The notes under the pieces: model-generated
Told to the model about the DNA's origin: nothing
The model's input: only the letters and a program-made list of their open reading frames with translations
Database searches by the model: none
Assembly: GCA_963810945.1 (NCBI GenBank)
Contig: CAWEPI010000014.1
Coordinates: 174,308-238,307, forward strand
Direction of reading: 5' to 3'
DNA: 64,000 nt
Source of the DNA: an uncultured Actinomycetes bacterium
Lineage (GTDB): Bacteria > Actinomycetota > UBA4738 > HRBIN12
Position numbers and translations under genes: made by a program
In this document: positions 1-64,000 of the stretch, one piece after another
Layout of the letters: every line of letters starts with the position of its first letter
Position numbering within the stretch: position 1 is the stretch's first letter

Positions 1-256
1 TCACCACGGCGGTGAGGACGAGGATCGGCACCTCACGCGTGGCGTCGTCGTGGCGCAGCGTTTCGAGGACGTCGTAGCCGCTCACCGCGGGCATCATCAG
101 GTCGAGGACGATGAGGTCGGGGTGCGCCGAACGGGCCATGTCGATGCCTGATCTTCCTCCTTCGGCCATCACGACCTCGTGCCCGGCTCCCGCGACGGCG
201 TACCGAAGGACGGTCCCGACCACGCTCTCATCGTCGATCACCAGTACGCGTGACAC
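1..256 (-). CDS. Response regulator receiver protein (runs off window start)
   Basis: Manual translation from GTG at 256: MSRVLVIDDE...PDLIVLDLMMP...VPILVLTA, a CheY-like fold with DD, phospho-Asp and T; GAGGGG SD upstream. Not in the ORF track. Confidence 0.85.
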   Translation of the reverse strand, partial: MSRVLVIDDESVVGTVLRYAVAGAGHEVVMAEGGRSGIDMARSAHPDLIVLDLMMPAVSGYDVLETLRHDDATREVPILVLTAVV

Positions 257-330
257 GTTCGTCCCCTCAGACGGTTCGGAACTGGTATCGGCGTGCGCAG
301 GCCCCAGCTGAACCGGATCCTCCGAAAGGC

Positions 331-1452
331 TCAGGTCGAGATGCGGATCACGGTGCGGATGACCTCGCCGGCGAGCATCGCGCGGAACGCCTCCGCGATA
401 TCGGATGCGGTGAGCCGGCCTTCTCGTGAGACCATCGCGTCGAGGTCGAGCGTTCCGTCCACCGCCCAATCCAGCCAGGTCACGAAGTCCGCGAGCAGGG
501 CGTCACCCCCGTCGGTCACGAGCAGGGACGCCTTGTTCGCATACGCCGCCCCCGGCCCCTCGCTCCAATCGAGCGTCACGTGGCTGCCCGGCGGCGGCAC
601 GCCGATCGCCACGGCAACGCCCGCGCTACCGAGCATCGAGACGGCCTGGCTCACCACCGCGGGCACGCCGGTAGCCTCGATAGCGACGTCGACGCCTGCG
701 CCGTCGGTGAGCGTGCGCACCGCCGCCACCGGATCCATCGTGCTCGCGTCGATCGTGTCGGTCGCTCCCATCGCGCGCGCCCGCTCGAGTTTCGCGGGCT
801 TGAGATCGATCGCGATCGATCGGGTGGCTCCGGCGATCCGGGCGCCCTGGAGCGCCGCCAGGCCGATCCCTCCGAGCCCCACGACGGCCACCGAGGCGCC
901 GGGCCACACGCCGGCCGTGTTTACGGCGGCGCCCATCCCGGTCGACGCCCCACAGCCGAGGAGACACACGCGCGAGAGGTCGGCGACGACGGGGACGCGG
1001 ATCGCCTGGGCCGCGTGCACCACCGTGGCCGTCGCGAGCGTGCCGAGAGAGAGCGTGCCTTCCAGCCTTTGGGCTGAGCTCCGTAGCGTGATACGGGGTG
1101 GCTGCCGCCACGCATGCGCGCACTTGCGCGGCGCCCCGCGTCGACACGTCGCGCAGCTGCCGCAGGGCACACCCCATGCGAGGAGCACGCGGTCGCCCGC
1201 GGCGAGGGCATCGACCCCTTCCCCCACATCCGCCACGACGCCGGCCCCCTCGTGGCCCAGCAGCATCGGGAACGGCGCACCCCAGTTCCCGTGATGCATC
1301 GCCCAGTGGTCGCTGTGACAGACGCCGCTCGCCGCCAGGCGGACCCGCACCTCGCCGGGCCCGGGAGGATCCACGAGGATCGGTTCGATCCGGACCGGCC
1401 CACCGGGCGCATCGACCACCGCTCCCGACCCTTCCATCGCGCGACCGGGCAT
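331..1452 (-). CDS. Zn-dependent alcohol dehydrogenase (class III / mycothiol-dependent formaldehyde dehydrogenase-like)
   Basis: GVCHSD, GHEGAG, structural Zn CGSCATC...C, GCGASTG, GLGGIG NAD motif. Confidence 0.85.
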   Translation of the reverse strand: MPGRAMEGSGAVVDAPGGPVRIEPILVDPPGPGEVRVRLAASGVCHSDHWAMHHGNWGAPFPMLLGHEGAGVVADVGEGVDALAAGDRVLLAWGVPCGSCATCRRGAPRKCAHAWRQPPRITLRSSAQRLEGTLSLGTLATATVVHAAQAIRVPVVADLSRVCLLGCGASTGMGAAVNTAGVWPGASVAVVGLGGIGLAALQGARIAGATRSIAIDLKPAKLERARAMGATDTIDASTMDPVAAVRTLTDGAGVDVAIEATGVPAVVSQAVSMLGSAGVAVAIGVPPPGSHVTLDWSEGPGAAYANKASLLVTDGGDALLADFVTWLDWAVDGTLDLDAMVSREGRLTASDIAEAFRAMLAGEVIRTVIRIST

Positions 1453-1456
1453 GCGT

Positions 1457-3043
1457 CTACGTGGTCCTCGGGACGATCGCGAAGATGCTGATCTCCCGGC
1501 TCACGCCTTTGAGTCCCGTGACGTCGACGGGCGTCGCCTCCACGGCGTCGCCCACCTCCCTCAGCGTGCGCTCCGTGACGAGGATCTGCCCCGCGGTGGC
1601 GCGGTCGGCGAGGCGCGACGCGAGGTTCACCTCGTTCCCGAGCACCGTGTAGTCGCTCCGTGCGGCCGGACCGATGTCGCCCACCGTGACCCAACCGGTC
1701 GTGATGCCCATCCCGATCCTGAAGGGATCGCGGTACCTCCCCAACCATTCCTGCTCCAGCTCCGACATCCGCCGCTGCATGTCGAACGCCATCCGCACCG
1801 CTCGCAGGGCATGGTCGTGCTGCGGGAGCGGGTCGCCGAAGAACACCATCAGCGCATCCCCGACGTACTTGTCCAGCGTGCCGCCGTGCCGGAACACGAT
1901 CTCGGTCATCTGCGCGAGGTAGTCGTTCAGCTGGTCCACGAGTTCCTCGGGCTCCATGCGCTCCGACGCCGACGTGAACCCGCGGACGTCGGAGAAGAAG
2001 GTCGTGAGGAACTTGCGTCTGGGCGCGAGCGTCAGGTCGCGCTCCTCGCTCACGATCGACTCCGCGACGCTCGGAGAGAGGTAGCGCTTGAGGCGTGAGA
2101 CGCGTTCGATCTCGTTCACCTTGGCATCCACCGTCTCCTGCAGTCCGGCGTTCAGCGACTCGAGGTTCTCGTAGAGGCTCGCGAGCTGCTCGGTGGTCCG
2201 GTTGAGGTTCTTCGTCAGGTTCCCGAACTCGTCGCGGTTCGGCACCTCGACCCGCGTGTGGAAGTCGCCGTCGGCGATGCGCTCCAGCGCTCCGTCCACA
2301 CGGCGGACGGGCCGGATCAACGACCAGGAGAGGACGGCGCCCAGCGCCAGCGCACCCAGCAGGCTCACACCGGAGAAGGAGGCAACCGCGATCGTGAGGA
2401 ACCGGCGGTGCCGTTCGAAGGACTGCGTCTCGGCCTCGACGAGTCGCTCCGAGTTCGCGATCAGCACGTTCAACGAGTCCTCGAGCGCATGCGAGATCGT
2501 GTGCTCCTCGGCGATGTGCAATTCCAACGCCTCGCGCAGGTGCTTCTCGTCATAGAGCCTCGTGACCTCGTCGCTCGAGGCCGTGAACAGATCGTTCGTC
2601 TGCGCCAGCTGGTCGAAGAGCTCGGGCTGCCGCGGGATGGCGTACGTGCGGATGCTCGCCAGATCGGCCGCGAACGTATCCTTCGCCGCGTAGATCTTGT
2701 CCACGTACGTGGGATCGTGCGTGAGCAGCGCCATCGCTCGATAGTGGCTCTGCGCCGTGACCGAGTAGATCATCTCCCGCGCCTGGTCCGTCTGGTGGCT
2801 CAGCGCGGTGAGCCTGTCCACCTGATCGTTGATCCGGTCCACCACGACGATGCTGAGCGCGCCCATGGACAGGAGCAGGAGCGCGATCAGCAGGAACCCC
2901 GCGAGGAGCTTCACGTGCACGGTGGCGCGGATGCGTGCGACCCAATCGACCAACGGCCGGGCGAAACTCGGGAGCGGCCCCAGCTCGTTCTCGCTCGTGA
3001 ACGGGACACGTGGATCGGCGGACGATGCGGCGTCGACGGACAT
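1457..3043 (-). CDS. Membrane class III adenylate/guanylate cyclase with extracellular sensor and HAMP domain
   Basis: Two TM helices, HAMP (RPVRRV...NRDEFGNL), cyclase motifs FFSDVRGFT, LDKYVGDAL, DYTVLGNEVNLASRL. Confidence 0.9.
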   Translation of the reverse strand: MSVDAASSADPRVPFTSENELGPLPSFARPLVDWVARIRATVHVKLLAGFLLIALLLLSMGALSIVVVDRINDQVDRLTALSHQTDQAREMIYSVTAQSHYRAMALLTHDPTYVDKIYAAKDTFAADLASIRTYAIPRQPELFDQLAQTNDLFTASSDEVTRLYDEKHLREALELHIAEEHTISHALEDSLNVLIANSERLVEAETQSFERHRRFLTIAVASFSGVSLLGALALGAVLSWSLIRPVRRVDGALERIADGDFHTRVEVPNRDEFGNLTKNLNRTTEQLASLYENLESLNAGLQETVDAKVNEIERVSRLKRYLSPSVAESIVSEERDLTLAPRRKFLTTFFSDVRGFTSASERMEPEELVDQLNDYLAQMTEIVFRHGGTLDKYVGDALMVFFGDPLPQHDHALRAVRMAFDMQRRMSELEQEWLGRYRDPFRIGMGITTGWVTVGDIGPAARSDYTVLGNEVNLASRLADRATAGQILVTERTLREVGDAVEATPVDVTGLKGVSREISIFAIVPRTT

Positions 3044-3187
3044 GGGCCCCCCTCTTGGGCACGTGAACTGCGTTCGAGGCTCTGAATCTATGCCCCTGTC
3101 CTCGCCGGACGCCAGCGGTCCGTTTGACCTACCAAGTTCCGCGGAAGAGACTCGCCGGGTTGGAGATCTACGGATGAGGAGGGAACG

Positions 3188-3568
3188 TTGAGAGCGAAGC
3201 TGCTTCCGACCGCCGTCGCGCTCGCCGTCGCGGCGACGCTGACCCTCGCCGGGATGGCGAGCGCGGGCACCGCCGCGGTGACGACGCTCACGATCAAGGC
3301 GCAGTCAGGCGACTTCTCGGGCTACATCGACAGCCCGCGACCGCTGAAGTGCGCGAAGGGGCGCAAGGTCGTGCTGTACAAGCAGAAGGGCGCGGAACAG
3401 AACCTCAGCGTCGACAAGAGGGTCGCGAGCGACACCGCAGACCTCAGCGGAGACCGCTACGCATGGTCGACGGGGAACACGGGGCTCTCCGGCAAGTTCT
3501 ACGCTCACGTGAATCGGACGCCCGACTGCAAGCCGGCGTCCAGCAGGACGGTGAAGACCAAGCACTAA
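3188..3568 (+). CDS. Hypothetical secreted protein
   Basis: Signal peptide ending ASA; GAGGAGG SD before TTG; two Cys; GC3-rich codons. Confidence 0.7.
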   Translation: MRAKLLPTAVALAVAATLTLAGMASAGTAAVTTLTIKAQSGDFSGYIDSPRPLKCAKGRKVVLYKQKGAEQNLSVDKRVASDTADLSGDRYAWSTGNTGLSGKFYAHVNRTPDCKPASSRTVKTKH

Positions 3569-3756
3569 CCGGGCGCGCCAACGACCGCCGGGAGCACCAT
3601 CCCGATCCGACCAAGCACCGCCGCGTGCGCGGCGTCGGGTCCGCGTTCACGATCACCGTCGCCGGCGGCGCGCACGACGGCGCGAGCGCTGTGCGAGCCC
3701 GTTCGCGGGTGAGCGTGGGACCATGTCGATGCAACCGACGTGGGAGGATGCATCCG

Positions 3757-4146
3757 GTGGACGTGAAGACCCTGGACGACGTGCCGCTGTTCGAGAAGCT
3801 GTCGAAGAAGGACCGCAAGCGCATCGCGCAGTGGGCGGACGAGATCGACGAGCCCGCCGGCTACCACATGCTGGATCAGGGGCGGCTCGCCCACGAGTTC
3901 TTCGTCCTCCTGGAGGGCACCGTCGAGGTCCGCCAGGACGGGAACCACCTCACCGATCTGGGGCCGGGCGACTTCTTCGGTGAGATCGCCCTCGTGGAGC
4001 ATGAGCGACGCACCGCGAGCATCATGACGACCACACCGGTGCGCGCGATCGTGATGCACGCGCGCGACTTCGACGCCATGCGCGCACAGATGCCTGAGGT
4101 CGCCTCGGAGATCGAAGCCGCGATCCGCGCGCGGCTCGCCCGTTAG
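3757..4146 (+). CDS. Stand-alone cyclic nucleotide-binding domain protein
   Basis: VPLFEKL...FFVLLEGTVEV...LGPGDFFGEIAL...RRTAS phosphate-binding cassette; GGAGG at 3743-3747 favours GTG 3757 (alternative ATG 3748). Confidence 0.85.
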   Translation: MDVKTLDDVPLFEKLSKKDRKRIAQWADEIDEPAGYHMLDQGRLAHEFFVLLEGTVEVRQDGNHLTDLGPGDFFGEIALVEHERRTASIMTTTPVRAIVMHARDFDAMRAQMPEVASEIEAAIRARLAR

Positions 4147-4940
4147 GAGGGCGACCAGATGAACGGGGTGGTCGTCGTGACCGGGACGAACCCCAGCCGC
4201 TCGAGGATCGGCCGGCTGTCGTCGGAGGCGTCGACCTCCAGGTAGCGGAACCCGCGGTCGGCGGCGAGGTTCGCACGGTAGGCCACGAGCGCCCGATAGA
4301 TGCCGCGTCCGCGCCATGCGGGCAAGGTCGCGCCACCCCAGAGCGTCGCGAAGTCGGTGCTCGCGACGAAGCGCACCCAGGCGGCGCACACCACCGTATC
4401 GGCGGCCTCGGCGACGACGATCGTCATCGCGTCGGGATCCGCCGCACGCTCGGCCTCGAGGCTCGCGGCCATCCAGCTGTGGTCGTCGGACCAGACCTCC
4501 TGCTCCATCGCCTGGATGCGATCGAAGTCCCTGCGCTCCGTCACCTCACGCAGCGCGACGTCGTCGGGGAGCGTCGGTGGCGCCGCGATGGCAGCGACGG
4601 ACGCGATCACCACGGTCTCCGATCCCTCCGCCACGAACCCCTGGGCCCGCAGCCGCTCGGGCAAGTCGGGAGGATGGTCGTGGGCGTGAACCTTCCACTC
4701 GAACGCCTCACCGCGCTCGGAGAAGATCCGCACCTGTCGGGCGATCAGCTCGTCGAGGGCGGCGCCCTCGAGTCCATCGAGGTCGCGGTAGCCAACGAAT
4801 CCGCCGTTCTCGAATCCCGTGAAGCGCAGCAGCGGGCCGTCGGGCTCGACCCCCACGCCCTCCGGCAGCCGTGCGGGGACGAAGGTGCGCAGTTGCGCGT
4901 CGTAGGCTTCGCGCAGCTCAGCAGGATCCAGGTGGGCCAT
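4143..4940 (-). CDS. GNAT family N-acetyltransferase
   Basis: LWGGATLPAWRGRGIYRAL acetyl-CoA motif A; SRPILERLGF. Confidence 0.85.
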   Translation of the reverse strand: MAHLDPAELREAYDAQLRTFVPARLPEGVGVEPDGPLLRFTGFENGGFVGYRDLDGLEGAALDELIARQVRIFSERGEAFEWKVHAHDHPPDLPERLRAQGFVAEGSETVVIASVAAIAAPPTLPDDVALREVTERRDFDRIQAMEQEVWSDDHSWMAASLEAERAADPDAMTIVVAEAADTVVCAAWVRFVASTDFATLWGGATLPAWRGRGIYRALVAYRANLAADRGFRYLEVDASDDSRPILERLGFVPVTTTTPFIWSPS

Positions 4941-5015
4941 GCCGTCGACTCTACGAGACCGGGTGCGACGCGGTGATCCGCGGGACCGTCCGGACCCGCG
5001 GGTAATGGTCCTGCT

Positions 5016-6011
5016 TCAGAGCTCCGTCTCCGCGTGGGCGTAGTACTCGTAGGCGGACATCGGCTTCCCACTCGCCGACCTCCACGGCCGCTCGGCCTCG
5101 GGGAGCTTCCCCAAGGTCTTCGCCATCGCGCGGACGTGGCCGGCGACGGAACCACAGCAGGAGCCGATGAATCCGATGCGGGCCTCGTGGGCATCCCTCG
5201 CGAAGCGGGCCATCTCGTTCCGCGTGAGCTGCATCGCATCCATCGCGAAGGGGAAGTTCTCGAACGACGTGAAGTCGGGCTTGGCATCCGTGGTCCGATA
5301 CGCGACGGGTTGTACCGCCACGTGCCCGTCGACGGCGCCACGCATCTCCAGCGCGATCGGGAGCTGTTGCGCGGGCCCGTTCAGACAGTTCACGCCGACG
5401 ATGTCGGCGCCCGCGTCGGCGAGCACCCTCGCGCACTCGGCGGGCGTATCGCCCTCATAGGAGCGTGCCGGCAGCTGCTCGTAGGACATCGTGACCATCA
5501 CGGGCTGGTCCGTCGTCCTCGCGCGCTCGACGAACAGGAGCGCCTCCTGCAGGTACGAGAACGTCTCGCCGATCCAGAAGTCCACCCCGCCCGCGTCGAT
5601 CTGCGCTTGGAGCTGACGATCGAAGAGCGCACGCACGTGATCGGCGCTCGCCGGATCTTCGGGGTCGTAGGCCCACGTGAGCGAGAGGTTCCCGGCGACG
5701 AGCGCATCGCCCTCTGCGGCGACCGAGCGCGCGATCCGCACCGCGTCCCGGTTGATCTCGTCGACCTTGCCCTCCAGCCCCACCGTGGCGAGCTTGTCGT
5801 CGCTCGCATAGAACGTCATCGTCTGGAGCACGTCGACGCCGGCGCGCAGGAACTCCCTGTGGAGCTCGACGAGCGCCTCCGGATGGTCGATCACGACCTC
5901 GGGCGTGAAGGGGCCGGCCTGCACGTAGCCCCGCTTCTCGAGCTCGAGCAGGTACCCGCCGTCACCGAGCACCGGCCCGTCAGAGAGTCGCTCCAGGATC
6001 CCTCGGGTCAC
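5016..6011 (-). CDS. Homocysteine S-methyltransferase, betaine-homocysteine methyltransferase (BHMT)-like
   Basis: GILERL...DGG...LEKRGYVQAGPFTPE...LHREFLRAG...TFYASDDKL resembles the BHMT N-terminus; Zn ligands GVNC and GSCCG. Confidence 0.85.
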   Translation of the reverse strand: MTRGILERLSDGPVLGDGGYLLELEKRGYVQAGPFTPEVVIDHPEALVELHREFLRAGVDVLQTMTFYASDDKLATVGLEGKVDEINRDAVRIARSVAAEGDALVAGNLSLTWAYDPEDPASADHVRALFDRQLQAQIDAGGVDFWIGETFSYLQEALLFVERARTTDQPVMVTMSYEQLPARSYEGDTPAECARVLADAGADIVGVNCLNGPAQQLPIALEMRGAVDGHVAVQPVAYRTTDAKPDFTSFENFPFAMDAMQLTRNEMARFARDAHEARIGFIGSCCGSVAGHVRAMAKTLGKLPEAERPWRSASGKPMSAYEYYAHAETEL

Positions 6012-6023
6012 GACCGCGTCCCC

Positions 6024-6404
6024 TCAGATCACGTGGAACCCGAGGATCTTCCCTACGCGCACCGCGCCCGGCATCGACTTCCACTCCACGTCGTAGGCGC
6101 CGTGGCCACTCGGCGGGAACTGCGCAGCCCACTTGATCGACGACGTGAAGATGGGGCCGTGCTTGTGGACGCGGAAGCCGTGGCAGGTCACGGTGTCGTC
6201 GGGCGCCGTCACGCAGAGGCGGTACTTCGTGAAGTAGCGGGCCGCGAGCGAGATGCTGAGCGTCCTGATGCCGTGCACGTTGGCGGTGCTCTCGCAGATG
6301 TCGCCCGTCGGGCTGCAGTAGGTCGTCGGTCGGTGATGCGCGCTCGCCGTCACCGGCACCGCGAGCAACCCCAGGGCGACCATCATCGTCACGATCCAGC
6401 GCAT
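6024..6404 (-). CDS. Hypothetical secreted protein
   Basis: AGGAGG SD before ATG 6404; signal peptide MRWIVT...VTASA; four Cys. Confidence 0.7.
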   Translation of the reverse strand: MRWIVTMMVALGLLAVPVTASAHHRPTTYCSPTGDICESTANVHGIRTLSISLAARYFTKYRLCVTAPDDTVTCHGFRVHKHGPIFTSSIKWAAQFPPSGHGAYDVEWKSMPGAVRVGKILGFHVI

Positions 6405-6511
6405 CGGCGAGCCTCCTATCCGCGCGCCGCGGTCCCTGCGACCCGGCGACGTCCGAACTGAGGCTACCCCACGCCACTCGCACATCCGGGAACCGTGCCA
6501 AGCTGGCTCCC

Positions 6512-6931
6512 GTGAGCAGCGCCCGTACCGGTGAGCCTCCCCCGTTCCTGGAGCTCGACTTCATCTACACGCCGAGCACCGATGTCGCCGTCGACATGGC
6601 CTACTGCACGGACGTCCTCGGTGGTCGCATCGTCTTCGCGGTGGAGGGCATGGGCGCGAGGGTGGCCGCGATCGAGCTCGCGACGGGCCCTCCCCTGCTC
6701 CTGCTCACCGATCACGTCGAGGGTGAGCGACCGATCCTCGTCTATCGGGTCGAGGACCTCGAGGCGACGCTCGCGCGCCAGGAAGATGCCGGATGGGTCC
6801 GGGAACGCAGCTTCGAGATCCCGCACGGTCCGTGCTGCTCGTTCCGCACACCGGGCGGCCATCGCCTCGCGCTCTACGAGCTGACGCGTCCCGAAGCCGC
6901 CACGCACTTCGACGGGCGCCGCGACTTCTGA
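6512..6931 (+). CDS. VOC / glyoxalase family protein
   Basis: LDFIY...YCTDVLGG...VYRVEDL...FEIPHG...FRTPGGHRLALYE beta-alpha-beta-beta-beta pattern. Confidence 0.75.
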   Translation: MSSARTGEPPPFLELDFIYTPSTDVAVDMAYCTDVLGGRIVFAVEGMGARVAAIELATGPPLLLLTDHVEGERPILVYRVEDLEATLARQEDAGWVRERSFEIPHGPCCSFRTPGGHRLALYELTRPEAATHFDGRRDF

Positions 6932-6964
6932 ACCCGAGACCGGGCGACGCCTGGCCTCCGGTGA

Positions 6965-8076
<1,112 letters not shown>

Positions 8077-8094
8077 CGTCCTCCCCGATCAACT

Positions 8095-8170
8095 CCGGGC
8101 GATGCGGAGCGTCGGTGAGCTCGTTCGCTCCCGCGATCGCGGCGAGCACCTCTTCCGTCCAAGCGGTCGA
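8095..8170 (-). pseudogene. Short remnant resembling the N-terminus of DUF2255 proteins
   Basis: Translates AWTEEVLAAIAGANELTDAPHRP, similar from memory to the DUF2255 start (WT..EL..I..A.EL.IA..R); no start codon and no continuation. Confidence 0.35.
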
Positions 8171-8313
8171 TGCGGGCTCCGATCCAGATGCTCCGTGGGT
8201 CGTACGTCTTGCCACGTACGTGTGGGTACGAAACCACGATGCTAATCCTCCAGTACCGGTGCCTGGGAGAGGCAGTCTGAGCGTGGGCACGTGTTCGTGT
8301 CATCGTACTGTCC

Positions 8314-8835
8314 ATGCTCGCGGCTGAGGCCTACCAACCGTACCAGTGGCACGACTTCTTCCTTGTGGTCGGAGGCGCGGCGGCGGCACTGGCCGGTTTG
8401 GTCTTCGTGGCCTTGTCCCTCAACCTCGACGTCGTCATGCGTGATGCCACGCATCGATACCGCGCCATCGGTACGCTGACGAACTTCGTTGGAATCTTCG
8501 CGGTATGCGCGCTTGCGCTGATGGGCGGGCAGAACCATGTGGCTATCGGAACCGAATGGTTGCTTGCATCGATCGGGGCAGGCGCGGTGTATGTATATGG
8601 CTACCTGCGGGCTCGCACGGCTGGCGGAAGTCAAACCACATTGAGCCTTCTGCGAACCGTAAGCGGTACTGGCCTCTACCTCGCGCAGATCCTAGGATCC
8701 ATCCTGCTTCTGCTCGATGCGATGGCCGGGTTGTACATCGCTGGCATCTCGATGGTGATCTTGACCGCTTACTCGGTTTCCGGAGCATGGTTGCTGCTCG
8801 TCGGCGTGCACCACGACGACCAAGGCCGCGGCTAG
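8314..8835 (+). CDS. Hypothetical integral membrane protein (about 5 TM)
   Basis: WHDFFLVVGGAAAALAGLVFVALSLN and further hydrophobic helices ending GAWLLLV. Confidence 0.75.
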   Translation: MLAAEAYQPYQWHDFFLVVGGAAAALAGLVFVALSLNLDVVMRDATHRYRAIGTLTNFVGIFAVCALALMGGQNHVAIGTEWLLASIGAGAVYVYGYLRARTAGGSQTTLSLLRTVSGTGLYLAQILGSILLLLDAMAGLYIAGISMVILTAYSVSGAWLLLVGVHHDDQGRG

Positions 8836-8922
8836 CGCGGATCGAGGATCCACCCTCGGTGCACGCGCGAGACACGGTCGGTTCAACGATTGCGACTGCT
8901 TGGCAAACGCGCTTCGACCCGC

Positions 8923-9603
8923 TCAAGCCGGCAGCTCGACAGCAAGCCACCGTTCGATGTTCCGCTTGAGCACCGCCAACATACGCGCCTGCATGACCCA
9001 GACCACAGGGATATAGAGCCAAGAGACGACGAAGCGCTCGATCCATTTAGGCCGGAAGGCTTGATAACCGCCGATGACGAGACGGGCGCACCCGCCGGGC
9101 ACCTCCCTCAGCTGGAAGCCCCAGAGTCCTTCGATGTATGCGGATGGCCGTGGCAGGCTGGGGTCGAGGTTGCGGCCTCGGAGATCGGTCAGCCCACGCA
9201 ATCCTAAGAACCGGTTCGGTTCAAGCGCGGCAACCTCCCAGGCGTCCACGGGACCACTCCGTGTCCAGTACTTGACGTAGTCGCCGGGGGCCAGGTCCTG
9301 CCACTCGGGGTGAACTTCATGGGCACTTGGGCGACCTCCATTGTCGAGGACGTCCCAGGAGTACCAACCCCCACGATCACCACCCATCTGGACGAGCCAT
9401 GGCCAGACCTGTTCGGGCGGCGCCTCGATCGTGACGGCCATCGTCGCTGCGCGCTTACCGTCGGGGACAAGGTCAGCGCCCGGATACGGGCCAGTGACCT
9501 CTTCATCGGTTGCGCCCCAGTGCATAAGCCTCGGGCGCACCCAGACTCCGTAGACGGCCGCCGCCGCGACCCCTATGACCGCAACCTTGCGCCCGTAGGT
9601 CAT
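8923..9603 (-). CDS. SRPBCC-like family protein
   Basis: WGATDEEV...PGADLV...AVTIEAPPEQVWPWLVQMGGDRGGWYS; start taken at ATG 9603 (ORF open to 9636). Confidence 0.75.
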   Translation of the reverse strand: MTYGRKVAVIGVAAAAVYGVWVRPRLMHWGATDEEVTGPYPGADLVPDGKRAATMAVTIEAPPEQVWPWLVQMGGDRGGWYSWDVLDNGGRPSAHEVHPEWQDLAPGDYVKYWTRSGPVDAWEVAALEPNRFLGLRGLTDLRGRNLDPSLPRPSAYIEGLWGFQLREVPGGCARLVIGGYQAFRPKWIERFVVSWLYIPVVWVMQARMLAVLKRNIERWLAVELPA

Positions 9604-9795
9604 GCAAGAAGTTTGGGACGCCATGTCCGGCGCCACAAGGGACGAACGTCACATGCCCGATGGGATCCCAGTGGCGAGACCCACCGGGTCGTGAACCGGT
9701 GCGACCACCGATCGACGAGTCCGGCGCGTCCGACGCCGGCTACGCTCGGGATAGGATCGACGTTCGTCGTCGAGGGGGCACCCCGGAGGTTCGCG

Positions 9796-10806
9796 TTGAT
9801 CGTCGATGCACACAGCCACATCCTCAGCCTCGCCGAGGATCCGGAGTTCACCCTCGCCTACGGACGCGAGGGATCGCTCTGCATCTATCGATCGATGGGA
9901 CTCCTGCCGTCGCATCGCATGCCCACCGACGACGAGTGGGAGGCAAGCGGGTACACGCGCAAGGGGTGGCCGGTGATCGGCCCCGAGGAGTCGCTCCGCG
10001 ACCACCCGGGGTTCGACAAGGTCGTCGTCCTCGCGATCTCGCCGCAGATCCTCGAAGGGCGCCTCATCGGCACCGTGGATCCCACGGACCTGTTGGGCAT
10101 CGGCGGACCGAAGGATCCGGAGCGCTGCAACGACACGATCGCCGGGGTCGTGCGCGCGGTCCCCGAGCGGTTCATCGGGTTCGCCTCGGTGAACCCCGCG
10201 TACCGGGGCGTCGAGGCCGCCGTGGAGGAGCTCGAGCGGGCCGTGACCGACCTCGGCCTCGCCGGGCTGAAGCTCTACCCGATGTATCAGCACTGGGCCG
10301 CCAACGACCCCGAGCTCGCGTTCCCCATCTACGCGAAGGCCCAGGAGCTCGGGATCCCCGTGATGATCCACCAAGCCGGCTCCACGAGGATCGACGCGAA
10401 GCTGGAGCTGGGTCGCCCGGCCCTGCTGGACGACATCGGGCGCGCGTTCCGCGACCTCCGCGTGATCATCGCGCACTGCGGTCTCCCCTGGGTGGACGAA
10501 GCCCTGTTCCTGCTCACCAAGCACCCGAACTTCTTCGCGGAGCTCTCCTACCTGATCGCGACGCTCACGCGGCGCGACCTGTTCCTCCTCCTCTCGCGAT
10601 GCGAGCCGATGTTCGTCCCGCTCGAGAAGCTCTTCTTCGGCACGGACTACCCGGGCTTCCTCTACGACCCGGTCGGGCTGCGCGAGAAGCTGATGACCGT
10701 GAACGAGGAGGCGGATGCTCTCCGGATGGAGCCGATCGCCCAGCGGAAGCTCGACGGGATCATGGGCGACAACGTCGCGCGGGTCCTCGGCCTGGTCGAC
10801 GCCTAG
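9796..10806 (+). CDS. Amidohydrolase_2 family metalloenzyme (decarboxylase/hydratase-type)
   Basis: IVDAHSH, GLKLYP, PVMIH, IIAHCGLP, FGTDYP; GGAGGT SD before TTG 9796. Confidence 0.85.
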   Translation: MIVDAHSHILSLAEDPEFTLAYGREGSLCIYRSMGLLPSHRMPTDDEWEASGYTRKGWPVIGPEESLRDHPGFDKVVVLAISPQILEGRLIGTVDPTDLLGIGGPKDPERCNDTIAGVVRAVPERFIGFASVNPAYRGVEAAVEELERAVTDLGLAGLKLYPMYQHWAANDPELAFPIYAKAQELGIPVMIHQAGSTRIDAKLELGRPALLDDIGRAFRDLRVIIAHCGLPWVDEALFLLTKHPNFFAELSYLIATLTRRDLFLLLSRCEPMFVPLEKLFFGTDYPGFLYDPVGLREKLMTVNEEADALRMEPIAQRKLDGIMGDNVARVLGLVDA

Positions 10807-12380
10807 GCCGGCGGTGTCCGCGGGTTGTAGAGATAGGCGGGCTCCACGGGCGTGTCGTACCAGCGCCGGTAGAACTCGATCACGTAGGGCTCGACGAGCC
10901 GCCCCAGCTCCGTCCAGCGCTGCACGTGCCCGGGAAGCCGATAGATCCTGCGCTGCACCGCTTCCGCGAATCGCTCCTTCAGCGCGTCCTCGTCCACCAC
11001 GGTGATCCGGCCGCCCTCCATCAGGACGCGTCCGTGCGCCATCACCGTGTCGATGTCCCCCGCGTCGGCGCGATCGAGGACCACATCGAGGAAGGGCTCG
11101 GCGTCATAGCGGCCCGGCGGGAACGTGATGCGGCTCCTGTCCAGGATCAGCAGATCGGCGTAGCGCCCCGCCTCGAGGCTCCCCAACCGGTCCTCCATGC
11201 CGAGCGCGCGCGCGCCGTTCTCGGCAGCCGCGCGCAGCACGGCCTCGCTGTCCAGCCGCTGCCGCTCGAACACCGTCGGCGTCCGCTGCAGGTAGCAGGC
11301 GAGGCGGAGCTCCTGGAGGAAGTCCTCGCGATCGGAGAAGGAGATGCCGTCGGTACCGAACGCGATGCGACCGCCCGCGTCCATGATGTCGCGCACGCGG
11401 CAGATCCCGGAGGACAGGCGGAGGTTGGATCCAGGGTCGTTCGACGCCACCGCGCCGGAATCGGCGAAGATCGCGAGCTCCTCGTCGGTGACCCAGACGA
11501 AGTGCTCCAGCACCGTGCGCGGGCCGAGCACGCCGAGGTCCGCGAGGCGGCGCAGCCCCGGCTTCCCGTGGTGCTCGAGGTTGAACATCATCTCGGCGCG
11601 CGTCTCGAGCGCGTGGGTGATCATCCCCGTGTCGCGTTCGTCGGCCTCACGCCGCGCGCGCCGGTACAGGTCGTCGGAGCACGCGGGGGTCCAGTCGGGA
11701 GCCGTGACGATCCGGATGCGGTCATCACGGCCGTGCCAGTCGGCGTGCAGACGCGCGAACGAAGCCATCACGTCGTCCACCGGCCAGGCATAGCCCATCG
11801 GCGAGGCCCGGATCTCCTCGGCCAGCGCCGTGGGCAGGCCGGCCAGGAACCGCTCGTTCGGCTCGTGCACGTAGATGTTCTCGTCACGACTCACCAACCC
11901 GAACGCGGTGCGCATCCCGGCGTCCTCGTACGCGCGCAGCGCCGACGGCGCGCCGAACTCGGTCATCCCCGGGCGGCCGTAGTACATGTCCACCGTGGAG
12001 GTCTGCCCTCCCTTGATGGCGTTCACCAGGCCCCACAGCACTCCGGTGTAGAGGTCCTCCTCCTCGATATCGCCGACCGCGCCTTGCATGAAGACGTTCG
12101 CCCGCTCGAAGATGAACTGGTAGAGGCCGGGCCCGATCGCGAGCTCGCAGTGGTAGTGGCAATTGATGAAGCCGGGCATCACGAAGTGCGACGCCGAACC
12201 CAGGACGCGATCGAAGGGCCCGAGACGCTCGAGTTCCTCGCGTGGCCCCGCGGCCACGATCGTCGGCCCCTCCACGACCAGCGCGCCGTCGGGGATCAGC
12301 GTCTGCGCACCCAGCGCCACCACCGGGTCGCCGAGGACCAGCGTGCGCCCGGCCTCTTGCGTGCCCACCGGCTCAGCCAC
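10803..12380 (-). CDS. Amidohydrolase, MTA/SAH/cytosine/pterin deaminase-like (COG0402-type)
   Basis: PGFINCHYH, HALETRAE (HxxE), EHFVW, FGTDG, GSLEAGRYADL. Confidence 0.85.
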   Translation of the reverse strand: MAEPVGTQEAGRTLVLGDPVVALGAQTLIPDGALVVEGPTIVAAGPREELERLGPFDRVLGSASHFVMPGFINCHYHCELAIGPGLYQFIFERANVFMQGAVGDIEEEDLYTGVLWGLVNAIKGGQTSTVDMYYGRPGMTEFGAPSALRAYEDAGMRTAFGLVSRDENIYVHEPNERFLAGLPTALAEEIRASPMGYAWPVDDVMASFARLHADWHGRDDRIRIVTAPDWTPACSDDLYRRARREADERDTGMITHALETRAEMMFNLEHHGKPGLRRLADLGVLGPRTVLEHFVWVTDEELAIFADSGAVASNDPGSNLRLSSGICRVRDIMDAGGRIAFGTDGISFSDREDFLQELRLACYLQRTPTVFERQRLDSEAVLRAAAENGARALGMEDRLGSLEAGRYADLLILDRSRITFPPGRYDAEPFLDVVLDRADAGDIDTVMAHGRVLMEGGRITVVDEDALKERFAEAVQRRIYRLPGHVQRWTELGRLVEPYVIEFYRRWYDTPVEPAYLYNPRTPPA

Positions 12381-12389
12381 GCCGACGGA

Positions 12390-13715
12390 TCAGGTGGGAA
12401 CCACCATGCGGTCGAGGACGCTCAGGAACGCCTCGTTCGCGTGATGGAGCACCTCGGGCTCGTCGATCGTCGTGAATGCGCGGTCACGGTAGACGATCCG
12501 GCCGTCGATGATCGTGGTGTTCACCGCGCTGCCGTTCGCCGCGAAGACGAGGTGCGAGTACAGGTGCGCCTTGGACTCGGGGTGCAGCGGCGTGAACATC
12601 TGGTTCTGCAGGTCCACGAGGATCACGTCGGCCTTCTTGCCGGCCGTGAGCTCGCCGGTCTCGTGGCCCAGGGCGGCCGATCCGTTCCGCGTGGCCATGC
12701 GCACCACGTCGGGCGCCTGCTGCAGGCTCGGGTCCACGCGGCTCGCGCGATGGATCAGCGACGCGAACTTCATCACCTCGAACAGGTCACGGCTGTTGTT
12801 GCACTCCGCGGCGTCGTGCCCGAGCCCGACGTTGATCCCCGCGGCGAGCATCTCCGGCACGCGCGCGATCCCGTTTCCGAGCTTGGCGTTCGACGACGGG
12901 TTGTGGGAGATCTGCGTCCCGGTCTCGCGCATCAACGCGATCTCGGCATCGGACAGCCAGACGCAGTGCGCCGCGATGCAGCGGTCGAACAGGATGCCAC
13001 AGTCGTAGGCCACCTCGGTCGGACGCCGTCCGAACCGCTCCTTGGAGTTCTCCACCTCGGTGAGGGACTCGTTCAGGTGGATGTGGATCCCGGTGCCGAG
13101 GTCGTCGGCGAGCATGCGGGCTTCCTTCAGGAGGCCCTCGGAGGCGAGCGGGAGCCACTCGATCCCGATGTACACCTCGATGCGTCCGTCGGCCTTGCCG
13201 TTCGAGGCTTCGAACTCGGCCTTGTTGATCTCCAGGGTGTCGAGGTCGTGCTCGTCGTCGGCCACGTCGTTGGAGAGCACGGCCCGGATGCCGATCTCCT
13301 CCGCGGCGCGGGCGAGCCCGCCGAGCTGGCGATACATGTCGTTGACCGTCGTCACCCCGCACTTGATCGACTCGCTGTAGCTCGCGAGCGCGGCCCAGTA
13401 GGCCTCCTCAGGGTTCAGCGCACGGATGATGGGGTACCAGCACGTCTCGAGGTACTCCCACAGGGGAAGGTGATCGCTCCACCCCTTGCCCACCGCCGTG
13501 TGGAAGTGCAGGTCGACGAGTCCGGGGAGCACCGCCTTGCCCTCGGCCTCGATCACCGTGGCCCCGTCGGCGCTCTGGCGCGTCGCCACCTCGGCGTCGG
13601 GGCCCACGTCCACGATGCGGTCGCCCTCGATCACCACGGTGCCGCCGAAGATCATCTCGTCGGCGTCGTTCATCGTGACGATGGTGCCGTTCCTGATGAA
13701 GATGCGATCGCTCAC
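12390..13715 (-). CDS. Amidohydrolase, MTA/SAH/cytosine deaminase-like (COG0402-type)
   Basis: PGLVDLHFH, HIHLNES (HxxE), AHCVWL, HNPSSNAKL, GHDAA, GKKADV. Confidence 0.88.
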   Translation of the reverse strand: MSDRIFIRNGTIVTMNDADEMIFGGTVVIEGDRIVDVGPDAEVATRQSADGATVIEAEGKAVLPGLVDLHFHTAVGKGWSDHLPLWEYLETCWYPIIRALNPEEAYWAALASYSESIKCGVTTVNDMYRQLGGLARAAEEIGIRAVLSNDVADDEHDLDTLEINKAEFEASNGKADGRIEVYIGIEWLPLASEGLLKEARMLADDLGTGIHIHLNESLTEVENSKERFGRRPTEVAYDCGILFDRCIAAHCVWLSDAEIALMRETGTQISHNPSSNAKLGNGIARVPEMLAAGINVGLGHDAAECNNSRDLFEVMKFASLIHRASRVDPSLQQAPDVVRMATRNGSAALGHETGELTAGKKADVILVDLQNQMFTPLHPESKAHLYSHLVFAANGSAVNTTIIDGRIVYRDRAFTTIDEPEVLHHANEAFLSVLDRMVVPT

Positions 13716-13743
13716 GAGCGTGCTCCCTTCCCCCTCGTCCCGC

Positions 13744-15252
13744 TCAGCGGGAGATGCCCTGTCCGGATTGCGGTACCGCCGATGTCAGGTCCACCCAGAT
13801 CGACTTCGATTGGAGGTAGGGCTCGAGCGCCTCGGCGCCGAGCTCGCGCCCGAACCCCGAATGCTTGCGACCGCCGAAGGGGACGGCCACGTCGAACATG
13901 CCGTAGGTGTTGATCCAGACCGTGCCCGCCTGCAGGTCGTCGGCGAGGCGCAGCGCCTTGGCGGTGTCGCTCGACCAGATCCCGGCGGCCAACCCGAAGT
14001 CGACGCCGTTGGCGAGCCGGCGCAGCTCGTCCTCGTCCTCCCACGTGATCACGGAGAGCACGGGCCCGAAGATCTCCTCCTGTGCCACCCGCATGTCGTT
14101 GCGCACGCCCGCGATCACCGTGGGCTGCAAGAAGAATCCCTCCTCCAGTCCTTCGACGGATGCCTCCGAGCCACCGGCCGCGACCTCGGCGCCCTCCTCG
14201 GTGGCCGACGCGACGTAGCCGAGGACCCGGCGCCGGTGCGGCGCGGAGATCAGCGGTCCCATCTGGGTCTGCGGATCGAGGCCGTGGCCGAGCCGGAGCT
14301 GGTTCGCCTGCTCGGACAGGTGCCCCACGAGCTCGTCGGCGACGGGCTTCTCCACGAACAATCGCGAGCCCGCCACGCACGCCTGCCCCTGGTTGAAGAA
14401 CGCGCCGCCGAAGGCGCCGCTCGCGGCTGCCTCCAGGTTCGCATCGGCGAACACGATGTTGGGGCTCTTGCCGCCCAGCTCCAGGGTCACGCGCTTCAAC
14501 CCGTCGATCGACGCGCGCATGATCTCCTTGCCCGTGGCCGTCTGACCGGTGAAGGCGATCTTGCTGACGCCGGGGTGGCGCACGAGGGCCTCCCCCACGT
14601 CCGGCCCACCGATCACGACGTTCACGACGCCCGGCGGGAAGCCGGCCTCGTCGATCAGATCCATCAGACGCAGGGTGGAGAGCGGCGCCAACTCCGAGGG
14701 CTTCACCACCACCGTGCATCCGGCGGCGAGCGCCGGGCCGAGCTTGTACGCCACCTCGAGCAGCGGGAAGTTCCACGGCGTGATGGCCGCCACCACGCCT
14801 ACGGGCTCGCGCTTGCCGAGGGTGAGCATCCCCGGGATCGAGTTGGGCAGGACGTCGCCGGTCAGCTTGGTGGTCCAGCCCGCGTAGTAGCGGAACAGCT
14901 CGATCGTGAGCGCGACGTCGACGGCCTCCGCCTCCCACATCGGCTTGCCGTTGTCGAGGACTTCGATCGTCGCGAACTCGTCCTTGTTGGCCTCCAGGAG
15001 GTCCGCGAGGCCCCACAACAGACGCGCGCGCTGCGTCGGCGGAACCGAGCGCCACGTCTCGAACGCACGGCCGGCGGCCTCCACGGCCGCGTCGACCTCG
15101 TGGCCGGTCGCGAGGGGCGCCAACGCGAGCGTCCGGCCGGTCGCCGGGTTGATCGAGGCGAGCGACCCCTCGGTCTCGACGTAGGCCCCGTCGATGTAGA
15201 GGCGCAGCGGCTTCTCGAGGAACGCGATCGTCGGTTCGGTGACGGTGGGCAT
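13744..15252 (-). CDS. NAD(P)-dependent aldehyde dehydrogenase
   Basis: ITPWNFP, KPSE, FTGQTATG, LELGGKSP, FNQGQAC, EEIFGP, PFGG. Confidence 0.93.
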   Translation of the reverse strand: MPTVTEPTIAFLEKPLRLYIDGAYVETEGSLASINPATGRTLALAPLATGHEVDAAVEAAGRAFETWRSVPPTQRARLLWGLADLLEANKDEFATIEVLDNGKPMWEAEAVDVALTIELFRYYAGWTTKLTGDVLPNSIPGMLTLGKREPVGVVAAITPWNFPLLEVAYKLGPALAAGCTVVVKPSELAPLSTLRLMDLIDEAGFPPGVVNVVIGGPDVGEALVRHPGVSKIAFTGQTATGKEIMRASIDGLKRVTLELGGKSPNIVFADANLEAAASGAFGGAFFNQGQACVAGSRLFVEKPVADELVGHLSEQANQLRLGHGLDPQTQMGPLISAPHRRRVLGYVASATEEGAEVAAGGSEASVEGLEEGFFLQPTVIAGVRNDMRVAQEEIFGPVLSVITWEDEDELRRLANGVDFGLAAGIWSSDTAKALRLADDLQAGTVWINTYGMFDVAVPFGGRKHSGFGRELGAEALEPYLQSKSIWVDLTSAVPQSGQGISR

Positions 15253-15282
15253 CGGTCGTCTCCTTTGGATGGGTCGTGATGG

Positions 15283-16308
15283 TCAGGCGATCTCGAGGAC
15301 CTGGCGACCGAGGACCCCGCGTTGACGCAGGGCCGCGAGCGCGTCGGAGACGCCGTCGAGGGGGAACGCGCCAGCGATCGGGACCGTCATGGCTCCGGCC
15401 GCGGAGAGCGCCATCGCGTCCTGCAGGTCCAGTCGGGTGGCCGCGACGGTGGAGATGAAGGAGGACTCCGGCAGGATGAACTCGATCGGGTGGATCTCGA
15501 GCTGTTGGTCCGTATACCCGGTCGAGACGAACCTCCCGCCCTTGGCGAGCGCACGGATGCCCGCCGCCATCGATCCGGTCGTCCCCACCAGCTCGAAGAA
15601 GACGTCGGTGCCGCGACCGTCGGTGAGCCCCCGCACGCCGCCGGCGAGGTCCTCGTACGCCTCCGGCGTCGGCACGAGGAGCCCGTCGCTCGCCCCGTGG
15701 TCGCGCGCGAGCTGCAGCTTCTCCTCCGCGTCGGCCACGGCGATCACGCGCGCTCCCGCATGCGCCGCCGCCTGCACCACGAGGATGCCGACGCCGCCGA
15801 TGCCGTCCACCACGGCGGTGTCGCCGATCCGCAGGTTCGACAGCTTCGTGGCGTGCATCGCGGTCATCCCGGCGCAGGTGAGCACCGCCGCGGTCGCGAA
15901 GTCCACGCCGTCGGGGATCGCGACCGCGTTCTGCTCGGGGATCACCACGTAGTCCGCGTCGCCGCCGTCGCGGTTGAAGCCCAGCTGGTCGGCCTCGTTG
16001 TCGCAGATGTTCTGGCGGCCCTTCAGGCACTGCTCGCAGTGCCCGCAGAAGATCTTGTTGTAGATCGCCACACGGTCGCCCGCACGCAAGCCCACGCCCT
16101 CACCCGCTGCTTCCACCACGCCCGCCGCCTCGTGGCCGAGCGTCATCGGGTAGGGGTCGGGCTTGATCATCCCGTCGAGGATGTGCAGGTCGGTGCCGCA
16201 GACGCCGGCGGCGTGGATGCGCACCAGCACCTCGCCCCTGCCCGGCTCGGGGGTATCGACGTCGTCGAGTCGAAGGGTGAGGTCCTCGTGGATCCGGGCT
16301 GCCTGCAT
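15283..16308 (-). CDS. Zn-dependent alcohol dehydrogenase
   Basis: GVCGTD, GHEAAG, CGHCEQC...C, DGIGGVG; AAGGAG SD before ATG 16308. Confidence 0.9.
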   Translation of the reverse strand: MQAARIHEDLTLRLDDVDTPEPGRGEVLVRIHAAGVCGTDLHILDGMIKPDPYPMTLGHEAAGVVEAAGEGVGLRAGDRVAIYNKIFCGHCEQCLKGRQNICDNEADQLGFNRDGGDADYVVIPEQNAVAIPDGVDFATAAVLTCAGMTAMHATKLSNLRIGDTAVVDGIGGVGILVVQAAAHAGARVIAVADAEEKLQLARDHGASDGLLVPTPEAYEDLAGGVRGLTDGRGTDVFFELVGTTGSMAAGIRALAKGGRFVSTGYTDQQLEIHPIEFILPESSFISTVAATRLDLQDAMALSAAGAMTVPIAGAFPLDGVSDALAALRQRGVLGRQVLEIA

Positions 16309-16321
16309 GTCTCGACGCTCC

Positions 16322-17020
16322 TTACCGCTCCGGGCGCGGTTCACCCCGGCTCGGGGCCCCGTACGCCATGTCCCAGAATGCCACCTCGTACTCCGTCGAA
16401 CGCTCGAAGATGGTCGCCAGGGTCGCCATCTGCGCGGCGTCGTGGACGTCGGCCACCCGGTCCAGCAGGGCCGTGGAATCCTCGACGAGGCGGTCGTACT
16501 CGTCGTTGCCGAACATCGCGATCCAGTCGGCGTAGATCGGGTCCTCCGGCGGATGCGCCATCAGGGGCCGCGCGAGCTCGCCGTAGCTCCACTGGCAGGG
16601 CAGGACCGCCGTGAGCCCCGCGGCGCAGTCCCCCTGTGCGCAGGTCGCGAGCAGATGCCGCGTGTACGCGTACGTGGTCGGGAGCATCGAGTCCTCCTCG
16701 CCGAGCGCCGCTTGATCGCCGCCGAGGCGCTCGAGGAAGGCCAGGTTCGCCGGGATCTCGTTGCGCACGATCTGGTCCAGGAACCGCGTGAGGGTCGCGA
16801 TCCCCTCGCGATCCGGAGCCTTCGCCACGATGATCGCGATCGCGCGGGCGTAGTCCTGCAGGTAGAGGACGTTCTGCTCGAAGTACCGACGGAAGGTCGC
16901 ATGCGGCAGCGAACCGTCCGCGATCGCCTCGACCATGGGATGACCGGTGGCGCGCTCCCACACACGCGCGCCGGACTCGTGGAGCACCCGAGAGACGTGC
17001 TCGGACCGAGTCTCCAACAT
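16322..17020 (-). CDS. tenA: TenA family thiaminase II / aminopyrimidine aminohydrolase, variant with Asn at the conserved Asp
   Basis: HPMV..IADGSL, FEQNVLYL (usually QD..YL), LPCQWSY catalytic Cys, YEVAFWDMAY; start uncertain. Confidence 0.85.
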   Translation of the reverse strand: MLETRSEHVSRVLHESGARVWERATGHPMVEAIADGSLPHATFRRYFEQNVLYLQDYARAIAIIVAKAPDREGIATLTRFLDQIVRNEIPANLAFLERLGGDQAALGEEDSMLPTTYAYTRHLLATCAQGDCAAGLTAVLPCQWSYGELARPLMAHPPEDPIYADWIAMFGNDEYDRLVEDSTALLDRVADVHDAAQMATLATIFERSTEYEVAFWDMAYGAPSRGEPRPER

Positions 17021-17027
17021 AATGCGC

Positions 17028-17057
17028 ACTACATCAGATACCAACGGAGGGCGTCAA
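17028..17057 (-). promoter_or_regulatory. Putative promoter of tenA-adh-aldh-deaminase unit with overlapping operator half-site
   Basis: Minus strand TTGACG-N18-TGTAGT; TATCTGAT (17033-17040) overlaps the spacer/-10 junction. Confidence 0.4.
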
Positions 17058-17779
17058 GCCGACGGCTCCTCGGTCGCTGAGGGGGCCTCGGCGGCCTCGA
17101 GCTGGTCGCCCAGGACGCTCCGGATGTGGGCACGCATCGCGCGTTCGGCCCCGTCCGCGTCGTGCGCCGCGATCGCGTCCACGATCGCGGCGTGCTCCTC
17201 CACGGAGGCCTTCACCCGACCGGGGATCTCCTCGGTGAGCCGCCCGATGCGCGCCAGGTGCGCCTTCAGGTTCTCGATCAGGGCCCGGATGCGTTCGTTG
17301 GCGACCTGGTCGTAGATCACGAGGTCGAAGGCCCCGAGGAGCACCGCGAGGCCCTCGAGGTCGTCCCTCGAGCGGAGCTCCCGGCTCTCGTTCACCAGGC
17401 TCTCCAGGTGGGCGACCATCTCCTGTGAGGCGGTGGCGGCGGCGGCGCGGACGGCGGCTCCCTCGAGGAGCTCGCGGAGCTCGTAGATCTCCTGCAGATC
17501 CTGGGACGAGTAGCCGCTCACGACCGCGCCCTTGAAGGAGGTGGTCTCGACGAGACCTTCCTGCTCCAGGCGCGCGAGCGCCTCGCGGACCGGGGTCTTG
17601 CTCACGCCGAGCTGCTCGGCCATCGTCGCTTCGCGCAAGGGTTCCCCGGGCTGCAGCCGGAGCTCGATGATGGCCTGACGGACCTCCTCGTAGACCCAGT
17701 CGGTCACCTTGCGCCGGTCGTGCCGCCCACTGAAGACCGCGCCCTCAGGCGCCTGCCCGGTCCCTATCCCGTTGCCCAC
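17054..17779 (-). CDS. GntR family (FCD) transcriptional regulator
   Basis: LQPGEPLRE..MAEQLGVSKTPVREALARLEQEGLV wHTH; FCD end EEHAAIVDAI...AMRAHI. Confidence 0.9.
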   Translation of the reverse strand: MGNGIGTGQAPEGAVFSGRHDRRKVTDWVYEEVRQAIIELRLQPGEPLREATMAEQLGVSKTPVREALARLEQEGLVETTSFKGAVVSGYSSQDLQEIYELRELLEGAAVRAAAATASQEMVAHLESLVNESRELRSRDDLEGLAVLLGAFDLVIYDQVANERIRALIENLKAHLARIGRLTEEIPGRVKASVEEHAAIVDAIAAHDADGAERAMRAHIRSVLGDQLEAAEAPSATEEPSA

Positions 17780-17801
17780 GACGACCCCTTCCAGCGAACG
17801 A

Positions 17802-18230
17802 TCATCCCGAGGGCTCGGCCGAAGCCGGCTCCACGAGCTCAACGAGCATCCCCCCGAACGACGACGGGTGAACGAACGCGATCCGCGTCCCCATCCCGCC
17901 CGCGCGGGCCTCTTCGTCGACCAGCCGCACACCCTCGCCGCGCAGGGACTCGAGCGCCGCGTCGATCCCGTCCACCTCGAACGCCACGTGGTGCAGCCCG
18001 GGCCCGCGCGTATCGAGGAACCGCTGGATCACGCCGTCGCCCGAGGCCTCGAGCGTCTGCACGAAGCCCTCGCCCACCGGGAACATCCGCTCGATGAACC
18101 CCGGTCCCGCCTCTTCGTGCGGCTCGACGTCGAGGACGCGGCAGAGCATGTCCTCGGGACCTGGGCCCGGTCCGTGCGCGAACGCCACGTGATGTACGCC
18201 CACGACGCGCCAGGTCCCCGAGCTCGTCAT
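17802..18230 (-). CDS. mce: Methylmalonyl-CoA epimerase-like VOC protein
   Basis: HHVAFA, IQRFLDTRGPGLHHVAFEVDGI, RIAFVHP...GGMLVELVE; adjacent to acyl-CoA mutase. Confidence 0.8.
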   Translation of the reverse strand: MTSSGTWRVVGVHHVAFAHGPGPGPEDMLCRVLDVEPHEEAGPGFIERMFPVGEGFVQTLEASGDGVIQRFLDTRGPGLHHVAFEVDGIDAALESLRGEGVRLVDEEARAGGMGTRIAFVHPSSFGGMLVELVEPASAEPSG

Positions 18231-18281
18231 CGCATCCCTATCCATCCGCCCGCCCGTCCCTCGTCCGGCTCGGGGTGCATT

Positions 18282-19328
18282 CTAGGGAATCTCGCGTTTC
18301 ATATGCGATGTCTCATCCCTCGGAGCCGGTCTGCGGCCGGTGAGCTCGGCGACACAGGTGGAGAACGCGCGCACGGTCTCCATGCGCCCCTCTCCCAATG
18401 GGAAGACGTTCACGGAATCCGCGCCGGCATCGATGACCGCCGCGATCCGCGCCCGCGCCTCGTCGGCGTTGCCGGCCAGTGCCACGCGACGGACGAAGTC
18501 GTCCGGGAGGAGGCGCGCGGCGGCCGCGGCCTCCTGGAACTCCCCGCCGGCGTAGCGTCGCTTGACCTCGTCGATGAGGGACGCCGGGAGCCCGGCGAGC
18601 TCGCAGATCACGGGGGCGGTCTGGGGGAACCAGGCGGCGATCGAACGCGCCGACGCGAGCGCCCGTTCCTCGTCGTCGTCGATCGCTCCGTAGGCGAAGA
18701 CGGCGATGCTCGGTCGATCCCGACCGACCTTCGAGGCACCCCGATCGACGTGCTCGAGGGCCCACGCGAGCGCGTCGGGGAAGAGCCCGACCAGCAGGAT
18801 CACGCCGTCGGCGATCTCCCCCGCCAGCTCGAGCGTGCGCGGGCCGCTCGCGGAGATGTACACGGGGATGTCGGGCCGGGCCGGGAAGCGCAGGTGCGCG
18901 TCGCGCATCGTGAACGCCGTGTCCTCGACGTCGACATGGGCTCCGCTCCACAGCGCACGGATCGCGCCGATCGAGGCGCGCAGCGAGTCGACCGACGCGG
19001 GCTTCATCCCGAGCGCCAACAGGGGCCGGTCGCCGGCGCCGATCCCCAGGATCATCCGGCCGCCCGAGATCTCGTCGACCGTGGCCGCCGAGGCGGCCGT
19101 GATGGCCGGGTGACGCGTGAGCGGGTTCGTCACCGCGGTGCCCAGCGTGAGCCGGGTTGAGCGCGTGGACGCGAGCGTGAGGTACGCGTAGGCGTTGCGG
19201 GCGTGCAGCGACGAGTCCGTGAGCCAGAGATGCTCGAAGCCCAACCCGTCGATCTCGGCCACCATCTCGCCGAAGCGCGGCGGCTCGTAGGCGCCCTGCA
19301 GGACGACCCCCGCACGGATCTGCCTCAT
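18282..19328 (-). CDS. LLM class oxidoreductase, Mer-like (probably F420-dependent)
   Basis: GFEHLWLTDS, LGTAVTNPLTRHP, ISGGRMILGIGAGD, VYISASGPRTLELAGEIADG. Confidence 0.85.
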   Translation of the reverse strand: MRQIRAGVVLQGAYEPPRFGEMVAEIDGLGFEHLWLTDSSLHARNAYAYLTLASTRSTRLTLGTAVTNPLTRHPAITAASAATVDEISGGRMILGIGAGDRPLLALGMKPASVDSLRASIGAIRALWSGAHVDVEDTAFTMRDAHLRFPARPDIPVYISASGPRTLELAGEIADGVILLVGLFPDALAWALEHVDRGASKVGRDRPSIAVFAYGAIDDDEERALASARSIAAWFPQTAPVICELAGLPASLIDEVKRRYAGGEFQEAAAAARLLPDDFVRRVALAGNADEARARIAAVIDAGADSVNVFPLGEGRMETVRAFSTCVAELTGRRPAPRDETSHMKREIP

Positions 19329-20428
19329 CGCGCGACCTCCTCGAACCTCGTCACGGTCGACGCGAGCACGGACAGGCCGTCGGCGATCGGCGCCATGTCG
19401 ATCCACTCTCCGGGGGTGTGCTCGCCGCCACCGGTGGTGACGCCCAGGGCGAGGGCGGGGATGCCGCGCGCGTGGGCGGCGTTGGCGTCCGTGCTGGTGG
19501 GGACGGCCACCGCAGGGATGCCGGCATCCTCCAACGCCGCCCTCGCCGCCGCCGCCAGCGGGTGGCCCGCGTCGAGGGCGCCGGCGGGACGTCGTCCGAG
19601 CTCCTCGATCTCGATGTCGACGCCCTCGGGCGCGTGCGCCGCGAGACGGGCGCGGGCCTCGGCCTCATGGCTCGCGAGCCTCCCGGGGTCGGAGGCACGG
19701 ATGTCCAGCTCGAACCAACACGAGCGGGCGCGGGCGTTGATCGCCTCGCCGCCCCCGATCCGGCCAACGTTCACCGTGGCGCCGACGTCGGCGTCGGCGA
19801 GCCGCGCGATGCCGCCGATCATGTCCGCGGCCACGTGGATCGCGCTCGGCGCCTCCGCTGCCTCCCAGGCGTGGCCACCCGGACCCGTGAGACGCACGCG
19901 CCATCGTAGCGACCCGACCCCCACGGTCGAGACCCGGCCCAGGTAGTTCCCCTCCACGGCGAGCACCGCGTCGATCGGCCCGCCGAAGCCCTCCAAGGCG
20001 CCCACGATCCCGCGGAGGTTCCCGAGACCCTCCTCGCCCACGGTGGCGACCAGCCACAGGGGCCGCCCACGTCGCGCGGCGAGCAGCGTCCCCACCGCCG
20101 AGAGCGCGGCGAGGGCCACGGCATCGTCGCCCACGCCCGGGCCCGATAGGCGTCCGTCCTGCTCGTGCACGACGTGAGGCACATCCGCGGTGAACACCGT
20201 GTCGAGGTGCGCCGCGAGGAGGATCGCCCCGCCATCGCCGGGCCGCACGCGAGCCCAGACGTTGCCCGTGGCGTCGAGCTCCACGCCGTCCCATCCATCC
20301 TCGCCCCACCAGGCGCCCACGAGCGCGGCGCGCGCGCCCTCGGCTCCGGTCGGGGCCGGAACCGAGGCGACCTCGACCGTGCGCGCCAGCACCTGGGAGG
20401 CGAGCGTCGCCGGCGTGGGAGCGCTCAT
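19325..20428 (-). CDS. M20/M25/M40 family metallohydrolase
   Basis: AHLDTVF, GVGDD, GEEGLG, GGHAW, STDAN, EHTPGE. Confidence 0.85.
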   Translation of the reverse strand: MSAPTPATLASQVLARTVEVASVPAPTGAEGARAALVGAWWGEDGWDGVELDATGNVWARVRPGDGGAILLAAHLDTVFTADVPHVVHEQDGRLSGPGVGDDAVALAALSAVGTLLAARRGRPLWLVATVGEEGLGNLRGIVGALEGFGGPIDAVLAVEGNYLGRVSTVGVGSLRWRVRLTGPGGHAWEAAEAPSAIHVAADMIGGIARLADADVGATVNVGRIGGGEAINARARSCWFELDIRASDPGRLASHEAEARARLAAHAPEGVDIEIEELGRRPAGALDAGHPLAAAARAALEDAGIPAVAVPTSTDANAAHARGIPALALGVTTGGGEHTPGEWIDMAPIADGLSVLASTVTRFEEVAR

Positions 20429-21625
20429 GGGGCGATCGCCAGCCCCGCCGCGACGAGCTCGTCGATCTCCCCGTCGCTCATCCCCACGCCCGCGAGGACC
20501 TCGCGGGTATCGGCGCCGAGCGACGGGGCGGGCCGCGGATACGGCAGCGGGTCACCGTCGATGCGGATGGGTGCGCCGACGATCCGGTACGCACCCGCCT
20601 CCGGTTGCGCGAGCGTCTGCACGGAGCCGAGCGCGGCCGGCTGGGGTCCGTCGAAGACCTGGGCCACGTCGCGCACCTCCGCGGCCGGCACGCCCTCGGC
20701 CGCGAAAGCGCCCAGCCACGCGACGCTCGTGCGGGAGCCGAGCACCGCCTCGAAGAGCGCCGTGAGCTCGTCGCGATGACGCACGCGCGCCGCGTTGTCC
20801 GAGAACCGCGGGTCCGACGGGAGCTCGTCGAGCCCCAGGACGCGGCAGCACCGCACCCATAGATCCTCGGAACCCGCCCCGGCCAGGACGATCCACCCGT
20901 CGGCGGTGCGGAAACCCCCGTACGGCGCGAACGTCGGGGAGTGCGTTCCGAGCAACCCCGGCACCTCACCCGAGACGAAGTAGCTCGCCGCCATCGTGCC
21001 CAGGCCCGCGAGGGCGAACTCGAGCAGCGACGAGGTCACGTGGCGTCCCTCGCCGGTCCCCAGCCGCTCCACGTGTGCGGCCAGCAGGCCCAGCGCGCAA
21101 CTGAGCCCGGCGCCCACATCGAGGACCGGTGCGCCCACCTTCACCGGCCCGGATCCGGGGCTCCCGGTGATGCTCATGACGCCGCTCTCGGCCTGCAGGA
21201 TCAGGTCGAAGCCGCCCCGGGGCGCGTCGGGGCCGACGTCCCCGTACCCGGAGATCGACCCGTACACCAGCGACGGGTGGCGGGCGTGCACCGACCGCCC
21301 AGTCGAGACCGTGGCGCGCGAGGCTCCCGGGCCGGGCGTTCTCCACCAGGAAGTCCGCGCTCCCCAGGAGGCGCTCGATCGCGGCGGCCGCCTCGGGCGC
21401 GCGCATGTCCAGGGCGACGCTCCGCTTCCCCGAGTTGAGCGACATGAACAGCACCGACTGACCACCTACGCGCTCGGTCCCCTGCGCGCGGTACGGGTCC
21501 CCGCCGGGGGGGACCTCGATCTTGATGACCTCGGCGCCCAGCGCGGCCAGCGTGGCCGTGGCCTGAGAGCCCGCGACGAAGCGCGTGAGGTCGAGGACCC
21601 GGAGCCCGGTGAGCGGCGCGCTCAC
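20425..21625 (-). pseudogene. CaiB/BaiF family CoA-transferase with one frameshift near 21296 (probably a sequencing error)
   Basis: VLDLTRFVAG...LGAEVIKIE...NSGKRSVALD...VENARPG in one frame, then SISGYG...GFDLILQAESG...APSLG in the next; GTGA/ATGA coupling at both ends. Confidence 0.85.
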
Positions 21626-23226
21626 CACGGGTCGGGCTCCCGGAACTCCCCGAAGACCCCGCGGAACACGTCGGTCATCTCGCCCACGGTCGCGCCGGCG
21701 CGGGCGGCCACGACCAGCGGCGGCATCACGTTGCCGCCGCTGCGCGCGACCTCGTCGAGCGCGGTGAGCGCCTCGGCGTGAGCCCGGGGATCGCGGGCGG
21801 CCACGCGCGCCGCGGTGCGCGCGATCTGCCGCTCGACGATGCCCTCGTCCAGCCGGAACGACGCGGGTGCCGGCGCATCCGCGCCGTGAGCGTCGGCATG
21901 GACGTTCACGCCGACCTTGGGGCGGATGCCCTGCGCGATCTCTCGTTCGGTGCGATACGCGGATTCCGCGATCCAACGCTGGGGCACGCCTCGCTCGATC
22001 GCCGCCACCGCGCCGCCCAGCCCTTCCACCTCTGCGAGCACGGCGCCGGCCGCCGCCTCGATGTCGTCGGTCAGGCGCTCCACGAAGTACGACCCGGCGA
22101 GCGGGTCCGCGGTGCGCGCCACGCCGGACTCGAGCCCGATGATCTGCTGGGTGCGCAGGGAGAGCGTCACCGCCTCTTCCGATGGGATCTCGTACGCCTC
22201 GTCGTAGCCCATCACGTGGATCGACTGCGCCCCGCCGAGGACGGCGCCGAGGCACTGCAGGGTCGAGCGCACGATGTTGTTGAGCGGCTGTTGGGCCGTG
22301 AGCGTCGTCCCGGAATTGCCGGAGAAGAAGCGGAGGCGCCCCGAGCGCGGGTCGGTGGCGCCGAATCGCTCCGTGGCGATCCTGAACCACATCCGCCGGG
22401 CCGCGCGGAGCTTCGCCACCTCCTCGAACAGATCGAGCGTGGTCGCGAAGTGGAACGAGAGCCGGGGGGCGAAGCCGTCGAAGTCCATCCCGCGCGCGAT
22501 CAGCGCCTCGGCGTACGCGATCGCGGAGGCCATCGTGAGCGCGAGCTCCTGCACGGCGTCGCATCCGGCCTCGCGAGCGTGGTAGCCCGTGATCGAGATG
22601 GGGTTGAACCGCGGCAGATGCTCGGTCGCGAACGCGATCACGTCGCACGACAGCCGCATGGACGGTCCGGGCGGGAAGATGAAGGTCTTGCGCGCGAGGA
22701 ACTCTTTGAGGATGTCGTTCTGCAGGGTGCCGGCGAGCCGCTCGTACCCGATGCCCTGACGCTCCGCCGCCACCAGATACGTGGCGAGGATGATGGGCGC
22801 GGTCGCGTTGATCGTGAAGTTCACGGAGACGTCGCCGAGCCCCAGCCCCTCGAAGAGGTCCACCATGTCCTCGGCCGTATCGATCGCGACGCCCACGCGG
22901 CCCACCTCCGCGCGGGCCCGCTCGTGGGAGGAGTCGTAGCCGAGCTGGGTCGGCAGGTCGAATGCGACCGAGAGCGCGGTCTGGCCTCGCTCGAGGAGGA
23001 ACCGGTAGCGGGCGTTCGTCTCCTCCGGTGACCCGAAGCCCGCGAACTGCCGCATCGTCCAGAGTTGCCCCCGGTACATGCTCGGATAGGGTCCCCGCGT
23101 GAACGGGGGCTCGCCGGGCAGGCCCAAGCGTCCCTCGAGCCCCTCCTCGACGTCGGTCGCCGTGTACACGGCTTCGACCGGCAATCCGGAGTCGGTGGTG
23201 ATCCGACCGCGCGGCTCCTCGTTCAA
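21622..23226 (-). CDS. B12-dependent acyl-CoA mutase, substrate-binding (large) subunit; divergent methylmalonyl/isobutyryl-CoA mutase family
   Basis: PGEPPFTRGPY, WTMRQFAGF, SVAFDLPTQLGYDS, QNDILKEFLAR, ISITGYH, EEVAKLRAARRMW, DPLAGSYFVE. Confidence 0.93.
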   Translation of the reverse strand: MNEEPRGRITTDSGLPVEAVYTATDVEEGLEGRLGLPGEPPFTRGPYPSMYRGQLWTMRQFAGFGSPEETNARYRFLLERGQTALSVAFDLPTQLGYDSSHERARAEVGRVGVAIDTAEDMVDLFEGLGLGDVSVNFTINATAPIILATYLVAAERQGIGYERLAGTLQNDILKEFLARKTFIFPPGPSMRLSCDVIAFATEHLPRFNPISITGYHAREAGCDAVQELALTMASAIAYAEALIARGMDFDGFAPRLSFHFATTLDLFEEVAKLRAARRMWFRIATERFGATDPRSGRLRFFSGNSGTTLTAQQPLNNIVRSTLQCLGAVLGGAQSIHVMGYDEAYEIPSEEAVTLSLRTQQIIGLESGVARTADPLAGSYFVERLTDDIEAAAGAVLAEVEGLGGAVAAIERGVPQRWIAESAYRTEREIAQGIRPKVGVNVHADAHGADAPAPASFRLDEGIVERQIARTAARVAARDPRAHAEALTALDEVARSGGNVMPPLVVAARAGATVGEMTDVFRGVFGEFREPDPW

Positions 23227-23630
23227 CGCACCTCCTGGGTCCGGGCGGCGAGGGCCAGCACGCCGTCGACCACCTCGAGGAGGTTGGTGCCGACCGGGAA
23301 GACCGCCGCCACGCCGAGCGCGCGCAACGCCTCGGCGTCGTCCGCGGGGATCGTCCCGCCCAGCACGACGGGGACGTCGTGGAGCCCGCGGGCCTCGCGT
23401 TCACGCAGGAGGTCAGCCGCAAGCTCGAGGTGGGCGCCCGAGAGCACGGAGATCCCGATCACGTCGGCGTCGTCGTCGGCCGCCGCCCGCACGATCTCCG
23501 CCACGCTGCGCCGCAGGCCGAGGTAGATCACCTCGGCGCCGGCGTCGCGCAGCGCCATCGCGATCACCTTGACGCCGCGGTCGTGCCCGTCCAGGCCCGG
23601 CTTGGCCAGGACGACCCGCGGCGGTCTCAC
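23223..23630 (-). CDS. Cobalamin-binding (small) subunit of acyl-CoA mutase
   Basis: KPGLDGHDRG (DxHxxG), SVLSGAH, LGGTIP. Confidence 0.93.
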   Translation of the reverse strand: MRPPRVVLAKPGLDGHDRGVKVIAMALRDAGAEVIYLGLRRSVAEIVRAAADDDADVIGISVLSGAHLELAADLLREREARGLHDVPVVLGGTIPADDAEALRALGVAAVFPVGTNLLEVVDGVLALAARTQEVR

Positions 23631-24592
23631 ACGAGCTCCCCCGCCACCATCACCGGGCGGCCATCGACCTCGAGCGTGGCGTCACGCATCACGCAATCGA
23701 GGTGCGCCACGGCATCCACGACCCCGCCGTAGGCGATGGAGTTCCCGAGTGCGATGTGCGCGGTGCCGCGTGCCGACTCCGTCTCCATCGCCACGCCGCA
23801 CACGCGCCCCGATGGGTTGAAGGCCATCGACACCTCGGCCACGTTGCGCATCCGTTCGTCTGCGCAGCGCGCGAGCATCTCCTCCAGCCGCCCCGCCTCC
23901 GCGCCGTCGAGGCCCACCATCTCACCGTCGGCGACGTGGATCGCGACCGGCTCGGGCAAGGGCCCCTGCCCCATGAACAGCAGATCCGCATCCACGATGA
24001 CCACGCCGGTCGTGGTCCCCTCCACCGGCGCCGTACCCGCCTCGATGTCCGGGGGCGCCATGTACGCGCCGTCCTCGCGCGCCAGGCCGTGCAGCACGCG
24101 CCCGGGGCGCCCTGCCACGGATCCGCTGAGGTCGGTGCCACCGGGCGTCGTGAGGTGGAACCGTTCGGCGTCGCCCCAGGCCCGCCCGATCCGCTCGGCG
24201 TCGGACCGGATCGCGTCGAAGTCGACCGTGAGCGGGCCGTCGTCGCGGAAGGTCTCGAGGCGCACGCCCGGCATCGCGAGGTACCGCACGCCGGCTCGCG
24301 TGGCGCGCTGCCGCGCCGCGCTCGAACCGATGAACAGGCTCGTGAGCTCGATCACCGCGCCGGCCTCGCGCATCATCGCCGCCACCGCGCTCGGCGGCTC
24401 CGAACCCGGGAGCAGCGGCACGGGCATGCGCGCGAGGACCGGGGTGGCGCCGCGCCGCGCGATGCCCTCCTCCAACCCGGCGACCACGGCGCCGTCGGTG
24501 CCCTCGTCCGTCAGCAGCACCACCTGCTCGCCCGCGCGCACCGCGAGGCAGCGATCCAGGAGGTTGTCGAAGCCCGCCTCCGCCGCGGTCAC
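23627..24592 (-). CDS. M29 / aminopeptidase T-like metallohydrolase (same fold family as NicX)
   Basis: TPGGTDL, PPDIEAGTAPVEG, NVAEVSMAFNP, E..RGTAHIALGNS..GG...HLD; GTG start 2 nt after upstream stop. Confidence 0.7.
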   Translation of the reverse strand: MTAAEAGFDNLLDRCLAVRAGEQVVLLTDEGTDGAVVAGLEEGIARRGATPVLARMPVPLLPGSEPPSAVAAMMREAGAVIELTSLFIGSSAARQRATRAGVRYLAMPGVRLETFRDDGPLTVDFDAIRSDAERIGRAWGDAERFHLTTPGGTDLSGSVAGRPGRVLHGLAREDGAYMAPPDIEAGTAPVEGTTTGVVIVDADLLFMGQGPLPEPVAIHVADGEMVGLDGAEAGRLEEMLARCADERMRNVAEVSMAFNPSGRVCGVAMETESARGTAHIALGNSIAYGGVVDAVAHLDCVMRDATLEVDGRPVMVAGELV

Positions 24593-24594
24593 CG

Positions 24595-25806
24595 CTACCC
24601 CGCGGCGGGCTCCGAGAGGGCGAGGGCGGCGAAGGCCGCGTAGACCTTGGTCGCCTCGTGGATCTCCTCGACCGTCAGATGCTCGTCGGGGCAGTACACG
24701 GGTGGCCCGCCGGGCCCGAAGATCACGGTCGGCACCTTCTCGCCGAAGCTGGCGGTGTCCCCCAACCAGTTCTCGACCCGCAGGCCAGGCTCGGTGCCGC
24801 GGACCTCGCGCACCGCCGTGCGCATCAGGCGCACGACCTCGTCCTCGGGATCCGCCAGGTACCCGCTCTTCACGTCGGCGAGCACGACCTCGGCGCGCAC
24901 ACGCGGGTCCGCCTCCTGGGCGCGCGCGAGGCATCGGTCGATCTCCGCGCGGACCTGCTCGATGCTCACGCCCGGCTGCGGACGGCAGTCGACGCGGATC
25001 ACGCACTCGTCCGGGATCATCGAAGGACCGCCGGGGGCCAGACCTCCGTAGATCCGGCCGGGCACCACGTAGGTCTCCGGACCGAACAGCTCGACGACCC
25101 AGGGCTCGAGCTGTGGCTCGTACTTCGACGCATCGAGCGCGAGCACGGCCTGGGCGGCCAGGACGTTCGCGTTGATCGCGACCGGCTTGTGACACGTGTG
25201 CGCGGAGCGACCGAGCGTGGTCACGTCGAAGTAGTAACGACCTCGGTGCCCGAGACAGACCTCGTTGTCGGTGAGCTCGCCCAGCACGCAGAGGTCTGCG
25301 TCGTGCTCGTCGAAGTAGGCGATGGACCCGAGCTGGTCGCCCATGTGATCGGAGACGGCCGCCATCGCGAGGGTGCCGGTGAGCGGCAGGCCGCTCGAGC
25401 GCACCCCCTCGATCGCCACGATCTGGCAGACGAGCGCGGCCTTCATATCCATGACACCGTGCCCGTACACGGACCCGTCGATCAGGGCGCCCGAGAACGG
25501 CTCGGTGACCTCCCATCCGTGGGAGACGGGCTTGGTGTCCATGTGTCCCGTCATCACGATGCGCCGCCCGGGCCCGAGGCGCACCTCGCCGATCGCGTTG
25601 GGCCGCTCAGGCAAGACGGGCTGCAGGGCGACCTCGTCGAACCCGGAGTCGCGCATGACCGACGCGAGGTACTCGGCGAGGGGGCCCTCGTCCCCGAGGA
25701 CGCTCGGGATCCGGCACACCTCTCGTACGAGCTCCACCGCCCGGTCGAGGTCGAGGCGCCCGAGCACCTGCTCCGTGACCTCGCTGGTTCCGGTGCCCAC
25801 GTCCAT
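24595..25806 (-). CDS. M20 ArgE/DapE-like deacylase (YlmB-like candidate)
   Basis: GHMDT, YGHGVMDMK, GRSAH, GDTASF, FGPG; the usual DEE reads DHM, so catalytic residues are altered. Confidence 0.85.
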   Translation of the reverse strand: MDVGTGTSEVTEQVLGRLDLDRAVELVREVCRIPSVLGDEGPLAEYLASVMRDSGFDEVALQPVLPERPNAIGEVRLGPGRRIVMTGHMDTKPVSHGWEVTEPFSGALIDGSVYGHGVMDMKAALVCQIVAIEGVRSSGLPLTGTLAMAAVSDHMGDQLGSIAYFDEHDADLCVLGELTDNEVCLGHRGRYYFDVTTLGRSAHTCHKPVAINANVLAAQAVLALDASKYEPQLEPWVVELFGPETYVVPGRIYGGLAPGGPSMIPDECVIRVDCRPQPGVSIEQVRAEIDRCLARAQEADPRVRAEVVLADVKSGYLADPEDEVVRLMRTAVREVRGTEPGLRVENWLGDTASFGEKVPTVIFGPGGPPVYCPDEHLTVEEIHEATKVYAAFAALALSEPAAG

Positions 25807-25819
25807 GTGCGCTCCTCAG

Positions 25820-25863
25820 ATGAGATATCAGATTTTATATGTGATGCTCCGGCGGGCTGTCAA
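25820..25863 (-). promoter_or_regulatory. Putative sigma-70-type promoter and operator of the M20-mutase operon
   Basis: Minus strand TTGACA (25858-25863)-N18-TATAAA; ATGAGATATCAGAT (25820-25833) just downstream; AT-rich patch in GC-rich DNA. Confidence 0.6.
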
Positions 25864-25877
25864 CGTGGATCGTTGGG

Positions 25878-25917
25878 CCGGCCCGAGGGAGAGCACGGGC
25901 TCTCTCCCTCGGGCCGG
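25878..25917 (-). terminator. Strong hairpin after the substrate-binding protein gene
   Basis: Perfect 16-bp stem CCGGCCCGAGGGAGAG / CTCTCCCTCGGGCCGG, 8-nt loop, no U-tract. Confidence 0.65.
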
Positions 25918-25921
25918 TGAC

Positions 25922-26989
25922 TCACGAACAGCTGTAGGGCATGTACTGATCGGTGGAGATCGCCGCCGCGTCGGGCGTCGACTTGATCAGACCGTTCGTC
26001 TTCATCCAGTCCCCGTAGCTCTGCCAAGCGGCGGAGTCGATGCAGCCCGTCTTCGTGCCGGCCGCCGGCTTCAGGAGCGTCAACGTGTACGGGACGCTCG
26101 CGTCGAGGAACTTGGCGTCGTACTGCGTGACGTCCTTCATGACGGCGGTGGCGCCTGCCGGATCGGCGATCGCCCCGTCCGTCCCCTTGATCAGGGCCGC
26201 CACGAAGCGCGTCACGGCGTCGGCGTACGCAGGGTCGCTCGACAGCTTGTCGGCGTTGGCGGCCACGATCAGCTCGGCGTAGTTCGGCACGCCCAACTCG
26301 TTGGCCGGGTACACGGTGGGCTTCTTGCCGGTCTCCTGCTCGACCTGGATGGCTTCCACGTTCTGGTACCCGCCGATGATGGCGTCGACCTTGTTCGACA
26401 GGAGCGACTGAACGAGGTTGAAGCCGACGTTGACCTTCGTGACGTCGCTCGCGCTCACGCCGGCCGTCGTCAGCATCGAGTTGTAGATGTCGTCGTCGCT
26501 CGGGAGGCCGGTGACCCCCACGGACTTCCCCGAGATCTGAGAGAGGTCGCTCATCGGGACGTCCGGAGAGACGATCAACGAGTTCAGCGGCACCGGGACG
26601 ACGGTCGCCACGGACATGACCGGCAGCCCGCTCTCCTGCCCGTAGAACATGCCGGACTCGTAGAAGATCGCGAGGTCGACCTTGTTCAGGCCGACGAGCT
26701 TGATCGGATCCGCGGCGGTCGCCGGGGCCTGGAAGCTCACCGTGAGGTTCTCGTCGGCGAAGTACCCCTTGTCCTGCGCGTAGTAGAGGCCCACGTGGTC
26801 CGGATTGGGCGTCCAGTCGAGCTCGACCTTCAGATCGGCCGGAGCGCTCGATGCCCCCGAGCCGCCCGCCGACGCGCTCGAGGACGAACCCCCGCTGTCG
26901 TTGCCGTTGCTGCACGCCGCGGCCACCAGCGCGAGGCACGTGAGCGCCGCGAGTACCGCGAGTTTCCGCTTGAGACCCGATCGGTCCAT
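25922..26989 (-). CDS. ABC transporter substrate-binding lipoprotein, NMT1/THI5 (ThiY-like)
   Basis: Lipobox VAAAC; LDWTPNPDHVGLYYAQDKGYF, VNVGFNL, GGYQNVE, GVPNYAEL. Confidence 0.88.
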   Translation of the reverse strand: MDRSGLKRKLAVLAALTCLALVAAACSNGNDSGGSSSSASAGGSGASSAPADLKVELDWTPNPDHVGLYYAQDKGYFADENLTVSFQAPATAADPIKLVGLNKVDLAIFYESGMFYGQESGLPVMSVATVVPVPLNSLIVSPDVPMSDLSQISGKSVGVTGLPSDDDIYNSMLTTAGVSASDVTKVNVGFNLVQSLLSNKVDAIIGGYQNVEAIQVEQETGKKPTVYPANELGVPNYAELIVAANADKLSSDPAYADAVTRFVAALIKGTDGAIADPAGATAVMKDVTQYDAKFLDASVPYTLTLLKPAAGTKTGCIDSAAWQSYGDWMKTNGLIKSTPDAAAISTDQYMPYSCS

Positions 26990-27065
26990 CTCGACCGTCC
27001 TTTCATCCGCCCGGCTCGTGGGGACCCACGCGCCTCCCTCCGATGGCACCGCGCCCTTGCGAGCC

Positions 27066-27914
27066 CTACATCGCATTCCCCCTCGGCGCCCAGGGGACGA
27101 GGATCCGCTCCAGCAGCGAGACCAGCGCGAACAACGCCATCGCGATCAGGGTGAGGATCAAGATCGCGGCGAAGATGCGCGCGGTCTGCAGGTTCGGCGT
27201 GGCCTGCAGCATCACGAACCCCAAGCCGGCGCTCGCGCCCGACCATTCCCCGAACACGGCCCCGATCGCGGCGAACGTCGCCGCGATCCGCATGCCCGAG
27301 AAGATCGCCGGCAGCGCGGCGGGGAACTCGATGCGCCGGAAGATCGCCCAGCGCCCCGCGTCGAGCGTCTTCATCATGTGGATGAAGTCGTCGTCGACCG
27401 AGCGGAGGCCGTCCAGGCCGTTCACGACGATGGGGAAGAAGCAGATGAGCGCGACGATCACCAGCTTCGGCAGGATCCCGTAGCCGAGCACGATGACGAG
27501 GATCGGCGCGAGCACGACGATCGGGATCGTCTGCGATCCGATCAGGAGCGGATACACCGCGCGACGGAGCGGCCCGAACATGTGCAGGACGATCGCGAGC
27601 CCCACGCCCGCCACCGCCGCGATCACGAAGCCGATCACGATCTCACGCAGGGAGACCCACATCGCCGGCGCGAGGATGCTCGACCAATCGTCGCGCAGCG
27701 CCACCGCCACCTGCGACGGCGCGGGGAAGAGGTACTTCGGGACGTGGAACCCGCGGATGATCGCCTCCCACAACGCGATCATGATCAGGGTGAACAGCGC
27801 CGCGAGCCCGTACGCGCGCCAGAGGCGCTTCAGGCGGCCCGGTTTGCGCACCGGCGTCACCTCGGCCGAGGGTGCCTCCTGCGCGGCCGGCTCCACCGGC
27901 ACCTTCGTGCTCAC
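27066..27914 (-). CDS. ABC transporter permease (ThiX/SsuC-like)
   Basis: FPAPSQV, QTIPIVVLAP, FFPIVVN..DGL, PAALPAIFSGMR, GAVFGEW. Confidence 0.9.
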   Translation of the reverse strand: MSTKVPVEPAAQEAPSAEVTPVRKPGRLKRLWRAYGLAALFTLIMIALWEAIIRGFHVPKYLFPAPSQVAVALRDDWSSILAPAMWVSLREIVIGFVIAAVAGVGLAIVLHMFGPLRRAVYPLLIGSQTIPIVVLAPILVIVLGYGILPKLVIVALICFFPIVVNGLDGLRSVDDDFIHMMKTLDAGRWAIFRRIEFPAALPAIFSGMRIAATFAAIGAVFGEWSGASAGLGFVMLQATPNLQTARIFAAILILTLIAMALFALVSLLERILVPWAPRGNAM

Positions 27915-28711
27915 TCGATGGCCTCCAGGGCCTGCTCCTTGAGCGCGACGAACGCGGGGCTCGTGACGATCTCGCGACGGGACTCGCCGGTGGTCTCGAG
28001 GTCTGTCTCCAAGACCTTCAGGACGCGTCCGGGACGCGCGGACATGACCACGACCGTCTTGCTCAACAAGATCGCCTCCTCGACGTCGTGGGTCACGAGG
28101 AGCACCGTCCGCGGAACATCGCCGAGGGCGCGCAGCAGCCATTCCTGCATCTGCGCGCGGGTGATCGAGTCCAGGGCGCCGAAGGGCTCGTCGAGCAGGA
28201 GGACGTCCTTCTCTGCCATGAGGGTCCGGAGGAAGCTCACGCGCTGACGCATGCCCCCGGAGAGCTGCGCGGGACGCACGCCCTCGAACTCGGCGAGACC
28301 GAAGTGCTCGAAGTAGGGGCGCGTCTTCTCGCGTGCCGCGTCGCGGGAGACGCCCCGGTTCTGCATCGCGATGATCGCGTTGTCGAGCGCGGTGCGCCAC
28401 GGGAGCAGGAGGTCGCGCTGCGGCATCATCGCGCAGCGCGCGAGCCGCCCCCGGGGATCGGTGGCCCCCTCGACGTTCACGACTCCGCTGTCGGGCTCGA
28501 GGAGACCCGCGCAGAGCTGGAGGAGGGTCGACTTGCCGCCACCGCTCGGACCCACGATGCCGATCCTGGAGTGCCGCTCGATCTCGAACGTCACGCCGTC
28601 GAGCGCCACCACCTCGCCGAAGGTCTTCCGGATCGCATGGAACGAGATGCCGACCGAGTCGTCCGCTGGGTTCGGCGCGGCCGCCGCGTCACGCACTGCA
28701 CCCTGCCCCAA
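27911..28711 (-). CDS. ABC transporter ATP-binding protein (ThiZ/SsuB-like)
   Basis: GPSGGGKST, LSGGMRQR, LLLDEPFGALD, VTHD. Confidence 0.92.
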   Translation of the reverse strand: MGQGAVRDAAAAPNPADDSVGISFHAIRKTFGEVVALDGVTFEIERHSRIGIVGPSGGGKSTLLQLCAGLLEPDSGVVNVEGATDPRGRLARCAMMPQRDLLLPWRTALDNAIIAMQNRGVSRDAAREKTRPYFEHFGLAEFEGVRPAQLSGGMRQRVSFLRTLMAEKDVLLLDEPFGALDSITRAQMQEWLLRALGDVPRTVLLVTHDVEEAILLSKTVVVMSARPGRVLKVLETDLETTGESRREIVTSPAFVALKEQALEAIE

Positions 28712-28726
28712 GCTCGCCCCCCAGCG

Positions 28727-28795
28727 GGATTATCTGATATTCCAGGCATCGAATCTTGAGGCGCGACTGTAGCAACGGGCCTCCGGAGCGGTCAA
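28727..28795 (-). promoter_or_regulatory. Putative promoter of the ABC importer with downstream palindromic operator
   Basis: Minus strand TTGACC-N18-TACAGT; imperfect 17-bp palindrome GGATTATCTGATATTCC at 28727-28743. Confidence 0.6.
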
Positions 28796-28818
28796 GGCAA
28801 GGCGCACCGGGGCGCCCT

Positions 28819-29520
28819 TCACGCGGGCTGCAGATCCGGCCACTGTTCCATCGTGTACGCCATCTCCCAGAACCCCCGCTCGAGCCGGGAGCTGGTGGCG
28901 AAGATCTCGCCGAGCTCGGCGCGCTTGGCCGACCCCACGCCTTCCTCCGAGGCGAGGCGATCGAAGTCGCGCCGCATCGCTGCCACCATCTCCACGTTCA
29001 CGGGAAGCGTGAAGTAGCCGATCCAATCCGCGTACACCTCGTGCTGCGACGTCGCCTTCGCCGCTAGGCGCTGGGCGATCTCCACGTAGCTCCACGCGCA
29101 CGGCAAGAGCGCCGCCATGATCTCGAGCGGCCCGCCGCGCAACGCGAGCGCCTGCAGGTAACTGGTGTAGGCCACGTTCGCCGGGGCCATCGTGGCGGCG
29201 CCACCCCGGTCGGCCGCCCCCATCTCGGTCACGCGCGCGAGCAGCGCGCGGTTGCTCGGCAGCTCGGCATCGATCACCTGGTTCAGGTCGACCATGAAGT
29301 ACCGGAGCTCGGTTTCGTCGCGCGACTTCGCGGCGCCCATCGCGAGGCAGCGCGCGTAGTCCACGAGGTAGAAGTTGTCCTGTTCCAGGAAGAAGCGGAA
29401 CTTCTCGAGCGCCAGGGTGCCCGACGCGAGCTCGCGGAGGAACGGATGCGCGTGCAGCCCGTCCCAGATGCCCGCGCTCGCGACGCGCATCTCGTCACAG
29501 ATCGATGCGTCGGTGCCCAT
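28819..29520 (-). CDS. tenA: TenA family thiaminase II (canonical Asp/Cys/Glu type)
   Basis: HPFLREL..GTL, FLEQDNFYL, LLPCAWSY, LERGFWEMAY. Confidence 0.9.
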   Translation of the reverse strand: MGTDASICDEMRVASAGIWDGLHAHPFLRELASGTLALEKFRFFLEQDNFYLVDYARCLAMGAAKSRDETELRYFMVDLNQVIDAELPSNRALLARVTEMGAADRGGAATMAPANVAYTSYLQALALRGGPLEIMAALLPCAWSYVEIAQRLAAKATSQHEVYADWIGYFTLPVNVEMVAAMRRDFDRLASEEGVGSAKRAELGEIFATSSRLERGFWEMAYTMEQWPDLQPA

Positions 29521-29626
29521 CCGCCGTGCCTCCGCCGTCGTGGTGGGCGGAAGCCTACGCCGACGGTCATCCCCTCGCAGGGCGTCGGTGCCCGATCCGA
29601 CCCGGTCTGCGGAGCGTGCCCGAGCT

Positions 29627-30295
29627 TCAGCGGCCCAGGAGGCCCGCCACGACGTTGATGGTGACCGCGATCACCGCGATCCCGAACACGTAGGACAGCA
29701 GCGCGTGGCGCAAGGCCGCGGACCGGATCGGCTTGGATGTGAGATCCGAGTCCGAGACCTGATAGGTCATGCCGAGCGTGAACGCCACGTACGCGAAGTC
29801 CCCATAGTCCGGGGCCTGATCGTCGTGGAAGTCGATCCCGCCACCGTCCCGGTAGTACAGGTGCGCGTAGCGCAGCAGGAAGATCGTGTGGACCGCCAAC
29901 CACGACAGCGCGACGGAGAGCACGATCACGCCCGTGGTCATCGCGCGCGTTGCACCCGACTCCGACGACGCAGTCAGCAGGGCCATGCCGACGCCGAGTA
30001 GGCTCGCGACGCTCGCGGCGATCAGGACGAGTTCGGCGGCGGAGCGCGAATCGTCCTCACGGGTGGCATGGGCCTCGGTGGTGGTGGCGTCGGACCCGTG
30101 CACCGACAGCCAGACCCAGAGGCAGAAGGCGGCCGCGGCCGCGTCCCAGCCGAGGAGACTGGACACGGGCCAGGGAACGAACGGCGCCGTCGCGCCCGCC
30201 ACGATCAGCCCGAGCGCGGCGGCCAGCACCAATCGCACCAGCGCCCGGACGTGGCGCCCCGGAAGCGCGTCGGCGTCGGGTCCTCGATCGGTCAC
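29627..30295 (-). CDS. DUF1345 family membrane protein
   Basis: YAHLYY...GIDF...PDYGDFAYVAFTLGMTYQVSD...RHALLSYVFG. Confidence 0.85.
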   Translation of the reverse strand: MTDRGPDADALPGRHVRALVRLVLAAALGLIVAGATAPFVPWPVSSLLGWDAAAAAFCLWVWLSVHGSDATTTEAHATREDDSRSAAELVLIAASVASLLGVGMALLTASSESGATRAMTTGVIVLSVALSWLAVHTIFLLRYAHLYYRDGGGIDFHDDQAPDYGDFAYVAFTLGMTYQVSDSDLTSKPIRSAALRHALLSYVFGIAVIAVTINVVAGLLGR

Positions 30296-30339
30296 GGCCC
30301 CGACCTTAACCCCGCTCCTGTGTCACGGACGGGAGCCCT

Positions 30340-31035
30340 CTAGGGTGGATCCGCCGCCGCGTACGTGACGCGGAAGAACGCGTAGACCGCACCGGTGGGC
30401 GGCGACGGCGTGATCGCGAGGGGCCTCGTGGGGTCGAGGAGACCGAGCGACAGCACGACGTCGTCCCGCCCGGGCTGGTTCGGGTCATAGAGGCGGAGCG
30501 TGAGCACACCCCCGGTCAGATCGTAGCCGTACGCCAGCACCTGATGGTCCTGCTTCAGCTGCCGCGGATCCGACGACTTCACCTTGATGAGGCCGAGGGG
30601 GGACGGATGGCCCGTGTCGATGTCGGTCCGCACCTTCGGCCATTCGTCGCGGATCGTCCGCCAGGCTCGCCCGTGCGGCAGGAGACCCGCACGGCTCCAG
30701 ATCGACTCGCCGTCGGCGAGCAAGGGGCTCATCAGCTCCAGGTAGCGCGCGGGCCCCATCGGCAGGTCGAAGCTGTCGAACAGCCGTTCGCAGAGGAAGT
30801 CGAACAACCGCCCTTCACCAGGCGCGGTGGTCCCGTTCGGCGGGATCCTGCCCGCCTCGAAGTAGTCCCGCGCGGCGAACGCCATCCCCCCGCAGAGCCC
30901 GTTCGACGCGTCGCCGATCGGGATGCTGATCACCCCCGGGACGCCGATGTGGCGCACCGGGACATGCGGGAAGTCGTTGGCGAAGCGGAAGCCCGAAACG
31001 CTAGGGAGGAACCCGGGGACCGAGCGACCCGTGAT
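30340..31035 (-). CDS. Hypothetical protein with papain-like Cys-His-Asp motifs; start uncertain
   Basis: NGLCGGM, DHQVLAYGY, LYDPN; frame stays open upstream of GTG 30957 (VPGFLPS..GFRFANDFP) to the patatin stop; best SD-positioned codon is ATC at 31035. Confidence 0.65.
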   Translation of the reverse strand: MTGRSVPGFLPSVSGFRFANDFPHVPVRHIGVPGVISIPIGDASNGLCGGMAFAARDYFEAGRIPPNGTTAPGEGRLFDFLCERLFDSFDLPMGPARYLELMSPLLADGESIWSRAGLLPHGRAWRTIRDEWPKVRTDIDTGHPSPLGLIKVKSSDPRQLKQDHQVLAYGYDLTGGVLTLRLYDPNQPGRDDVVLSLGLLDPTRPLAITPSPPTGAVYAFFRVTYAAADPP

Positions 31036-31053
31036 GTGGAGGCCCCTGCGCGA

Positions 31054-32076
31054 TCAGCCGGCCTCGACCGCGGTCTCGTGCGGCGTGAGGTCGAGCGTGC
31101 CGCCGTCGCGGAACGCCGCCACGTACCGGTCGAAGTCCCAGTCGATCAGGAACTTCTCCGCACCGTGGCGTCCGTTCGCGAAGAGCGTGTCCTGGGTGGG
31201 TTCGTCGATGTCGAAGTCGGTCGCCTTCACCTGGCCGGTGTCGACGAAGATCGTGCGCGCCAGCACCGAAGGGTCGTCGATATGCATCTGGTCGTGGAAG
31301 TTGGTCATCGTGCCCACCATCGCGCGCGCGAGGCCGAACGTGCCCTTCACCTCGAACCGCTCGAGCACCCTCGCGGTGGGTTTCGCGGAGAGCTTGATGC
31401 CGAACGTGGGCCAGCGCGGGCGCTTCCCGTCCGTGCGATCGAACACCTCGATCGGGAAGTTCGAGAGCATCCCGCCGTCCACCATGTAGGACTGCACCTT
31501 CGTGCCGGCGTCGCCGCGGCCCGTGAAGCGCACCGGCTCGTAGAAGAACGGGATCGACATCGAGGCGCGCACGGCGTCGGCCACCAGCTGGTCGTCCGGG
31601 TCCAGGCCATAGTCCGGGTAGTCCCACGGCAGCCGCACGAGTTCGCCCCGGGTGACGTCGGACGTCATCACGACGAGCTTGTAGGCCTTCTCTGGCGGAA
31701 GGGAGGAGTTCGGGTCATCGATCCGCAGATCTCCGAACGTGCGCGCTCCGAGCACCGAGAGGAGCTCGTCCAGCCATTCGACGAGGTAGCGGCCCTCGTA
31801 GATCCCCTTCTCGAAGAGGATGGAGGCCCCCTTGCCCACCAACCCCAGGTGGTCGACGAACCCCTCGTCCTCGAAGCGGCCGTAGTCCACGGTGCGCATC
31901 ACGGCCTCCAGATCCTCGGGCCTCGTGCCGGCCGCGATCAGCGCTCCCACGATGGCCCCTGCGGACGTCCCCGCGATCCGGTGGACCGTGTAGCCCTTGT
32001 CGGCGAGCGCCGCATAGGCCCCCACCAGTCCGATGCCTTTCACGCCGCCGCCCTCGAGCACCAGATCACAGTCCAT
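31054..32076 (-). CDS. Patatin-like phospholipase
   Basis: EGGGVKG oxyanion loop, GTSAG nucleophile, ASMSIPFFY, VDGG. Confidence 0.92.
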   Translation of the reverse strand: MDCDLVLEGGGVKGIGLVGAYAALADKGYTVHRIAGTSAGAIVGALIAAGTRPEDLEAVMRTVDYGRFEDEGFVDHLGLVGKGASILFEKGIYEGRYLVEWLDELLSVLGARTFGDLRIDDPNSSLPPEKAYKLVVMTSDVTRGELVRLPWDYPDYGLDPDDQLVADAVRASMSIPFFYEPVRFTGRGDAGTKVQSYMVDGGMLSNFPIEVFDRTDGKRPRWPTFGIKLSAKPTARVLERFEVKGTFGLARAMVGTMTNFHDQMHIDDPSVLARTIFVDTGQVKATDFDIDEPTQDTLFANGRHGAEKFLIDWDFDRYVAAFRDGGTLDLTPHETAVEAG

Positions 32077-32710
32077 CGTCGGTTCCCTTCGCTGAGATGG
32101 CTTCGGTCGTGGCGGGCGCAGCGGGAGCGGTGTCCGGGATGCGGATCTTCCGCTCGCCCCACTGCGGATCGGGCGGCACCCTGGACAGGTGGAACTGCCG
32201 TTCGAGCTTCGCCCACCGTCGTTCGTCGATGTTCGGCGACTCCTTGGCGTAGCGATCCAGGCGCTGGCGCACGCTGTCGAGCTGATGCACCGCATCCGGA
32301 CGTGACGCGCGCGGCAGCGCCAGCACCTGGGTCATGTCGCGGCGCAGGGTCTCGTAGCGGAACGCCGCGATGCGATGGCCCTCCGAGCGGACCCCAAGTC
32401 GCAGGAACGTCTGGAGCGCCGAGAGCGCCGCGGCGAGGATGCTGATCGATCCGACGACGATCGGGATCCAGCTCTCCACGGAGCCGTTCTCGAGTGAGGC
32501 GAACACGCTCGTGCCCACGATCGTCGTGAGCACCACCACCGGGATGCCGAGCATCAAGGAGCCGCGGCGCAGCCTGTCCGAGCCTTCCCGGTGCCCGGCT
32601 TCGGCCGCCGCCACACGACGCAGCCACGCCTCGAACAGCCGCTCGATGTCGTCATCCCACACGGCCTTCACAACGGGTGGGTTGGCGTTCCGGGTTCGTC
32701 CTTCGGCCAC
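32066..32710 (-). CDS. SLATT domain two-TM protein
   Basis: H..S..L......LGIPVVVLTTIVGTSVF (TM1), IVVGSISILAAALSALQTFL (TM2), SEGHR.AA.RY..LRR helical tail; GGAGG SD before GTG 32710. Confidence 0.75.
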   Translation of the reverse strand: MAEGRTRNANPPVVKAVWDDDIERLFEAWLRRVAAAEAGHREGSDRLRRGSLMLGIPVVVLTTIVGTSVFASLENGSVESWIPIVVGSISILAAALSALQTFLRLGVRSEGHRIAAFRYETLRRDMTQVLALPRASRPDAVHQLDSVRQRLDRYAKESPNIDERRWAKLERQFHLSRVPPDPQWGERKIRIPDTAPAAPATTEAISAKGTDDGL

Positions 32711-32859
32711 GGTGTCCTCCACGCGCGGCGGGCATCTCACGGTAGGCGGGCGGAAGCGGCGGGTCAGTCGGCCAAGGTCGTGATTCCCGCCGTCCCCCAC
32801 CAGGCCGACTCCATACGGCGGCCGCCTCGGGCTTCCTCCGACGTGGGCCCGATACCCGA

Positions 32860-34554
32860 TTGAGCCGGAGCGCCTCCCTGGGGATGATGGAGCGCATGGT
32901 CGCCCCGGCTCGCCGCGCGAAGGCACCCACGTCCGCGCTCATCGTCGTCGCTCTCGCGATCCCGCTACTCGGACTCGCCTTGCTGCTCGGCATCCCGTCG
33001 CTGGATGTGCATTGGGAGCACCACGCGTCGCACTTCTGGCTCGTCCTCGGCATCGCTGTCGTGAACGTCGCACTCGGCCTGATCGTGAGCGAGGTCGCCC
33101 GTCGCAGTCACGACGAGCGGCTCTTCCTGGTCTCCATGGTGCTACTGACCAGCGCGGGCTTCCTTGCCCTGCACGCCCTGGCTACCCCCGCCGTCGTGCT
33201 GAACGGGCCGAACGGCGGGTTCGTCCTCGCCACGCCCGTCGGGATCATCCTGGCGTCCGGCTTCGCGGCGCTCTCCTCGATCGAGATGGACGACCGGACC
33301 GAGGCGATCCTGTGGCGCATGCAGACGCCGATGCGATCCGGCCTCGTCGTCGTGCTCCTCGCGTGGGCGGCGGCCTCGCTCACCGGGGTCCCCCCGCTCG
33401 ATCGGGTGGTCGCGTCCGAACGGGCGCCCTGGCTGCTGGTCCTGCTCCCCTTCGCGATCGCCGCGTACGCGTTCGCGGCGTGGCGCTACCTGGGGATCTA
33501 CCGTGCGCGCGGGCGACCGCTGCCGCTCGCCGTGGCGGCCGCGTTCGTCCTGCTGGCCGAAGCATTGGTGGCGATGGCGTTCGGGAGGGCCTGGCGCGCG
33601 TCGTGGTGGGAGTGGCACGTGCTGATGGCGCTCGCCTTCGCCACGATCGTGCTCGCCGCGCGACGAGAGTATCGGAGCGAGGGTTCGGTGTCGGGGACGT
33701 TCGGAGGCATGTACCTCGACCGCACGCTCGAACGGCTCGACGGCCGTCAATCCGCAGCCATGGCGGAGCTGGTGCGCGCCGACGCCCTGGGGACCCTGGA
33801 CGCGACGTCTGCGAGCCTGCGCGCACGAGGCTTCACCGGGGATCAGGTCGCCCTCATGACGGATTCGGCCCGCGAGTTGGCGCGGATGGATCGTCTGCTC
33901 AGGCAGTACGTGGGTCCGCATCTGGCCGATCGGCTCGACGCCGAGCCCGAGCTCGCGCACCTGGGTGGGCACGAGCGAGAGGTGTCCGTCCTGTTCGCGG
34001 ATCTGGCCGGGTTCACGACGTTCGCCGAGGGTCGCTCGGCCGCCGAGGTGATCGAGATGCTGAACGCCTACTGGGGCGCCGTGGTGCCCTTCGTCGTCGA
34101 CCAGGAAGGCGGACTCATCGAGCGATTCGCCGGCGATGCGATCCTCGCGGTCTTCAACGCGTTGGGTGATCAGCCCGATCACGCGGCCAGGGCCGTGCGT
34201 GCGGCCATCGCGATCCGGGACCGATCCACGGACGTCCGGGCGTCCAACGGCTGGCCCCGCTTCCGCGTCGGGGTGAACACGGGCGTGGCCGTGATCGGGA
34301 ACGTCGGGGCCGGCGCGCAGCGCTCGTTCAGCGTGATCGGCGACACCACGAACGTCGCCGCTCGCCTTCAGGGATTGTCGACACCCGGCACGATCACGAT
34401 CGCGGGCCGAACGTTGGACGACGTGAACGAGGAGCCGGACGTGATCATCGACGTGCGACCGTTGGGCCCCACCGACCTGAAGGGCAAGGCCGAGCCCACG
34501 GAGGCGTTCGAACTGCTGGCGGTGAGCGCCGCCCCGAGGAGCTCCGGGGCATGA
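32860..34554 (+). CDS. Multi-TM class III adenylate/guanylate cyclase
   Basis: About 8 N-terminal TM helices; VLFADLAGFT, IERFAGDA, GVNTG, FSVIGDTTNVAARLQ. Confidence 0.9.
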   Translation: MSRSASLGMMERMVAPARRAKAPTSALIVVALAIPLLGLALLLGIPSLDVHWEHHASHFWLVLGIAVVNVALGLIVSEVARRSHDERLFLVSMVLLTSAGFLALHALATPAVVLNGPNGGFVLATPVGIILASGFAALSSIEMDDRTEAILWRMQTPMRSGLVVVLLAWAAASLTGVPPLDRVVASERAPWLLVLLPFAIAAYAFAAWRYLGIYRARGRPLPLAVAAAFVLLAEALVAMAFGRAWRASWWEWHVLMALAFATIVLAARREYRSEGSVSGTFGGMYLDRTLERLDGRQSAAMAELVRADALGTLDATSASLRARGFTGDQVALMTDSARELARMDRLLRQYVGPHLADRLDAEPELAHLGGHEREVSVLFADLAGFTTFAEGRSAAEVIEMLNAYWGAVVPFVVDQEGGLIERFAGDAILAVFNALGDQPDHAARAVRAAIAIRDRSTDVRASNGWPRFRVGVNTGVAVIGNVGAGAQRSFSVIGDTTNVAARLQGLSTPGTITIAGRTLDDVNEEPDVIIDVRPLGPTDLKGKAEPTEAFELLAVSAAPRSSGA

Positions 34555-34613
34555 TGTGGCTCAGAGGACGCGAGCTCCTCATGTCGGGCTCTCCGACGGC
34601 CGATACTGCCTCC

Positions 34614-35213
34614 ATGAAGCGACACGTCGCCCTGCTGCTCGTCCTGACTGCCACCTTGTTCGCGATCCCCGCGGGCGCCTCCGCCGATGCCAGCCCGGAC
34701 GCGCCTGCGCGCGGGGCCGGCACGACGCCGGACTACCAGCCGGACGCGTGGATCAAGCTCTGCGGTCTCAGCACCGGCTGCACGATCGATCCGCTCCCGC
34801 ACCCATGGCGCGGCAAGGACGTGTACAACGCCACCGGCGCCAAGCAGACCGTGAACCACCTCATCGACGACGGCGAGGGCGTGCGCTACTGGATCACGAT
34901 CCAGAACGACGGCGCGCTCGCCGACACGTTCACCGTGCACGGGTGCAAGGGCACCCCGCGGTTCATCATCAACGCGGTGCTGATCGGCAAGCACAAGCTC
35001 CCCGACTGGCGCGCTGAGAACATCACGAAAGCCTTCAAGCGGGGCACCTACACGGTAGACCTCCCGGGGTCGGGCACACCGAAGCGCCTGGTCTTCACGC
35101 TGAACATCGTGACGGTCTCCCCCGGTCTCACCTACCGTTGCCCGATCACGGTGACGTCCGGCGGCCCGACGCCCGTCCAGGACACCGTGGCGGTCACGAT
35201 CACCACCTTCTGA
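34614..35213 (+). CDS. Hypothetical secreted beta-rich protein
   Basis: Signal peptide MKRHVALL...AGASA; YQPDAWIK, ITIQNDG..DTF Ig-like segment. Confidence 0.7.
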   Translation: MKRHVALLLVLTATLFAIPAGASADASPDAPARGAGTTPDYQPDAWIKLCGLSTGCTIDPLPHPWRGKDVYNATGAKQTVNHLIDDGEGVRYWITIQNDGALADTFTVHGCKGTPRFIINAVLIGKHKLPDWRAENITKAFKRGTYTVDLPGSGTPKRLVFTLNIVTVSPGLTYRCPITVTSGGPTPVQDTVAVTITTF

Positions 35214-35292
35214 CGTACCCGGCGCCTCTCGCGCTTCCGGATCTGCCCTCGGGCCGCGGGCCCGACCGATCGCGCGTAGGGTGGTCTCGAGG

Positions 35293-36621
35293 ATGCCTCG
35301 TCTCCCGTTCGCTCGTGCCGCGCGCGCGACGATCGTCGTCGTGTTGCTGGGAGCTTGTACCTCCGCGCCCGTTTCCTCGGTCGGGTCCCCATCCCCGCAA
35401 CGCCCGAGCGCGACCCCGTCGGTGACGACGGACACGCCCTCACAGGCGGCCCCTCCGACCACCGGAGGGCCCGAGCTCACGGCGAGCCACGTGACGATCC
35501 GGCTGCCCGCGGGTGGGTCGTTCCGCGTGCGGGGCACCTATCCGTGGAGCCCGTCCCGCTGCGTCCATCAAGAGCGGACGACGCTCGACGGGAAGTACCC
35601 GGGCACGCTCTCGATCCGCACGATCGGTGACGGCACCCTGACCCTGACCGTGACGCTCACCTTCCAGCGGTACCTCGAAGGGATCGCGGAGGTGCCACCG
35701 ACGTGGCCGGCGGCGGCCCTCGAGGCACAGGCGATCGCGGCCCGCAGCTACGTGCTCTCGACCACAGGCTGGACCGGTGCGCAGGGAGCGCACCTCGCTA
35801 CCCCGATCTGCGGCACGTCCGCCTGTCAGGTCTACGGCGGCATCCCGATCCCCCGCCCGGCGGGCCTCCGACGTTGGTACAGGGCCGTGCGGGACACGAC
35901 GGGGGAAGTGCTCATGTACGGAGGGCGGCCCGCCGACACGGTGTACTTCTCGACCTCGAACGGCCGGACCTACGGGAACGACGAGATCTTCGGAAGCTCG
36001 CCGCTTCCCTATCTTCGACCCGTCGTCGAGCGCGACGACGGGGCATCGCCGCTCTCGCGGTGGCGCGTCGCGCTGCCGTTCCGGGACCTCACTCCCATGC
36101 TGGTCGCCGCAGGGTCGTGGCCAGGCGGCGCGCCGATCACGTCGGCGGCCGTGGTCGGGTCGGTCGTGCGTCTCGTGGGCGGAGGACAGACGCGCGCGAT
36201 CGACGCGGGCACGCTCCGCGACGACGTGAACACCTGGGGCCCGTGCCTGATGCCGCGCAGGTACCCGAGTGGAGGCCTTCCCGTCGCGATCCCGTCGGGA
36301 TGGTTCCATCTCTCCGCGGGCTCCCGAGGGTTGGTGGTGGACGGCAGGGGCTGGGGACACGGGGTGGGCATGGTGCAGTGGGGCGCGTACGGCAAGGCCG
36401 CACGCGGATGGTCGACGTCGAAGATCCTCGCCTTCTACTACGGAGGCCTCAGGCCTCAGCGATACGCTGAGCCCGGCACGCTCGACGTCGTGGTCGCGAG
36501 CGGCTTGCGGTCGATGACGGTAGATCCTTCCGCGGCCGGAGCGACGGTGGACGGCAGCAGGTTCGACGGGACGCTTCGCATCGTCGGAGGCGACGAGGTC
36601 ACGGTGACCTCCCCCGCATGA
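35293..36621 (+). CDS. SpoIID/LytB domain lipoprotein (lytic transglycosylase-like)
   Basis: Lipobox LLGAC; YLEGIAEVP..WP..ALEAQAIAARSY, CQVYGG, LPYL, GWGHGVGMVQWGA, ILAFYY. Confidence 0.85.
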   Translation: MPRLPFARAARATIVVVLLGACTSAPVSSVGSPSPQRPSATPSVTTDTPSQAAPPTTGGPELTASHVTIRLPAGGSFRVRGTYPWSPSRCVHQERTTLDGKYPGTLSIRTIGDGTLTLTVTLTFQRYLEGIAEVPPTWPAAALEAQAIAARSYVLSTTGWTGAQGAHLATPICGTSACQVYGGIPIPRPAGLRRWYRAVRDTTGEVLMYGGRPADTVYFSTSNGRTYGNDEIFGSSPLPYLRPVVERDDGASPLSRWRVALPFRDLTPMLVAAGSWPGGAPITSAAVVGSVVRLVGGGQTRAIDAGTLRDDVNTWGPCLMPRRYPSGGLPVAIPSGWFHLSAGSRGLVVDGRGWGHGVGMVQWGAYGKAARGWSTSKILAFYYGGLRPQRYAEPGTLDVVVASGLRSMTVDPSAAGATVDGSRFDGTLRIVGGDEVTVTSPA

Positions 36622-37394
36622 CCTCCAACCGCGGACGGCGCGTCGTGACGGCCAGCGTCGTCGTCGCGGTGGCGACCCTCGGGAGCGCCTGCTGGCGCAC
36701 GGCCTCGGAGCCCGCACGCACGATCCCGTCTGCGACCCGAGCCGTGGGTGAGCCCTCATCGGGGGTCGCGACGTCGGCGCCGTCGACGAGTGACGCCTCG
36801 CAGACCCCAGCCTTCGCGGGCGGGGTGTTCCGGATCGGACCGTTCCTCCGCGAGCGTCTCACGGGCCGGGACTGGCACCCCGGATGCCCGGTGGCGATCG
36901 ACCACCTGCGCCACGTCGAGGTGCGCTACTGGGATCTCCAGGGACACGTGCGCACGGGACCGCTGATCGTGCACGAGGCCGTGGCGCACGACGTGCTGTG
37001 GGTGTTCCACCGATTGTTCGACGCCCGGTTCCCGATCCACCGGATCGCGCTGCCGCCGCGCTACCGGCCGCCTCGGCCGGAGGATCGGCTCAGCACGCGG
37101 GACCTCACGGCGGCGTTCAACTGCCGCCCCGTCACCGGCGATCCTGGATCGCTCTCGCAGCACGCGTACGGGTGGGCGATCGACATCAACCCGCTGCTGA
37201 ATCCGTACGTGCGGGCCGACGGCTCGGTCCTTCGCCGTGCCGTGATCCCGTACCTCGACAGGAGCCGGCGCGTGCCGGGGATGATCCATCCGGACGATGT
37301 CGTGGTCCGGTCGTTCGCGCGGATCGGGTGGGAGTGGGGGGGCGACTGGGTGACGTTGAAGGACTACATGCACTTCTCGCTGACGGGTGGCTGA
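36618..37394 (+). CDS. M15 family metallopeptidase lipoprotein (cell-wall peptidase)
   Basis: AFNCR, SQHAYGWAIDINP (SxHxxGxAxD), WGGDW, DYMHF. Confidence 0.88.
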   Translation: MTSNRGRRVVTASVVVAVATLGSACWRTASEPARTIPSATRAVGEPSSGVATSAPSTSDASQTPAFAGGVFRIGPFLRERLTGRDWHPGCPVAIDHLRHVEVRYWDLQGHVRTGPLIVHEAVAHDVLWVFHRLFDARFPIHRIALPPRYRPPRPEDRLSTRDLTAAFNCRPVTGDPGSLSQHAYGWAIDINPLLNPYVRADGSVLRRAVIPYLDRSRRVPGMIHPDDVVVRSFARIGWEWGGDWVTLKDYMHFSLTGG

Positions 37395-37482
37395 GCCCGA
37401 GGCACCGAGCGCCTCGTGCATGGCATGATGCGATGCACCCGAGGAGAAGCCGATTCCTCGCACGACCATCGAGGGGGAAGCC

Positions 37483-38085
37483 GTGCCGAAGCTCTACTCG
37501 ATCCGTCCGACTTTGAGCCTCAAGGGACGCCGATTCCAGGGGGTGCGCGGGTTCACCGGCAAGCCGTCCCACCCGCCGCTCACGGATTTCCCCATCGTCT
37601 GCTACGTGCTGGCCGCCGTCTTCGACCTGATCTCCTATTCGTCCGGTGCGCACGACCCGAAGGCGCAGGACTTCTTCGCGGCCGCGACGTTCGTGATGGT
37701 GGCCGGCTTCATCGTGGGCCTCGGCGCCGTGCTCACGGGGTTCTTCGACTGGTGGAAGGGCATCCCGCGCGACCGCAAGTCGGGCCCGATCGGGCGCGCG
37801 AAGCACACCCAAGTGTGGCGCACGATCAACTGGCACGCGACGGTGATGCTCACGGTGACGGTGCTGATCCTCGTCGACCTCCTGTTGCGGATCCCGAACT
37901 TCGACGACGCCCAGACGCAGCTGAGCTGGCTCGTCCTGTCGGTCGTGGCTGCCCTCCTGGTGGCGTTCGGCGCGGCCTACGGTGGCACGCTCGTGTTCGA
38001 GTACGGGTTCAACGTCGAGAACGTCGACGAGGTGTGGAACGAGTCCGAAGAGGACTACGTGCGGCCTGAACGGAAGAAGCGGTAG
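37483..38085 (+). CDS. DUF2231 family membrane protein
   Basis: HPPLTDFPI, TGFFDW, H in TM3, GGTLVFEYG. Confidence 0.8.
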   Translation: MPKLYSIRPTLSLKGRRFQGVRGFTGKPSHPPLTDFPIVCYVLAAVFDLISYSSGAHDPKAQDFFAAATFVMVAGFIVGLGAVLTGFFDWWKGIPRDRKSGPIGRAKHTQVWRTINWHATVMLTVTVLILVDLLLRIPNFDDAQTQLSWLVLSVVAALLVAFGAAYGGTLVFEYGFNVENVDEVWNESEEDYVRPERKKR

Positions 38086-38173
38086 CCGGTGCGACGGGTG
38101 CTCGATTGCCCGAACAGCTGAAAGCTCATAGGGTTCTCGGCGAGGACCCTCCCCAGGAACGGACAGCGGCGGC

Positions 38174-40045
38174 ATGGTCGGTAGTCGAGTTCCGGCAGCA
38201 GATGGCCAGCTCCGTCCCGGGGCGACACCCGGGCATCGAGAACCGACCGCCGCCCTCACGGCGGTCGTGGAGGACCTCGCGGGTGAGTTGTCGCTCCGCC
38301 CCCTGCTAGAGCGGATCCTCAAGCGTTCCACCGAGCTCTTGGGCTGTGACGCGGGCTCCATCTGCCTCGTGGACGAAGCCGCGGGCGTCTACCGCAAAGA
38401 GGCCGACATCGGCATCGCCTGCCAATCGGGCAAGGTGTTCCCGCTCACCGAGGGCACGACCGGCGCGGTCGTGGCGCGCCGAGGCCCGGTGATCTTCGAC
38501 GACTACGCCGACGTGCCCGGTGGCCACGTGCGACCCGAGGACCGAGGGGCGCTCAAGGGCGTGATCGGCGTCCCGATCTGGTGGCGCGGGGCCATCGTCG
38601 GCTCCTGCGTGGTGTTCACGCGTGACCCCAGCCGGACCTTCCTCCCCGCGGATGCGGAACTGCTCGAACTCTTCGCGAAGCACGCGGCGATCGCGATCAC
38701 CAACGCCCGCCTCCATGAGGCCGCGGAGTCGAACGCGCGCGCCGAGGCGGCCGCAGCCGAGCGCAACCGGATGGCACGCGAGGTGCACGACGGCGTGGCG
38801 CAAGGACTGGTGTCGGTCTTGCTGGAGCTCCGCGCCGCTCACGCGGCGATCGCGGACGGACGTTCCGACGAGGCGACCCGCGCCCTCGCCGGGGCACGGA
38901 CGGCTGCCGAGGCCGTGTTCGAGGAGACGCGGCGCAGCGTGCTCGGACTGGCTCCCTCCCCGTTGGAGGGACGTTCGCTCGAGGACGCGCTCGAGCTCGA
39001 GATGGCATGGGCGAACCGGACCGGCGTGATCCAGGCCCGCCTCGTGACGGCCGGTAACCCTGTGGTCCCGCTACCCGAGGTCGCCCACACCCTGTTCCGC
39101 ATCACCCAGGAGGCGCTGACCAACGCGATCCGCCATGCCCGCGCCTCCTCGGTGCGTGTCGGCCTCGTGTATGCGCCGACGGGCGTCACGCTCTTGGTGC
39201 AGGACGACGGCGCGGGCTTCGATCGATCCCGGGTCGAAACCGACGGAGCGGCGCAGGGCTTGGGGTTGGACGGGATGGCTGAGCGCGCCCGGTTGCTGGG
39301 GGGGACCCTGGAACTCGACTCGACCCCCGGATGGGGAACTCGGATCCGCGCCTGGATCCCTTCGGTCCCGGAGACACCGGTGGACACGGAGGCTCCCGCG
39401 GTCACCGCCCAGCCGACCGTTCCCGTGCGGGTCCTCGTCGTCGACGATCACGCCGTCACGAGGGCCGGCATCGTCCGACTCCTGTCCGCCTCCGATCCCG
39501 AGCTGCACGTCGTCGGCGAGGCCGGATCCGGCGCGCAGGCGATCGAGGCGTGGCGGGCCCTGCGTCCCGACGTCGTCCTCATGGATCTGCAGATGCTCGA
39601 CGGCGACGGGATCGAGGCGATCGCGCGGATCCGGGCTGAGGACGCAACCGCCAACATCGTGGCGTTGACCGCCTTCGCCAGCGATGACCTGGTCGCGGGC
39701 GCGTTCCGGGCCGGAGCGCGCGGCTACATCGGCAAAGAAGCGTCCGAGTCGGAGTTGATCAGAGCGGTCCGCGCCGCCGCCCGAGGGGAGATGGTGGTCT
39801 CGGGTGCAGCGGCCGAGCGACTGTACTCCCATCTCAACGGGACGGGTGACGTGCTCGCGTTCACCGAGCGCGAGCGACAGGTGCTCGTCTTGCTCGAACG
39901 CGGAGCCACGGATCGCGAGATCGGCGAGGCGCTCACCATCTCCGTGAAGACGGTCGAGAAGCACGTCGGATCGATCCTGCGCAAGCTCGGCGCCCAGAAC
40001 CGCACCCAGGCCGTGGCCCGGGCCCGCGAGCGCGTGGCCGGGTAG
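38174..40045 (+). CDS. Single-chain GAF - HisKA_3 kinase - HATPase - REC - LuxR HTH regulator
   Basis: GAF domain, ERNRMAREVHD, QEALTNAIRH, DDGAGF, GLGLDGM, VVDDH...VLMDLQM, FTERERQVL..ISVKTVEKH in one frame. Confidence 0.9.
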   Translation: MVGSRVPAADGQLRPGATPGHREPTAALTAVVEDLAGELSLRPLLERILKRSTELLGCDAGSICLVDEAAGVYRKEADIGIACQSGKVFPLTEGTTGAVVARRGPVIFDDYADVPGGHVRPEDRGALKGVIGVPIWWRGAIVGSCVVFTRDPSRTFLPADAELLELFAKHAAIAITNARLHEAAESNARAEAAAAERNRMAREVHDGVAQGLVSVLLELRAAHAAIADGRSDEATRALAGARTAAEAVFEETRRSVLGLAPSPLEGRSLEDALELEMAWANRTGVIQARLVTAGNPVVPLPEVAHTLFRITQEALTNAIRHARASSVRVGLVYAPTGVTLLVQDDGAGFDRSRVETDGAAQGLGLDGMAERARLLGGTLELDSTPGWGTRIRAWIPSVPETPVDTEAPAVTAQPTVPVRVLVVDDHAVTRAGIVRLLSASDPELHVVGEAGSGAQAIEAWRALRPDVVLMDLQMLDGDGIEAIARIRAEDATANIVALTAFASDDLVAGAFRAGARGYIGKEASESELIRAVRAAARGEMVVSGAAAERLYSHLNGTGDVLAFTERERQVLVLLERGATDREIGEALTISVKTVEKHVGSILRKLGAQNRTQAVARARERVAG

Positions 40046-40078
40046 GGAGATCCCCGCCCACCAGACGGGTGATCTCCC
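40045..40078 (+). promoter_or_regulatory. Inverted repeat between the hybrid regulator and fba (operator or terminator)
   Basis: GGGAGATC-N18-GATCTCCC with inner CCCG/CGGG pairing. Confidence 0.4.
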
Positions 40079-40138
40079 CGATGCCCGAGGCTCCCGGCAC
40101 CCCTAGCCTGGTCGACATCCGACCTGCCGGAGGGTGCC

Positions 40139-40999
40139 GTGCCTGTCGTGCCGCTCAAAGACGTCCTCGATCGAGCCTTCAAAGAGCGCTACGGCGTCGC
40201 CGCGTTCAACATCGTCAACGACCTCACGCTGGAGGCGGTCTTGGCCGCGGCCGTCGAGCTGCGGGCACCGGTGATCGTGCAAACCTCCGTGAAGACGGTG
40301 AAGTCCGTCGGCCGCGACGTGCTCTTCGGGATGTGGCGCACGATGACGGCCGGCATCGAGGTGCCCGTCACCCTCCATCTCGACCACTGCCCGGAGCGCG
40401 ACGTCATCACCTCGTGCCTGGAGGCGGGGTGGAACTCCGTCCTGTTCGACGCCTCCGCCCTGCCGGTCGCGGAGAACCAACGCCAGACCGAGGAAGTCGT
40501 GGCGGAAGCTCACCGCCAGGGCGCCCATGTCGAGGGCGAGATCGAGGGCATCAAGGGCGTCGAAGACGACGTCGGTTCCGACGAGGAGGCCGACCAGCAG
40601 TCCCTCGCGGTTGCGCTGGAGTTCATCCGCTCGACCGGCGTGGACTGCTTCGCGCCGGCGATCGGCAACGCGCACGGCATGTATGCGGCGGAGCCGAAGC
40701 TGGACGCGCAACGCGTCTCCGACATCGTGGAGACCGAGCCGATCCCCATCGCCCTGCACGGGGGCAGCGGGATGACCGACGCGCAGTTCTCCGATCTGAT
40801 CGCGCGAGGGTGCGCCAAGGTGAACATCTCCACCGCGCTCAAGCGACGATACATGCAGTCCAACCTGGCATTCCTGCGCGAGACCGAGGCGGCGGACAAG
40901 TGGGATCCGCCCTCGCTCTTCAGGCACGTGCGTGCGGACATCATCGAGATGGCCCAGGACCACATCCGCCGATTCGGGAGTGAGGGCAAGGCCTGGTGA
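40139..40999 (+). CDS. fba: Class II fructose/tagatose-bisphosphate aldolase
   Basis: AAFN, LHLDH, VEGEIE, AIGNAHG, LHGGSG, KVNIST. Confidence 0.88.
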
Positions 41000-41787
41000 A
41001 CGCCCTCATCTTCGATTGCGACGGCGTGCTCGCCGACACGGAGCGGTACGGGCACCTCCCCGCCTTCAACCAGACCTTCGAAGAGTTCGGACTGCCGGTG
41101 CGGTGGTCCGAGGAGGAGTACGGGGAGAAGCTCAAGATCGCCGGCGGCAAGGAGCGGATGACGAGCTTGCTGACGGAGGACTTCGTCCGCGACGCCGGTC
41201 TGCCCACCGATCCCGAGGGTCAGAAGGCGGCGGTGGCCGAGTGGCACCGTCGCAAGACCGCGATCTACACCGAGATAGTGGCGGGAGGCCGTCTGCCGGG
41301 GCGGCCCGGGGTAGCGCGGATCGTCGCGGCAGCGCTCGACGCCGGATGGGCGCTGGGGGTCGCCTCGACCTCGTCGGAGGCCTCGGTGCGCGCCGTGCTC
41401 GAGCACGTGGTCGGTGCCGACCAAGCGGCCCGCTTCGCCCTGGTCCTCGCGGGCGACGTGGTCCCCGCGAAGAAGCCCGCCCCCGACATCTACGAACTCG
41501 CCGTGGAGCGGCTGGGGGTCGAGCGGACCCAGGCCCTCGTGATCGAGGACTCCCGCAACGGCCTGCTCGCGGCGACCCGTGCAGGCCTCACCTGTGTCGT
41601 CACCGCGAGCAGCTACACCGAGCAGGAAGACTTCTCGGAGGCCGTCCTCGTGGTTTCGTCCCTCGGCGACCCGGACGGCGAGCGAACGACGGTGATCGCC
41701 AGCCGGGGCGTCCGACCGCCGGATGACTACGTCGGCCTCGGGGAACTGGAGGCCTGCCTCGCGGTGGGAAGCGTGTCCGGACCATGA
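40996..41787 (+). CDS. HAD-IA hydrolase, CbbY-like sugar-bisphosphate phosphatase
   Basis: [40 protein letters not shown]. Confidence 0.88.
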
Positions 41788-41805
41788 GCGACGAAGGAGG
41801 TGTGG

Positions 41806-42447
41806 ATGGCGGACTCGAGCTTTGAAGGTGTGGAGCTTGTCGTGCGAACGATCGCGCAGACCGCGGTCGACAACGAGACGTATTTCGGTGAGTTGGACGC
41901 GGTCGTCGGCGACGGCGACTTCGGGTACTCGATGGCGCGCGGGTTCGAGTTGGTCCTCGCCGACTTCGATGCCTTCGATCGCGCGGACATCGGGACGTTC
42001 CTGAAGAAGATCGCGGTCGTGATCACCAGCCGTGTGGGCGGGACCTCCGGTCCGTTGTGGGGTACCGGCTTCCTACGGGCGGGAGCCGTGGCCGCCGGCA
42101 AGACCGAGCTCTCGTCCGAGGACGTGATCGCGATGCTCCGCGCGTCGATCGAGGGCATCAAGAAGCGCGGGAACTCGGATCTGGGTGACAAGACGCTGCT
42201 GGACGCGCTCCAGCCGGCCGTCGACGAGCTGGAGACGGCACTCGCGGGCGACGACACCGCGGGTACCGCGATCCGGAAGGCGGCCGTGATCGCGCGCGAG
42301 CGCGCGGAGGCGACCAAGGAGATGATCGCCAAGCGCGGCCGAGCCGCGTACACGGGCGAGCGCAGCATCGGGACGCTGGACGCGGGCGCGATCGCCGTAG
42401 CGCTGATGTTCGAACAGATCGCCGACGCGTGGGCGGCTGAAGAGTAG
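41806..42447 (+). CDS. dhaL: Dihydroxyacetone kinase subunit L
   Basis: LDAVVGDGDFG, GGTSGPLWG, GDKTLLDAL, GRAAYTGERS. Confidence 0.92.
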   Translation: MADSSFEGVELVVRTIAQTAVDNETYFGELDAVVGDGDFGYSMARGFELVLADFDAFDRADIGTFLKKIAVVITSRVGGTSGPLWGTGFLRAGAVAAGKTELSSEDVIAMLRASIEGIKKRGNSDLGDKTLLDALQPAVDELETALAGDDTAGTAIRKAAVIARERAEATKEMIAKRGRAAYTGERSIGTLDAGAIAVALMFEQIADAWAAEE

Positions 42448-42472
42448 GGCTGATCAGGAGGAGGGAGACGCT

Positions 42473-43468
42473 GTGAAGAAGTTCGTCAACGACCCGAAAG
42501 AGTTCGTCCCCGAGATGCTCAAGGGGATCGCGCTCGCCAACCCGGACACACTCAAATACGTGCCCGAGTACAACCTCATCATGCGGACCGATGCTCCCAA
42601 CGACGCGAAGGTCTCCATCGTGCAGGGCTCGGGATCCGGGCACGAGCCGGCGCACGTGATGATCGTGGGCAAGGGGATGCTCGACGCCGCCTGCCCCGGT
42701 GACGTCTTCGCGGCGCCGCCCATGGACTACGTACTCGAGACCACCAAGCTGCTCAACTCCGCTAAGGGCGTCCTCCACCTGATCAACAACTACACGGGCG
42801 ACCGGATGGCGTTCGAGATGGGTGCCGAGATGGCCGACGCCGAGGGCATCCGCATCGGCACGGTGATCGTCGACGACGACGTCGCCGTGAAGGACTCCAC
42901 CTGGACCGTCGGACGCCGCGGGGTAGCCGGCAACTTCTTCGTGATCAAGGCGATCGGTGCGGCGTCGGAGCAGGGCGCCGAGCTGGACGACCTCGTCAAG
43001 TTGGGCGAGCGGGTCAACTCCGTCACCCGCACGATGGGGATGGCCCTCACGTCCTGCACACCGCCGGCGAAGGGATCGCCGCTGTTCGAGCTCGGCGACG
43101 ACGAGATGGAGATGGGCGTGGGCATCCACGGCGAGCCCGGCCGTCGTCGCGAGAAGCTCGCCGACGCCAACACGATCGTCGACGAGCTCGTGGAGGCCAC
43201 CGCCTCCGACCTCCCGTTCCAGAAGGGCGACAACGTCGCCCTGATGATCAACGGGCTCGGCGGCACACCCATCAGCGAGCTGTACCTGCTCTACGGCCGC
43301 GCGCACGACCAGCTCGCGTCCCGCGGGATCACCGTGGGTCGCAGCTACGTCGGCGAGTACTGCACGTCGCTCGACATGGCGGGCTGCTCCGTCACGCTCG
43401 TGAAGCTCGACGACGAGCTGACCTCGCTGCTCGAAGCACCTGCGGAGGTCGCGACGCGCGTCTTCTAG
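42473..43468 (+). CDS. dhaK: Dihydroxyacetone kinase subunit K
   Basis: GSGHEPAH, NYTGD, GRRGVAG, GIHGEPG, TSLDMAG. Confidence 0.93.
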   Translation: MKKFVNDPKEFVPEMLKGIALANPDTLKYVPEYNLIMRTDAPNDAKVSIVQGSGSGHEPAHVMIVGKGMLDAACPGDVFAAPPMDYVLETTKLLNSAKGVLHLINNYTGDRMAFEMGAEMADAEGIRIGTVIVDDDVAVKDSTWTVGRRGVAGNFFVIKAIGAASEQGAELDDLVKLGERVNSVTRTMGMALTSCTPPAKGSPLFELGDDEMEMGVGIHGEPGRRREKLADANTIVDELVEATASDLPFQKGDNVALMINGLGGTPISELYLLYGRAHDQLASRGITVGRSYVGEYCTSLDMAGCSVTLVKLDDELTSLLEAPAEVATRVF

Positions 43469-43491
43469 CCACCACGAACACGATCGGACGA

Positions 43492-43524
43492 GGAGGAGGG
43501 GTGACGGCGGCTCGCCCCTCCTCC
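43492..43524. terminator. Hairpin between convergent dhaK and delta-60 genes
   Basis: GGAGGAGGGG / CCCCTCCTCC 10-bp stem extendable to 13 bp, 7-nt loop. Confidence 0.55.
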
Positions 43525-43531
43525 GACGCGC

Positions 43532-44791
43532 CTATGGACCGAGGAACCTCGCGGCGATCACGTTCCCGGACTCGGTTCCGGCCACCACGACCTTCCCCTT
43601 GGCCGTGACGATCACGTCGAAGCCGGTCGCGGTCGTGAGCGGTCCGGTGGCTTCGCCTCCGGTCCCGAAGCTCCGGTCGAGCTTGCCGCCCGCCCTCAGC
43701 TGCAGCACGTTCGGACCGCCGCTGAAGCCGTTGGAGGCGACGATGCGATGGTCCCTGAGGACCACGACGGATCCGACCTCCCAGGAGACCGAGAGGGCGT
43801 GGATCGCGATGCCGTCTCCGCCGAAGCTCTTGTCGCGCTTGCCGTCGCCAAGCAGCCGTACGAACCCGGCCTCGGAGATCTTCGTGTGCACTCCGAGCAC
43901 CAGCTTGGAGCCGTCTCTGGTCAGCGCGTAGGACCAGTTGTCCACGGTGTCCACGTCGACGATGACGAACCCATCGCCGCCGAACGTCTTGTCCGGCGTC
44001 CCGTTCGCGGTCAACCGGATCGCGAGTGTCCTGTAGTCCCCGCTCGCCCGAGCCACCCACCCGGCCATCGCGAGCTTGCCACCGGCTTGCACGACGACGC
44101 GCCATGGGGAGTCGTACCCCTTCACGTGGTCGGGGACCTTCACGACCTTGCGTCCGTGATCGCCGAACGTTCTGTCCAACGTTCCGTCCGCGTTCAGGCG
44201 CGCGATCGCCGGGTTCGATACTCCCGACACCGGGTCGACCTCACCCACGACGACGATCTTCCCGTCGGGTTGGATCGCCACCCCGTAACCGCTCGCTTCA
44301 CCCTGCGGGAACCGGATCTTGGCCACCCCATCGCCGGAGAACGAGCCGTCCGGCGCGCCTCCCGTGCGGAACCGGGCCACGACGAAAGCGGAGGACCCAC
44401 TCGTCGCGCTCTCATACCCAGCCTCCACGACGCGATCATCCCGTTGCTTCGCGACATCGGTCATCGTCACGGTGGATGCCCCCGGGACCGTGACGCCTGA
44501 AGCGCCGAGGGTTCCGTAGCTCGTGAGGCGCTGGCCGTTCCGCGTGAGCGCTACGGTGCCCGCTATGTCGTCGAGGCTCACGCCGAGGATGAACGTGCCG
44601 TCTCCGCGCTGGACGATCCCGCCGACGTCGGCTGAGGAGGCCAGCGCGATCGTCTTCGCTCCCGCGTCGCCGAAGCTCAGGTCGACATCGCCCGGCGCCG
44701 CCGACGCCACACCGCCTCCGAGGAGCGCGAAGGCGCTGGCGAGCGTGAGGCAGATGGTGGTGCGGTGGACGCGGCGACGACGTGGATGCAT
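43532..44791 (-). CDS. Secreted delta-60 repeat (DUF5122) beta-propeller protein
   Basis: Signal peptide; repeated VAIQPDGKIVVVG...ARLNADGTLDRTFG / PDGSFSGDG / LDRSFGTGG units. Confidence 0.85.
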   Translation of the reverse strand: MHPRRRRVHRTTICLTLASAFALLGGGVASAAPGDVDLSFGDAGAKTIALASSADVGGIVQRGDGTFILGVSLDDIAGTVALTRNGQRLTSYGTLGASGVTVPGASTVTMTDVAKQRDDRVVEAGYESATSGSSAFVVARFRTGGAPDGSFSGDGVAKIRFPQGEASGYGVAIQPDGKIVVVGEVDPVSGVSNPAIARLNADGTLDRTFGDHGRKVVKVPDHVKGYDSPWRVVVQAGGKLAMAGWVARASGDYRTLAIRLTANGTPDKTFGGDGFVIVDVDTVDNWSYALTRDGSKLVLGVHTKISEAGFVRLLGDGKRDKSFGGDGIAIHALSVSWEVGSVVVLRDHRIVASNGFSGGPNVLQLRAGGKLDRSFGTGGEATGPLTTATGFDVIVTAKGKVVVAGTESGNVIAARFLGP

Positions 44792-44881
44792 GGGCCCTCC
44801 GAGCTGACGGTCGAACCTGATGGGTCGCCACATCGCATCACACCTGCGCCGTGGACGCGAATCGAGACGGGATCCAGTCGC

Positions 44882-45841
44882 CTAGGTTGCTCTCAGAACG
44901 CTCAGCGCCTCACCCGCCCGCCGTACGTCCTCCAGGCTCGAGCCCGCCGGCATGTTGAAGATGAGGCCCTGGAGTCCTGCGTCGAGGAAGGCGCGCCCCC
45001 GTTCGGCCACGGCGTCGCGATCGCCCCAGACGAGGCGCATCGCCACGTCGGCGTCGGCCACGCCACGCGCCTCCTGCCACGTGACTCGTTGCCGCTCGGC
45101 GTCCTCCGCGGTCTCCCCCACGATCAGCGTGCCCAGGCGCGTCGCCACGAGCTCGGATCGGTCGCGCCCTTCGGCCTCGCAGTGCTCCCCGAGCACGCCC
45201 AGCTTGTGCCGGATCGTGTCCAGGTCGCCGAACCCGTTCCACATGTCGGCGTAGCGCGCGGTGAGCCTCAGCGTCTTCCGCTCGCCCCCTCCGCCGACGA
45301 GGATCGGCGGTCCGCCGGGGCGAACCGGCTGCGGGAGGTTGAGCGCGCCCTCCACGTGATGGATCGTGCCCTGCAACGTCGACTCCGGCTGCGTGAACAT
45401 CGAGCGGCAGATCCTGAGCGCATCCTCCAATCGCGCGAACCGCTCGGCGACCGGCGGCCAGCCGTAGCCGTAGGCGCGTGACTCCTCCTCGTTCCACGCG
45501 GCCCCGATGCCCAGGATCGCGCGGCCCGAAGAGACGACGTCGAGCGTGGTGACGACCTTCGCCAGGAACGCCGGGTTGCGGTAGGTGACGCCGGTGACCA
45601 TGGCGCCGAGTTGGATCCGCGAGGTGCGCGCCGCGACGCCGCCGAGCAACGTGTACGCCTCGAGCATCGGGTCGGTCACGGGTCCGACGTTGGCGATCTG
45701 ATGGTAGTGGTCCATCACCCAGAAGGAGTCGAAGCCCGCCTCCTCGGCCGTGACGGCGATCTCAGCGACCCGCTCGAAGCGGCGGTCGTCCGGCACATCG
45801 GGGAAGGTGAAGCTGGGCAGTTGCAGTCCGAGGTGCGGCAC
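44882..45841 (-). CDS. LLM class F420-dependent oxidoreductase (Rv1855c-like)
   Basis: GFDSFWVMDH, LGAMVTGVTYRNP, SSGRAILGIGAAW, GGGGERKTL; AAGGAG SD before GTG 45841. Confidence 0.88.
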   Translation of the reverse strand: MPHLGLQLPSFTFPDVPDDRRFERVAEIAVTAEEAGFDSFWVMDHYHQIANVGPVTDPMLEAYTLLGGVAARTSRIQLGAMVTGVTYRNPAFLAKVVTTLDVVSSGRAILGIGAAWNEEESRAYGYGWPPVAERFARLEDALRICRSMFTQPESTLQGTIHHVEGALNLPQPVRPGGPPILVGGGGERKTLRLTARYADMWNGFGDLDTIRHKLGVLGEHCEAEGRDRSELVATRLGTLIVGETAEDAERQRVTWQEARGVADADVAMRLVWGDRDAVAERGRAFLDAGLQGLIFNMPAGSSLEDVRRAGEALSVLRAT

Positions 45842-45919
45842 GCCGGAACTCCTTGCTGACTCGGGCGGCCCAACGAGGCCGCGACTCACGTATTGCGGGC
45901 TCGATGACAGGATAGGTGG

Positions 45920-46984
45920 ATGTCCGATCAACCCGATCACCGTGGCTTCGACGAGAGCTACCTGGGTGTCCCACCGTGGGACATCGGACGGGCCCAGCCC
46001 GAGGTCGTGCGGATCGCCGACGCCGGTGGGTTCACGGGCCCGGTGATCGACGTCGGTTGCGGAACCGGTGAGAACGCCATCGAGTTGTCCTCGCGTGGGT
46101 TCGAGGTGGTGGGCGTCGACGCTGCGCCGCGCGCGATCGAGCGGGCACGGGCGAAGACCGTCGATCGCGGATCGGGCGTGGAGTTCCTGGTTGCCGACGC
46201 GTTCTCGCTCGGTTCGCTCGGCCGACGGTTCCGCACGGCGCTCGACTGCGGTGTGTTCCACGTCTTCGACGACGACGAGCGGCCCGCATACGTCGCGAGC
46301 CTCGCTTCCGTGCTGGAGCCGGTCGGAAGGGTGCACGTGCTCTGCTTCAGCGACCGCCAACCCGGAGACATGGGGCCGCGCCGCATCACGCAGCGGGAGC
46401 TTCGCGACGCGTTCACGGACGGGTGGGGCTTCGACGAGATCGTCGCCACGACGTTCGCGACGAACCTACCGGGAAGGGAAGCTCAGGCCTGGCGCGCCAC
46501 GATCACCGCGGTAGGCCATGACGAGCGTGCCGAGGAACGAGAACACCTCGTCGGTGACCCAACCGCCCACGAACACCCGATCACCCGAGGGGTCCACGCG
46601 CGAGCTCGGCGCCCGCGCCGCGGGTGCGGTGGGCGGTCCACCGCACCTTCCCGCTCGCGGCATCCAGGGCGGTCGTGTCTCAGCCAACAGCGACCCAGCG
46701 TCGCCTCGTCGCACACGGAATCCGCCACGAACACGACGATCGGCACGGGGCGCCAGGACGGAGGCCCACGTGTAGCTCCACCACGGGATCCCCGGACCGG
46801 TCGCACGGCCCCACAACAACCGGCCGTCCCCGATGCTCCTGGCGAGGGTCACGTCCCCGTCGGTGAGGTAGACCCGTCCCCCGCCCGACGGCGACCGGGA
46901 TGCTCATCGTCGAGGCAGCGAAGAACGCGTCCTCGGCCTTGGTCCACAGGCGCTTCCCGTCGGCCACGCGGAACGCGAGCGTGA
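45920..46984 (+). CDS. Class I SAM-dependent methyltransferase; true end probably near 46514
   Basis: PPWDIGRAQP, IDVGCGTG, LDCGVFH, GPRRIT; recognisable domain ends at AWRATIT (~46510) next to an out-of-frame TAG (46512-46514); the rest reads as shadow of the opposite-strand gene. Confidence 0.8.
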   Translation: MSDQPDHRGFDESYLGVPPWDIGRAQPEVVRIADAGGFTGPVIDVGCGTGENAIELSSRGFEVVGVDAAPRAIERARAKTVDRGSGVEFLVADAFSLGSLGRRFRTALDCGVFHVFDDDERPAYVASLASVLEPVGRVHVLCFSDRQPGDMGPRRITQRELRDAFTDGWGFDEIVATTFATNLPGREAQAWRATITAVGHDERAEEREHLVGDPTAHEHPITRGVHARARRPRRGCGGRSTAPSRSRHPGRSCLSQQRPSVASSHTESATNTTIGTGRQDGGPRVAPPRDPRTGRTAPQQPAVPDAPGEGHVPVGEVDPSPARRRPGCSSSRQRRTRPRPWSTGASRRPRGTRA

Positions 46985-47848
46985 ACGAAGGGCGACCGAC
47001 GGGATCCCTGAACGCCTCGCGGTAGTCGGTCAGGATGACCACGTGTGCCCGCCGGGTCCATCCCCAGGCCTGCGGGCGAGTCGTAGATGCGCGCGGCCCC
47101 CGATCGGCGGAGCCACACGGTGGAGCCGGTGGCCGCATCGAGAGCGGTGAGGACGACGTCCCGCGACGGGCGCCGGTCCGCGACCGGCGGCGCGACGACG
47201 AGCGTGCCGTCGGGAGTCACCGCGAGGTAGGGCACGTCGGCGTAGCCCCGCTCGCGGAAGCGCCAGAGCATCGCACCGGTCACCGCGTCGTAGGCGACGA
47301 CCCGTTCGCCCGGGTGCGTCGAGCTTCCCACCGCGCCGCTCACGAAGATCCGGTCGCCCGTGGGCGAGACCGCCAGCCGGCTCGTGCCCGTGGATCCGCC
47401 GGCGAGCCTGGCGACCCAGCGCTGCGCGCCCGTGGCGCTGTCGAGCGCCAACGTCACCCACGTCGATGTTCCGTCCCGATCATCCACGCCGGCGACATAC
47501 AACGTGCCGCCGTCCGGCGAGACGGCGACCGAGCCGAGCCAACAGGTATGCGACGCGACGGTGCTGCACGGGATCGCCACGGCCCACAGACGCGTGCCGG
47601 TGGCGGCGTCGTAGGCGCGGACGAGCAGCTCGTTCGGGGCGAGCCTGGGTCGAACCCCCCAGGTACAACGTGGTGCCCGAGGGGTCCAGGGCGACGGACG
47701 TCCCGATCGCCGCGTTCGGCGGGAGGAACGCGCGAACCCACGCCGGGTCCCTGGTCGAGGCTCCCACCTGATCGGGGACGAGCACCGAGAACGCGAGCAC
47801 CAACGCGGCCACCGATGATCCCCATGTCCGGATCAGACGACGTCCCAT
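46490..47848 (-). pseudogene. Secreted PQQ-like beta-propeller protein broken by several frameshifts
   Basis: Signal peptide from ATG 47848; AYDAATG..LW, ALDSATG..RW, AYDAVTG..LW, ALDAATG..VW, FRVADG..LW blades spread over different frames; 3' end approximate. Confidence 0.6.
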
Positions 47849-48315
47849 GCCGCCACCATCTCCTGCGCTCGCTCTCTCTCGAAGCCAGCATCCGTTCCGA
47901 TGCGCCGGCGCGCATCCGCCATGTGTCCCGCACCGCAAGGGACCCCCGACATCCCTCGCGGTCATGCCTCGCGGTAGCGGCGTGACGTCGAACCGACACC
48001 GAACCGATCCGGGACTTCGCCGAACCCGTCTTCGGATCGTCGATCGGTTGCGTCCGGATCTCTCCATGAACGTCGGGCTCCCGTTGGGCCGGTGCGAGGC
48101 GGCGGCGGCCGGGTGCACCAGCTTCAAGGTGCTCCCGATCGACCACGACGCCGTCCGGCCCTATCCCTGCTCCCCCGATCGCGAGGCCGCTCGAGGGGTC
48201 GAGAAGGGCTCGAGCGCAGCATCGTGATCTGCTCGTCGGCGACGCGACCGAGTAGCGTTGGGTTCGAGGTTCGGGAGCGGACGACAGGTTCGTCGGTCAC
48301 GAAGGAGGCGTCGAG

Positions 48316-48759
48316 ATGGCAGCTAGGCAACCCACAGCGAAGAAGAGTGTCGCGAAGAAGAGTGTCGCGAAGAAGAGTGTCGCGAAGAAGAGTGTCGCGA
48401 AGAAGAGTGTCGCGAAGAAGAGTGTCGCGAAGAAGAGTGTCGCGAAGAAGAGTGTCGCGAAGAAGAGTGTCGCGAAGAAGAGTGTCGCGAAGAAGAGTGT
48501 CGCGAAGAAGAGTGTCGCGAAGAAGAGTGTCGCGAAGAAGAGTGTCGCGAAGAAGTCGACGGCGAAGCCAAGGACCACGCCCAAGCGCGGCGACGTCATC
48601 CTGATCGACTCCGCCCATGTGGGCACCCCGCCGCGCGAGGGCGAGGTCACCAAGATCGTGCGCGGCGAGCTCAGCGTCAGCTACTGGGTCCGGTGGGCCG
48701 ACGGGCACGAGAGCTTCATCACGCCGAAGGCGGAGAGTGTCCAGATCGCACCCAAGTAG
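48316..48759 (+). CDS. DUF1918 domain protein with histone-like (AKKSV)14 N-terminal tail
   Basis: AAGGAGG SD; C-terminal GDVILI..HVGTPPREGEV...YWVRWADGHESFITP matches DUF1918. Confidence 0.85.
   Translation: MAARQPTAKKSVAKKSVAKKSVAKKSVAKKSVAKKSVAKKSVAKKSVAKKSVAKKSVAKKSVAKKSVAKKSVAKKSVAKKSTAKPRTTPKRGDVILIDSAHVGTPPREGEVTKIVRGELSVSYWVRWADGHESFITPKAESVQIAPK
48337..48555 (+). repeat. Perfect coding tandem repeat: 14 copies of GCGAAGAAGAGTGTC plus a 9-bp partial copy
   Basis: Read directly; identical 15-bp units with no spacers. Confidence 0.95.
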
Positions 48760-48791
48760 CGGATACACGTCGAGCGGTCCGAGGCCGAACG

Positions 48792-50315
48792 CTACTGCGG
48801 ATATCCGTACACGTAGATCTCGGAGATCGCGGTGTAGTCGAGTCCTCCCGACGCCGACGTCTTGATGATCTTCACCGTGATGCGCGATGTCGTCGCGCGC
48901 AGACGTACGAACTGGGCGAACGGGAGCGGCTTGAACGTCTGCGGCGTATCCGGGAGCCCCGGGACCTTGTAGACGACCGCGTCGATGATCCGATCCTGGA
49001 GGAACCGGTTCGCGCCCGTCACGGGATCGGTCTTCGCGTAACCGGGGATCAACCCGATGCGGACGACGTCGATGGGGTTGTCGAAGATCAGCGTGACCGT
49101 CACGTCGTGACCGTCGCCGGGCGTCCGCCACGCGGTCTCCACGTTGCCGTCGATCACGTTCGACGGCACGTAGGTGACGGGGTTCCCCGCCGCGTCGGTC
49201 GAGGACGGCGCCGTCTGGCTCGCGGTCACCTGCACCCCATCGCGGATCAGCTGGGGCGGCACCGACGGCGGCGCGCCCGGCCCGGTTCCTCGGTCGCGCA
49301 GGGCGAGTGCGAGCCCCACGAGAGCGGCGACGAGCACCGCTCCGGCGGCCACCCCCTTGATCCATGTCGAGCGCCTGCGCGCACGGGAGGCGGAAGCCCT
49401 GTGCGGCGCCACCGTGGGTGGGACCGTCGCCGGCATCGCGGCCTCACCGGCCAACACCCCCCGGAGGTCCTGCGTCAACGCCCGACACGATGGATAGCGA
49501 TCCTCCGGGTTCTTCTCGAGCGCGCGTGCCACGACCGCGTCCACGCCCGATGGCATCCCGGGTCGGATCGAGCTCGGAGGTGCAGCCTGCTCGTGGAGGT
49601 GGGCGTACAGGATCGCGGCGGGGCTCCGTCCGCCGAACGGCGGCCGGCCCGTGAGGCACTCGTACAGCACGCATCCGAGGGCGTACTGATCGGCTCGTCC
49701 GTCGACGCGCTCCCCTTCGATCTGCTCGGGGGCCACGTAGTTCGCCGTTCCTATCAGCTGTCCCGTCAGCGTGATCGTCGCCGCTGAGGATGCCGTCCAG
49801 GTGCTCACCCCGAAGTCGGTCAGGTAACAGAAGTCGCCGTCGTCCGCGTCGGGCCTGGACGTGACGAGAACGTTCCCCGGCTTCACGTCCCGGTGGACCA
49901 GCCCGCGGGCGTGGGCCGCGTCGAGCGCGTCGCCGACCTGTCCGACGAGCCGTGCGACCCGGTCGAGCTCGAGCTGCCCAGACCTGTGCAGGATCTCCCC
50001 CAGGTCGGGCCCGGGAACCAGACGCATCGCCATGTAGAGGATGCCGTCGGATTCGCCTACGGCGTAGACGGGAAGGATGTTCGGGTGCTCGATCGCGGCG
50101 GCGGCCGTCGCCTCGCGCAGGAAGCGCCCCCGGAAGACCTCATCGCCGGCGAAGGCGGGGGTGATGAGCTTCAGGGCCACCTTGCGCGCGGGCGAGCGCT
50201 CACGTGCGACGTACACCACGCCCATCGCGCCGCGCCCCAGCACCGACTCGATCGCGTAGCCAGCGACCTCCGTCCCCACGATCCCGTCGGCATCCACCCC
50301 CGCATCATCGTCCAA
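48792..50315 (-). CDS. Transmembrane Ser/Thr protein kinase with extracellular discoidin/glycan-binding-like domain
   Basis: LGRGAMG, VALK, HRDVKPGN, TDFG, YVAPE; TM helix; C-terminal YVPSNVIDGNVETAW...ISEIYVYG. Confidence 0.9.
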   Translation of the reverse strand: MDDDAGVDADGIVGTEVAGYAIESVLGRGAMGVVYVARERSPARKVALKLITPAFAGDEVFRGRFLREATAAAAIEHPNILPVYAVGESDGILYMAMRLVPGPDLGEILHRSGQLELDRVARLVGQVGDALDAAHARGLVHRDVKPGNVLVTSRPDADDGDFCYLTDFGVSTWTASSAATITLTGQLIGTANYVAPEQIEGERVDGRADQYALGCVLYECLTGRPPFGGRSPAAILYAHLHEQAAPPSSIRPGMPSGVDAVVARALEKNPEDRYPSCRALTQDLRGVLAGEAAMPATVPPTVAPHRASASRARRRSTWIKGVAAGAVLVAALVGLALALRDRGTGPGAPPSVPPQLIRDGVQVTASQTAPSSTDAAGNPVTYVPSNVIDGNVETAWRTPGDGHDVTVTLIFDNPIDVVRIGLIPGYAKTDPVTGANRFLQDRIIDAVVYKVPGLPDTPQTFKPLPFAQFVRLRATTSRITVKIIKTSASGGLDYTAISEIYVYGYPQ

Positions 50316-50345
50316 CGGACGGGCCGGGTGAGGGACTCCGGGACG

Positions 50346-51002
50346 CTACTCCTCTCGGGACCGTCCCCGGACGATCTCCGCCGTGCTCACGGCGCCGCGC
50401 CGGATCGCCTCGTTGGCCAGGCGCGCGCGGCGCCCCTCCTGCTCGTAGATGCCGAACTTGTCGTACAGCCGCGACAGGTGTTGCTTGACGGCGGCCTCCG
50501 TGACCACGAGGTCGGCCGCGATCTGCCGGGTCGAGGCCGGCTCGCGGAAGACGTCTCCGGAGAACATCGGGCTACAGAGCGCGACCAGCACCTCGCGCTC
50601 CCGCCTGGTGAGGGTCGGCCCCGTCTCCGCCCCGATGGTCTCGTCGCCCCGGGCGGCTTCGTCGCCCAGGCGCGCGACGAACCGGACGCTCCCGACGCGG
50701 ATCTCGTCCCCCGTGCGCAGCGGGAGCTGCCCCCAGATGCGCTCCCCGTTCACGAACGTCCCGTTGCGCGAGGAGAGATCCCGGACGCACCATCGCGAGG
50801 CCACCAGCTCGAGGATGCAGTGCACGCGCGAGACCGTGCGATCGAAGGGCAACGGGACGTCGTTCGTCGGCAACTGTCCGATCGTGACGGGTTCGCCGCG
50901 CAGCGGGATCCGGTCCCGGGTGCTCCCCACCCACATCTCGAGGTGGTCGTCGCCATCGCGCCGTTCGGGGCCGTTCGGATCCGTGGAGGGCATGTCACCC
51001 AT
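50346..51002 (-). CDS. FHA domain - LuxR-type HTH transcriptional regulator
   Basis: TIG...VSRVH...DLSSRNGTFVNG FHA; LTRREREVL...IAADLVVTEAAVKQHLSRLYDKFG HTH. Confidence 0.85.
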   Translation of the reverse strand: MGDMPSTDPNGPERRDGDDHLEMWVGSTRDRIPLRGEPVTIGQLPTNDVPLPFDRTVSRVHCILELVASRWCVRDLSSRNGTFVNGERIWGQLPLRTGDEIRVGSVRFVARLGDEAARGDETIGAETGPTLTRREREVLVALCSPMFSGDVFREPASTRQIAADLVVTEAAVKQHLSRLYDKFGIYEQEGRRARLANEAIRRGAVSTAEIVRGRSREE

Positions 51003-51144
51003 GATGACGGAACCCTATCCCCGCACGACGGAAGCGTCGCCCGCCGGGGATGGGAGCCGCCACGCCGCCCGCGCATGATCGTCTCGTAGGGATCAGGAGG
51101 CGCCCAACCGGGCCACCACCGAGACCCCAGGAGGAGGCGACATC

Positions 51145-51790
51145 ATGAAGAACCGCCAGATCGAACGGCCGACAACCCACCGCACCCGGCGGGGCATCGC
51201 CGCGTTCGTCACCGGAGCGCTCGTGCTGGGTCTGGGTGTCGCGGGGATCCACGCACTGCTCGCCGGCGCATCGCCCACACGGACCGTGTCGGACCCGAGC
51301 GTCGCGGCCGCCCCTGCTCTGCGCGTCGATCCCGTCGGGTGGCCGCGAACCTCCCCACGGCCGGCCCACACGCGGCCCACGCCCACGGTCGAGCCCACGG
51401 TGGACCCGAACGCGCTGGCCGACGGTGTGTACCCGACCTACGTGCGCGCCGTCGACATCGAGGGCGCGACGGTCACCGTCGACGTCCTGCAGACCTTCTT
51501 CGGAGCGGACGCGCACCAGGCGGCGCGTCGAGGACGGCAAGGACTGGAGGGACGTGCGGTACGACCCGGTCTACATCCGCAACGAGAACCCGTTGCTGCG
51601 GACGCTCCCGGTCGCCCCGGACGCCCACATCAAGCTGATCGGCCTCTGCGAGGCCCCCGACCGCACGATCGGCCTCACGCAGCTGCGCGCGGCGACCACG
51701 CCGTTCACCGACACCTTCTACTACGACGTCTCGGTGACCGACGGCGTGATCGACGGGATCCGGCAGCTCGTCGCGATCGCGGGCTGCTGA
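51145..51790 (+). pseudogene. Membrane-anchored hypothetical protein with one frameshift near 51526
   Basis: GGAGGAGG SD, TM helix, Pro/Thr linker; ...FFGADAHQAA continues in another frame as VEDGKDW...YIRNENP...AGC-stop. Confidence 0.6.
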
Positions 51791-51810
51791 GCACGGAGCG
51801 GAGCGCGGAC

Positions 51811-52832
51811 ATGCACGCAGGTATCGGTCGAAGGGGGAACGTGTGGCGATGGGTGGTGGGGGCGAGCGTGACGCTCGCCCTCGCTTCCTGCATGGTCGCC
51901 ACGCCGGGCGCGCCCGGCACGCCGGACGAGGGCGGGCACGCGAGAGGCTCGCTCGTGATCCAGGGAGCCGGCGACGTGAGCCTCGACCCCGCGCAGATCC
52001 CCGCGTTCGGCACGCACGGCTACGGCTGGGCCTGGAGCGGGCTGGGTGGGTTGTTCCACCGCGACGACCTCACCATGGTGAACCTGGAATGTCCGGTGAC
52101 GGACGTGGTAGATCCCGCGCCGAAGGCCTTCCCCTTGCGATGCGATCCCCGTGCCCTCCCGGCGGCCGAACGCGCCGGCGTCGACGTCGTCAGCCAGGCC
52201 AACAACCACGCGTACGACGACGGACCGGCCGGACTGATGGACTCCCTGGGCGCGATCCATGACGCGGACCTCGTGCCGGTCGGCGCCGGCTCCGACCGTG
52301 CGGACGCGCTGCGCGCGGCGGACTTCCAGATCGACGGCTGGAGGATCGCCGTTCTCGGCATCGACGAGGTGCTCGATCCGATCGACGAGGTCGCCGGCCC
52401 GGACAAGCCCGGGACGGCGGCCGGCCACGATTTCGCGCTGGCACTGCAGGCCGTCCGTGACGCGGCGGCATCCGCGGACCTCGTCGTCGTCATGATCCAT
52501 TGGGGGATCGAGCTCGACGCCCGGCCGAGGGCGTTACCAGGTCGAGCAGGCCCACCGGATGATCGACGCCGGCGCCGACGTGATCTTCGGATCGCACCCG
52601 CATCGGCTCCAACCGGTGGAGACCTATCAGGGGTCGGCCCATCTTCTACAGCCTGGGCAACCTGGTCTGGCCGCGCGTGAGCCCCACCTCGTCGACCACA
52701 GCGATCGCCGAGGTCGTCGTCACGCCCGACGGCGCCGTCCGGGGACGCTTGATCCCGGTCGAGATCGTCTCGGACGGCCACCCGGTGCTCGTCCACCCGG
52801 GACGAAGAGCAGCCGAAAGGCGTGCCCGATAG
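51811..52832 (+). pseudogene. CapA / PGA_cap family metallophosphatase lipoprotein with two frameshifts
   Basis: AGDV, VNLEC, ANNHAYD, IHWGIE, then GADVIFGSHPH and IFYSLGNLVW in successive frames. Confidence 0.8.
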
Positions 52833-52841
52833 AGTCGCCAG

Positions 52842-53843
52842 ATGCGGCCCGGAGAGGATGACATCGACGCGATAGCCCGGCGAACGGGGTTCTCCGGTGT
52901 CATCCGCATCGATCGGCCGGGCAGCGTCGACTTCGAGAGCGCGTACGGGCTGGCCGACCGCGGCCACCTGATCGCGAACTCCACGGACACCCAGTTCGGG
53001 ATCGCGAGCGGTGTGAAAGGCATGACCGCGCTCACGGTGATGAGTCTCATCGAGGATGGTTCGCTCGATCTCACGACACCGGCGCGCTCCGTGCTCGGCC
53101 CCGATCTCCCCCTGATCGACGACGACGTGACGCTCGAGCATCTGCTCGCACATCGCTCGGGCATCGGCGACTACCTCGACGAGCACGACGTGGACGTCAC
53201 CGGATACGTGATGCCGATCCCCGTGCACGAGCTCGCCACCACCGAGCAGTTCCTGGCGGTCCTCGACGGCCACGCCACGGTCTTCGCACCGGGGGAGCGG
53301 TTCGCCTACTGCAACGGTGGCTTCGTCGTGCTCGCGCTGATCGCCGAGCGGGTGAGCGGTGGGTCCTTCCACGAACTCGTGCGTCGGCGGGTCTGCGAGC
53401 CGGCCGGCATGGGTGACACCGCGTTCTTCCGGTCCGACGAGCTCCCCGGGCGTGCCGCGCTGGGGTACCTCGCGGCCGAAGGCCTGCGCACGAACGTCCT
53501 CCACCTACCGGTGCGTGGCAACGGGGATGGGGGGATCTACACCACTGCCGCCGACGTCAGCGCGTTCTGGCGCGCGCTCTTCGACGGTCGCATCGTCGAG
53601 AAGGACCGTGTCGCCGAGATGGTTCGCCCGCGCAGCCACGTGCCGGAGGAGGAGAAGCGGTACGGCCTCGGGTTCTGGCTCCATGGGACCAGCGACGTCG
53701 TGATGTTGGAGGGCTACGACGCCGGCGTCTCGTTCCGCAGCATGCATGACCCCGGAACAGAGGCCACCTACACCGTGATCGCGAACTCGTCCGAAGGCGC
53801 GTGGCCGATCGTGGAGCTCCTCGAGGAGCGGCTCGAGTCCTGA
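52842..53843 (+). CDS. Serine hydrolase, beta-lactamase class C-like family
   Basis: IASGVK (SxxK), LLAHRSG, PGERFAYCN, GDGG. Confidence 0.88.
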   Translation: MRPGEDDIDAIARRTGFSGVIRIDRPGSVDFESAYGLADRGHLIANSTDTQFGIASGVKGMTALTVMSLIEDGSLDLTTPARSVLGPDLPLIDDDVTLEHLLAHRSGIGDYLDEHDVDVTGYVMPIPVHELATTEQFLAVLDGHATVFAPGERFAYCNGGFVVLALIAERVSGGSFHELVRRRVCEPAGMGDTAFFRSDELPGRAALGYLAAEGLRTNVLHLPVRGNGDGGIYTTAADVSAFWRALFDGRIVEKDRVAEMVRPRSHVPEEEKRYGLGFWLHGTSDVVMLEGYDAGVSFRSMHDPGTEATYTVIANSSEGAWPIVELLEERLES

Positions 53844-54063
53844 GCTCCAGGATCTCGGGACACCCGCAGTCAGACGTCGCCACGAGCGCATCCCGGACTG
53901 GGGGCCGTAGCGCGTCGGTGGCGCGCCCGAGGCGAGCGAACGAGGGTTCCGGGAAGCCGCGGGAAGCTAGCGAGCACATCGCGGTACGACCGATGGTCAC
54001 ATCGCGACGGAGACGCGTGGATAGACTCCGACCCCGTATCCCCTGCTCGGAGGCGGTGTCGGC

Positions 54064-56491
54064 GTGAAGGATCAGTACCAGGTCGTCGTGATCGGCGGCG
54101 GCATCGTCGGGCTGCAGCGTGCTGTATCACCTGACGCTGCGCGGCATGACGGACGTCGCGCTGATCGAGCGCGAGGAGCTCACCGCGGGGTCCACCTGGC
54201 ACGCGGCCGGCGGGTTCCACGCGATCAACGCCGACACGCGGATCGCGGCGCTGCAGAAGTACACGATCGGCCTCTACCCCCAGGTCGAGGAGGAGTGCGG
54301 CCAGAGCGCCGGGCTCCACATGTCGGGCGGGATGGAGCTCGCAGGCACGCCCGAGCGCTGGCACTGGCTGAAGTCCGAGCTCCAATGGCTGCGCACCCAG
54401 GACACCGACGCCTATCTGCTCACCCCCGACGAGGCGGTCGAGCTCGTGCCGATCATCGATCCGACCGGCCTCTACGGCGCGCTCTTCGATCCGCTCGAGG
54501 GCAACCTCGATCCGAACGGCGCCACGCAGGCGTACGCGGGCGCCGCCCGCAAGCGGGGCGCCGAGGTGATCCAGCGCAACCGCGTCCTCTCGCTCACGCC
54601 CATCGCGGGCGGCGAGTGGCGCGTCGAGACCGAGCAGGGCGACATCACGGCCGAGCACGTCGTGAACGCCGCCGGGCTGTGGGCGCGGCAGGGTCGGCCA
54701 CATGGTCGGCGTCGACCACCCGCTCGTGCCGATGCCGCACCACTACCTCGTGACCGAGGAGGTGCCGCAGGTCGCCGCGATCGACGGGGACATGCCCGCC
54801 GTCACCGACCTCGAGGGCTTCACCTACCTGCAGCAGGAGGGCCGGGGCGTGCTGCTCGGCGTGTACGAGCAGAACCCCCGTCACTGGAAGGTCGAGGGCG
54901 CGGACTGGGACTTCGGCCGGACGCTCTTCCCCGAGGAGCTCGACCGGATCATGCCGGAGCTCTCGATCGGCTTCGGGCGGTTCCCCGTCCTGCAGGACGT
55001 CGGCATCCGCCGCTGGGTGAACGGCGCGTTCACGTTCACGCCGGACGGCAACCCGCTCGTCGGGCCGGTCGACGGCGTCCCGAACTACTGGGCGGCCTGT
55101 GGGTGCATGGCCGGCTTCTCGCAGTGCGCCGGCATCGGCCTCGCGCGTCGCGAACTGGATCGCCGACGGCGACCCGGGCTACGACGTCTTCGGCATGGAC
55201 GTCGCGCGGTTCGGCCCGTACGCGTCGAACGACCGGTACCTGCGCGCGACGACGGCGCAGTTCTACGCACGCCGCTTCGTGATGGCCTACCCGAACGAGG
55301 AGCTCCCGGCGGGGCGTCCGCTCAAGACGACGCCGTGCTACGACGAGCTCAGTGCGGCGGGCGCGCGGTTCACGGTGAACTGGGGACTGGAGGTGCCGCT
55401 CTACTTCGCGCCGAGGCCGGACTTCGAGGAGAACGACACGCTGGGGCGCTCGAACGCCGAGCCCATCGTGGGCGAGGAGGTCGAGGCGGTCCGCACGGCG
55501 GCGGGCGCGTACGAGATCGCGCAATACGCACGCTACGAGGTGCGCGGACCCGGGGCCGAGGCCTGGCTCGACCGGTTGGTGGCGAGCCGCATCCCGCCGG
55601 TCGGGACGATCCGGCTCGCGCCCATGCTGAACGAGGCCGGACGGTTGATGGGCGACCTCACCGTCGCGCGCCTCGACGACGACCGGTTCTGGCTCACCGG
55701 CTCCTACTACCTGCAGGACTGGCACGCGCGTTGGTTCCGCGCGCACCTGCCGCCGAGCGGGGTCACGCTCACGAACATCACCGACGCGTGGATGGGCTTC
55801 TCGGTCTCGGGACCGGCGTCGCGCGCGATCCTCGCCGAGCTCGCGCACGACGACGTCTCGAACGAGGCCTTCGGCTTCCTCGCGCATCCGGCGGATGGAC
55901 GTCGGGACCGCGCAGGCGGTGGTCGGGCGGATCTCGCTCACGGGCGAGCTGGGCTACGAGATCGTCGTGCCCGCCAACCGTCACCGCACGCTGCTGCACG
56001 AGCTGCGCGAGGCCGGCACGCCCGCCGGGCTGCGCCTCATCGGCGACCGCGCGATCGACAGCCTGCGGCTGGAGAAGGGCTACGGCATCTGGTCTGCCGA
56101 GTTCCGGCAGGACTACACGCCCGCGATGAGCGGCCTCGATCGCTTCGTCGCGTTCGACAAGGGCGAGTTCGTCGGCGCCGACGCCGTCCGCCGCGCACGC
56201 GACGAATCACCGGCGCAACGGCTGGTCCTGCTGGAGGTGGATGCCACCGACGCCGATGCCTCCGCGGACGAGGGGATCTGGATCGAGGATCGACGGGTGG
56301 GCTTCGTCACCTCGGGGGCGTACGGGCATCACGTCGGCAAGAGCCTCGCGTTGGCCTACGTCGAGAGCGAGGTCGCCGCGTCGGCGCCCGAGCTCACGGT
56401 GTTCGTGGTGGGCGAGCCGCGCACCGCGCGGATCCTCCCCGAGATCCCCTACGATCCGAAGGGCGCCAGGCTCCGCGACCTCACCGCCTGA
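54064..56491 (+). pseudogene. GcvT family FAD-dependent oxidoreductase (dimethylglycine/sarcosine dehydrogenase-like) with about four frameshifts
   Basis: VIGGGIVG, TAGSTWHAAG, VNAAGLWA, FTPDGNPLVG, RISLTGELGYE, SLRLEKGY, VTSGAYG; frame changes near 54110, 54691, 55147, 55885. Confidence 0.88.
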
Positions 56492-56525
56492 GCGCCGCCC
56501 TCCCGTGGTGAGCGCGCCGACGTCC

Positions 56526-58162
56526 TCAGGCGCCGACGAGGTCGCGGCGGCCGAACGCGAGGACCCCCCCGAGCGCGGCGAGCAGGCCGAGCCCGACCAG
56601 CCATGCCGCGGCCGTCCAGTCCGGGCTGGCCGCGGGCGCCGGCGTGATGTGCAGGAGGGGTGACGTGTCGCGCAGCCACTGGCCCGAGCTGAAGATCGAG
56701 GAGAAGATCTCCACGAGGAACGACCAGACCACGAGCCCGTAGGCCACGCCGATCGCGCCCCGCGGCCACAACCCGTACGCGAGCGCGCCGATGCCGAGCA
56801 CGAACACCGCCGGCGGGGCGACGTTGAGCCCCGCCTGCAGCAGCTCGCCCAGGCCGATGCCCGCGTGCTGGCTCGTCGCCCCGACCCATGCGGCGAGACC
56901 CACGATCACGCTCGCCGCGAGCACGAGGCCCACCCCCACACCGAGGCGGACCCCCAGCCAGCGCCAGCGTGCGACGGGGCGCACGAGCAGGTTGTCGAGA
57001 TGCCCGTCCGCCTCTTCGTTGCGGACGGCAGCGATCTGACCTGCGACCGCGATGGCCACGAGGCCCGCCGCCACCACGAACACGAACCCCAGGTACGAGG
57101 CCGCGCCCGCGCCCGTCCCGCCGAGCCGTTCGATCGCCTTCTCCAGTCCGGGCGATCCCTTCAGCGCGCTCCCCGCGGCTTGGGCGACCAGACCGAAGAC
57201 CAGGCCGGTCGCGGCGATCGCCGCGATCCACCCGACGATCACCGGCCGCGTGAGGCGGAGCGTCAGCCCGGCCTCCCCTCCAAGCAGGAGCGTCCGCGCC
57301 CGCGGTGTGTCGCGGCTGCCGAACGCGCTCGCCCCGAGATCCCGTCGCTTCGCGATCAGGACCGCGGCGACGAGCGCCGATCCGACGAGGGCGACCATCG
57401 GGACGAACCCCACCAGGCGCGATCCCGTCAGGACGCGGATCTCCTCGATCCATCCGAGCGGACTCGCCCACCTGAGCCAGGCCAGGCTCGCGTCGGAATC
57501 GGCCACCATCCTGATCAGGTAGGAGGCCGCGAGGACGCCGGCACCCAAGAGGTTCGCGTCGTGTCGGGTGGCGGAGAGCTCGGAGACGAGCATGCCGATC
57601 GCCATGAACATCGCTGCCGCCGCCGCGATCGCGGAGACGAAGACGAGCGACGCACCGACCCCGATGCCGACCTTCGCGCTCGAGCCCCCGGCAACCGCGA
57701 AGACGGCCATCGGCACCCAGAGGGCGACGACGCCCGCGCCCAACCCGATCGCCGCCTGCACCGCGGCGGCTCCCCGGGTGGTGTGCCCCGACAGGAGCAG
57801 CTCCCATCGACCCGCGTCCTCCTCGCCACGCAGCACGCGGGTCGCGATCACCAGTCCCCAGATCGCCGCGAGGATGATCAGCGTGATCCCGACCTTGTAC
57901 GCCGTGTAGCCGGCCACGGTGTCCATGCGGCGGATGGGGCCGAACACGGCCTCGAACCCCGCGTTGCCCTGCACCGAGAGCGCCAATCTGCGCCCTGCGA
58001 GGCCGCCGTCGGGAACGTGGTGGTGTAGGTCGCCTCGGTCGCGGCGATCATCACGCCGAAGAGCAGCCCCCACAGGGCCCCCTGCTTGGCCGCGCGCCTC
58101 GCGGTCGTGACGGCCACCGCCCGCGAGGCCCGGCGGTCGTCGTAGACCTCCTTACGTCGCAT
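56526..58162 (-). pseudogene. ABC-2 type exporter permease with one frameshift near 57990
   Basis: Duplicated RGEEDAGRWELLLS / RNEEADGHLDNLL motifs, ASPLGW, FGRRDL end; coupled to the ATPase. Confidence 0.8.
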
Positions 58163-59054
58163 CGGGCGGCCCTCCGTCGGCCCCGTAGTGGGACAGGAAG
58201 AGCTCCTCGAGCGAAGGCTCCCGGCTGACGAGGTGCCGGACGCCGGCGGCCACCAACACGCCGAGGAGCGGCTCCACGGAGCCGACGACCTGGCAGCGGA
58301 TCCGGTCGCCGTCGACCTCGACGCCGTCCACGCCCGGGATGCTCGAGAGATCGGGCACGCTCCCGTCGAGCTCGGCCTCGACGGTGAGCGCCGACAGGTG
58401 CCGCATCTCGGCCAGCGTTCCCACCTCCACGAGCCGTCCGGCCCGCAGGATCGCGATCCGGTCGCAGAGGGCCTCGACCTCGCTCATGATGTGCGACGAC
58501 AGGAAGATCGTCTGGCCGCGTTCGCGCGCCTCGGCGGCGCAGTCGCGGAAGGCGCGCTCCATGAGTGGGTCCAGGCCGCTCGTGGGCTCGTCCAGCAGCA
58601 GCAGGTCCGCGCGCGTCATCAGCCCGGCGATCAGGATCAGCTTCTGTCGGTTGCCCTTGGAGTAGGCACGGACCTTCCTGGTCGGATCGAACTCGAACCG
58701 CTCGATGAGCTGGTCGCGATACGCGATGTCGACCCGCCCCGAGACTGAGCCGAGCAGGTGGAGCGTCTCCGTCCCGGTGAGGGAGGGCCACAGGTTCGCC
58801 TCGCCCGGGACGTACGCGACCCGGCGGTGCGCCGCGACCGGATCGGCCTGGCAATCCACGCCGAAGATCTCCGCCCGTCCGGCGGTCGCGCGGATCAGGC
58901 CGAGCAGCAACCGGATCGTCGTCGTCTTCCCGGCGCCGTTCGGCCCCAGGTAGCCGAGCACCTCACCCTCGGGCACCTCGAGGTCCAGCGAGACGAGCGC
59001 CTTCGTCTGGCCGAAGGTCTTCGACAGGGCCTCCGTGCGGATCGCGCTGGCCAT
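58152..59054 (-). CDS. ABC transporter ATP-binding protein (exporter)
   Basis: GPNGAGKTT, YSKGNRQK, LLDEPTSGLD, SSH. Confidence 0.92.
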   Translation of the reverse strand: MASAIRTEALSKTFGQTKALVSLDLEVPEGEVLGYLGPNGAGKTTTIRLLLGLIRATAGRAEIFGVDCQADPVAAHRRVAYVPGEANLWPSLTGTETLHLLGSVSGRVDIAYRDQLIERFEFDPTRKVRAYSKGNRQKLILIAGLMTRADLLLLDEPTSGLDPLMERAFRDCAAEARERGQTIFLSSHIMSEVEALCDRIAILRAGRLVEVGTLAEMRHLSALTVEAELDGSVPDLSSIPGVDGVEVDGDRIRCQVVGSVEPLLGVLVAAGVRHLVSREPSLEELFLSHYGADGGPPDAT

Positions 59055-59058
59055 ATGC

Positions 59059-60376
59059 TCAGTCTCCCGCGCTCGGAGGGTCCGTGCCAGGCATGGACCC
59101 TTGCCCGGCGAGCTCGAGCGAGCCGTCCCGCTCGGGGTCGCGCGCCCCGGGCATGAACAGGAACAACAGGGTCGCCGCCGCCCCGAGGATCCCCGCGACG
59201 ATCAGGACGTCGTCCGCGCCGAAGGCGGTCGCGAGCGGACCCACGACCAGGAACGACACGGGCGCCCCCAGGATCGTGATCATCCAATCGAGCGAGGACA
59301 CGCGGCCGAGGAGTTCGTTGGGGACCAGCCGCTGCATCGCCGTGAACCAGATCACGACCAGCACCGAGATCGCGCCCTCCGCCACGAACGAAGCGGCCAT
59401 GGCCTGCGGGACGTTGGCCACGATCCCGAACGCGGCGGTCATCCCCATCCCGATGGCCCACGCGACGTACATCACGGTGATCGGTTTGCGCGGCAGACCT
59501 CCCCGTTGCGCCATGACGAGCGAGGCGATGATCGAGCCCACCCCGCCGGCGCCGAACACGAGGGCCAGCTGGAGCTCCGTCCCGTGCATCTGATCCGTCA
59601 CCACGAACGGCACGAGTGTCTCCCACGGCCCCCAGACGCAGAACAGGCTGACCATCCCGCCGAGGAGCCCCCATCGCAGCCACGGGGTCGATCGCACGTA
59701 CGCGATGCCCTCGCGGACGTCGGTCCACAGATCCGTCTGCGTCCTCGCCGTGCCCCGGATCCGCGCGCACGCGCATCATCGAGATGCAGACGGCGGACAC
59801 GATGAACGTGAGCCCGTCGGCGATGAAGGCCCAACCCGTCCCGGCCACCCCCACGACGACGGCCCCGATCAGCGGACCGACCACGATCATCGCGAGCGGC
59901 CGCACGGTGGAGCCGATCGAGTTCGCCTGCACCAGCTGGTCCTCGGGCACGATCATCGGGACGATCGAGCTGAACGCGGGCCAGAAGATCGCCTGGCCCG
60001 CCCCGTAGACGAACACGAGAGCGACCAGCAACGGGATCGTGATCACATCGGTCAGGATCAGGGCTCCGATCGCGCCGATCGCGGCGAGGCGCAGGAGATC
60101 ACCGATGATCATCAGGTGCCGGCGATCCATCCGATCGGAGAGCGCTCCGGTCGCGAGCAGGAAGAGCACCTGCGGGAGCGACCAGGCGGCGCCGACGAGC
60201 GAGAAGACCGCGGGAGAGGCCTCCAGGTCCTTGTAGACGAGCCACGCGACGGCGAACACGTAGATCCCGTCGCCGATCATCGAGACCGTCTGCCCGATCC
60301 AGAGCAGCCGGAAGTCGCGGTGGCGAAGGGGTCGCAGCACGCCGACGCGCTCGAACAGCGGAGCGGACTCGCTCAT
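59059..60376 (-). pseudogene. MFS transporter (DHA3-like) with one frameshift near 59740
   Basis: LRHRDFRLLWIGQTVS, GALSDRMDRR; second half VPNELLGRVSS in another frame. Confidence 0.82.
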
Positions 60377-61785
60377 CTCGCTGGCCCGCCCATCCGACCC
60401 AGCGCGTCATAGGCCGCGTACTTGAAGGCCTCACCGAGCGTCGGGTAGTTGAAGACCGTCTCGATGAAGGTCTCCACGGTCCCGCCGAGCGTGATCGCCA
60501 TCTCTCCCACGTGCACGAGTTCGGAAGCGCGTTCACCGATGCAGTGACATCCGAGGAGTGCGCGCGTCGCTCGATCGAAGACCAGCTTCACCATGCCGTC
60601 GCGGTCACCGAGGATCTGGCCCCGCGCGTTGTCGCGGAAGAACGCCCGGCCGACCACCACGTCCACCCCCCGCGCCTCCGCCTCTCGCTCGCCGAGGCCC
60701 ACGCAGCTCACTTCCGGGATCGTGTAGACGCCATAGGGCAGGAGGCTCGAGACCCGCTGCTTGTAGTCGAAGCCGAACGCGCGGCACACGGCCACCCGCG
60801 CCTGCTCCATCGACGTCGAGGCGAGCGCCGGGAAACCGATCACGTCGCCCGCGGCGTAGATCGCCAGGGTCGCCGTCCGGAACTCCTCGTCGACCACGAC
60901 GTAGCCGCGGGCGTCCGTCTCCACGCCGGCCGCCTCGAGGTTCAGGTCGGCCGTGTTCCCGGTGCGTCCCGACGCGACCAGGATCTGCTCGGACGCGATC
61001 GGCGTGCCCGACCTCAGTCGGCACGCGAGCCGCCCGTCCGGCTCGCGCCGCACCTCCTCGGCCTCGTCGCCGAGGTGCGGCACCACCCCGAGGTGCGTCA
61101 TCGCCTCCAGCAACCGCTCCCCCATCTCGTGATCGAGGAACGGCAGCAACGTGTCGCGTTTCTCGACGAGATGCACCTCGACCCCCAGCGCCGCGAACAT
61201 CGAGGCATACTCGCAGCCGATCACGCCGCCCCCCAGCACCGCGAGCGAGGACGGGAGCCGATCGATCCCGAGGATGTCGTTCGAGTCGTGGACGTGGGGA
61301 TCGTCGAAGGGGATCGCGGGCGGGCGGAAGGGATGCGATCCGGTGGCGATCAGCGCGGCGTCGAAGGCGAGCGTGCGAACCCCGCGATCCCCGGTCACCT
61401 CCACGGTATCGGCGGCGGCGAAGCGCGCCGCTCCGTGGATCTGCTCGACGCCGTGCGCCTCGAGGTTCCGCACGACCCGCGCGGACTCCAGCCCGCGCAC
61501 CGCGTCCTTGCGGGCGATCAGCTTGGCGACGGCGAGATGGGGCTCGACCTCCACCGTGACCCCGTACAGATCGAGCTGCCGATACCCGGAGAGGAACAAC
61601 GCCGTCTCCCGGAGCGTCTTCGACGGCAGCGTTCCGGTGTGGACCGCCGCACCACCCGGTTCATCCTCGCGCTCGACGATCGCCACCCGCTTGCCGAAGT
61701 AGGCGGCCTGGGCGGCCCCCTTCTCCCCGGCCGGCCCGGCACCGATCACGACCAGATCGAACCGATCGACGTCGCTCAACCCCAT
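60373..61785 (-). CDS. sthA: Soluble (Si-specific) NAD(P)+ transhydrogenase
   Basis: GAGPAGEKGAAQAAYFGK, HTGTLPSKTLRE (no redox Cys pair), GDVIGFPALASTSMEQ, FNYPTL.EAFKYAA. Confidence 0.9.
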   Translation of the reverse strand: MGLSDVDRFDLVVIGAGPAGEKGAAQAAYFGKRVAIVEREDEPGGAAVHTGTLPSKTLRETALFLSGYRQLDLYGVTVEVEPHLAVAKLIARKDAVRGLESARVVRNLEAHGVEQIHGAARFAAADTVEVTGDRGVRTLAFDAALIATGSHPFRPPAIPFDDPHVHDSNDILGIDRLPSSLAVLGGGVIGCEYASMFAALGVEVHLVEKRDTLLPFLDHEMGERLLEAMTHLGVVPHLGDEAEEVRREPDGRLACRLRSGTPIASEQILVASGRTGNTADLNLEAAGVETDARGYVVVDEEFRTATLAIYAAGDVIGFPALASTSMEQARVAVCRAFGFDYKQRVSSLLPYGVYTIPEVSCVGLGEREAEARGVDVVVGRAFFRDNARGQILGDRDGMVKLVFDRATRALLGCHCIGERASELVHVGEMAITLGGTVETFIETVFNYPTLGEAFKYAAYDALGRMGGPAR

Positions 61786-61917
61786 CGCCCTCTCTCCGGC
61801 GTCCGCGGCGGACGCCCCCTCAGTATCCAGGGCCACGGCCGTAGGGGGATGGCTCAAGGACGCGGCGCGCTCGGTCGACCCTTTAGGGAAGAGGCATGGG
61901 AGGAGTGAGGAGTCGCC

Positions 61918-62379
61918 ATGACGGTCGACCTTCCTGACGGGGACGATGCATCGCATGCGCCGTCGGAAGACGAGTTCCTCGAGGACCCGATCCGCCTGCT
62001 GATCGCCGACGACGACGACCGCACGACGATGGTCCTCCGCGACAGCCTGCCCGCCTTCGGCTTCGACGTCGTGGGCGAAGCGAGGAACGGCGAGGAGGCG
62101 GGTGACAAGGCCGCCTCACTGAAGCCCGAGGTCGTGCTCCTGGACCTGCGCATGCCCGACGTCGACGGCATGGAGGCGACGGTGCTGATCAAGGCCCAGG
62201 AGCCGAGGACCCAGGTGGTGATCCTCACGGCCTACTCGGAGCAGGGCTCCCGATGGGCCGCGGAGTTCGTGGGCGCCACCACCCTCTTGGAGAAGAACGC
62301 GCCGCTCGACGTGCTGGTCGACACCCTCCGCGCCGCGGCCCACGTCTACCGCACCTCGAGCTCCGAGGACGACGCTTGA
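61918..62379 (+). CDS. Stand-alone response regulator receiver protein
   Basis: LLIADDD, LLDLRMP, ILTAY, LEK. Confidence 0.85.
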   Translation: MTVDLPDGDDASHAPSEDEFLEDPIRLLIADDDDRTTMVLRDSLPAFGFDVVGEARNGEEAGDKAASLKPEVVLLDLRMPDVDGMEATVLIKAQEPRTQVVILTAYSEQGSRWAAEFVGATTLLEKNAPLDVLVDTLRAAAHVYRTSSSEDDA

Positions 62380-62470
62380 CGGGCTCGATCTTCTCCCCGG
62401 ATGTTGTCGATGTAGGCCTCAAGGGTCACCTGCTCTCCTCCCTCAGCTGCGGTCGTATGCTCGGCGAACG

Positions 62471-62896
62471 ATGTCCTTCACGCGGATAAGGGCGCACACC
62501 ATCTCCACCCGGGTGGCCACCGGTGCGTACATCCTGCACTCGGGCTGGGAGAAGTGGCACGGCGACGACGAGCGGGCGCGGGGCATCCACGCGATGGCCT
62601 CGGGCGCGTTCCCGTTCCTCGCCGACGTCCCGCCGGCGCGGTTCCTCAGGGCGCTCTCCGTAGCCGAGATGGGCATCGGAGCCGCGCTGCTCGCGCCGTT
62701 CGTCCCCGACCGGCTCGCCGGCGCGCCGCTGACGGCCTTCGCGGGAGCCCTGATGGCGATGTACCTGCGCACACCCGCGCTGCACCGACCGGGGAGCGTG
62801 TGGCCTACACCCGCCGGGATCGCCGTCAGCAAGGACGTGTGGATGCTCGGGATCGGCGTAGGGCTCCTCGTGGATCGCCCCGCATCCCCACGCTGA
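62471..62896 (+). CDS. Hypothetical membrane protein (DoxX-like)
   Basis: RVATGAYILHSG..K, AEMGIGAALL, GIAVSKDVWMLGIG. Confidence 0.75.
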   Translation: MSFTRIRAHTISTRVATGAYILHSGWEKWHGDDERARGIHAMASGAFPFLADVPPARFLRALSVAEMGIGAALLAPFVPDRLAGAPLTAFAGALMAMYLRTPALHRPGSVWPTPAGIAVSKDVWMLGIGVGLLVDRPASPR

Positions 62897-62984
62897 GTCC
62901 GCGCCGGGGAGTCGTCCGACCTCCAGAGCGAGGGTCACCCAACCGTTCGGCCGCCGACGCATCGGTGAAAGGCTGGGAAGTGCC

Positions 62985-64000
62985 TTGAGGAGCACGCTGG
63001 AACTCGACCGGCTCAGCACGCAGGACGCGAGCAACCTGCGGATCGAGGCGCGCGGGGTCCCCATGCACGTGGCCGCGCTCGCGATCCTGGAGGGCGCTCC
63101 GTTGCGTGACGCCGAGGGCCGGCTGCGGCTCGAGGCCCTCCGGGGCGAGATCGGACGTCGGCTCCACCTCGCGCCCCGGCTGCGCCAGGTCATCCACCGG
63201 CCGCGGCCGGGCCATGGCCGACCGTTCTGGGTGGACGATCCCGGCTTCGACATCGGCGCACACGTGCGGGAGTGCCCGATCGCCCCACCCGGAGATGAAG
63301 AGGCGTTGTTGCGGACGTGCGAGCGCCTGGACCGGCCGGCGCTCGATCGATCCCGACCGCCGTGGGAGCTGTGGTTCCTCACCGGTCTCGACGACGGCCG
63401 TGTGGGGATGCTGATCCGCCTGCACCACGTCGTCGCCGACGGCGTCGCGTCGGTCGCGCTCCTCGGAACCCTCTTCGACGACAGCGCGGGTGCGACGGCG
63501 CCGATCGCGCCGCCGTGGGTCCCGGTGCCGATCCCCGCCTCGCGAGACATCCTGGCCGACAACGTCCGGAGCCGCGGCCGGTCGCTGGATCGCGCCATCT
63601 CTTGGCTCGCGCACCCTATGCCGGGGCTGAGGCGGCTCGGCGCGATACCCGCGTCCCTGGTGGACGTCTTCGGCGAGGGTTGGGCCCCCCGGTCGTCCCT
63701 CAACGTCCCCGTGGGGACCCGGCGGCGGCTCCTGCTCGCACGCGCGGACCTCGACCGGGCCAAGGACGCGGCCCACGCGCACGGCGCGAGCGTGAACGAC
63801 GTCCTGTTGGCGGCGGTAGCCGGAGGCGCACGGGAGCTGCTGCGCAGCCGCGGCCAGCTGACGCCCGGGCTGAGGCTGCGGACATCCGTCCCGGTCTCCG
63901 TGCGGACCTCCCGAGACCGACCGGACGCGGGCAACCTCGTGGCGCTGATGATCGTCCCCCTCCCCGTGGCGGAGTCCAACCCCGTTCGGCTGCTCGAGGC
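62985..64000 (+). CDS. Wax ester synthase / diacylglycerol acyltransferase (runs off window end)
   Basis: Manual translation: RLSTQDA...PMHVAALAIL...PRLRQ...LDRSRPPWELW...HHVVADG (HHxxxDG)...SVNDVLLA...VPVS...GN; not in the ORF track. Confidence 0.88.
   Translation, partial: MRSTLELDRLSTQDASNLRIEARGVPMHVAALAILEGAPLRDAEGRLRLEALRGEIGRRLHLAPRLRQVIHRPRPGHGRPFWVDDPGFDIGAHVRECPIAPPGDEEALLRTCERLDRPALDRSRPPWELWFLTGLDDGRVGMLIRLHHVVADGVASVALLGTLFDDSAGATAPIAPPWVPVPIPASRDILADNVRSRGRSLDRAISWLAHPMPGLRRLGAIPASLVDVFGEGWAPRSSLNVPVGTRRRLLLARADLDRAKDAAHAHGASVNDVLLAAVAGGARELLRSRGQLTPGLRLRTSVPVSVRTSRDRPDAGNLVALMIVPLPVAESNPVRLLE

Follow-up and report, generated by a model that had tools for sequence, protein, structure and literature searches.

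A gene cluster of ~20 kb from a soil actinobacterium, with a core conserved among actinobacteria, is in our tentative reading an operon that is induced by its substrate and serves the catabolism of thiamine-derived 4-amino-2-methylpyrimidines. We hold this reading, which is drawn solely from gene context, with slightly less than even confidence. The cluster occupies positions 9796-29520 of the window, i.e., the whole stretch of 64,000 nucleotides that was analyzed, and comprises 19 genes. Genes were called from open reading frames combined with codon-position GC, and families were assigned through Pfam, NCBIfam and PDB sequence searches. Every family named for this DNA in an earlier note was found at the place given there:

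28819..29520, minus: TenA no. 2, canonical thiaminase II (Pfam TENA_THI-4, 4.2e-37; TIGR04306, 153.6 bits, cut-off 130)
27911..28711, minus: ABC transporter ATPase (Pfam ABC_tran, 2.4e-26)
27066..27914, minus: ABC permease (Pfam BPD_transp_1, 3.1e-29)
25922..27076, minus: ThiY-like substrate-binding lipoprotein, NMT1/THI5 fold (Pfam NMT1, 4e-53)
24595..25806, minus: M20a, ArgE/DapE-type deacylase (Pfam Peptidase_M20, M20_dimer)
23627..24598, minus: NicX/M29-fold metalloprotein, 323 aa (relatives labelled PF26233 'NicX'; NicX first in Foldseek)
23223..23630, minus: MutS, B12-binding small subunit of the mutase, 135 aa (Pfam B12-binding, 1.1e-27; TIGR00640, 140.9 bits, cut-off 57.45)
21622..23226, minus: MutL, MCM-like acyl-CoA mutase large subunit, 534 aa (Pfam MM_CoA_mutase, 5.4e-192)
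20425..21625, minus: family III CoA-transferase, frameshifted near 21297 (Pfam CoA_transf_3, 2.1e-71)
19325..20428, minus: M20b, second M20 hydrolase (Pfam Peptidase_M20, M20_dimer)
18282..19328, minus: Mer-like, F420-type luciferase-like oxidoreductase, LLM (Pfam Bac_luciferase, 6.8e-52)
17802..18245, minus: methylmalonyl-CoA-epimerase-like VOC protein (Pfam Glyoxalase_4, 1.3e-12)
17054..17932, minus: GntR/FCD transcription regulator (Pfam GntR, FCD; domains from residue 80, the true start probably being later than that of the ORF)
16322..17044, minus: TenA no. 1, thiaminase II paralogue (TIGR04306, 140 bits, cut-off 130)
15283..16344, minus: Zn-dependent alcohol dehydrogenase, ADH (Pfam ADH_N, ADH_zinc_N)
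13744..15252, minus: aldehyde dehydrogenase, ALDH (Pfam Aldedh, 2.4e-176; reaches no NCBIfam equivalog cut-off)
12390..13715, minus: Amidohydro_1 protein, deaminase/chlorohydrolase (TRZ-ATZ) subgroup, 441 aa (Pfam Amidohydro_1, 8.6e-63)
10803..12380, minus: Amidohydro_1 protein, deaminase/chlorohydrolase (TRZ-ATZ) subgroup, 525 aa (Pfam Amidohydro_1, 5.2e-47)
9796..10806, plus: convergent Amidohydro_2 protein, decarboxylase/hydratase superfamily (Pfam Amidohydro_2, 9.8e-33)

A single translational unit covers the genes for M20a, the NicX-like protein, MutS, MutL, the CoA-transferase, M20b and the LLM, which are linked by six consecutive 4-bp start/stop overlaps (GTGA, GTGA, TTGA, GTGA, ATGA and ATGA) read straight off the sequence from 24598 to 19325; the LLM start lies in an ATGA shared with the M20b stop. 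The overlaps described earlier thus exist. A gap of 116 bp separates the binding-protein gene from M20a. The cluster has a regulator of the GntR/FCD type and no TPP riboswitch, although the genome has one at thiE. In agreement with the earlier description, no Rfam family reached the gathering score across the 64-kb window, and neither thiD nor thiE lies within it. The host encodes ThiD and ThiE on another contig, and the single TPP-like element of the genome, ahead of thiE, is likewise located on another contig.

The uptake genes and the two TenA proteins point to thiamine pyrimidines. Both TenA proteins exceed the thiaminase II cut-off, and the closest solved relative of the binding protein, which has a signal peptide and a lipobox-like '...VAAAC', is the FAMP-binding protein ThiY (3ix1, 8.9e-33), THI5 reaching just 4.6e-19 in the PDB sequence search. 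Oxythiamine, which the earlier note had put forward as the other option, is unsupported apart from one substitution in TenA no. 1, Asp to Asn. When aligned to B. subtilis TenA, TenA no. 2 retains the Asp ('LEQD'), Cys ('ALLPC') and Glu ('SSRLE') residues; TenA no. 1 carries Asn ('FEQN') at the Asp44 site and retains Cys and Glu. The catalytic Cys is present in all 41 of the 41 aligned TenA-family members. The genome contains just these two TenA genes. The permease match corresponds to the C-terminal part of a long ORF (27066-28400), and a 4-bp GTGA overlap with the stop of the ATPase gene suggests that the permease starts at 27914.

Three proteins of the translational unit form an invariant trio across related loci: the M20 deacylase, the NicX/M29-fold protein and the Mer-like LLM. 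M20a scores 164 bits on TIGR01910 (DapE-ArgE), which is under the cut-off of the model, and in the PDB it is related to DapE and ArgE (~1e-19). The NicX-like protein matched nothing in our local copies of Pfam and NCBIfam. PF26233 'NicX' is the precomputed label on its relatives, which are also named aminopeptidase T, and NicX (7cn3, 4e-5) is its single significant PDB sequence match. With the AlphaFold model (pLDDT 89.6) as query, Foldseek places NicX on top (TM 0.77), followed by the M29 aminopeptidases PepS, AmpS and AmpT (TM 0.56-0.69). The protein, previously termed an M29-like hydrolase, belongs to the NicX family, with M29 aminopeptidases as the next-best folds; residues E255, E272, E274, H281, H299 and D301 are invariant. 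The top PDB relative of the LLM is the F420-dependent methylene-H4MPT reductase (1z69, 2.4e-43), and an F420 ligase is encoded in the host genome. M20b shows weak matches to acetylornithine deacetylase and nothing else in NCBIfam, and in gene-order maps it is confined to mutase-holding loci.

The trio is mostly accompanied by the split MCM-like mutase and the family III CoA-transferase. MutS contains the motif DGHDRG, and the closest solved relatives of MutL are HcmA (4r3u, 3.5e-148) and human MCM (4e-130). Arg207, which binds the carboxylate, and Tyr89 are the MCM signature; the window's mutase has the Arg but Phe at the Tyr89 site, and Ala at the position of HCM Asp117. The Arg is found in 62/62 mutase orthologs, whereas the Tyr89 site is Phe in 44 (the window's included) and Tyr in 18. 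Given these 18, the enzyme may be an ordinary methylmalonyl-CoA mutase. The Tyr89Phe exchange markedly slows methylmalonyl-CoA mutase of Propionibacterium shermanii. The retained Arg fits the logic of the earlier note, according to which a branched C4 skeleton would be converted into a linear one. Two further mutases, one ICM-like and one MCM-like, are encoded in the genome. The top NCBIfam models for the CoA-transferase, succinate-glutarate and succinyl-CoA:mesaconate CoA-transferases, are both far under their cut-offs, and the epimerase-like protein reaches 88.5 bits on TIGR03081, under the cut-off of 114.95. Both Amidohydro_1 proteins resemble exocyclic deaminases, unlike dihydropyrimidinase-type ring openers: the top PDB relatives of the 441-aa protein are MTA/SAH deaminase (4f0r, 4.5e-51), atrazine chlorohydrolase and 8-oxoguanine deaminase, and that of the 525-aa protein is again 4f0r (2e-48).

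The NicX-like protein served as the query for a set of actinobacterial loci, comprising the best 80 loci of 96 confirmed relatives in Actinomycetota. Relatives of window genes were found for M20a in 70 of these 80 loci, the LLM in 67, MutS in 66, the CoA-transferase in 65, MutL in 64, M20b in 50, ADH in 46, GntR/FCD in 45, the epimerase-like protein in 41 and ALDH in 39. As the same arrangement recurs in dozens of genomes, it is not due to chance. Within 10 kb, 41/80 loci have a TenA-family gene, as do 27 of the 51 that are full-length. Whether mutase and tenA/ABC genes co-occur elsewhere was the test proposed in the earlier note, and its outcome is mostly favourable: 23 of the 51 full-length loci hold both TenA and mutase, while 21 hold the mutase alone, four TenA alone and three neither. 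In a quick tree the TenA-linked loci fall into several separated clades, one of them represented by the isolate Nocardioides caldifontis. One type of locus has the NicX-like gene, M20a, MutS, MutL, the CoA-transferase and the LLM only, with unrelated flanks. TenA-poor locus types also have NMT1-type binding proteins.

We propose that FAMP, aminomethylpyrimidine or HMP would be imported by the ThiY-like lipoprotein ABC system and that the ArgE/DapE-type M20 enzyme and TenA would turn the imported pyrimidines into HMP, in line with the known salvage chemistry of these families. All steps past TenA are conjectural and read from gene families. ADH and ALDH, coupled to TenA no. 1, might oxidize the C5 hydroxymethyl group to give 2-methyl-4-amino-5-pyrimidinecarboxylate, the two deaminase-type amidohydrolases could remove the ring amino group, and the Mer-like LLM could reduce the ring with F420H2. 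Hydrolytic ring opening would follow, after which M20a may take off the C2-derived acetyl/amidine unit and the NicX/M29-fold enzyme may cut the remaining amide, leaving a branched C4 amino- or hydroxy-dicarboxylate. The CoA-transferase, the epimerase-like protein and the B12 mutase would finally convert the branched C4 compound into a linear C4 acyl-CoA. With ThiC absent from the genome, ThiD would also have to receive its HMP by way of this importer and these TenA genes. A passage of a 2024 paper (PMC11223231) describes 2-methyl-4-amino-5-pyrimidinecarboxylate as a degradation product 'formed by microbes' whose metabolic fate is unknown. Our literature searches turned up no account of a pathway of this kind; the likeliest reading of the operon is a route, hitherto undescribed, by which the pyrimidine half of thiamine is degraded.

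B12-dependent breakdown of thiamine pyrimidines, as the earlier note had it, is supported in part: it gains from the co-occurrence, TenA, the ThiY-like importer, the NCS1 permease that stands in for the ABC genes in eight loci, GntR without a riboswitch and the mutase Arg; it loses from a core that has no TenA beside it in roughly half of the loci and from a host in which, with ThiC absent, the cluster's TenA and ABC genes are also needed for salvage. Neither ThiC nor ThiG was found in the host genome, and because ThiD and riboswitch-led ThiE are present, salvage alone would explain TenA and the importer. A composite is conceivable, in which an HMP auxotroph salvages pyrimidine through both TenA genes, the ThiY-like importer and one M20 enzyme, while the adjacent core (M20a, NicX-like protein, LLM, CoA-transferase and mutase, with ADH, ALDH and amidohydrolases) degrades a different compound that does not stem from thiamine. 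We consider this rather unlikely, even though 21/44 full-length mutase-holding loci lack a TenA-family gene within 10 kb, ThiC occurs in just 4/60 carrier genomes tested, the only TenA genes of the genome sit here and the 116-bp gap falls between the binding-protein gene and M20a. TenA no. 1 is embedded in the catabolic section: it is found downstream of the gene for GntR, its reading frame overlaps the ADH start, and window-type loci repeat this placement. TenA-family genes join the core in several separate clades with only 29-46% identity to the window's copies, and in Microbacterium and Nakamurella a TenA-like gene is part of an importer operon beside a core without mutase. Different importers, ThiY-like ABC or an NCS1 'cytosine/purine/uracil/thiamine/allantoin' permease, occupy the same slot directly upstream of M20a, and the cluster lacks the riboswitch found at thiE. 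The link to ThiC auxotrophy is confounded by kinship: ThiC is missing from 59% of the phylum sample (present in 162/397) and occurs in only 1/24 genomes of the host's own family.

Less probable still is that the core degrades a common 5-substituted pyrimidine, e.g., thymine, 5-methylcytosine or 5-hydroxymethylcytosine, and that TenA just broadens the substrate range. Deamination, F420-dependent ring reduction, ring opening and M20-type cleavage of a carbamoyl-beta-amino acid would then lead to methylmalonate, which would become succinate through the CoA-transferase, the epimerase and a methylmalonyl-CoA mutase of the ordinary kind. Thymine degradation is known to yield methylmalonate-type acids. 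The invariant Arg and the Tyr of 18 orthologs match the MCM signature, the closest likeness of the CoA-transferase is to succinyl-CoA:dicarboxylate transferases, the amidohydrolases belong with deaminases, the NCS1 nucleobase permease replaces the ABC genes in eight loci, and Microbacterium, Nakamurella and Herbiconiux have an aminotransferase and an ALDH in place of the mutase, as beta-aminoisobutyrate catabolism would need. However, this reading sits poorly with two TenA proteins that score as thiaminase II, a binding protein most like ThiY and Phe in 44 orthologs; it leaves the NicX/M29-fold protein without a role, and no dihydropyrimidinase-like or dihydropyrimidine-dehydrogenase-like gene is among the Pfam gene calls of the window. 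Highly improbable is a route to HMP without ThiC, in which an acetamidine-type unit and a branched C4 unit would be combined to make or remake the pyrimidine, with the mutase running from succinyl-CoA to the branched ester. The rarity of ThiC in carriers compared with the phylum sample would suit it, as would the fact that aminomethylpyrimidine, a TenA substrate, is an industrial precursor of the thiamine pyrimidine. Yet the ThiC contrast is subject to the same kinship effect, Pfam gene calls reveal no ATP-dependent ligase, amidotransferase or kinase in the cluster, importers are part of the operon, and deaminase-type amidohydrolases and ALDH act in the degradative direction. The preferred reading, catabolism of thiamine-derived pyrimidines, has points against it of its own: these pyrimidines are scarce nutrients, the cluster contains no aminotransferase, the epimerase-like protein stays under its cut-off, the amidohydrolases are not of the ring-opener type, and the TenA-free mutase loci, the salvage need of a ThiC-less host and the orthologs with Tyr at the Tyr89 site count here as well.

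The Amidohydro_2 gene starts with a TTG at 9796, preceded by GGAGG, and its protein has weak PDB relatives (BB4693, 1e-11; ACMSD, 1.6e-8). Of the 12 window-type genomes that were checked, 10 have its ortholog 2.4-10 kb past the fetched locus, in contiguous coordinates. The CoA-transferase family is present as claimed earlier, but its reading frame is broken in the window: the CoA_transf_3 match spans profile positions 104-366 only, and the N-terminal portion is read in a different frame. The cause is one extra base at 21297, which is missing from near-identical soil contigs, namely a DNA contig of 955 nt from run X1 and the RNA-library contigs X15/X16. Misassembly or strain variation is therefore the probable source of the broken frame.

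Judged by its gene context, the cluster at window 9796-29520 may be a catabolic operon for thiamine-derived pyrimidines, a reading that we hold tentatively and with slightly less than even confidence. It comprises 19 genes, 18 of which lie on the minus strand. Because the G+C content of the window is about 70%, genes were chosen by third-position GC; they were named by Pfam, NCBIfam and PDB sequence searches. What the earlier note had observed on the cluster, i.e., its gene families, its start/stop overlaps and the lack of a TPP riboswitch, was borne out: 4-bp overlaps occur at six junctions in succession, from the first M20 hydrolase (M20a) through the Mer-like luciferase-like oxidoreductase (LLM), and no Rfam model was matched at gathering score across the 64-kb window.

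Genes of the cluster (window 9796-29520) in order of transcription
Minus strand, start: TenA no. 2 (28819-29520), ABC ATPase, permease, NMT1/THI5-fold binding lipoprotein
Minus strand, next: M20a, 323-aa NicX-family protein, B12-binding small mutase subunit (MutS), 534-aa mutase large subunit (MutL)
Minus strand, next: family-III CoA-transferase (20425-21625), second M20 hydrolase (M20b), LLM, epimerase-like VOC protein
Minus strand, end: GntR/FCD regulator, TenA no. 1 (16322-17044), Zn-ADH, ALDH, two Amidohydro_1 proteins
Plus strand, convergent, cluster end: Amidohydro_2 protein

Both TenA proteins pass the thiaminase II model TIGR04306 (cut-off 130 bits), no. 1 with 140 and no. 2 with 153.6 bits. 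Cys135 and Glu205, the catalytic residues of B. subtilis TenA, have counterparts in 41/41 and 39/41 aligned TenA proteins from such clusters, respectively, and both window copies possess the pair. The site of B. subtilis Asp44, which binds the pyrimidine, is occupied by Asp in 14 and by Asn in 27 of the 41 proteins. TenA no. 2 has Asp; TenA no. 1, the reading frame of which overlaps the ADH start, has Asn ('FEQN'), and this exchange may be the mark of a changed pyrimidine substrate. ADH-adjacent TenA paralogues carry Asn at this site, and importer-adjacent ones keep Asp. The importer is encoded by NMT1, BPD_transp_1 and ABC_tran genes (Pfam) located side by side. Its binding protein has the formylaminopyrimidine (FAMP)-binding ThiY 3ix1 as the nearest solved relative (8.9e-33) and carries a lipoprotein signal, which identifies it as a transporter component and not as a THI5-type synthase. 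The ABC genes thus designated are a putative ThiXYZ-type pyrimidine importer with a ThiY-like binding protein.

Among solved structures, the B12 mutase is most closely related to HcmA (4r3u), followed by methylmalonyl-CoA mutase (MCM). As in HcmAB and IcmAB, large and small subunits are split, and the small subunit contains the DxHxxG B12 motif of MCM and its relatives. The score on the NCBIfam MCM equivalog is 554 bits against a cut-off of 876. In a residue survey of 62 orthologs, MCM Gln197, Arg207, Tyr243 and His244 proved to be kept in every one, while the site of MCM Tyr89 is Phe in 44, the window copy among them, and Tyr in 18. This column, which lies in 'RQ[Y/F]AGF', was fixed by alignment to the Y89F mutant entry 5req; the same alignment ruled out the tyrosine of 'TMY' as the Tyr89 equivalent. 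At the sites of HCM Ile90, Asp117 and Gln208 the window mutase has Phe, Ala and Arg. The orthologs are likewise devoid of the three HCM residues: the first site is Phe (44/62) or Tyr (18/62), and Ala and Arg occur in 62/62. Of the ICM pair Phe80 and Gln198 the window mutase has the Phe, but Arg in place of Gln. The cluster mutase is therefore neither an HCM nor an ICM. Retention of the substrate-carboxylate ligand points to a malonyl/succinyl-type CoA ester. Two other acyl-CoA mutase large subunits are encoded on contig C4 of the host genome (1154657-1156216, L082, and 120228-121706, L081), one with the ICM signature (Phe and Gln) and one MCM-like ('WTMRQYAGM'), and thus the cluster copy is not the sole, housekeeping one. 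No MeaB-type chaperone gene was found among the cluster gene calls, and no cobalamin riboswitch exceeded the cut-off in the host genome (best 30 bits versus 31.5).

The 323-aa protein encoded next to M20a had been described as an M29-like hydrolase. The likeness to M29 holds for the fold; the family is NicX (PF26233), and the M29 label found no match in local Pfam. In fact, nothing in the local Pfam and NCBIfam copies, PF02073 included, matched the protein, and its identity was drawn from precomputed labels, Atlas and fold search: Relatives are labelled PF26233 'NicX', and Foldseek placed the predicted model (pLDDT 89.6) nearest to NicX, a 2,5-dihydroxypyridine 5,6-dioxygenase (TM 0.77); AmpS, AmpT and PepS, which are M29 aminopeptidases, came next (TM 0.56-0.69). 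The fold is thus common to all of them, and identity to NicX amounts to 17-18%. The Fe(II) ligand set of NicX (His265, His318 and Asp320) is incomplete, as the His-x-Asp motif is kept (H299 and D301) but the His265 site is Glu (E255) in the sequence alignment. E272, E274 and H281 are further invariant residues of the family. Glu, Glu, His, His and Asp make up a candidate five-residue set, and E272, E274 and H281 resemble the two-metal ligand set of M29 enzymes. As a whole, the invariant set suggests a hydrolase site with two metals more than the iron site of NicX.

LLM is closest in the PDB to Mer (1z69, 2.4e-43) and then to further F420 enzymes, and it reaches no NCBIfam cut-off. By its nearest relatives and the F420 ligase encoded in the host genome, it is putatively of the F420-dependent type. 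Another luciferase-like oxidoreductase is encoded at window 44882-46360. The epimerase-like VOC protein attains 88.5 bits on TIGR03081 (cut-off 114.95), the match beginning at residue 48, and the CoA-transferase resembles succinyl-CoA:dicarboxylate transferases, albeit far under the NCBIfam cut-offs. Both Amidohydro_1 proteins are of the deaminase type in PDB sequence comparison. For Amidohydro_2, the PDB matches listed were only BB4693, ACMSD, LigJ and LigW-type proteins and did not mark it as iso-orotate-decarboxylase-like.

With the NicX-like protein as query and one genome per species, 96 relatives were confirmed, of which the best 80 loci were retained. Almost without exception, these bear the label Actinomycetota (Actinomycetes, Acidimicrobiia), and conservation of the cluster extends to at least 80 genomes at species level. 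Cultured isolates account for eight of the 80 carriers (Nocardioides, Microbacterium, Nakamurella, Herbiconiux, Acrocarpospora, Dactylosporangium, Frankia and Parafrankia). Since the ORF calls for the loci were rough and included antisense shadow ORFs, e.g., 'F13' over the MutS region, synteny counts rest on tblastn of 22 window proteins with a 10-kb flank, outside of which the window-type amidohydrolase end falls.

Window proteins matched by tblastn in the best 80 of 96 loci (10-kb flank)
M20a: 70/80
LLM: 67/80
MutS: 66/80
CoA-transferase: 65/80
MutL: 64/80
M20b: 50/80
ADH: 46/80
GntR: 45/80
Epimerase-like protein: 41/80
ALDH: 39/80

M20a, the NicX-like protein and LLM form the invariant trio of the loci. 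Besides the window type, there are eight loci with an NCS1 'cytosine/purine/uracil/thiamine/allantoin' permease instead of the ABC genes, an Acidimicrobiia type that lacks TenA and has a rhodanese gene besides ADH and ALDH, a Frankia-like type with binding protein and amidohydrolases that lacks TenA, ADH and ALDH, and a minimal type of six genes with unrelated flanks and neither importer nor deaminase. In Microbacterium, Nakamurella and Herbiconiux, an aminotransferase takes the place of mutase and CoA-transferase, which looks like an alternative end of the same pathway; in the isolates concerned (L061, L072 and L080), a class I/II aminotransferase gene follows the NicX-like gene (e.g., L072:10956-12047). 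The rhodanese of the Acidimicrobiia is a two-domain protein encoded directly upstream of M20a in seven loci (L033, L043, L044, L046, L047, L051 at 7862-8767, and L054), several of which come from sponge-associated bins. In ten of 12 window-type genomes tested, an Amidohydro_2 ortholog is situated 2.4-10 kb past the fetched locus in contiguous coordinates, so that conservation in those genomes covers the entire 20 kb. Frame-split Amidohydro_2 orthologs occur in the genomes behind L010, L018 and L021.

In 41 of the 80 loci, the NicX-like gene has a TenA-family gene no more than 10 kb away. The earlier note had looked to a recurring neighbourhood of tenA and the mutase, and this recurs in part: Among 51 full-length loci, TenA is present in 27, of which 23 also carry the mutase and four do not, whereas 21 have the mutase only and three have neither. 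TenA-linked loci are found in several separate clades of a quick tree, and TenA proteins from distant clades are 29-46% identical to the window copies. The isolate Nocardioides caldifontis YIM 730233 (L074) unites TenA and mutase with the complete core; in Microbacterium sp. 18062 and Nakamurella leprariae, the core comes with an aminotransferase and lacks the mutase. In two genomes with a low TenA score at the locus, TenA is nevertheless encoded nearby, with one copy 4 kb outside and one inside the locus in Microbacterium and a distance of 22-50 kb in a Spongiisociaceae genome.

In the pathway that we propose, ThiY-like import would be followed by M20 and TenA chemistry, assigned at the family level, to yield hydroxymethylpyrimidine (HMP). 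ADH and ALDH would oxidize HMP to 2-methyl-4-amino-5-pyrimidinecarboxylate, which has been described as a microbial metabolite of unknown fate (PMC11223231). The ring amino group may be taken off by the two deaminase-type amidohydrolases, and the ring may be reduced by LLM with F420H2. Once the ring has been opened, M20a and the NicX-fold enzyme could cut two amide-type bonds, and the resulting branched C4 dicarboxylate would undergo CoA transfer, epimerization and rearrangement by the B12 mutase. Several findings stand against this catabolic reading. About half of the mutase-bearing loci are devoid of a nearby TenA, the minimal six-gene loci have no importer or deaminase, the epimerase-like protein stays under its TIGR03081 cut-off, no ring-opening dihydropyrimidinase or aminotransferase was recognized in the window, and the Tyr that 18 orthologs have at the Tyr89 site leaves room for an ordinary methylmalonyl-CoA mutase. 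Moreover, thiamine fragments are scarce nutrients.

The thiamine economy of the host bears on this question. In its 3.6-Mb genome, which is 94.6% complete, ThiC and a convincing ThiG were not found, while genes for ThiD, ThiE and a ThiL-like protein are present. The claim that neither a TPP riboswitch nor thiD or thiE adjoins the cluster held up: The Rfam scan of the window was empty, and ThiD and ThiE are encoded on contig C4, where the only TPP-riboswitch-like element of the host (48.6 bits, just below the gathering score of 54.3) directly precedes thiE (C4 648781-649459). The host, whose two TenA genes both lie inside the cluster, looks like an auxotroph for thiamine precursors, and in the absence of ThiC its TenA proteins and importer must serve ThiD, whatever other role they have. 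ThiC was detected in four of 60 carrier genomes tested, a count that left out 21 of the 80 loci, mostly short contigs, L041 being on the same contig as L042. As a marker of carriers, the absence of ThiC is weakened and confounded by the baseline: ThiC was found in 162 of 397 sampled high-quality Actinomycetota genomes and 98 of 253 genera (missing from 59% of genomes), and within the host's own family 23 of 24 genomes lack it. Uncultured Actinomycetota lineages appear to have lost the pyrimidine branch widely.

The host's lack of ThiC, its possession of ThiD and ThiE and the confinement of its TenA genes to the cluster are the main support for a composite in which salvage genes adjoin an unrelated catabolic core. 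The scarcity of ThiC among the carriers tested lends further support, but given the low baseline in phylum and family this association may reflect kinship. The GntR/FCD regulator, the missing riboswitch and the close coupling between genes point to substrate-induced catabolism more than to vitamin-repressed salvage. We consider the composite rather unlikely. A supply of HMP independent of ThiC is scarcely credible. That the genes encode a general route for 5-substituted pyrimidines with a methylmalonate end strikes us as quite improbable.

Within the catabolic reading that we favour, a more far-reaching version would combine the first complete mineralization of the vitamin B1 pyrimidine ring with a new Phe/Arg mutase specificity and a new NicX-fold activity; in this combination we regard it as unlikely. 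The mutase would then act on aminomethyl- or hydroxymethyl-malonyl-CoA, derived from the opened 5-carboxypyrimidine ring, and form an aspartyl- or malyl-type CoA ester, and the NicX-fold protein would serve the pathway as an amidase, or as a ring-cleaving enzyme, of a new kind.

Parts of the cluster have counterparts in known systems. Salvage of base-degraded thiamine by ThiXYZ, YlmB and TenA in Bacillus, reportedly described by Jenkins et al. in 2007, likewise relies on ABC import through a ThiY-type binding protein, on an ArgE/DapE-type M20 hydrolase and on a thiaminase II with a catalytic Cys. In contrast, the cluster is free of a TPP riboswitch and of adjoining thiD or thiE, has two TenA paralogues, one with Asn at the Asp44 site, and adds ADH, ALDH, deaminases, an F420-type reductase, a CoA-transferase and a B12 mutase to the operon. 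A B12 carbon-skeleton mutase within N-heterocycle catabolism is part of nicotinate fermentation in Eubacterium barkeri, which follows the same logic of ring reduction, amidohydrolase ring opening, alcohol/aldehyde oxidation and B12-dependent rearrangement of a branched acid. However, the E. barkeri mutase belongs to another family and uses the free acid 2-methyleneglutarate, and CoA-transferase, TenA and F420 enzyme, all represented in the cluster, are not known from that route. Where reductive pyrimidine catabolism meets the methylmalonyl-CoA pathway, epimerase and mutase linearize a methylmalonate-type acid arising from the branched C4 unit (C4, C5, C6 and the C5 substituent), as proposed for the cluster. 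Among the cluster gene calls, however, there was none of the dihydropyrimidine dehydrogenase or dihydropyrimidinase type; the cluster has the F420-type LLM and the NicX-fold protein instead.

A search of full-text literature, with subscription journals and supplements outside its scope, revealed neither a link of TenA/thiaminase II to an acyl-CoA mutase nor genes for breakdown of the thiamine pyrimidine ring. This breakdown is without assigned genes, and the cluster provides a concrete, testable candidate set. Its components are all of known families, and a mutase of new specificity and a new activity within the NicX family are a genuine prospect. If the catabolic reading is true, B12 acyl-CoA mutases would gain a new substrate class, an uncharacterized branch of the NicX/M29 family a function, and F420 a role in vitamin turnover. 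In the vitamin economy of soil, the carriers, mostly pyrimidine auxotrophs, may both need and consume thiamine fragments.

In the window, the CoA-transferase gene is divided over two frames by one extra base at 21297. A 955-nt DNA contig from an independent soil run, 98% identical, lacks this base, as do RNA-library contigs, and the break probably stems from an assembly error or strain variation; the orthologs are intact (about 400 aa). Shares of 0.09-0.16 of the stretch are present in six RNA-library runs, on contigs that are only 90-95% alike and thus derived from relatives. These runs may contain DNA, two of them (X15 and X16) look like a single data set filed twice, and all were excluded as expression evidence; they give only a hint at transcription of the relatives' genes in soil. 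The cluster is followed by DUF1345 and patatin genes (29627-32295), an arrangement shared only by the closest relative, L001, and it is flanked at a distance by two adenylate/guanylate cyclase genes (1457-3043 and 32860-34554), one of which includes HAMP and CHASE3 domains.

Follow-up and report, generated by a model that had tools for sequence, protein, structure and literature searches.

The best-described relatives of the enzyme reported here are 2-hydroxyisobutyryl-CoA mutase (HCM), methylmalonyl-CoA mutase (MCM) and isobutyryl-CoA mutase (ICM). In MCM, the carboxylate of methylmalonyl-CoA is bound by Tyr89 and Arg207. HCM has Ile at the place of Tyr89, Gln at that of Arg207 and also Asp117; these residues are read from the alignment to 4r3u, and we take them to be the functional ones. 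Ethylmalonyl-CoA mutase is a fused single chain that belongs to the ethylmalonyl-CoA pathway and not to a hydrolase-rich catabolic operon. Whenever an acyl-CoA mutase has been assigned a new specificity (ethylmalonyl-, 2-hydroxyisobutyryl-, pivalyl-CoA), this has opened a new pathway and provided a tool for carbon-skeleton engineering. Some of the neighbouring genes are related to another described system, the thiamin pyrimidine salvage module of Bacillus halodurans, which consists of ThiXYZ-YlmB-TenA.

The window, which is the whole stretch of 64,000 nucleotides that was analysed, comes from an uncultured Actinomycetes bacterium and contains a mutase gene pair within an operon. The gene order is M20 hydrolase, NicX/M29-like protein, mutase, dicarboxylate-type CoA-transferase, M20 hydrolase, F420 reductase and epimerase-like protein. 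Overlaps of start and stop codons link all genes between the NicX-like gene and the second M20 gene, these two included, and the mutase is translationally coupled to its neighbours. Relatives of the mutase are encoded on 257 matched stretches in species-representative genomes, so that the clade is widespread. Of these, 80 loci were kept for counts, mostly from uncultured Actinomycetota of soil, sponge and freshwater. Neighbouring genes were counted in the 52 loci for which both 10-kb flanks are available (full-flank loci), and these counts are given in brackets in the following list.

10803-12389, minus strand: amidohydrolase A, same superfamily branch as amidohydrolase B (12/52)
12390-13784, minus strand: amidohydrolase B, deaminase/chlorohydrolase type (TRZ/ATZ, SsnA, MTA-deaminase) (42/52)
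13744-15252, minus strand: aldehyde dehydrogenase, ALDH (29/52)
15283-16344, minus strand: Zn-dependent alcohol dehydrogenase, ADH (29/52)
16322-17044, minus strand: TenA (thiaminase II), copy 1; TIGR04306 140 bits, cut-off 130; matches thiaminase II/TenA structures in PDB (31/52)
17054-17932, minus strand: GntR/FCD regulator (27/52)
17802-18245, minus strand: VOC-family protein resembling methylmalonyl-CoA epimerase; PF13669 (23/52; 37 of the 80 loci)
18282-19406, minus strand: luciferase-like F420-dependent oxidoreductase (Mer-like); 1z69, E 2.4e-43 (51/52)
19325-20428, minus strand: second M20 hydrolase, its ATG overlapping the CoA-transferase stop (41/52)
20425-21625, minus strand: family III (CaiB/Frc-type) CoA-transferase, its start overlapping the mutase stop (52/52)
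21622-23226, minus strand: mutase large subunit, TIM-barrel substrate domain, 534 aa; assigned by PF01642, alignments and AF2 model
23223-23630, minus strand: mutase small subunit, B12-binding domain, 135 aa; PF02310 96.7 bits, TIGR00640 140.9 bits, cut-off 57.45
23627-24610, minus strand: NicX/peptidase-M29-like protein, 327 aa (35/52)
24595-25806, minus strand: M20 (ArgE/DapE-type) deacylase, upstream of the mutase (52/52)
25922-27076, minus strand: NMT1/ThiY-like substrate-binding protein of an ABC importer; PF09084 (11/52)
27066-28711, minus strand: ABC permease (27066-27941) and ATPase (27911-28711) of the same importer
28819-29520, minus strand: TenA (thiaminase II), copy 2; TIGR04306 153.6 bits, cut-off 130 (14/52)

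We infer from the sequences that the gene pair encodes an active, two-subunit AdoCbl-dependent acyl-CoA mutase of an uncharacterised clade. The small-subunit gene, which is present in 77 of the 80 related loci, has a GTG start overlapping the stop of the upstream gene, and its translation carries DGHDRG, an instance of the DxHxxG motif of His-on B12 binding. The large-subunit gene has a TTG start that overlaps the small-subunit stop. Its product matches PF01642 with 639 bits over profile positions 1-512 of 512, so the barrel is full-length, and scores 642.8 bits against TIGR00641 (cut-off 303.8). The AF2 model of the large subunit has a pLDDT of 95.6 and a TM-score of 0.97 to HCM 4r3u. The pocket residues are F61, Q169, R179, Y215-H216, H259, F301-S-G303-N304, H337-V338-M339 and D342-E343.

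Residue equivalences were taken from phmmer alignments to solved structures. MCM numbering is the count along the P. shermanii rows (chain index +1), anchored on 5req, a Y89F mutant with F at that place. All motifs quoted in the preliminary description (RQFAGF, QNDILKEFLAR, FFSGNSG, HVMGYDEA, GYH, DxHxxG) could be read in the translations, and its positional alignment is now backed by the phmmer alignments. F61 lies opposite Tyr89 of MCM and opposite the Ile of HCM (RQIAGF), while the Arg of ..EFLAR (R179) lies opposite Arg207 of MCM, where HCM has Gln. FFSGN is found opposite THSQT of MCM and FHCQT of HCM, and HVMGY opposite HTNSL and HTNGY of the solved MCM and HCM structures. The reported loss of the His/Gln and Asn equivalents near the cofactor is seen in the alignment as replacement of His328, Gln330 (and Thr331) and Thr365-Asn366. 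His328, Gln330, Thr365 and Asn366 are identical in every solved MCM and HCM aligned and in both paralogues from the same genome. GYH (His244), Glu370 of DEA and DxHxxG, which had been described as retained, are indeed present in the alignment and in the small-subunit translation. As far as these residues tell, the radical machinery is ordinary, with His-on B12 binding via DxHxxG and with Gln197, Tyr243-His244 and Glu370 in place.

The best match is HCM (HcmA/HcmB) from Aquincola tertiaricarbonis (4r3u; 498 bits, 46% identity, with the TM-score given above). HCM is likewise split into a large (~540-560 aa) and a small (~135 aa) subunit, and GYH, HxxxxDE and Gln197 are common to both enzymes. 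The gene contexts differ, however, and HCM carries Ile and Gln at the Tyr89 and Arg207 places, Asp at the Ala88 place, FHCQT and HTN, where the query has F61, R179, A88, FFSGN and HVM. An assignment as HCM was rejected on the Ile/Gln/Asp117 set. The ICM enzymes (IcmA/IcmB and IcmF, 4xc6) share Phe at the Tyr89 position with the query and also exist in a split-subunit form, but they have Gln at Arg207 and keep HxQT and HTN, as seen in the genome's own ICM-type paralogue. The Phe + Gln pair of ICM is therefore present by its Phe only, since all 195 clade sequences have Arg at the second position. The query is 33-34% identical to IcmF.

Solved MCM structures (P. shermanii 1req/4req, human 2xiq, M. 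tuberculosis 6oxc) are 41-43% identical to the query, with TM-scores of 0.94-0.95. The Arg207 equivalent is invariant in the clade, Tyr89 occurs in about a third of it, and an epimerase-like gene is present in the operon. The query differs from MCM by the replacement of His328, Gln330, Thr331, Thr365 and Asn366, by eight further clade-specific positions, by Phe at Tyr89 and by having no MeaB nearby. An assignment to EC 5.4.99.2 is not supported, as F61 + R179 stand for Tyr89 + Arg207 and as FFSGN (78/80 loci) and HVM (80/80) stand for THSQT and HTN. The MCM equivalog NF006944 gives 554 bits against a cut-off of 876, with a model that spans the fused 721-aa form. Ethylmalonyl-CoA mutase (Ecm/MeaA) and its epimerase follow a similar logic, in which a malonyl-CoA substituted at C2 is handled by the epimerase and by a mutase tolerating a substituent on the carbon to which the migrating group moves.

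The pocket changes are conserved throughout the clade. All 80 related loci carry S[IV]HVMG[YF]DE, and 78 of them carry RFFSG[NCS][SA]G, the other two not being matched by the pattern used, so that these replacements are not due to chance. HVMG[YF]DE occurs in 120 of 121 sequences (the query plus 120 database homologues among the matches listed). Orthologues share 66-96% identity across named orders and classes of Actinomycetota, and the substitutions are kept down to 66% identity; their absence from orthologues had been named beforehand as a result that would speak against the novelty of the enzyme. Gln197, Arg207, Tyr243, His244, His364, Asp369 and Glu370 are retained without exception in the 195 clade sequences. 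Twelve positions set the clade apart from canonical mutases (A84, N136, F137, T213, H259, F301, G303, C325, A333, I336, V338, M339), each of them 94-100% conserved among the 195 orthologue sequences. Ten of the twelve are on or beside barrel strands 2, 3, 5, 6, 7 and 8 of the AF2 model, and the barrel interior is rebuilt at the twelve conserved positions.

The combination of Phe and Arg, which the preliminary description had pointed out, exists in the query (F61, R179), and the Arg is universal, but the pair is not a signature of the subfamily. Tyr is found at the Tyr89 place in 25 of the 80 loci (23 of 74 species-level locus proteins longer than 500 aa). The lineages with Tyr are the first to branch off, which makes Phe a derived state within the clade; the true clade signature lies in the twelve other positions.

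In the tree, the clade has a support of 1.0 and is separate from the groups of MCM, ICM and HCM type; the expectation that the protein would not group inside MCM-type sequences has thus held. The proposal of a new mutase subfamily stands insofar as the clade is well delimited and its pocket changes are conserved. However, all its sister sequences are likewise non-canonical, and the clade is one of many divergent branches rather than a lone oddity. Neither an equivalog model nor a paper covering the clade was found among the searchable models and literature. The same genome encodes a canonical MCM-type enzyme and an ICM-type enzyme, and its sole MeaB gene adjoins the latter; a third enzyme is therefore not needed for these two reactions. 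No MeaB is encoded in the window, as had been noted for the cluster, nor in any of the 80 related loci.

The operon is conserved in soil and marine actinobacteria. In the window, the frame of the CoA-transferase is split by an extra base at 21297, which is absent from every covering contig in four of four runs; it is an assembly error, and the gene is intact in nature. The closest relatives of the CoA-transferase are succinate-hydroxymethylglutarate, succinate-glutarate, oxalate and mesaconate transferases, and the intact orthologue in a related locus (L038) has succinate-hydroxymethylglutarate CoA-transferase as its best match (244 bits). The epimerase-like protein scores 88.5 bits against TIGR03081, below the cut-off of 114.95. 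Among PDB entries, the second M20 hydrolase is most similar to poly(aspartic acid) hydrolase 7ljh (E 1.7e-39) and the ThiY-like protein to 3ix1, the N-formyl-4-amino-5-aminomethyl-2-methylpyrimidine binding protein (E 8.9e-33). The NicX/M29-like protein has no Pfam or NCBIfam match; it is weakly similar to the PDB entry of 2,5-dihydroxypyridine dioxygenase NicX (E 4e-5), and its Atlas clusters carry PF26233 and PF02073 (score 0.97). The top-scoring models for the ALDH are non-acylating (betaine-aldehyde and aminobutyraldehyde dehydrogenases), all below their cut-offs. An F420 ligase is encoded in the same genome. The true start of the F420 oxidoreductase is probably downstream of 19406, and that of the GntR/FCD regulator is probably further in, because its domains begin at residue 80.

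Judging from sequence, the substrate of the clade is probably new. We lean towards a mutase with a new specificity that acts on a carboxylated ester in this operon. Methylmalonyl-CoA is most likely not the substrate, its place being taken by another carboxylate-bearing 2-substituted malonyl-CoA-type thioester. In this reading, the translationally coupled family III CoA-transferase would form the thioester, the epimerase-like protein, where present, would fix the configuration at C2, and the mutase reaction would be the final carbon-skeleton step in the catabolism of an N-heterocycle. The invariant Arg207 (195/195) fits a carboxylated substrate, as do the dicarboxylate-type CoA-transferase and the epimerase-like gene. 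The operon probably breaks down a nitrogen-containing ring compound, which the deaminase-type amidohydrolase, the F420-dependent reductase and the M20 deacylases could deaminate, reduce, open and deacylate. This compound is possibly the pyrimidine half of vitamin B1: both TenA proteins exceed the cut-off of the thiaminase II equivalog, and FAMP-binding ThiY is the closest match of the binding protein. As in the Bacillus module, a ThiY-like binding protein, an ABC importer, an M20 deacylase and thiaminase II occur together. Here, however, they are joined to ADH, ALDH, deaminase-type amidohydrolases, an F420 reductase, a CoA-transferase and a B12 mutase, and no TPP riboswitch was found at the locus, which looks like one for breakdown and not for salvage. 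The thiamine link is not universal, because within 10 kb TenA, ADH and ALDH are missing in about 40% and the ThiY-like importer in about 80% of the full-flank loci.

As a tentative candidate, the clade may represent an aminomethylmalonyl-CoA mutase, converting aminomethylmalonyl-CoA to aspartyl-CoA in the breakdown of the thiamine pyrimidine. The feedstock would be FAMP, HMP or its carboxylic acid PCA, as suggested by the thiaminase II genes, ADH, ALDH and the ThiY-like importer. Deaminase, F420H2-dependent reductase and hydrolases would open the ring and yield 2-(aminomethyl)malonate, either free or N-acetylated. The two amidohydrolases are of deaminase type, and a dihydropyrimidinase-type enzyme for the ring opening was not found. 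The CoA-transferase would activate this acid, and the B12 mutase would then shift the thioester carbon onto the amino-bearing carbon, so that 2-(aminomethyl)malonyl-CoA (or an N-acyl form) gives an aspartyl-CoA skeleton and finally aspartate. The similarity of the second M20 to poly(aspartic acid) hydrolase is a hint at aspartate. In a variant of the scheme, the ring itself would be rearranged, from the CoA ester of a 5-carboxy-dihydropyrimidine to a dihydroorotate-like 6-carboxy compound. However, free aminomethylmalonate might decarboxylate without an enzyme, which would leave the mutase unnecessary.

An MCM dedicated to the operon is an unlikely alternative. Free methylmalonate would be the end product of the pathway, the CoA-transferase, which is closest to succinyl-CoA-dependent dicarboxylate transferases, would load it from succinyl-CoA, the epimerase would set the R form and the mutase would return succinyl-CoA. 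These three proteins are exactly the set needed to convert methylmalonate to succinate, and an ALDH of non-acylating type could make the free acid. Arg207 is invariant, and the early-branching third of the clade has Tyr89 as well, which speaks against a new specificity. The pocket changes would then be neutral or, with MeaB absent from the window and from the 80 loci, relate to cofactor handling; the latter could apply if His328, Gln330 and Asn366 contact the adenosyl group and not the substrate. Against this stand the replacement of His328, Gln330, Thr365 and Asn366 along with eight further conserved positions, the placement of the clade outside MCM-type groups and the MCM-type enzyme already present in the genome. 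Furthermore, most clade members have Phe at Tyr89, and the Y89F mutant of P. shermanii MCM is strongly impaired.

The evidence for a carboxylated, epimerisable ester would equally support a non-amino 2-substituted malonyl-CoA, for example hydroxymethylmalonyl-CoA, which would give malyl-CoA, or an alkylmalonyl-CoA of the kind that ethylmalonyl-CoA mutase uses, in an operon that degrades something other than the thiamine pyrimidine. In line with this reading, 21 to 23 of the 52 full-flank loci lack TenA, ADH and ALDH within 10 kb. We nevertheless find it rather doubtful, since the invariant neighbours, M20 deacylases and a deaminase-type amidohydrolase, do nitrogen chemistry, the additional genes, where present, are thiaminase II and a ThiY-like binding protein, and the second M20 is similar to a hydrolase of aspartyl peptides. 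A catalytically dead or regulatory paralogue might be suspected from the loss of residues that are invariant in characterised mutases and from the lack of a nearby MeaB. It is very improbable, as none of the 195 sequences has lost any radical-chemistry or B12-binding residue checked, conservation at the replaced positions is itself 94-100%, identity is 66-96% across named orders and classes of Actinomycetota, and translational coupling ties the gene into a catabolic operon.

If breakdown of the thiamine pyrimidine to aspartate is the true function, either variant would be a reaction new to the acyl-CoA mutases and would provide the first route at gene level by which the vitamin B1 pyrimidine is catabolised, one dependent on F420 and B12. 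The thiamine pyrimidine carboxylic acid (PCA) is described as a product of degradation whose metabolic fate is unknown (PMC11223231). Its fate and that of HMP, both of which matter in the cycling of vitamin B1 between microbes, would be settled. The clade is open to experiment, because one of its carriers, Nocardioides caldifontis, is cultured.

The search of representative genomes also turned up dozens of divergent branches of the superfamily with non-canonical pockets, nearly all of which are annotated as 'methylmalonyl-CoA mutase'. Such labels on non-canonical branches constitute a large annotation blind spot.

The mutase is encoded on the minus strand by two genes which are joined by an overlap of start and stop codons:

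23223-23630, minus strand: mutase small subunit, B12-binding (PF02310), 135 aa
21622-23226, minus strand: mutase large subunit, 534 aa, full-length match to PF01642 (639 bits in Pfam)

The motifs quoted in the preliminary description (RQFAGF, QNDILKEFLAR, FFSGNSG, HVMGYDEA, GYH and DGHDRG) were all seen in the translations. The residue equivalences now rest on phmmer alignments to solved structures. Numbering was counted in the rows of the P. shermanii methylmalonyl-CoA mutase (MCM), the anchor being 5req, a Y89F mutant which shows F at place 89. Residue F61 of the query corresponds to Tyr89 of MCM, which is Ile in 2-hydroxyisobutyryl-CoA mutase (HCM), and R179 corresponds to Arg207, which is Gln in HCM. 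Y215-H216 align with Tyr243-His244, F300-F301-S302-G303-N304 with Thr327-His328-Ser329-Gln330-Thr331, H337-V338-M339 with His364-Thr365-Asn366, and D342-E343 with Asp369-Glu370. The 'His/Gln and Asn' said to be lost are, by alignment, His328, Gln330 and Asn366. GYH, the Glu of DEA and DxHxxG are indeed retained, with His244 and Glu370 aligned and DGHDRG present in the small subunit. The reading of FFSGNSG as a loss of His244 was dropped because the alignment count puts His244 at the H of GYH. We take His328, Gln330 and Asn366 to be cavity-lining residues of MCM, close to the adenosyl ribose and to the carbon on which the migrating group is received. Nothing on the roles of these three residues was found in the accessible portion of PMC11599936.

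A word-indexed search, with 8000 candidates scored at E <= 1e-20, led to 120 listed database homologues with 74-99% identity to the query. HVMG[YF]DE occurs in 120 of these 121 sequences, query included. A scan of species-representative genomes revealed 257 stretches encoding a relative, of which 80 (66-96% identity) were kept. Nearly all of these loci are from uncultured Actinomycetota (Streptosporangiaceae-labelled MAGs, Acidimicrobiia and sponge-associated lineages), the one cultured carrier being Nocardioides caldifontis. S[IV]HVMG[YF]DE is found in all 80 loci and RFFSG[NCS][SA]G in 78, the remaining two being unmatched by the search pattern. The proposal of a new subfamily had been made to depend on conservation of the pocket substitutions in orthologues, and for the FFSGNSG and HVMGYDEA substitutions these motif counts bear that conservation out.

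For a comparison by position, the clade (query and close relatives) was represented by 195 sequences from possibly overlapping sets (the query, 74 locus proteins of more than 500 aa and the 120 database homologues) and the canonical enzymes by 42 representatives chosen for having HxQT and HTN. In the clade, twelve positions (A84, N136, F137, T213, H259, F301, G303, C325, A333, I336, V338 and M339) are 94-100% fixed and differ from the canonical set. The 100% canonical conservation at 301, 303, 338 and 339 arises by construction from the selection criterion, and evidence for these four comes from the solved-structure alignment and from the source genome's own two paralogues; the other eight positions are independent. 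In the AF2 model (pLDDT 95.6), strands 2, 3, 5, 6, 7 and 8 of the barrel carry or adjoin ten of the twelve, which places these inside the barrel; in the acyl-CoA mutase family, this is the way in for the acyl group. Polar residues (His, Gln, Thr and Asn) have been lost on strands 7 and 8, while others have been gained on strands 3 and 6 (Asn136 and His259). According to the model, the pocket is re-polarised and not merely widened. Gln197, Arg207, Tyr243, His244, His364, Asp369 and Glu370 are each retained in all 195 clade sequences, and we consider it very improbable that the enzyme is a dead mutase paralogue.

Phe at the place of Tyr89 proved unsuitable as a clade marker, since 54 of the 80 loci have Phe and 25 have Tyr (one unmatched). 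Forms with Tyr89 carry Cys304 and branch first in the tree, while the Phe forms carry Asn304 and are derived. Among the 195 sequences, the residue pairs at 61/304 are F/N (167), Y/C (23), F/C (3), F/S (1) and Y/N (1). This looks like compensation, but it was set aside as evidence for a contact because the tree allows a single ancestral double change; the pairing may go back to one such event.

At 22848-22991, which includes the RQFAGF region of the large subunit, summed contig depth rises about tenfold in all four public runs. This is probably a pile-up of mutase contigs from other organisms, and depth over the large-subunit gene is therefore uninformative on abundance.

The phylogenetic tree (FastTree, midpoint-rooted) was computed from 145 sequences and 533 columns. 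It comprises the query, 14 locus proteins, the two own-genome paralogues and 128 representatives, namely those of at least 480 aa among 150 listed 50%-identity representatives. The clade has a support of 1.0, and its sisters are P0135 and P0126 (0.965), followed by P0160, P0162 and P0155 (0.944), all of them representatives with non-canonical pockets. In P0126, the B12 domain is fused on at the N-terminus. Clade and sisters are placed away from the MCM-, HCM- and isobutyryl-CoA mutase (ICM)-type groups in this tree, which is limited by having no named reference enzymes. A threshold of E <= 0.001 yielded 21281 sequences in the representative search. Of the 150 that were listed (P0125-P0274), many are non-canonical at the places of His328/Gln330 and Thr365/Asn366 while retaining Tyr89, Arg207 and GYH; the clade is therefore one of many unstudied branches. 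Judged from these residues, there appear to be dozens of unstudied pocket types in the MM_CoA_mutase family.

Besides the query, the source genome (3.6 Mb) has two more PF01642 genes, one MCM-type (RQYAGM, ..KEYAARG, HTQT, HTN) and one ICM-type (RQFAGF, ..KEYIAQK, HTQT, HTN). Its single gene for the mutase chaperone MeaB adjoins the ICM-type gene; the reported absence of MeaB from the cluster holds for the window and for all 80 loci. The genome also encodes an adenosyltransferase and an F420 ligase. The match to cob(I)alamin adenosyltransferase (PF01923; G000:C4:1004030-1004534) is split over two overlapping frames, probably by an assembly indel error like the one described below for the CoA-transferase gene, which calls for caution with other apparent frameshifts in this genome.

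Among solved structures, HCM is nearest to the query (498 bits, TM-score 0.97, 46% identity), followed by the MCMs of human, M. tuberculosis and P. shermanii (41-43%) and then by IcmF (33-34%). NCBIfam holds no equivalog for the clade or for ethylmalonyl-CoA mutase, and clade members in the database carry only generic names ('methylmalonyl-CoA mutase family protein', 'N-terminal domain'). In open-access papers and preprints, we found no report that deals with the clade, with a mutase for aminomethylmalonyl- or hydroxymethylmalonyl-CoA, or with a catabolic pathway, resolved to genes, for the thiamine pyrimidine (HMP) or its carboxylic acid (PCA). While fold and cofactor are ordinary, the predicted specificity of the mutase is probably new, and the pathway encoded by the operon is possibly so.

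Overlapping stop and start codons couple the mutase genes upstream to a NicX/M29-like gene and downstream to two genes, which encode a CoA-transferase of family III and the second M20 hydrolase. The operon is flanked by an importer and both TenA genes. Coordinates in the window:

28819-29520: TenA copy
25922-28711: ThiXYZ-like ABC importer
23627-24610, minus strand: NicX/M29-like gene (last 327 codons of a listed 629-aa ORF)
20425-21625, minus strand: CoA-transferase, split into two frames
16322-17044: TenA copy

The 629-aa ORF (23627-25516, minus strand) is a high-G+C artefact, its first part being an Arg/Pro/Gly-rich wrong-frame read-through over the M20 gene (24595-25806). The CoA-transferase gene is split by one extra base, placed near 21297 by comparison with the related locus L003. 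This base is missing from the covering contigs in all four public runs (two DNA and two RNA libraries), and we therefore attribute it to an assembly error and regard the gene as intact, not as a pseudogene. L003 has indels of its own later in the same gene.

Neighbours of the mutase at the 52 related loci for which the 10-kb flanks on both sides were available, counted as present from 40% identity upwards with half or more of the query length covered. Counts depend on the chosen identity and coverage thresholds and on the 10-kb flanks.
Upstream M20: 52/52
Mutase small subunit: 52/52
CoA-transferase: 52/52
F420-type LLM reductase: 51/52
Amidohydrolase B: 42/52
Second M20: 41/52
NicX-like: 35/52
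TenA copy 1: 31/52
Zn-ADH: 29/52
ALDH: 29/52
GntR: 27/52
Epimerase-like VOC: 23/52 (overall, window and 37/80 loci)
TenA copy 2: 14/52
ABC ATPase: 14/52
Amidohydrolase A: 12/52
ThiY-like binding protein: 11/52

Both amidohydrolases fall into the deaminase/chlorohydrolase branch, together with MTA/SAH deaminase, TRZ/ATZ, SsnA and 8-oxoguanine deaminase, and the LLM protein is nearest to F420-dependent methylene-H4MPT reductase. The upstream M20 protein is ArgE/DapE-like, and the second is nearest to poly(aspartic acid) hydrolase (E 1.7e-39). An intact orthologue of the CoA-transferase is nearest to succinate-hydroxymethylglutarate CoA-transferase (244 bits), and the C-terminal part of the window copy falls beside succinate-glutarate, oxalate and mesaconate transferases in NCBIfam. 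The VOC protein resembles methylmalonyl-CoA epimerase below the cut-off (88.5 versus 114.95 bits). Both TenA copies are above the thiaminase II equivalog cut-off, and the importer's binding protein has the formylaminopyrimidine-binding ThiY as its nearest match (E 8.9e-33). Rfam detected no riboswitch (including TPP) or other RNA in the window.

The enzyme retains what AdoCbl radical chemistry and the binding of a substrate carboxylate by Arg207 would require, and its partners would be a CoA-transferase of dicarboxylate type and a predicted epimerase acting on a C2-acidic thioester; from this we infer a substrate of the 2-substituted malonyl-CoA type. The rebuilt strands 3, 6, 7 and 8 suggest that it bears a substituent absent from methylmalonyl-CoA. 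On this evidence we lean towards a mutase of new specificity acting on a carboxylated ester. A module dedicated to the conversion of methylmalonate to succinate would agree with the retained Arg207, the ancestral Tyr89, the epimerase-like gene and a CoA-transferase of succinyl-CoA type, but with twelve conserved pocket changes and a separate MCM-type gene in the source genome we regard it as unlikely. Another 2-substituted malonyl-CoA, of non-amino type, is given a rather low chance as the substrate.

Within the preferred reading of a new specificity, the accompanying hydrolases, deaminase and reductase suggest that the acid stems from a reduced and opened nitrogen ring, and the set of TenA, ADH, ALDH and ThiY-like proteins suggests that this ring is the thiamine pyrimidine. 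We thus propose, quite tentatively, that the thiamine pyrimidine is converted via a 2-(aminomethyl)malonyl-type CoA ester to an aspartyl-type skeleton. Formylaminopyrimidine (FAMP) or the aminopyrimidine would yield HMP through the M20 deacylase and TenA, and ADH and ALDH would oxidise HMP via the aldehyde to PCA. Deamination, reduction by F420H2, and ring opening with deacylation might then lead to 2-(aminomethyl)malonate or an N-acyl form, from which the CoA ester would be made and rearranged by the mutase to the aspartyl-type skeleton. The likeness of the second M20 protein to an aspartyl-peptide hydrolase would fit aspartate as end product. PMC11223231 describes PCA as a microbially formed degradation product of thiamin with an unknown metabolic fate. 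In open-access papers and preprints, the matches listed for 'aspartyl-CoA' concern only enzyme-bound intermediates of CoA-transferases.

Contigs of two soil metatranscriptome libraries match portions of the window at 92-99% likeness; they are not counted as proof of expression, since DNA can be present in libraries of this kind and relatives may have supplied the contigs. Locus L038, from Acidimicrobiia, has a gene with a rhodanese domain (L038:6544-7404) between ADH and the upstream M20 gene, and a gene with a carboxyltransferase domain (L038:18724-20280) follows the epimerase-like gene downstream at a distance of about 4 kb. Beyond the cluster, region 29627-34554 of the window codes for a DUF1345 protein, for a protein of 205 aa that matches no family and for a patatin-like phospholipase; an adenylate/guanylate cyclase domain occurs there in a further protein, encoded on the plus strand. 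Among the related loci, the first three of these genes are shared only with L003.
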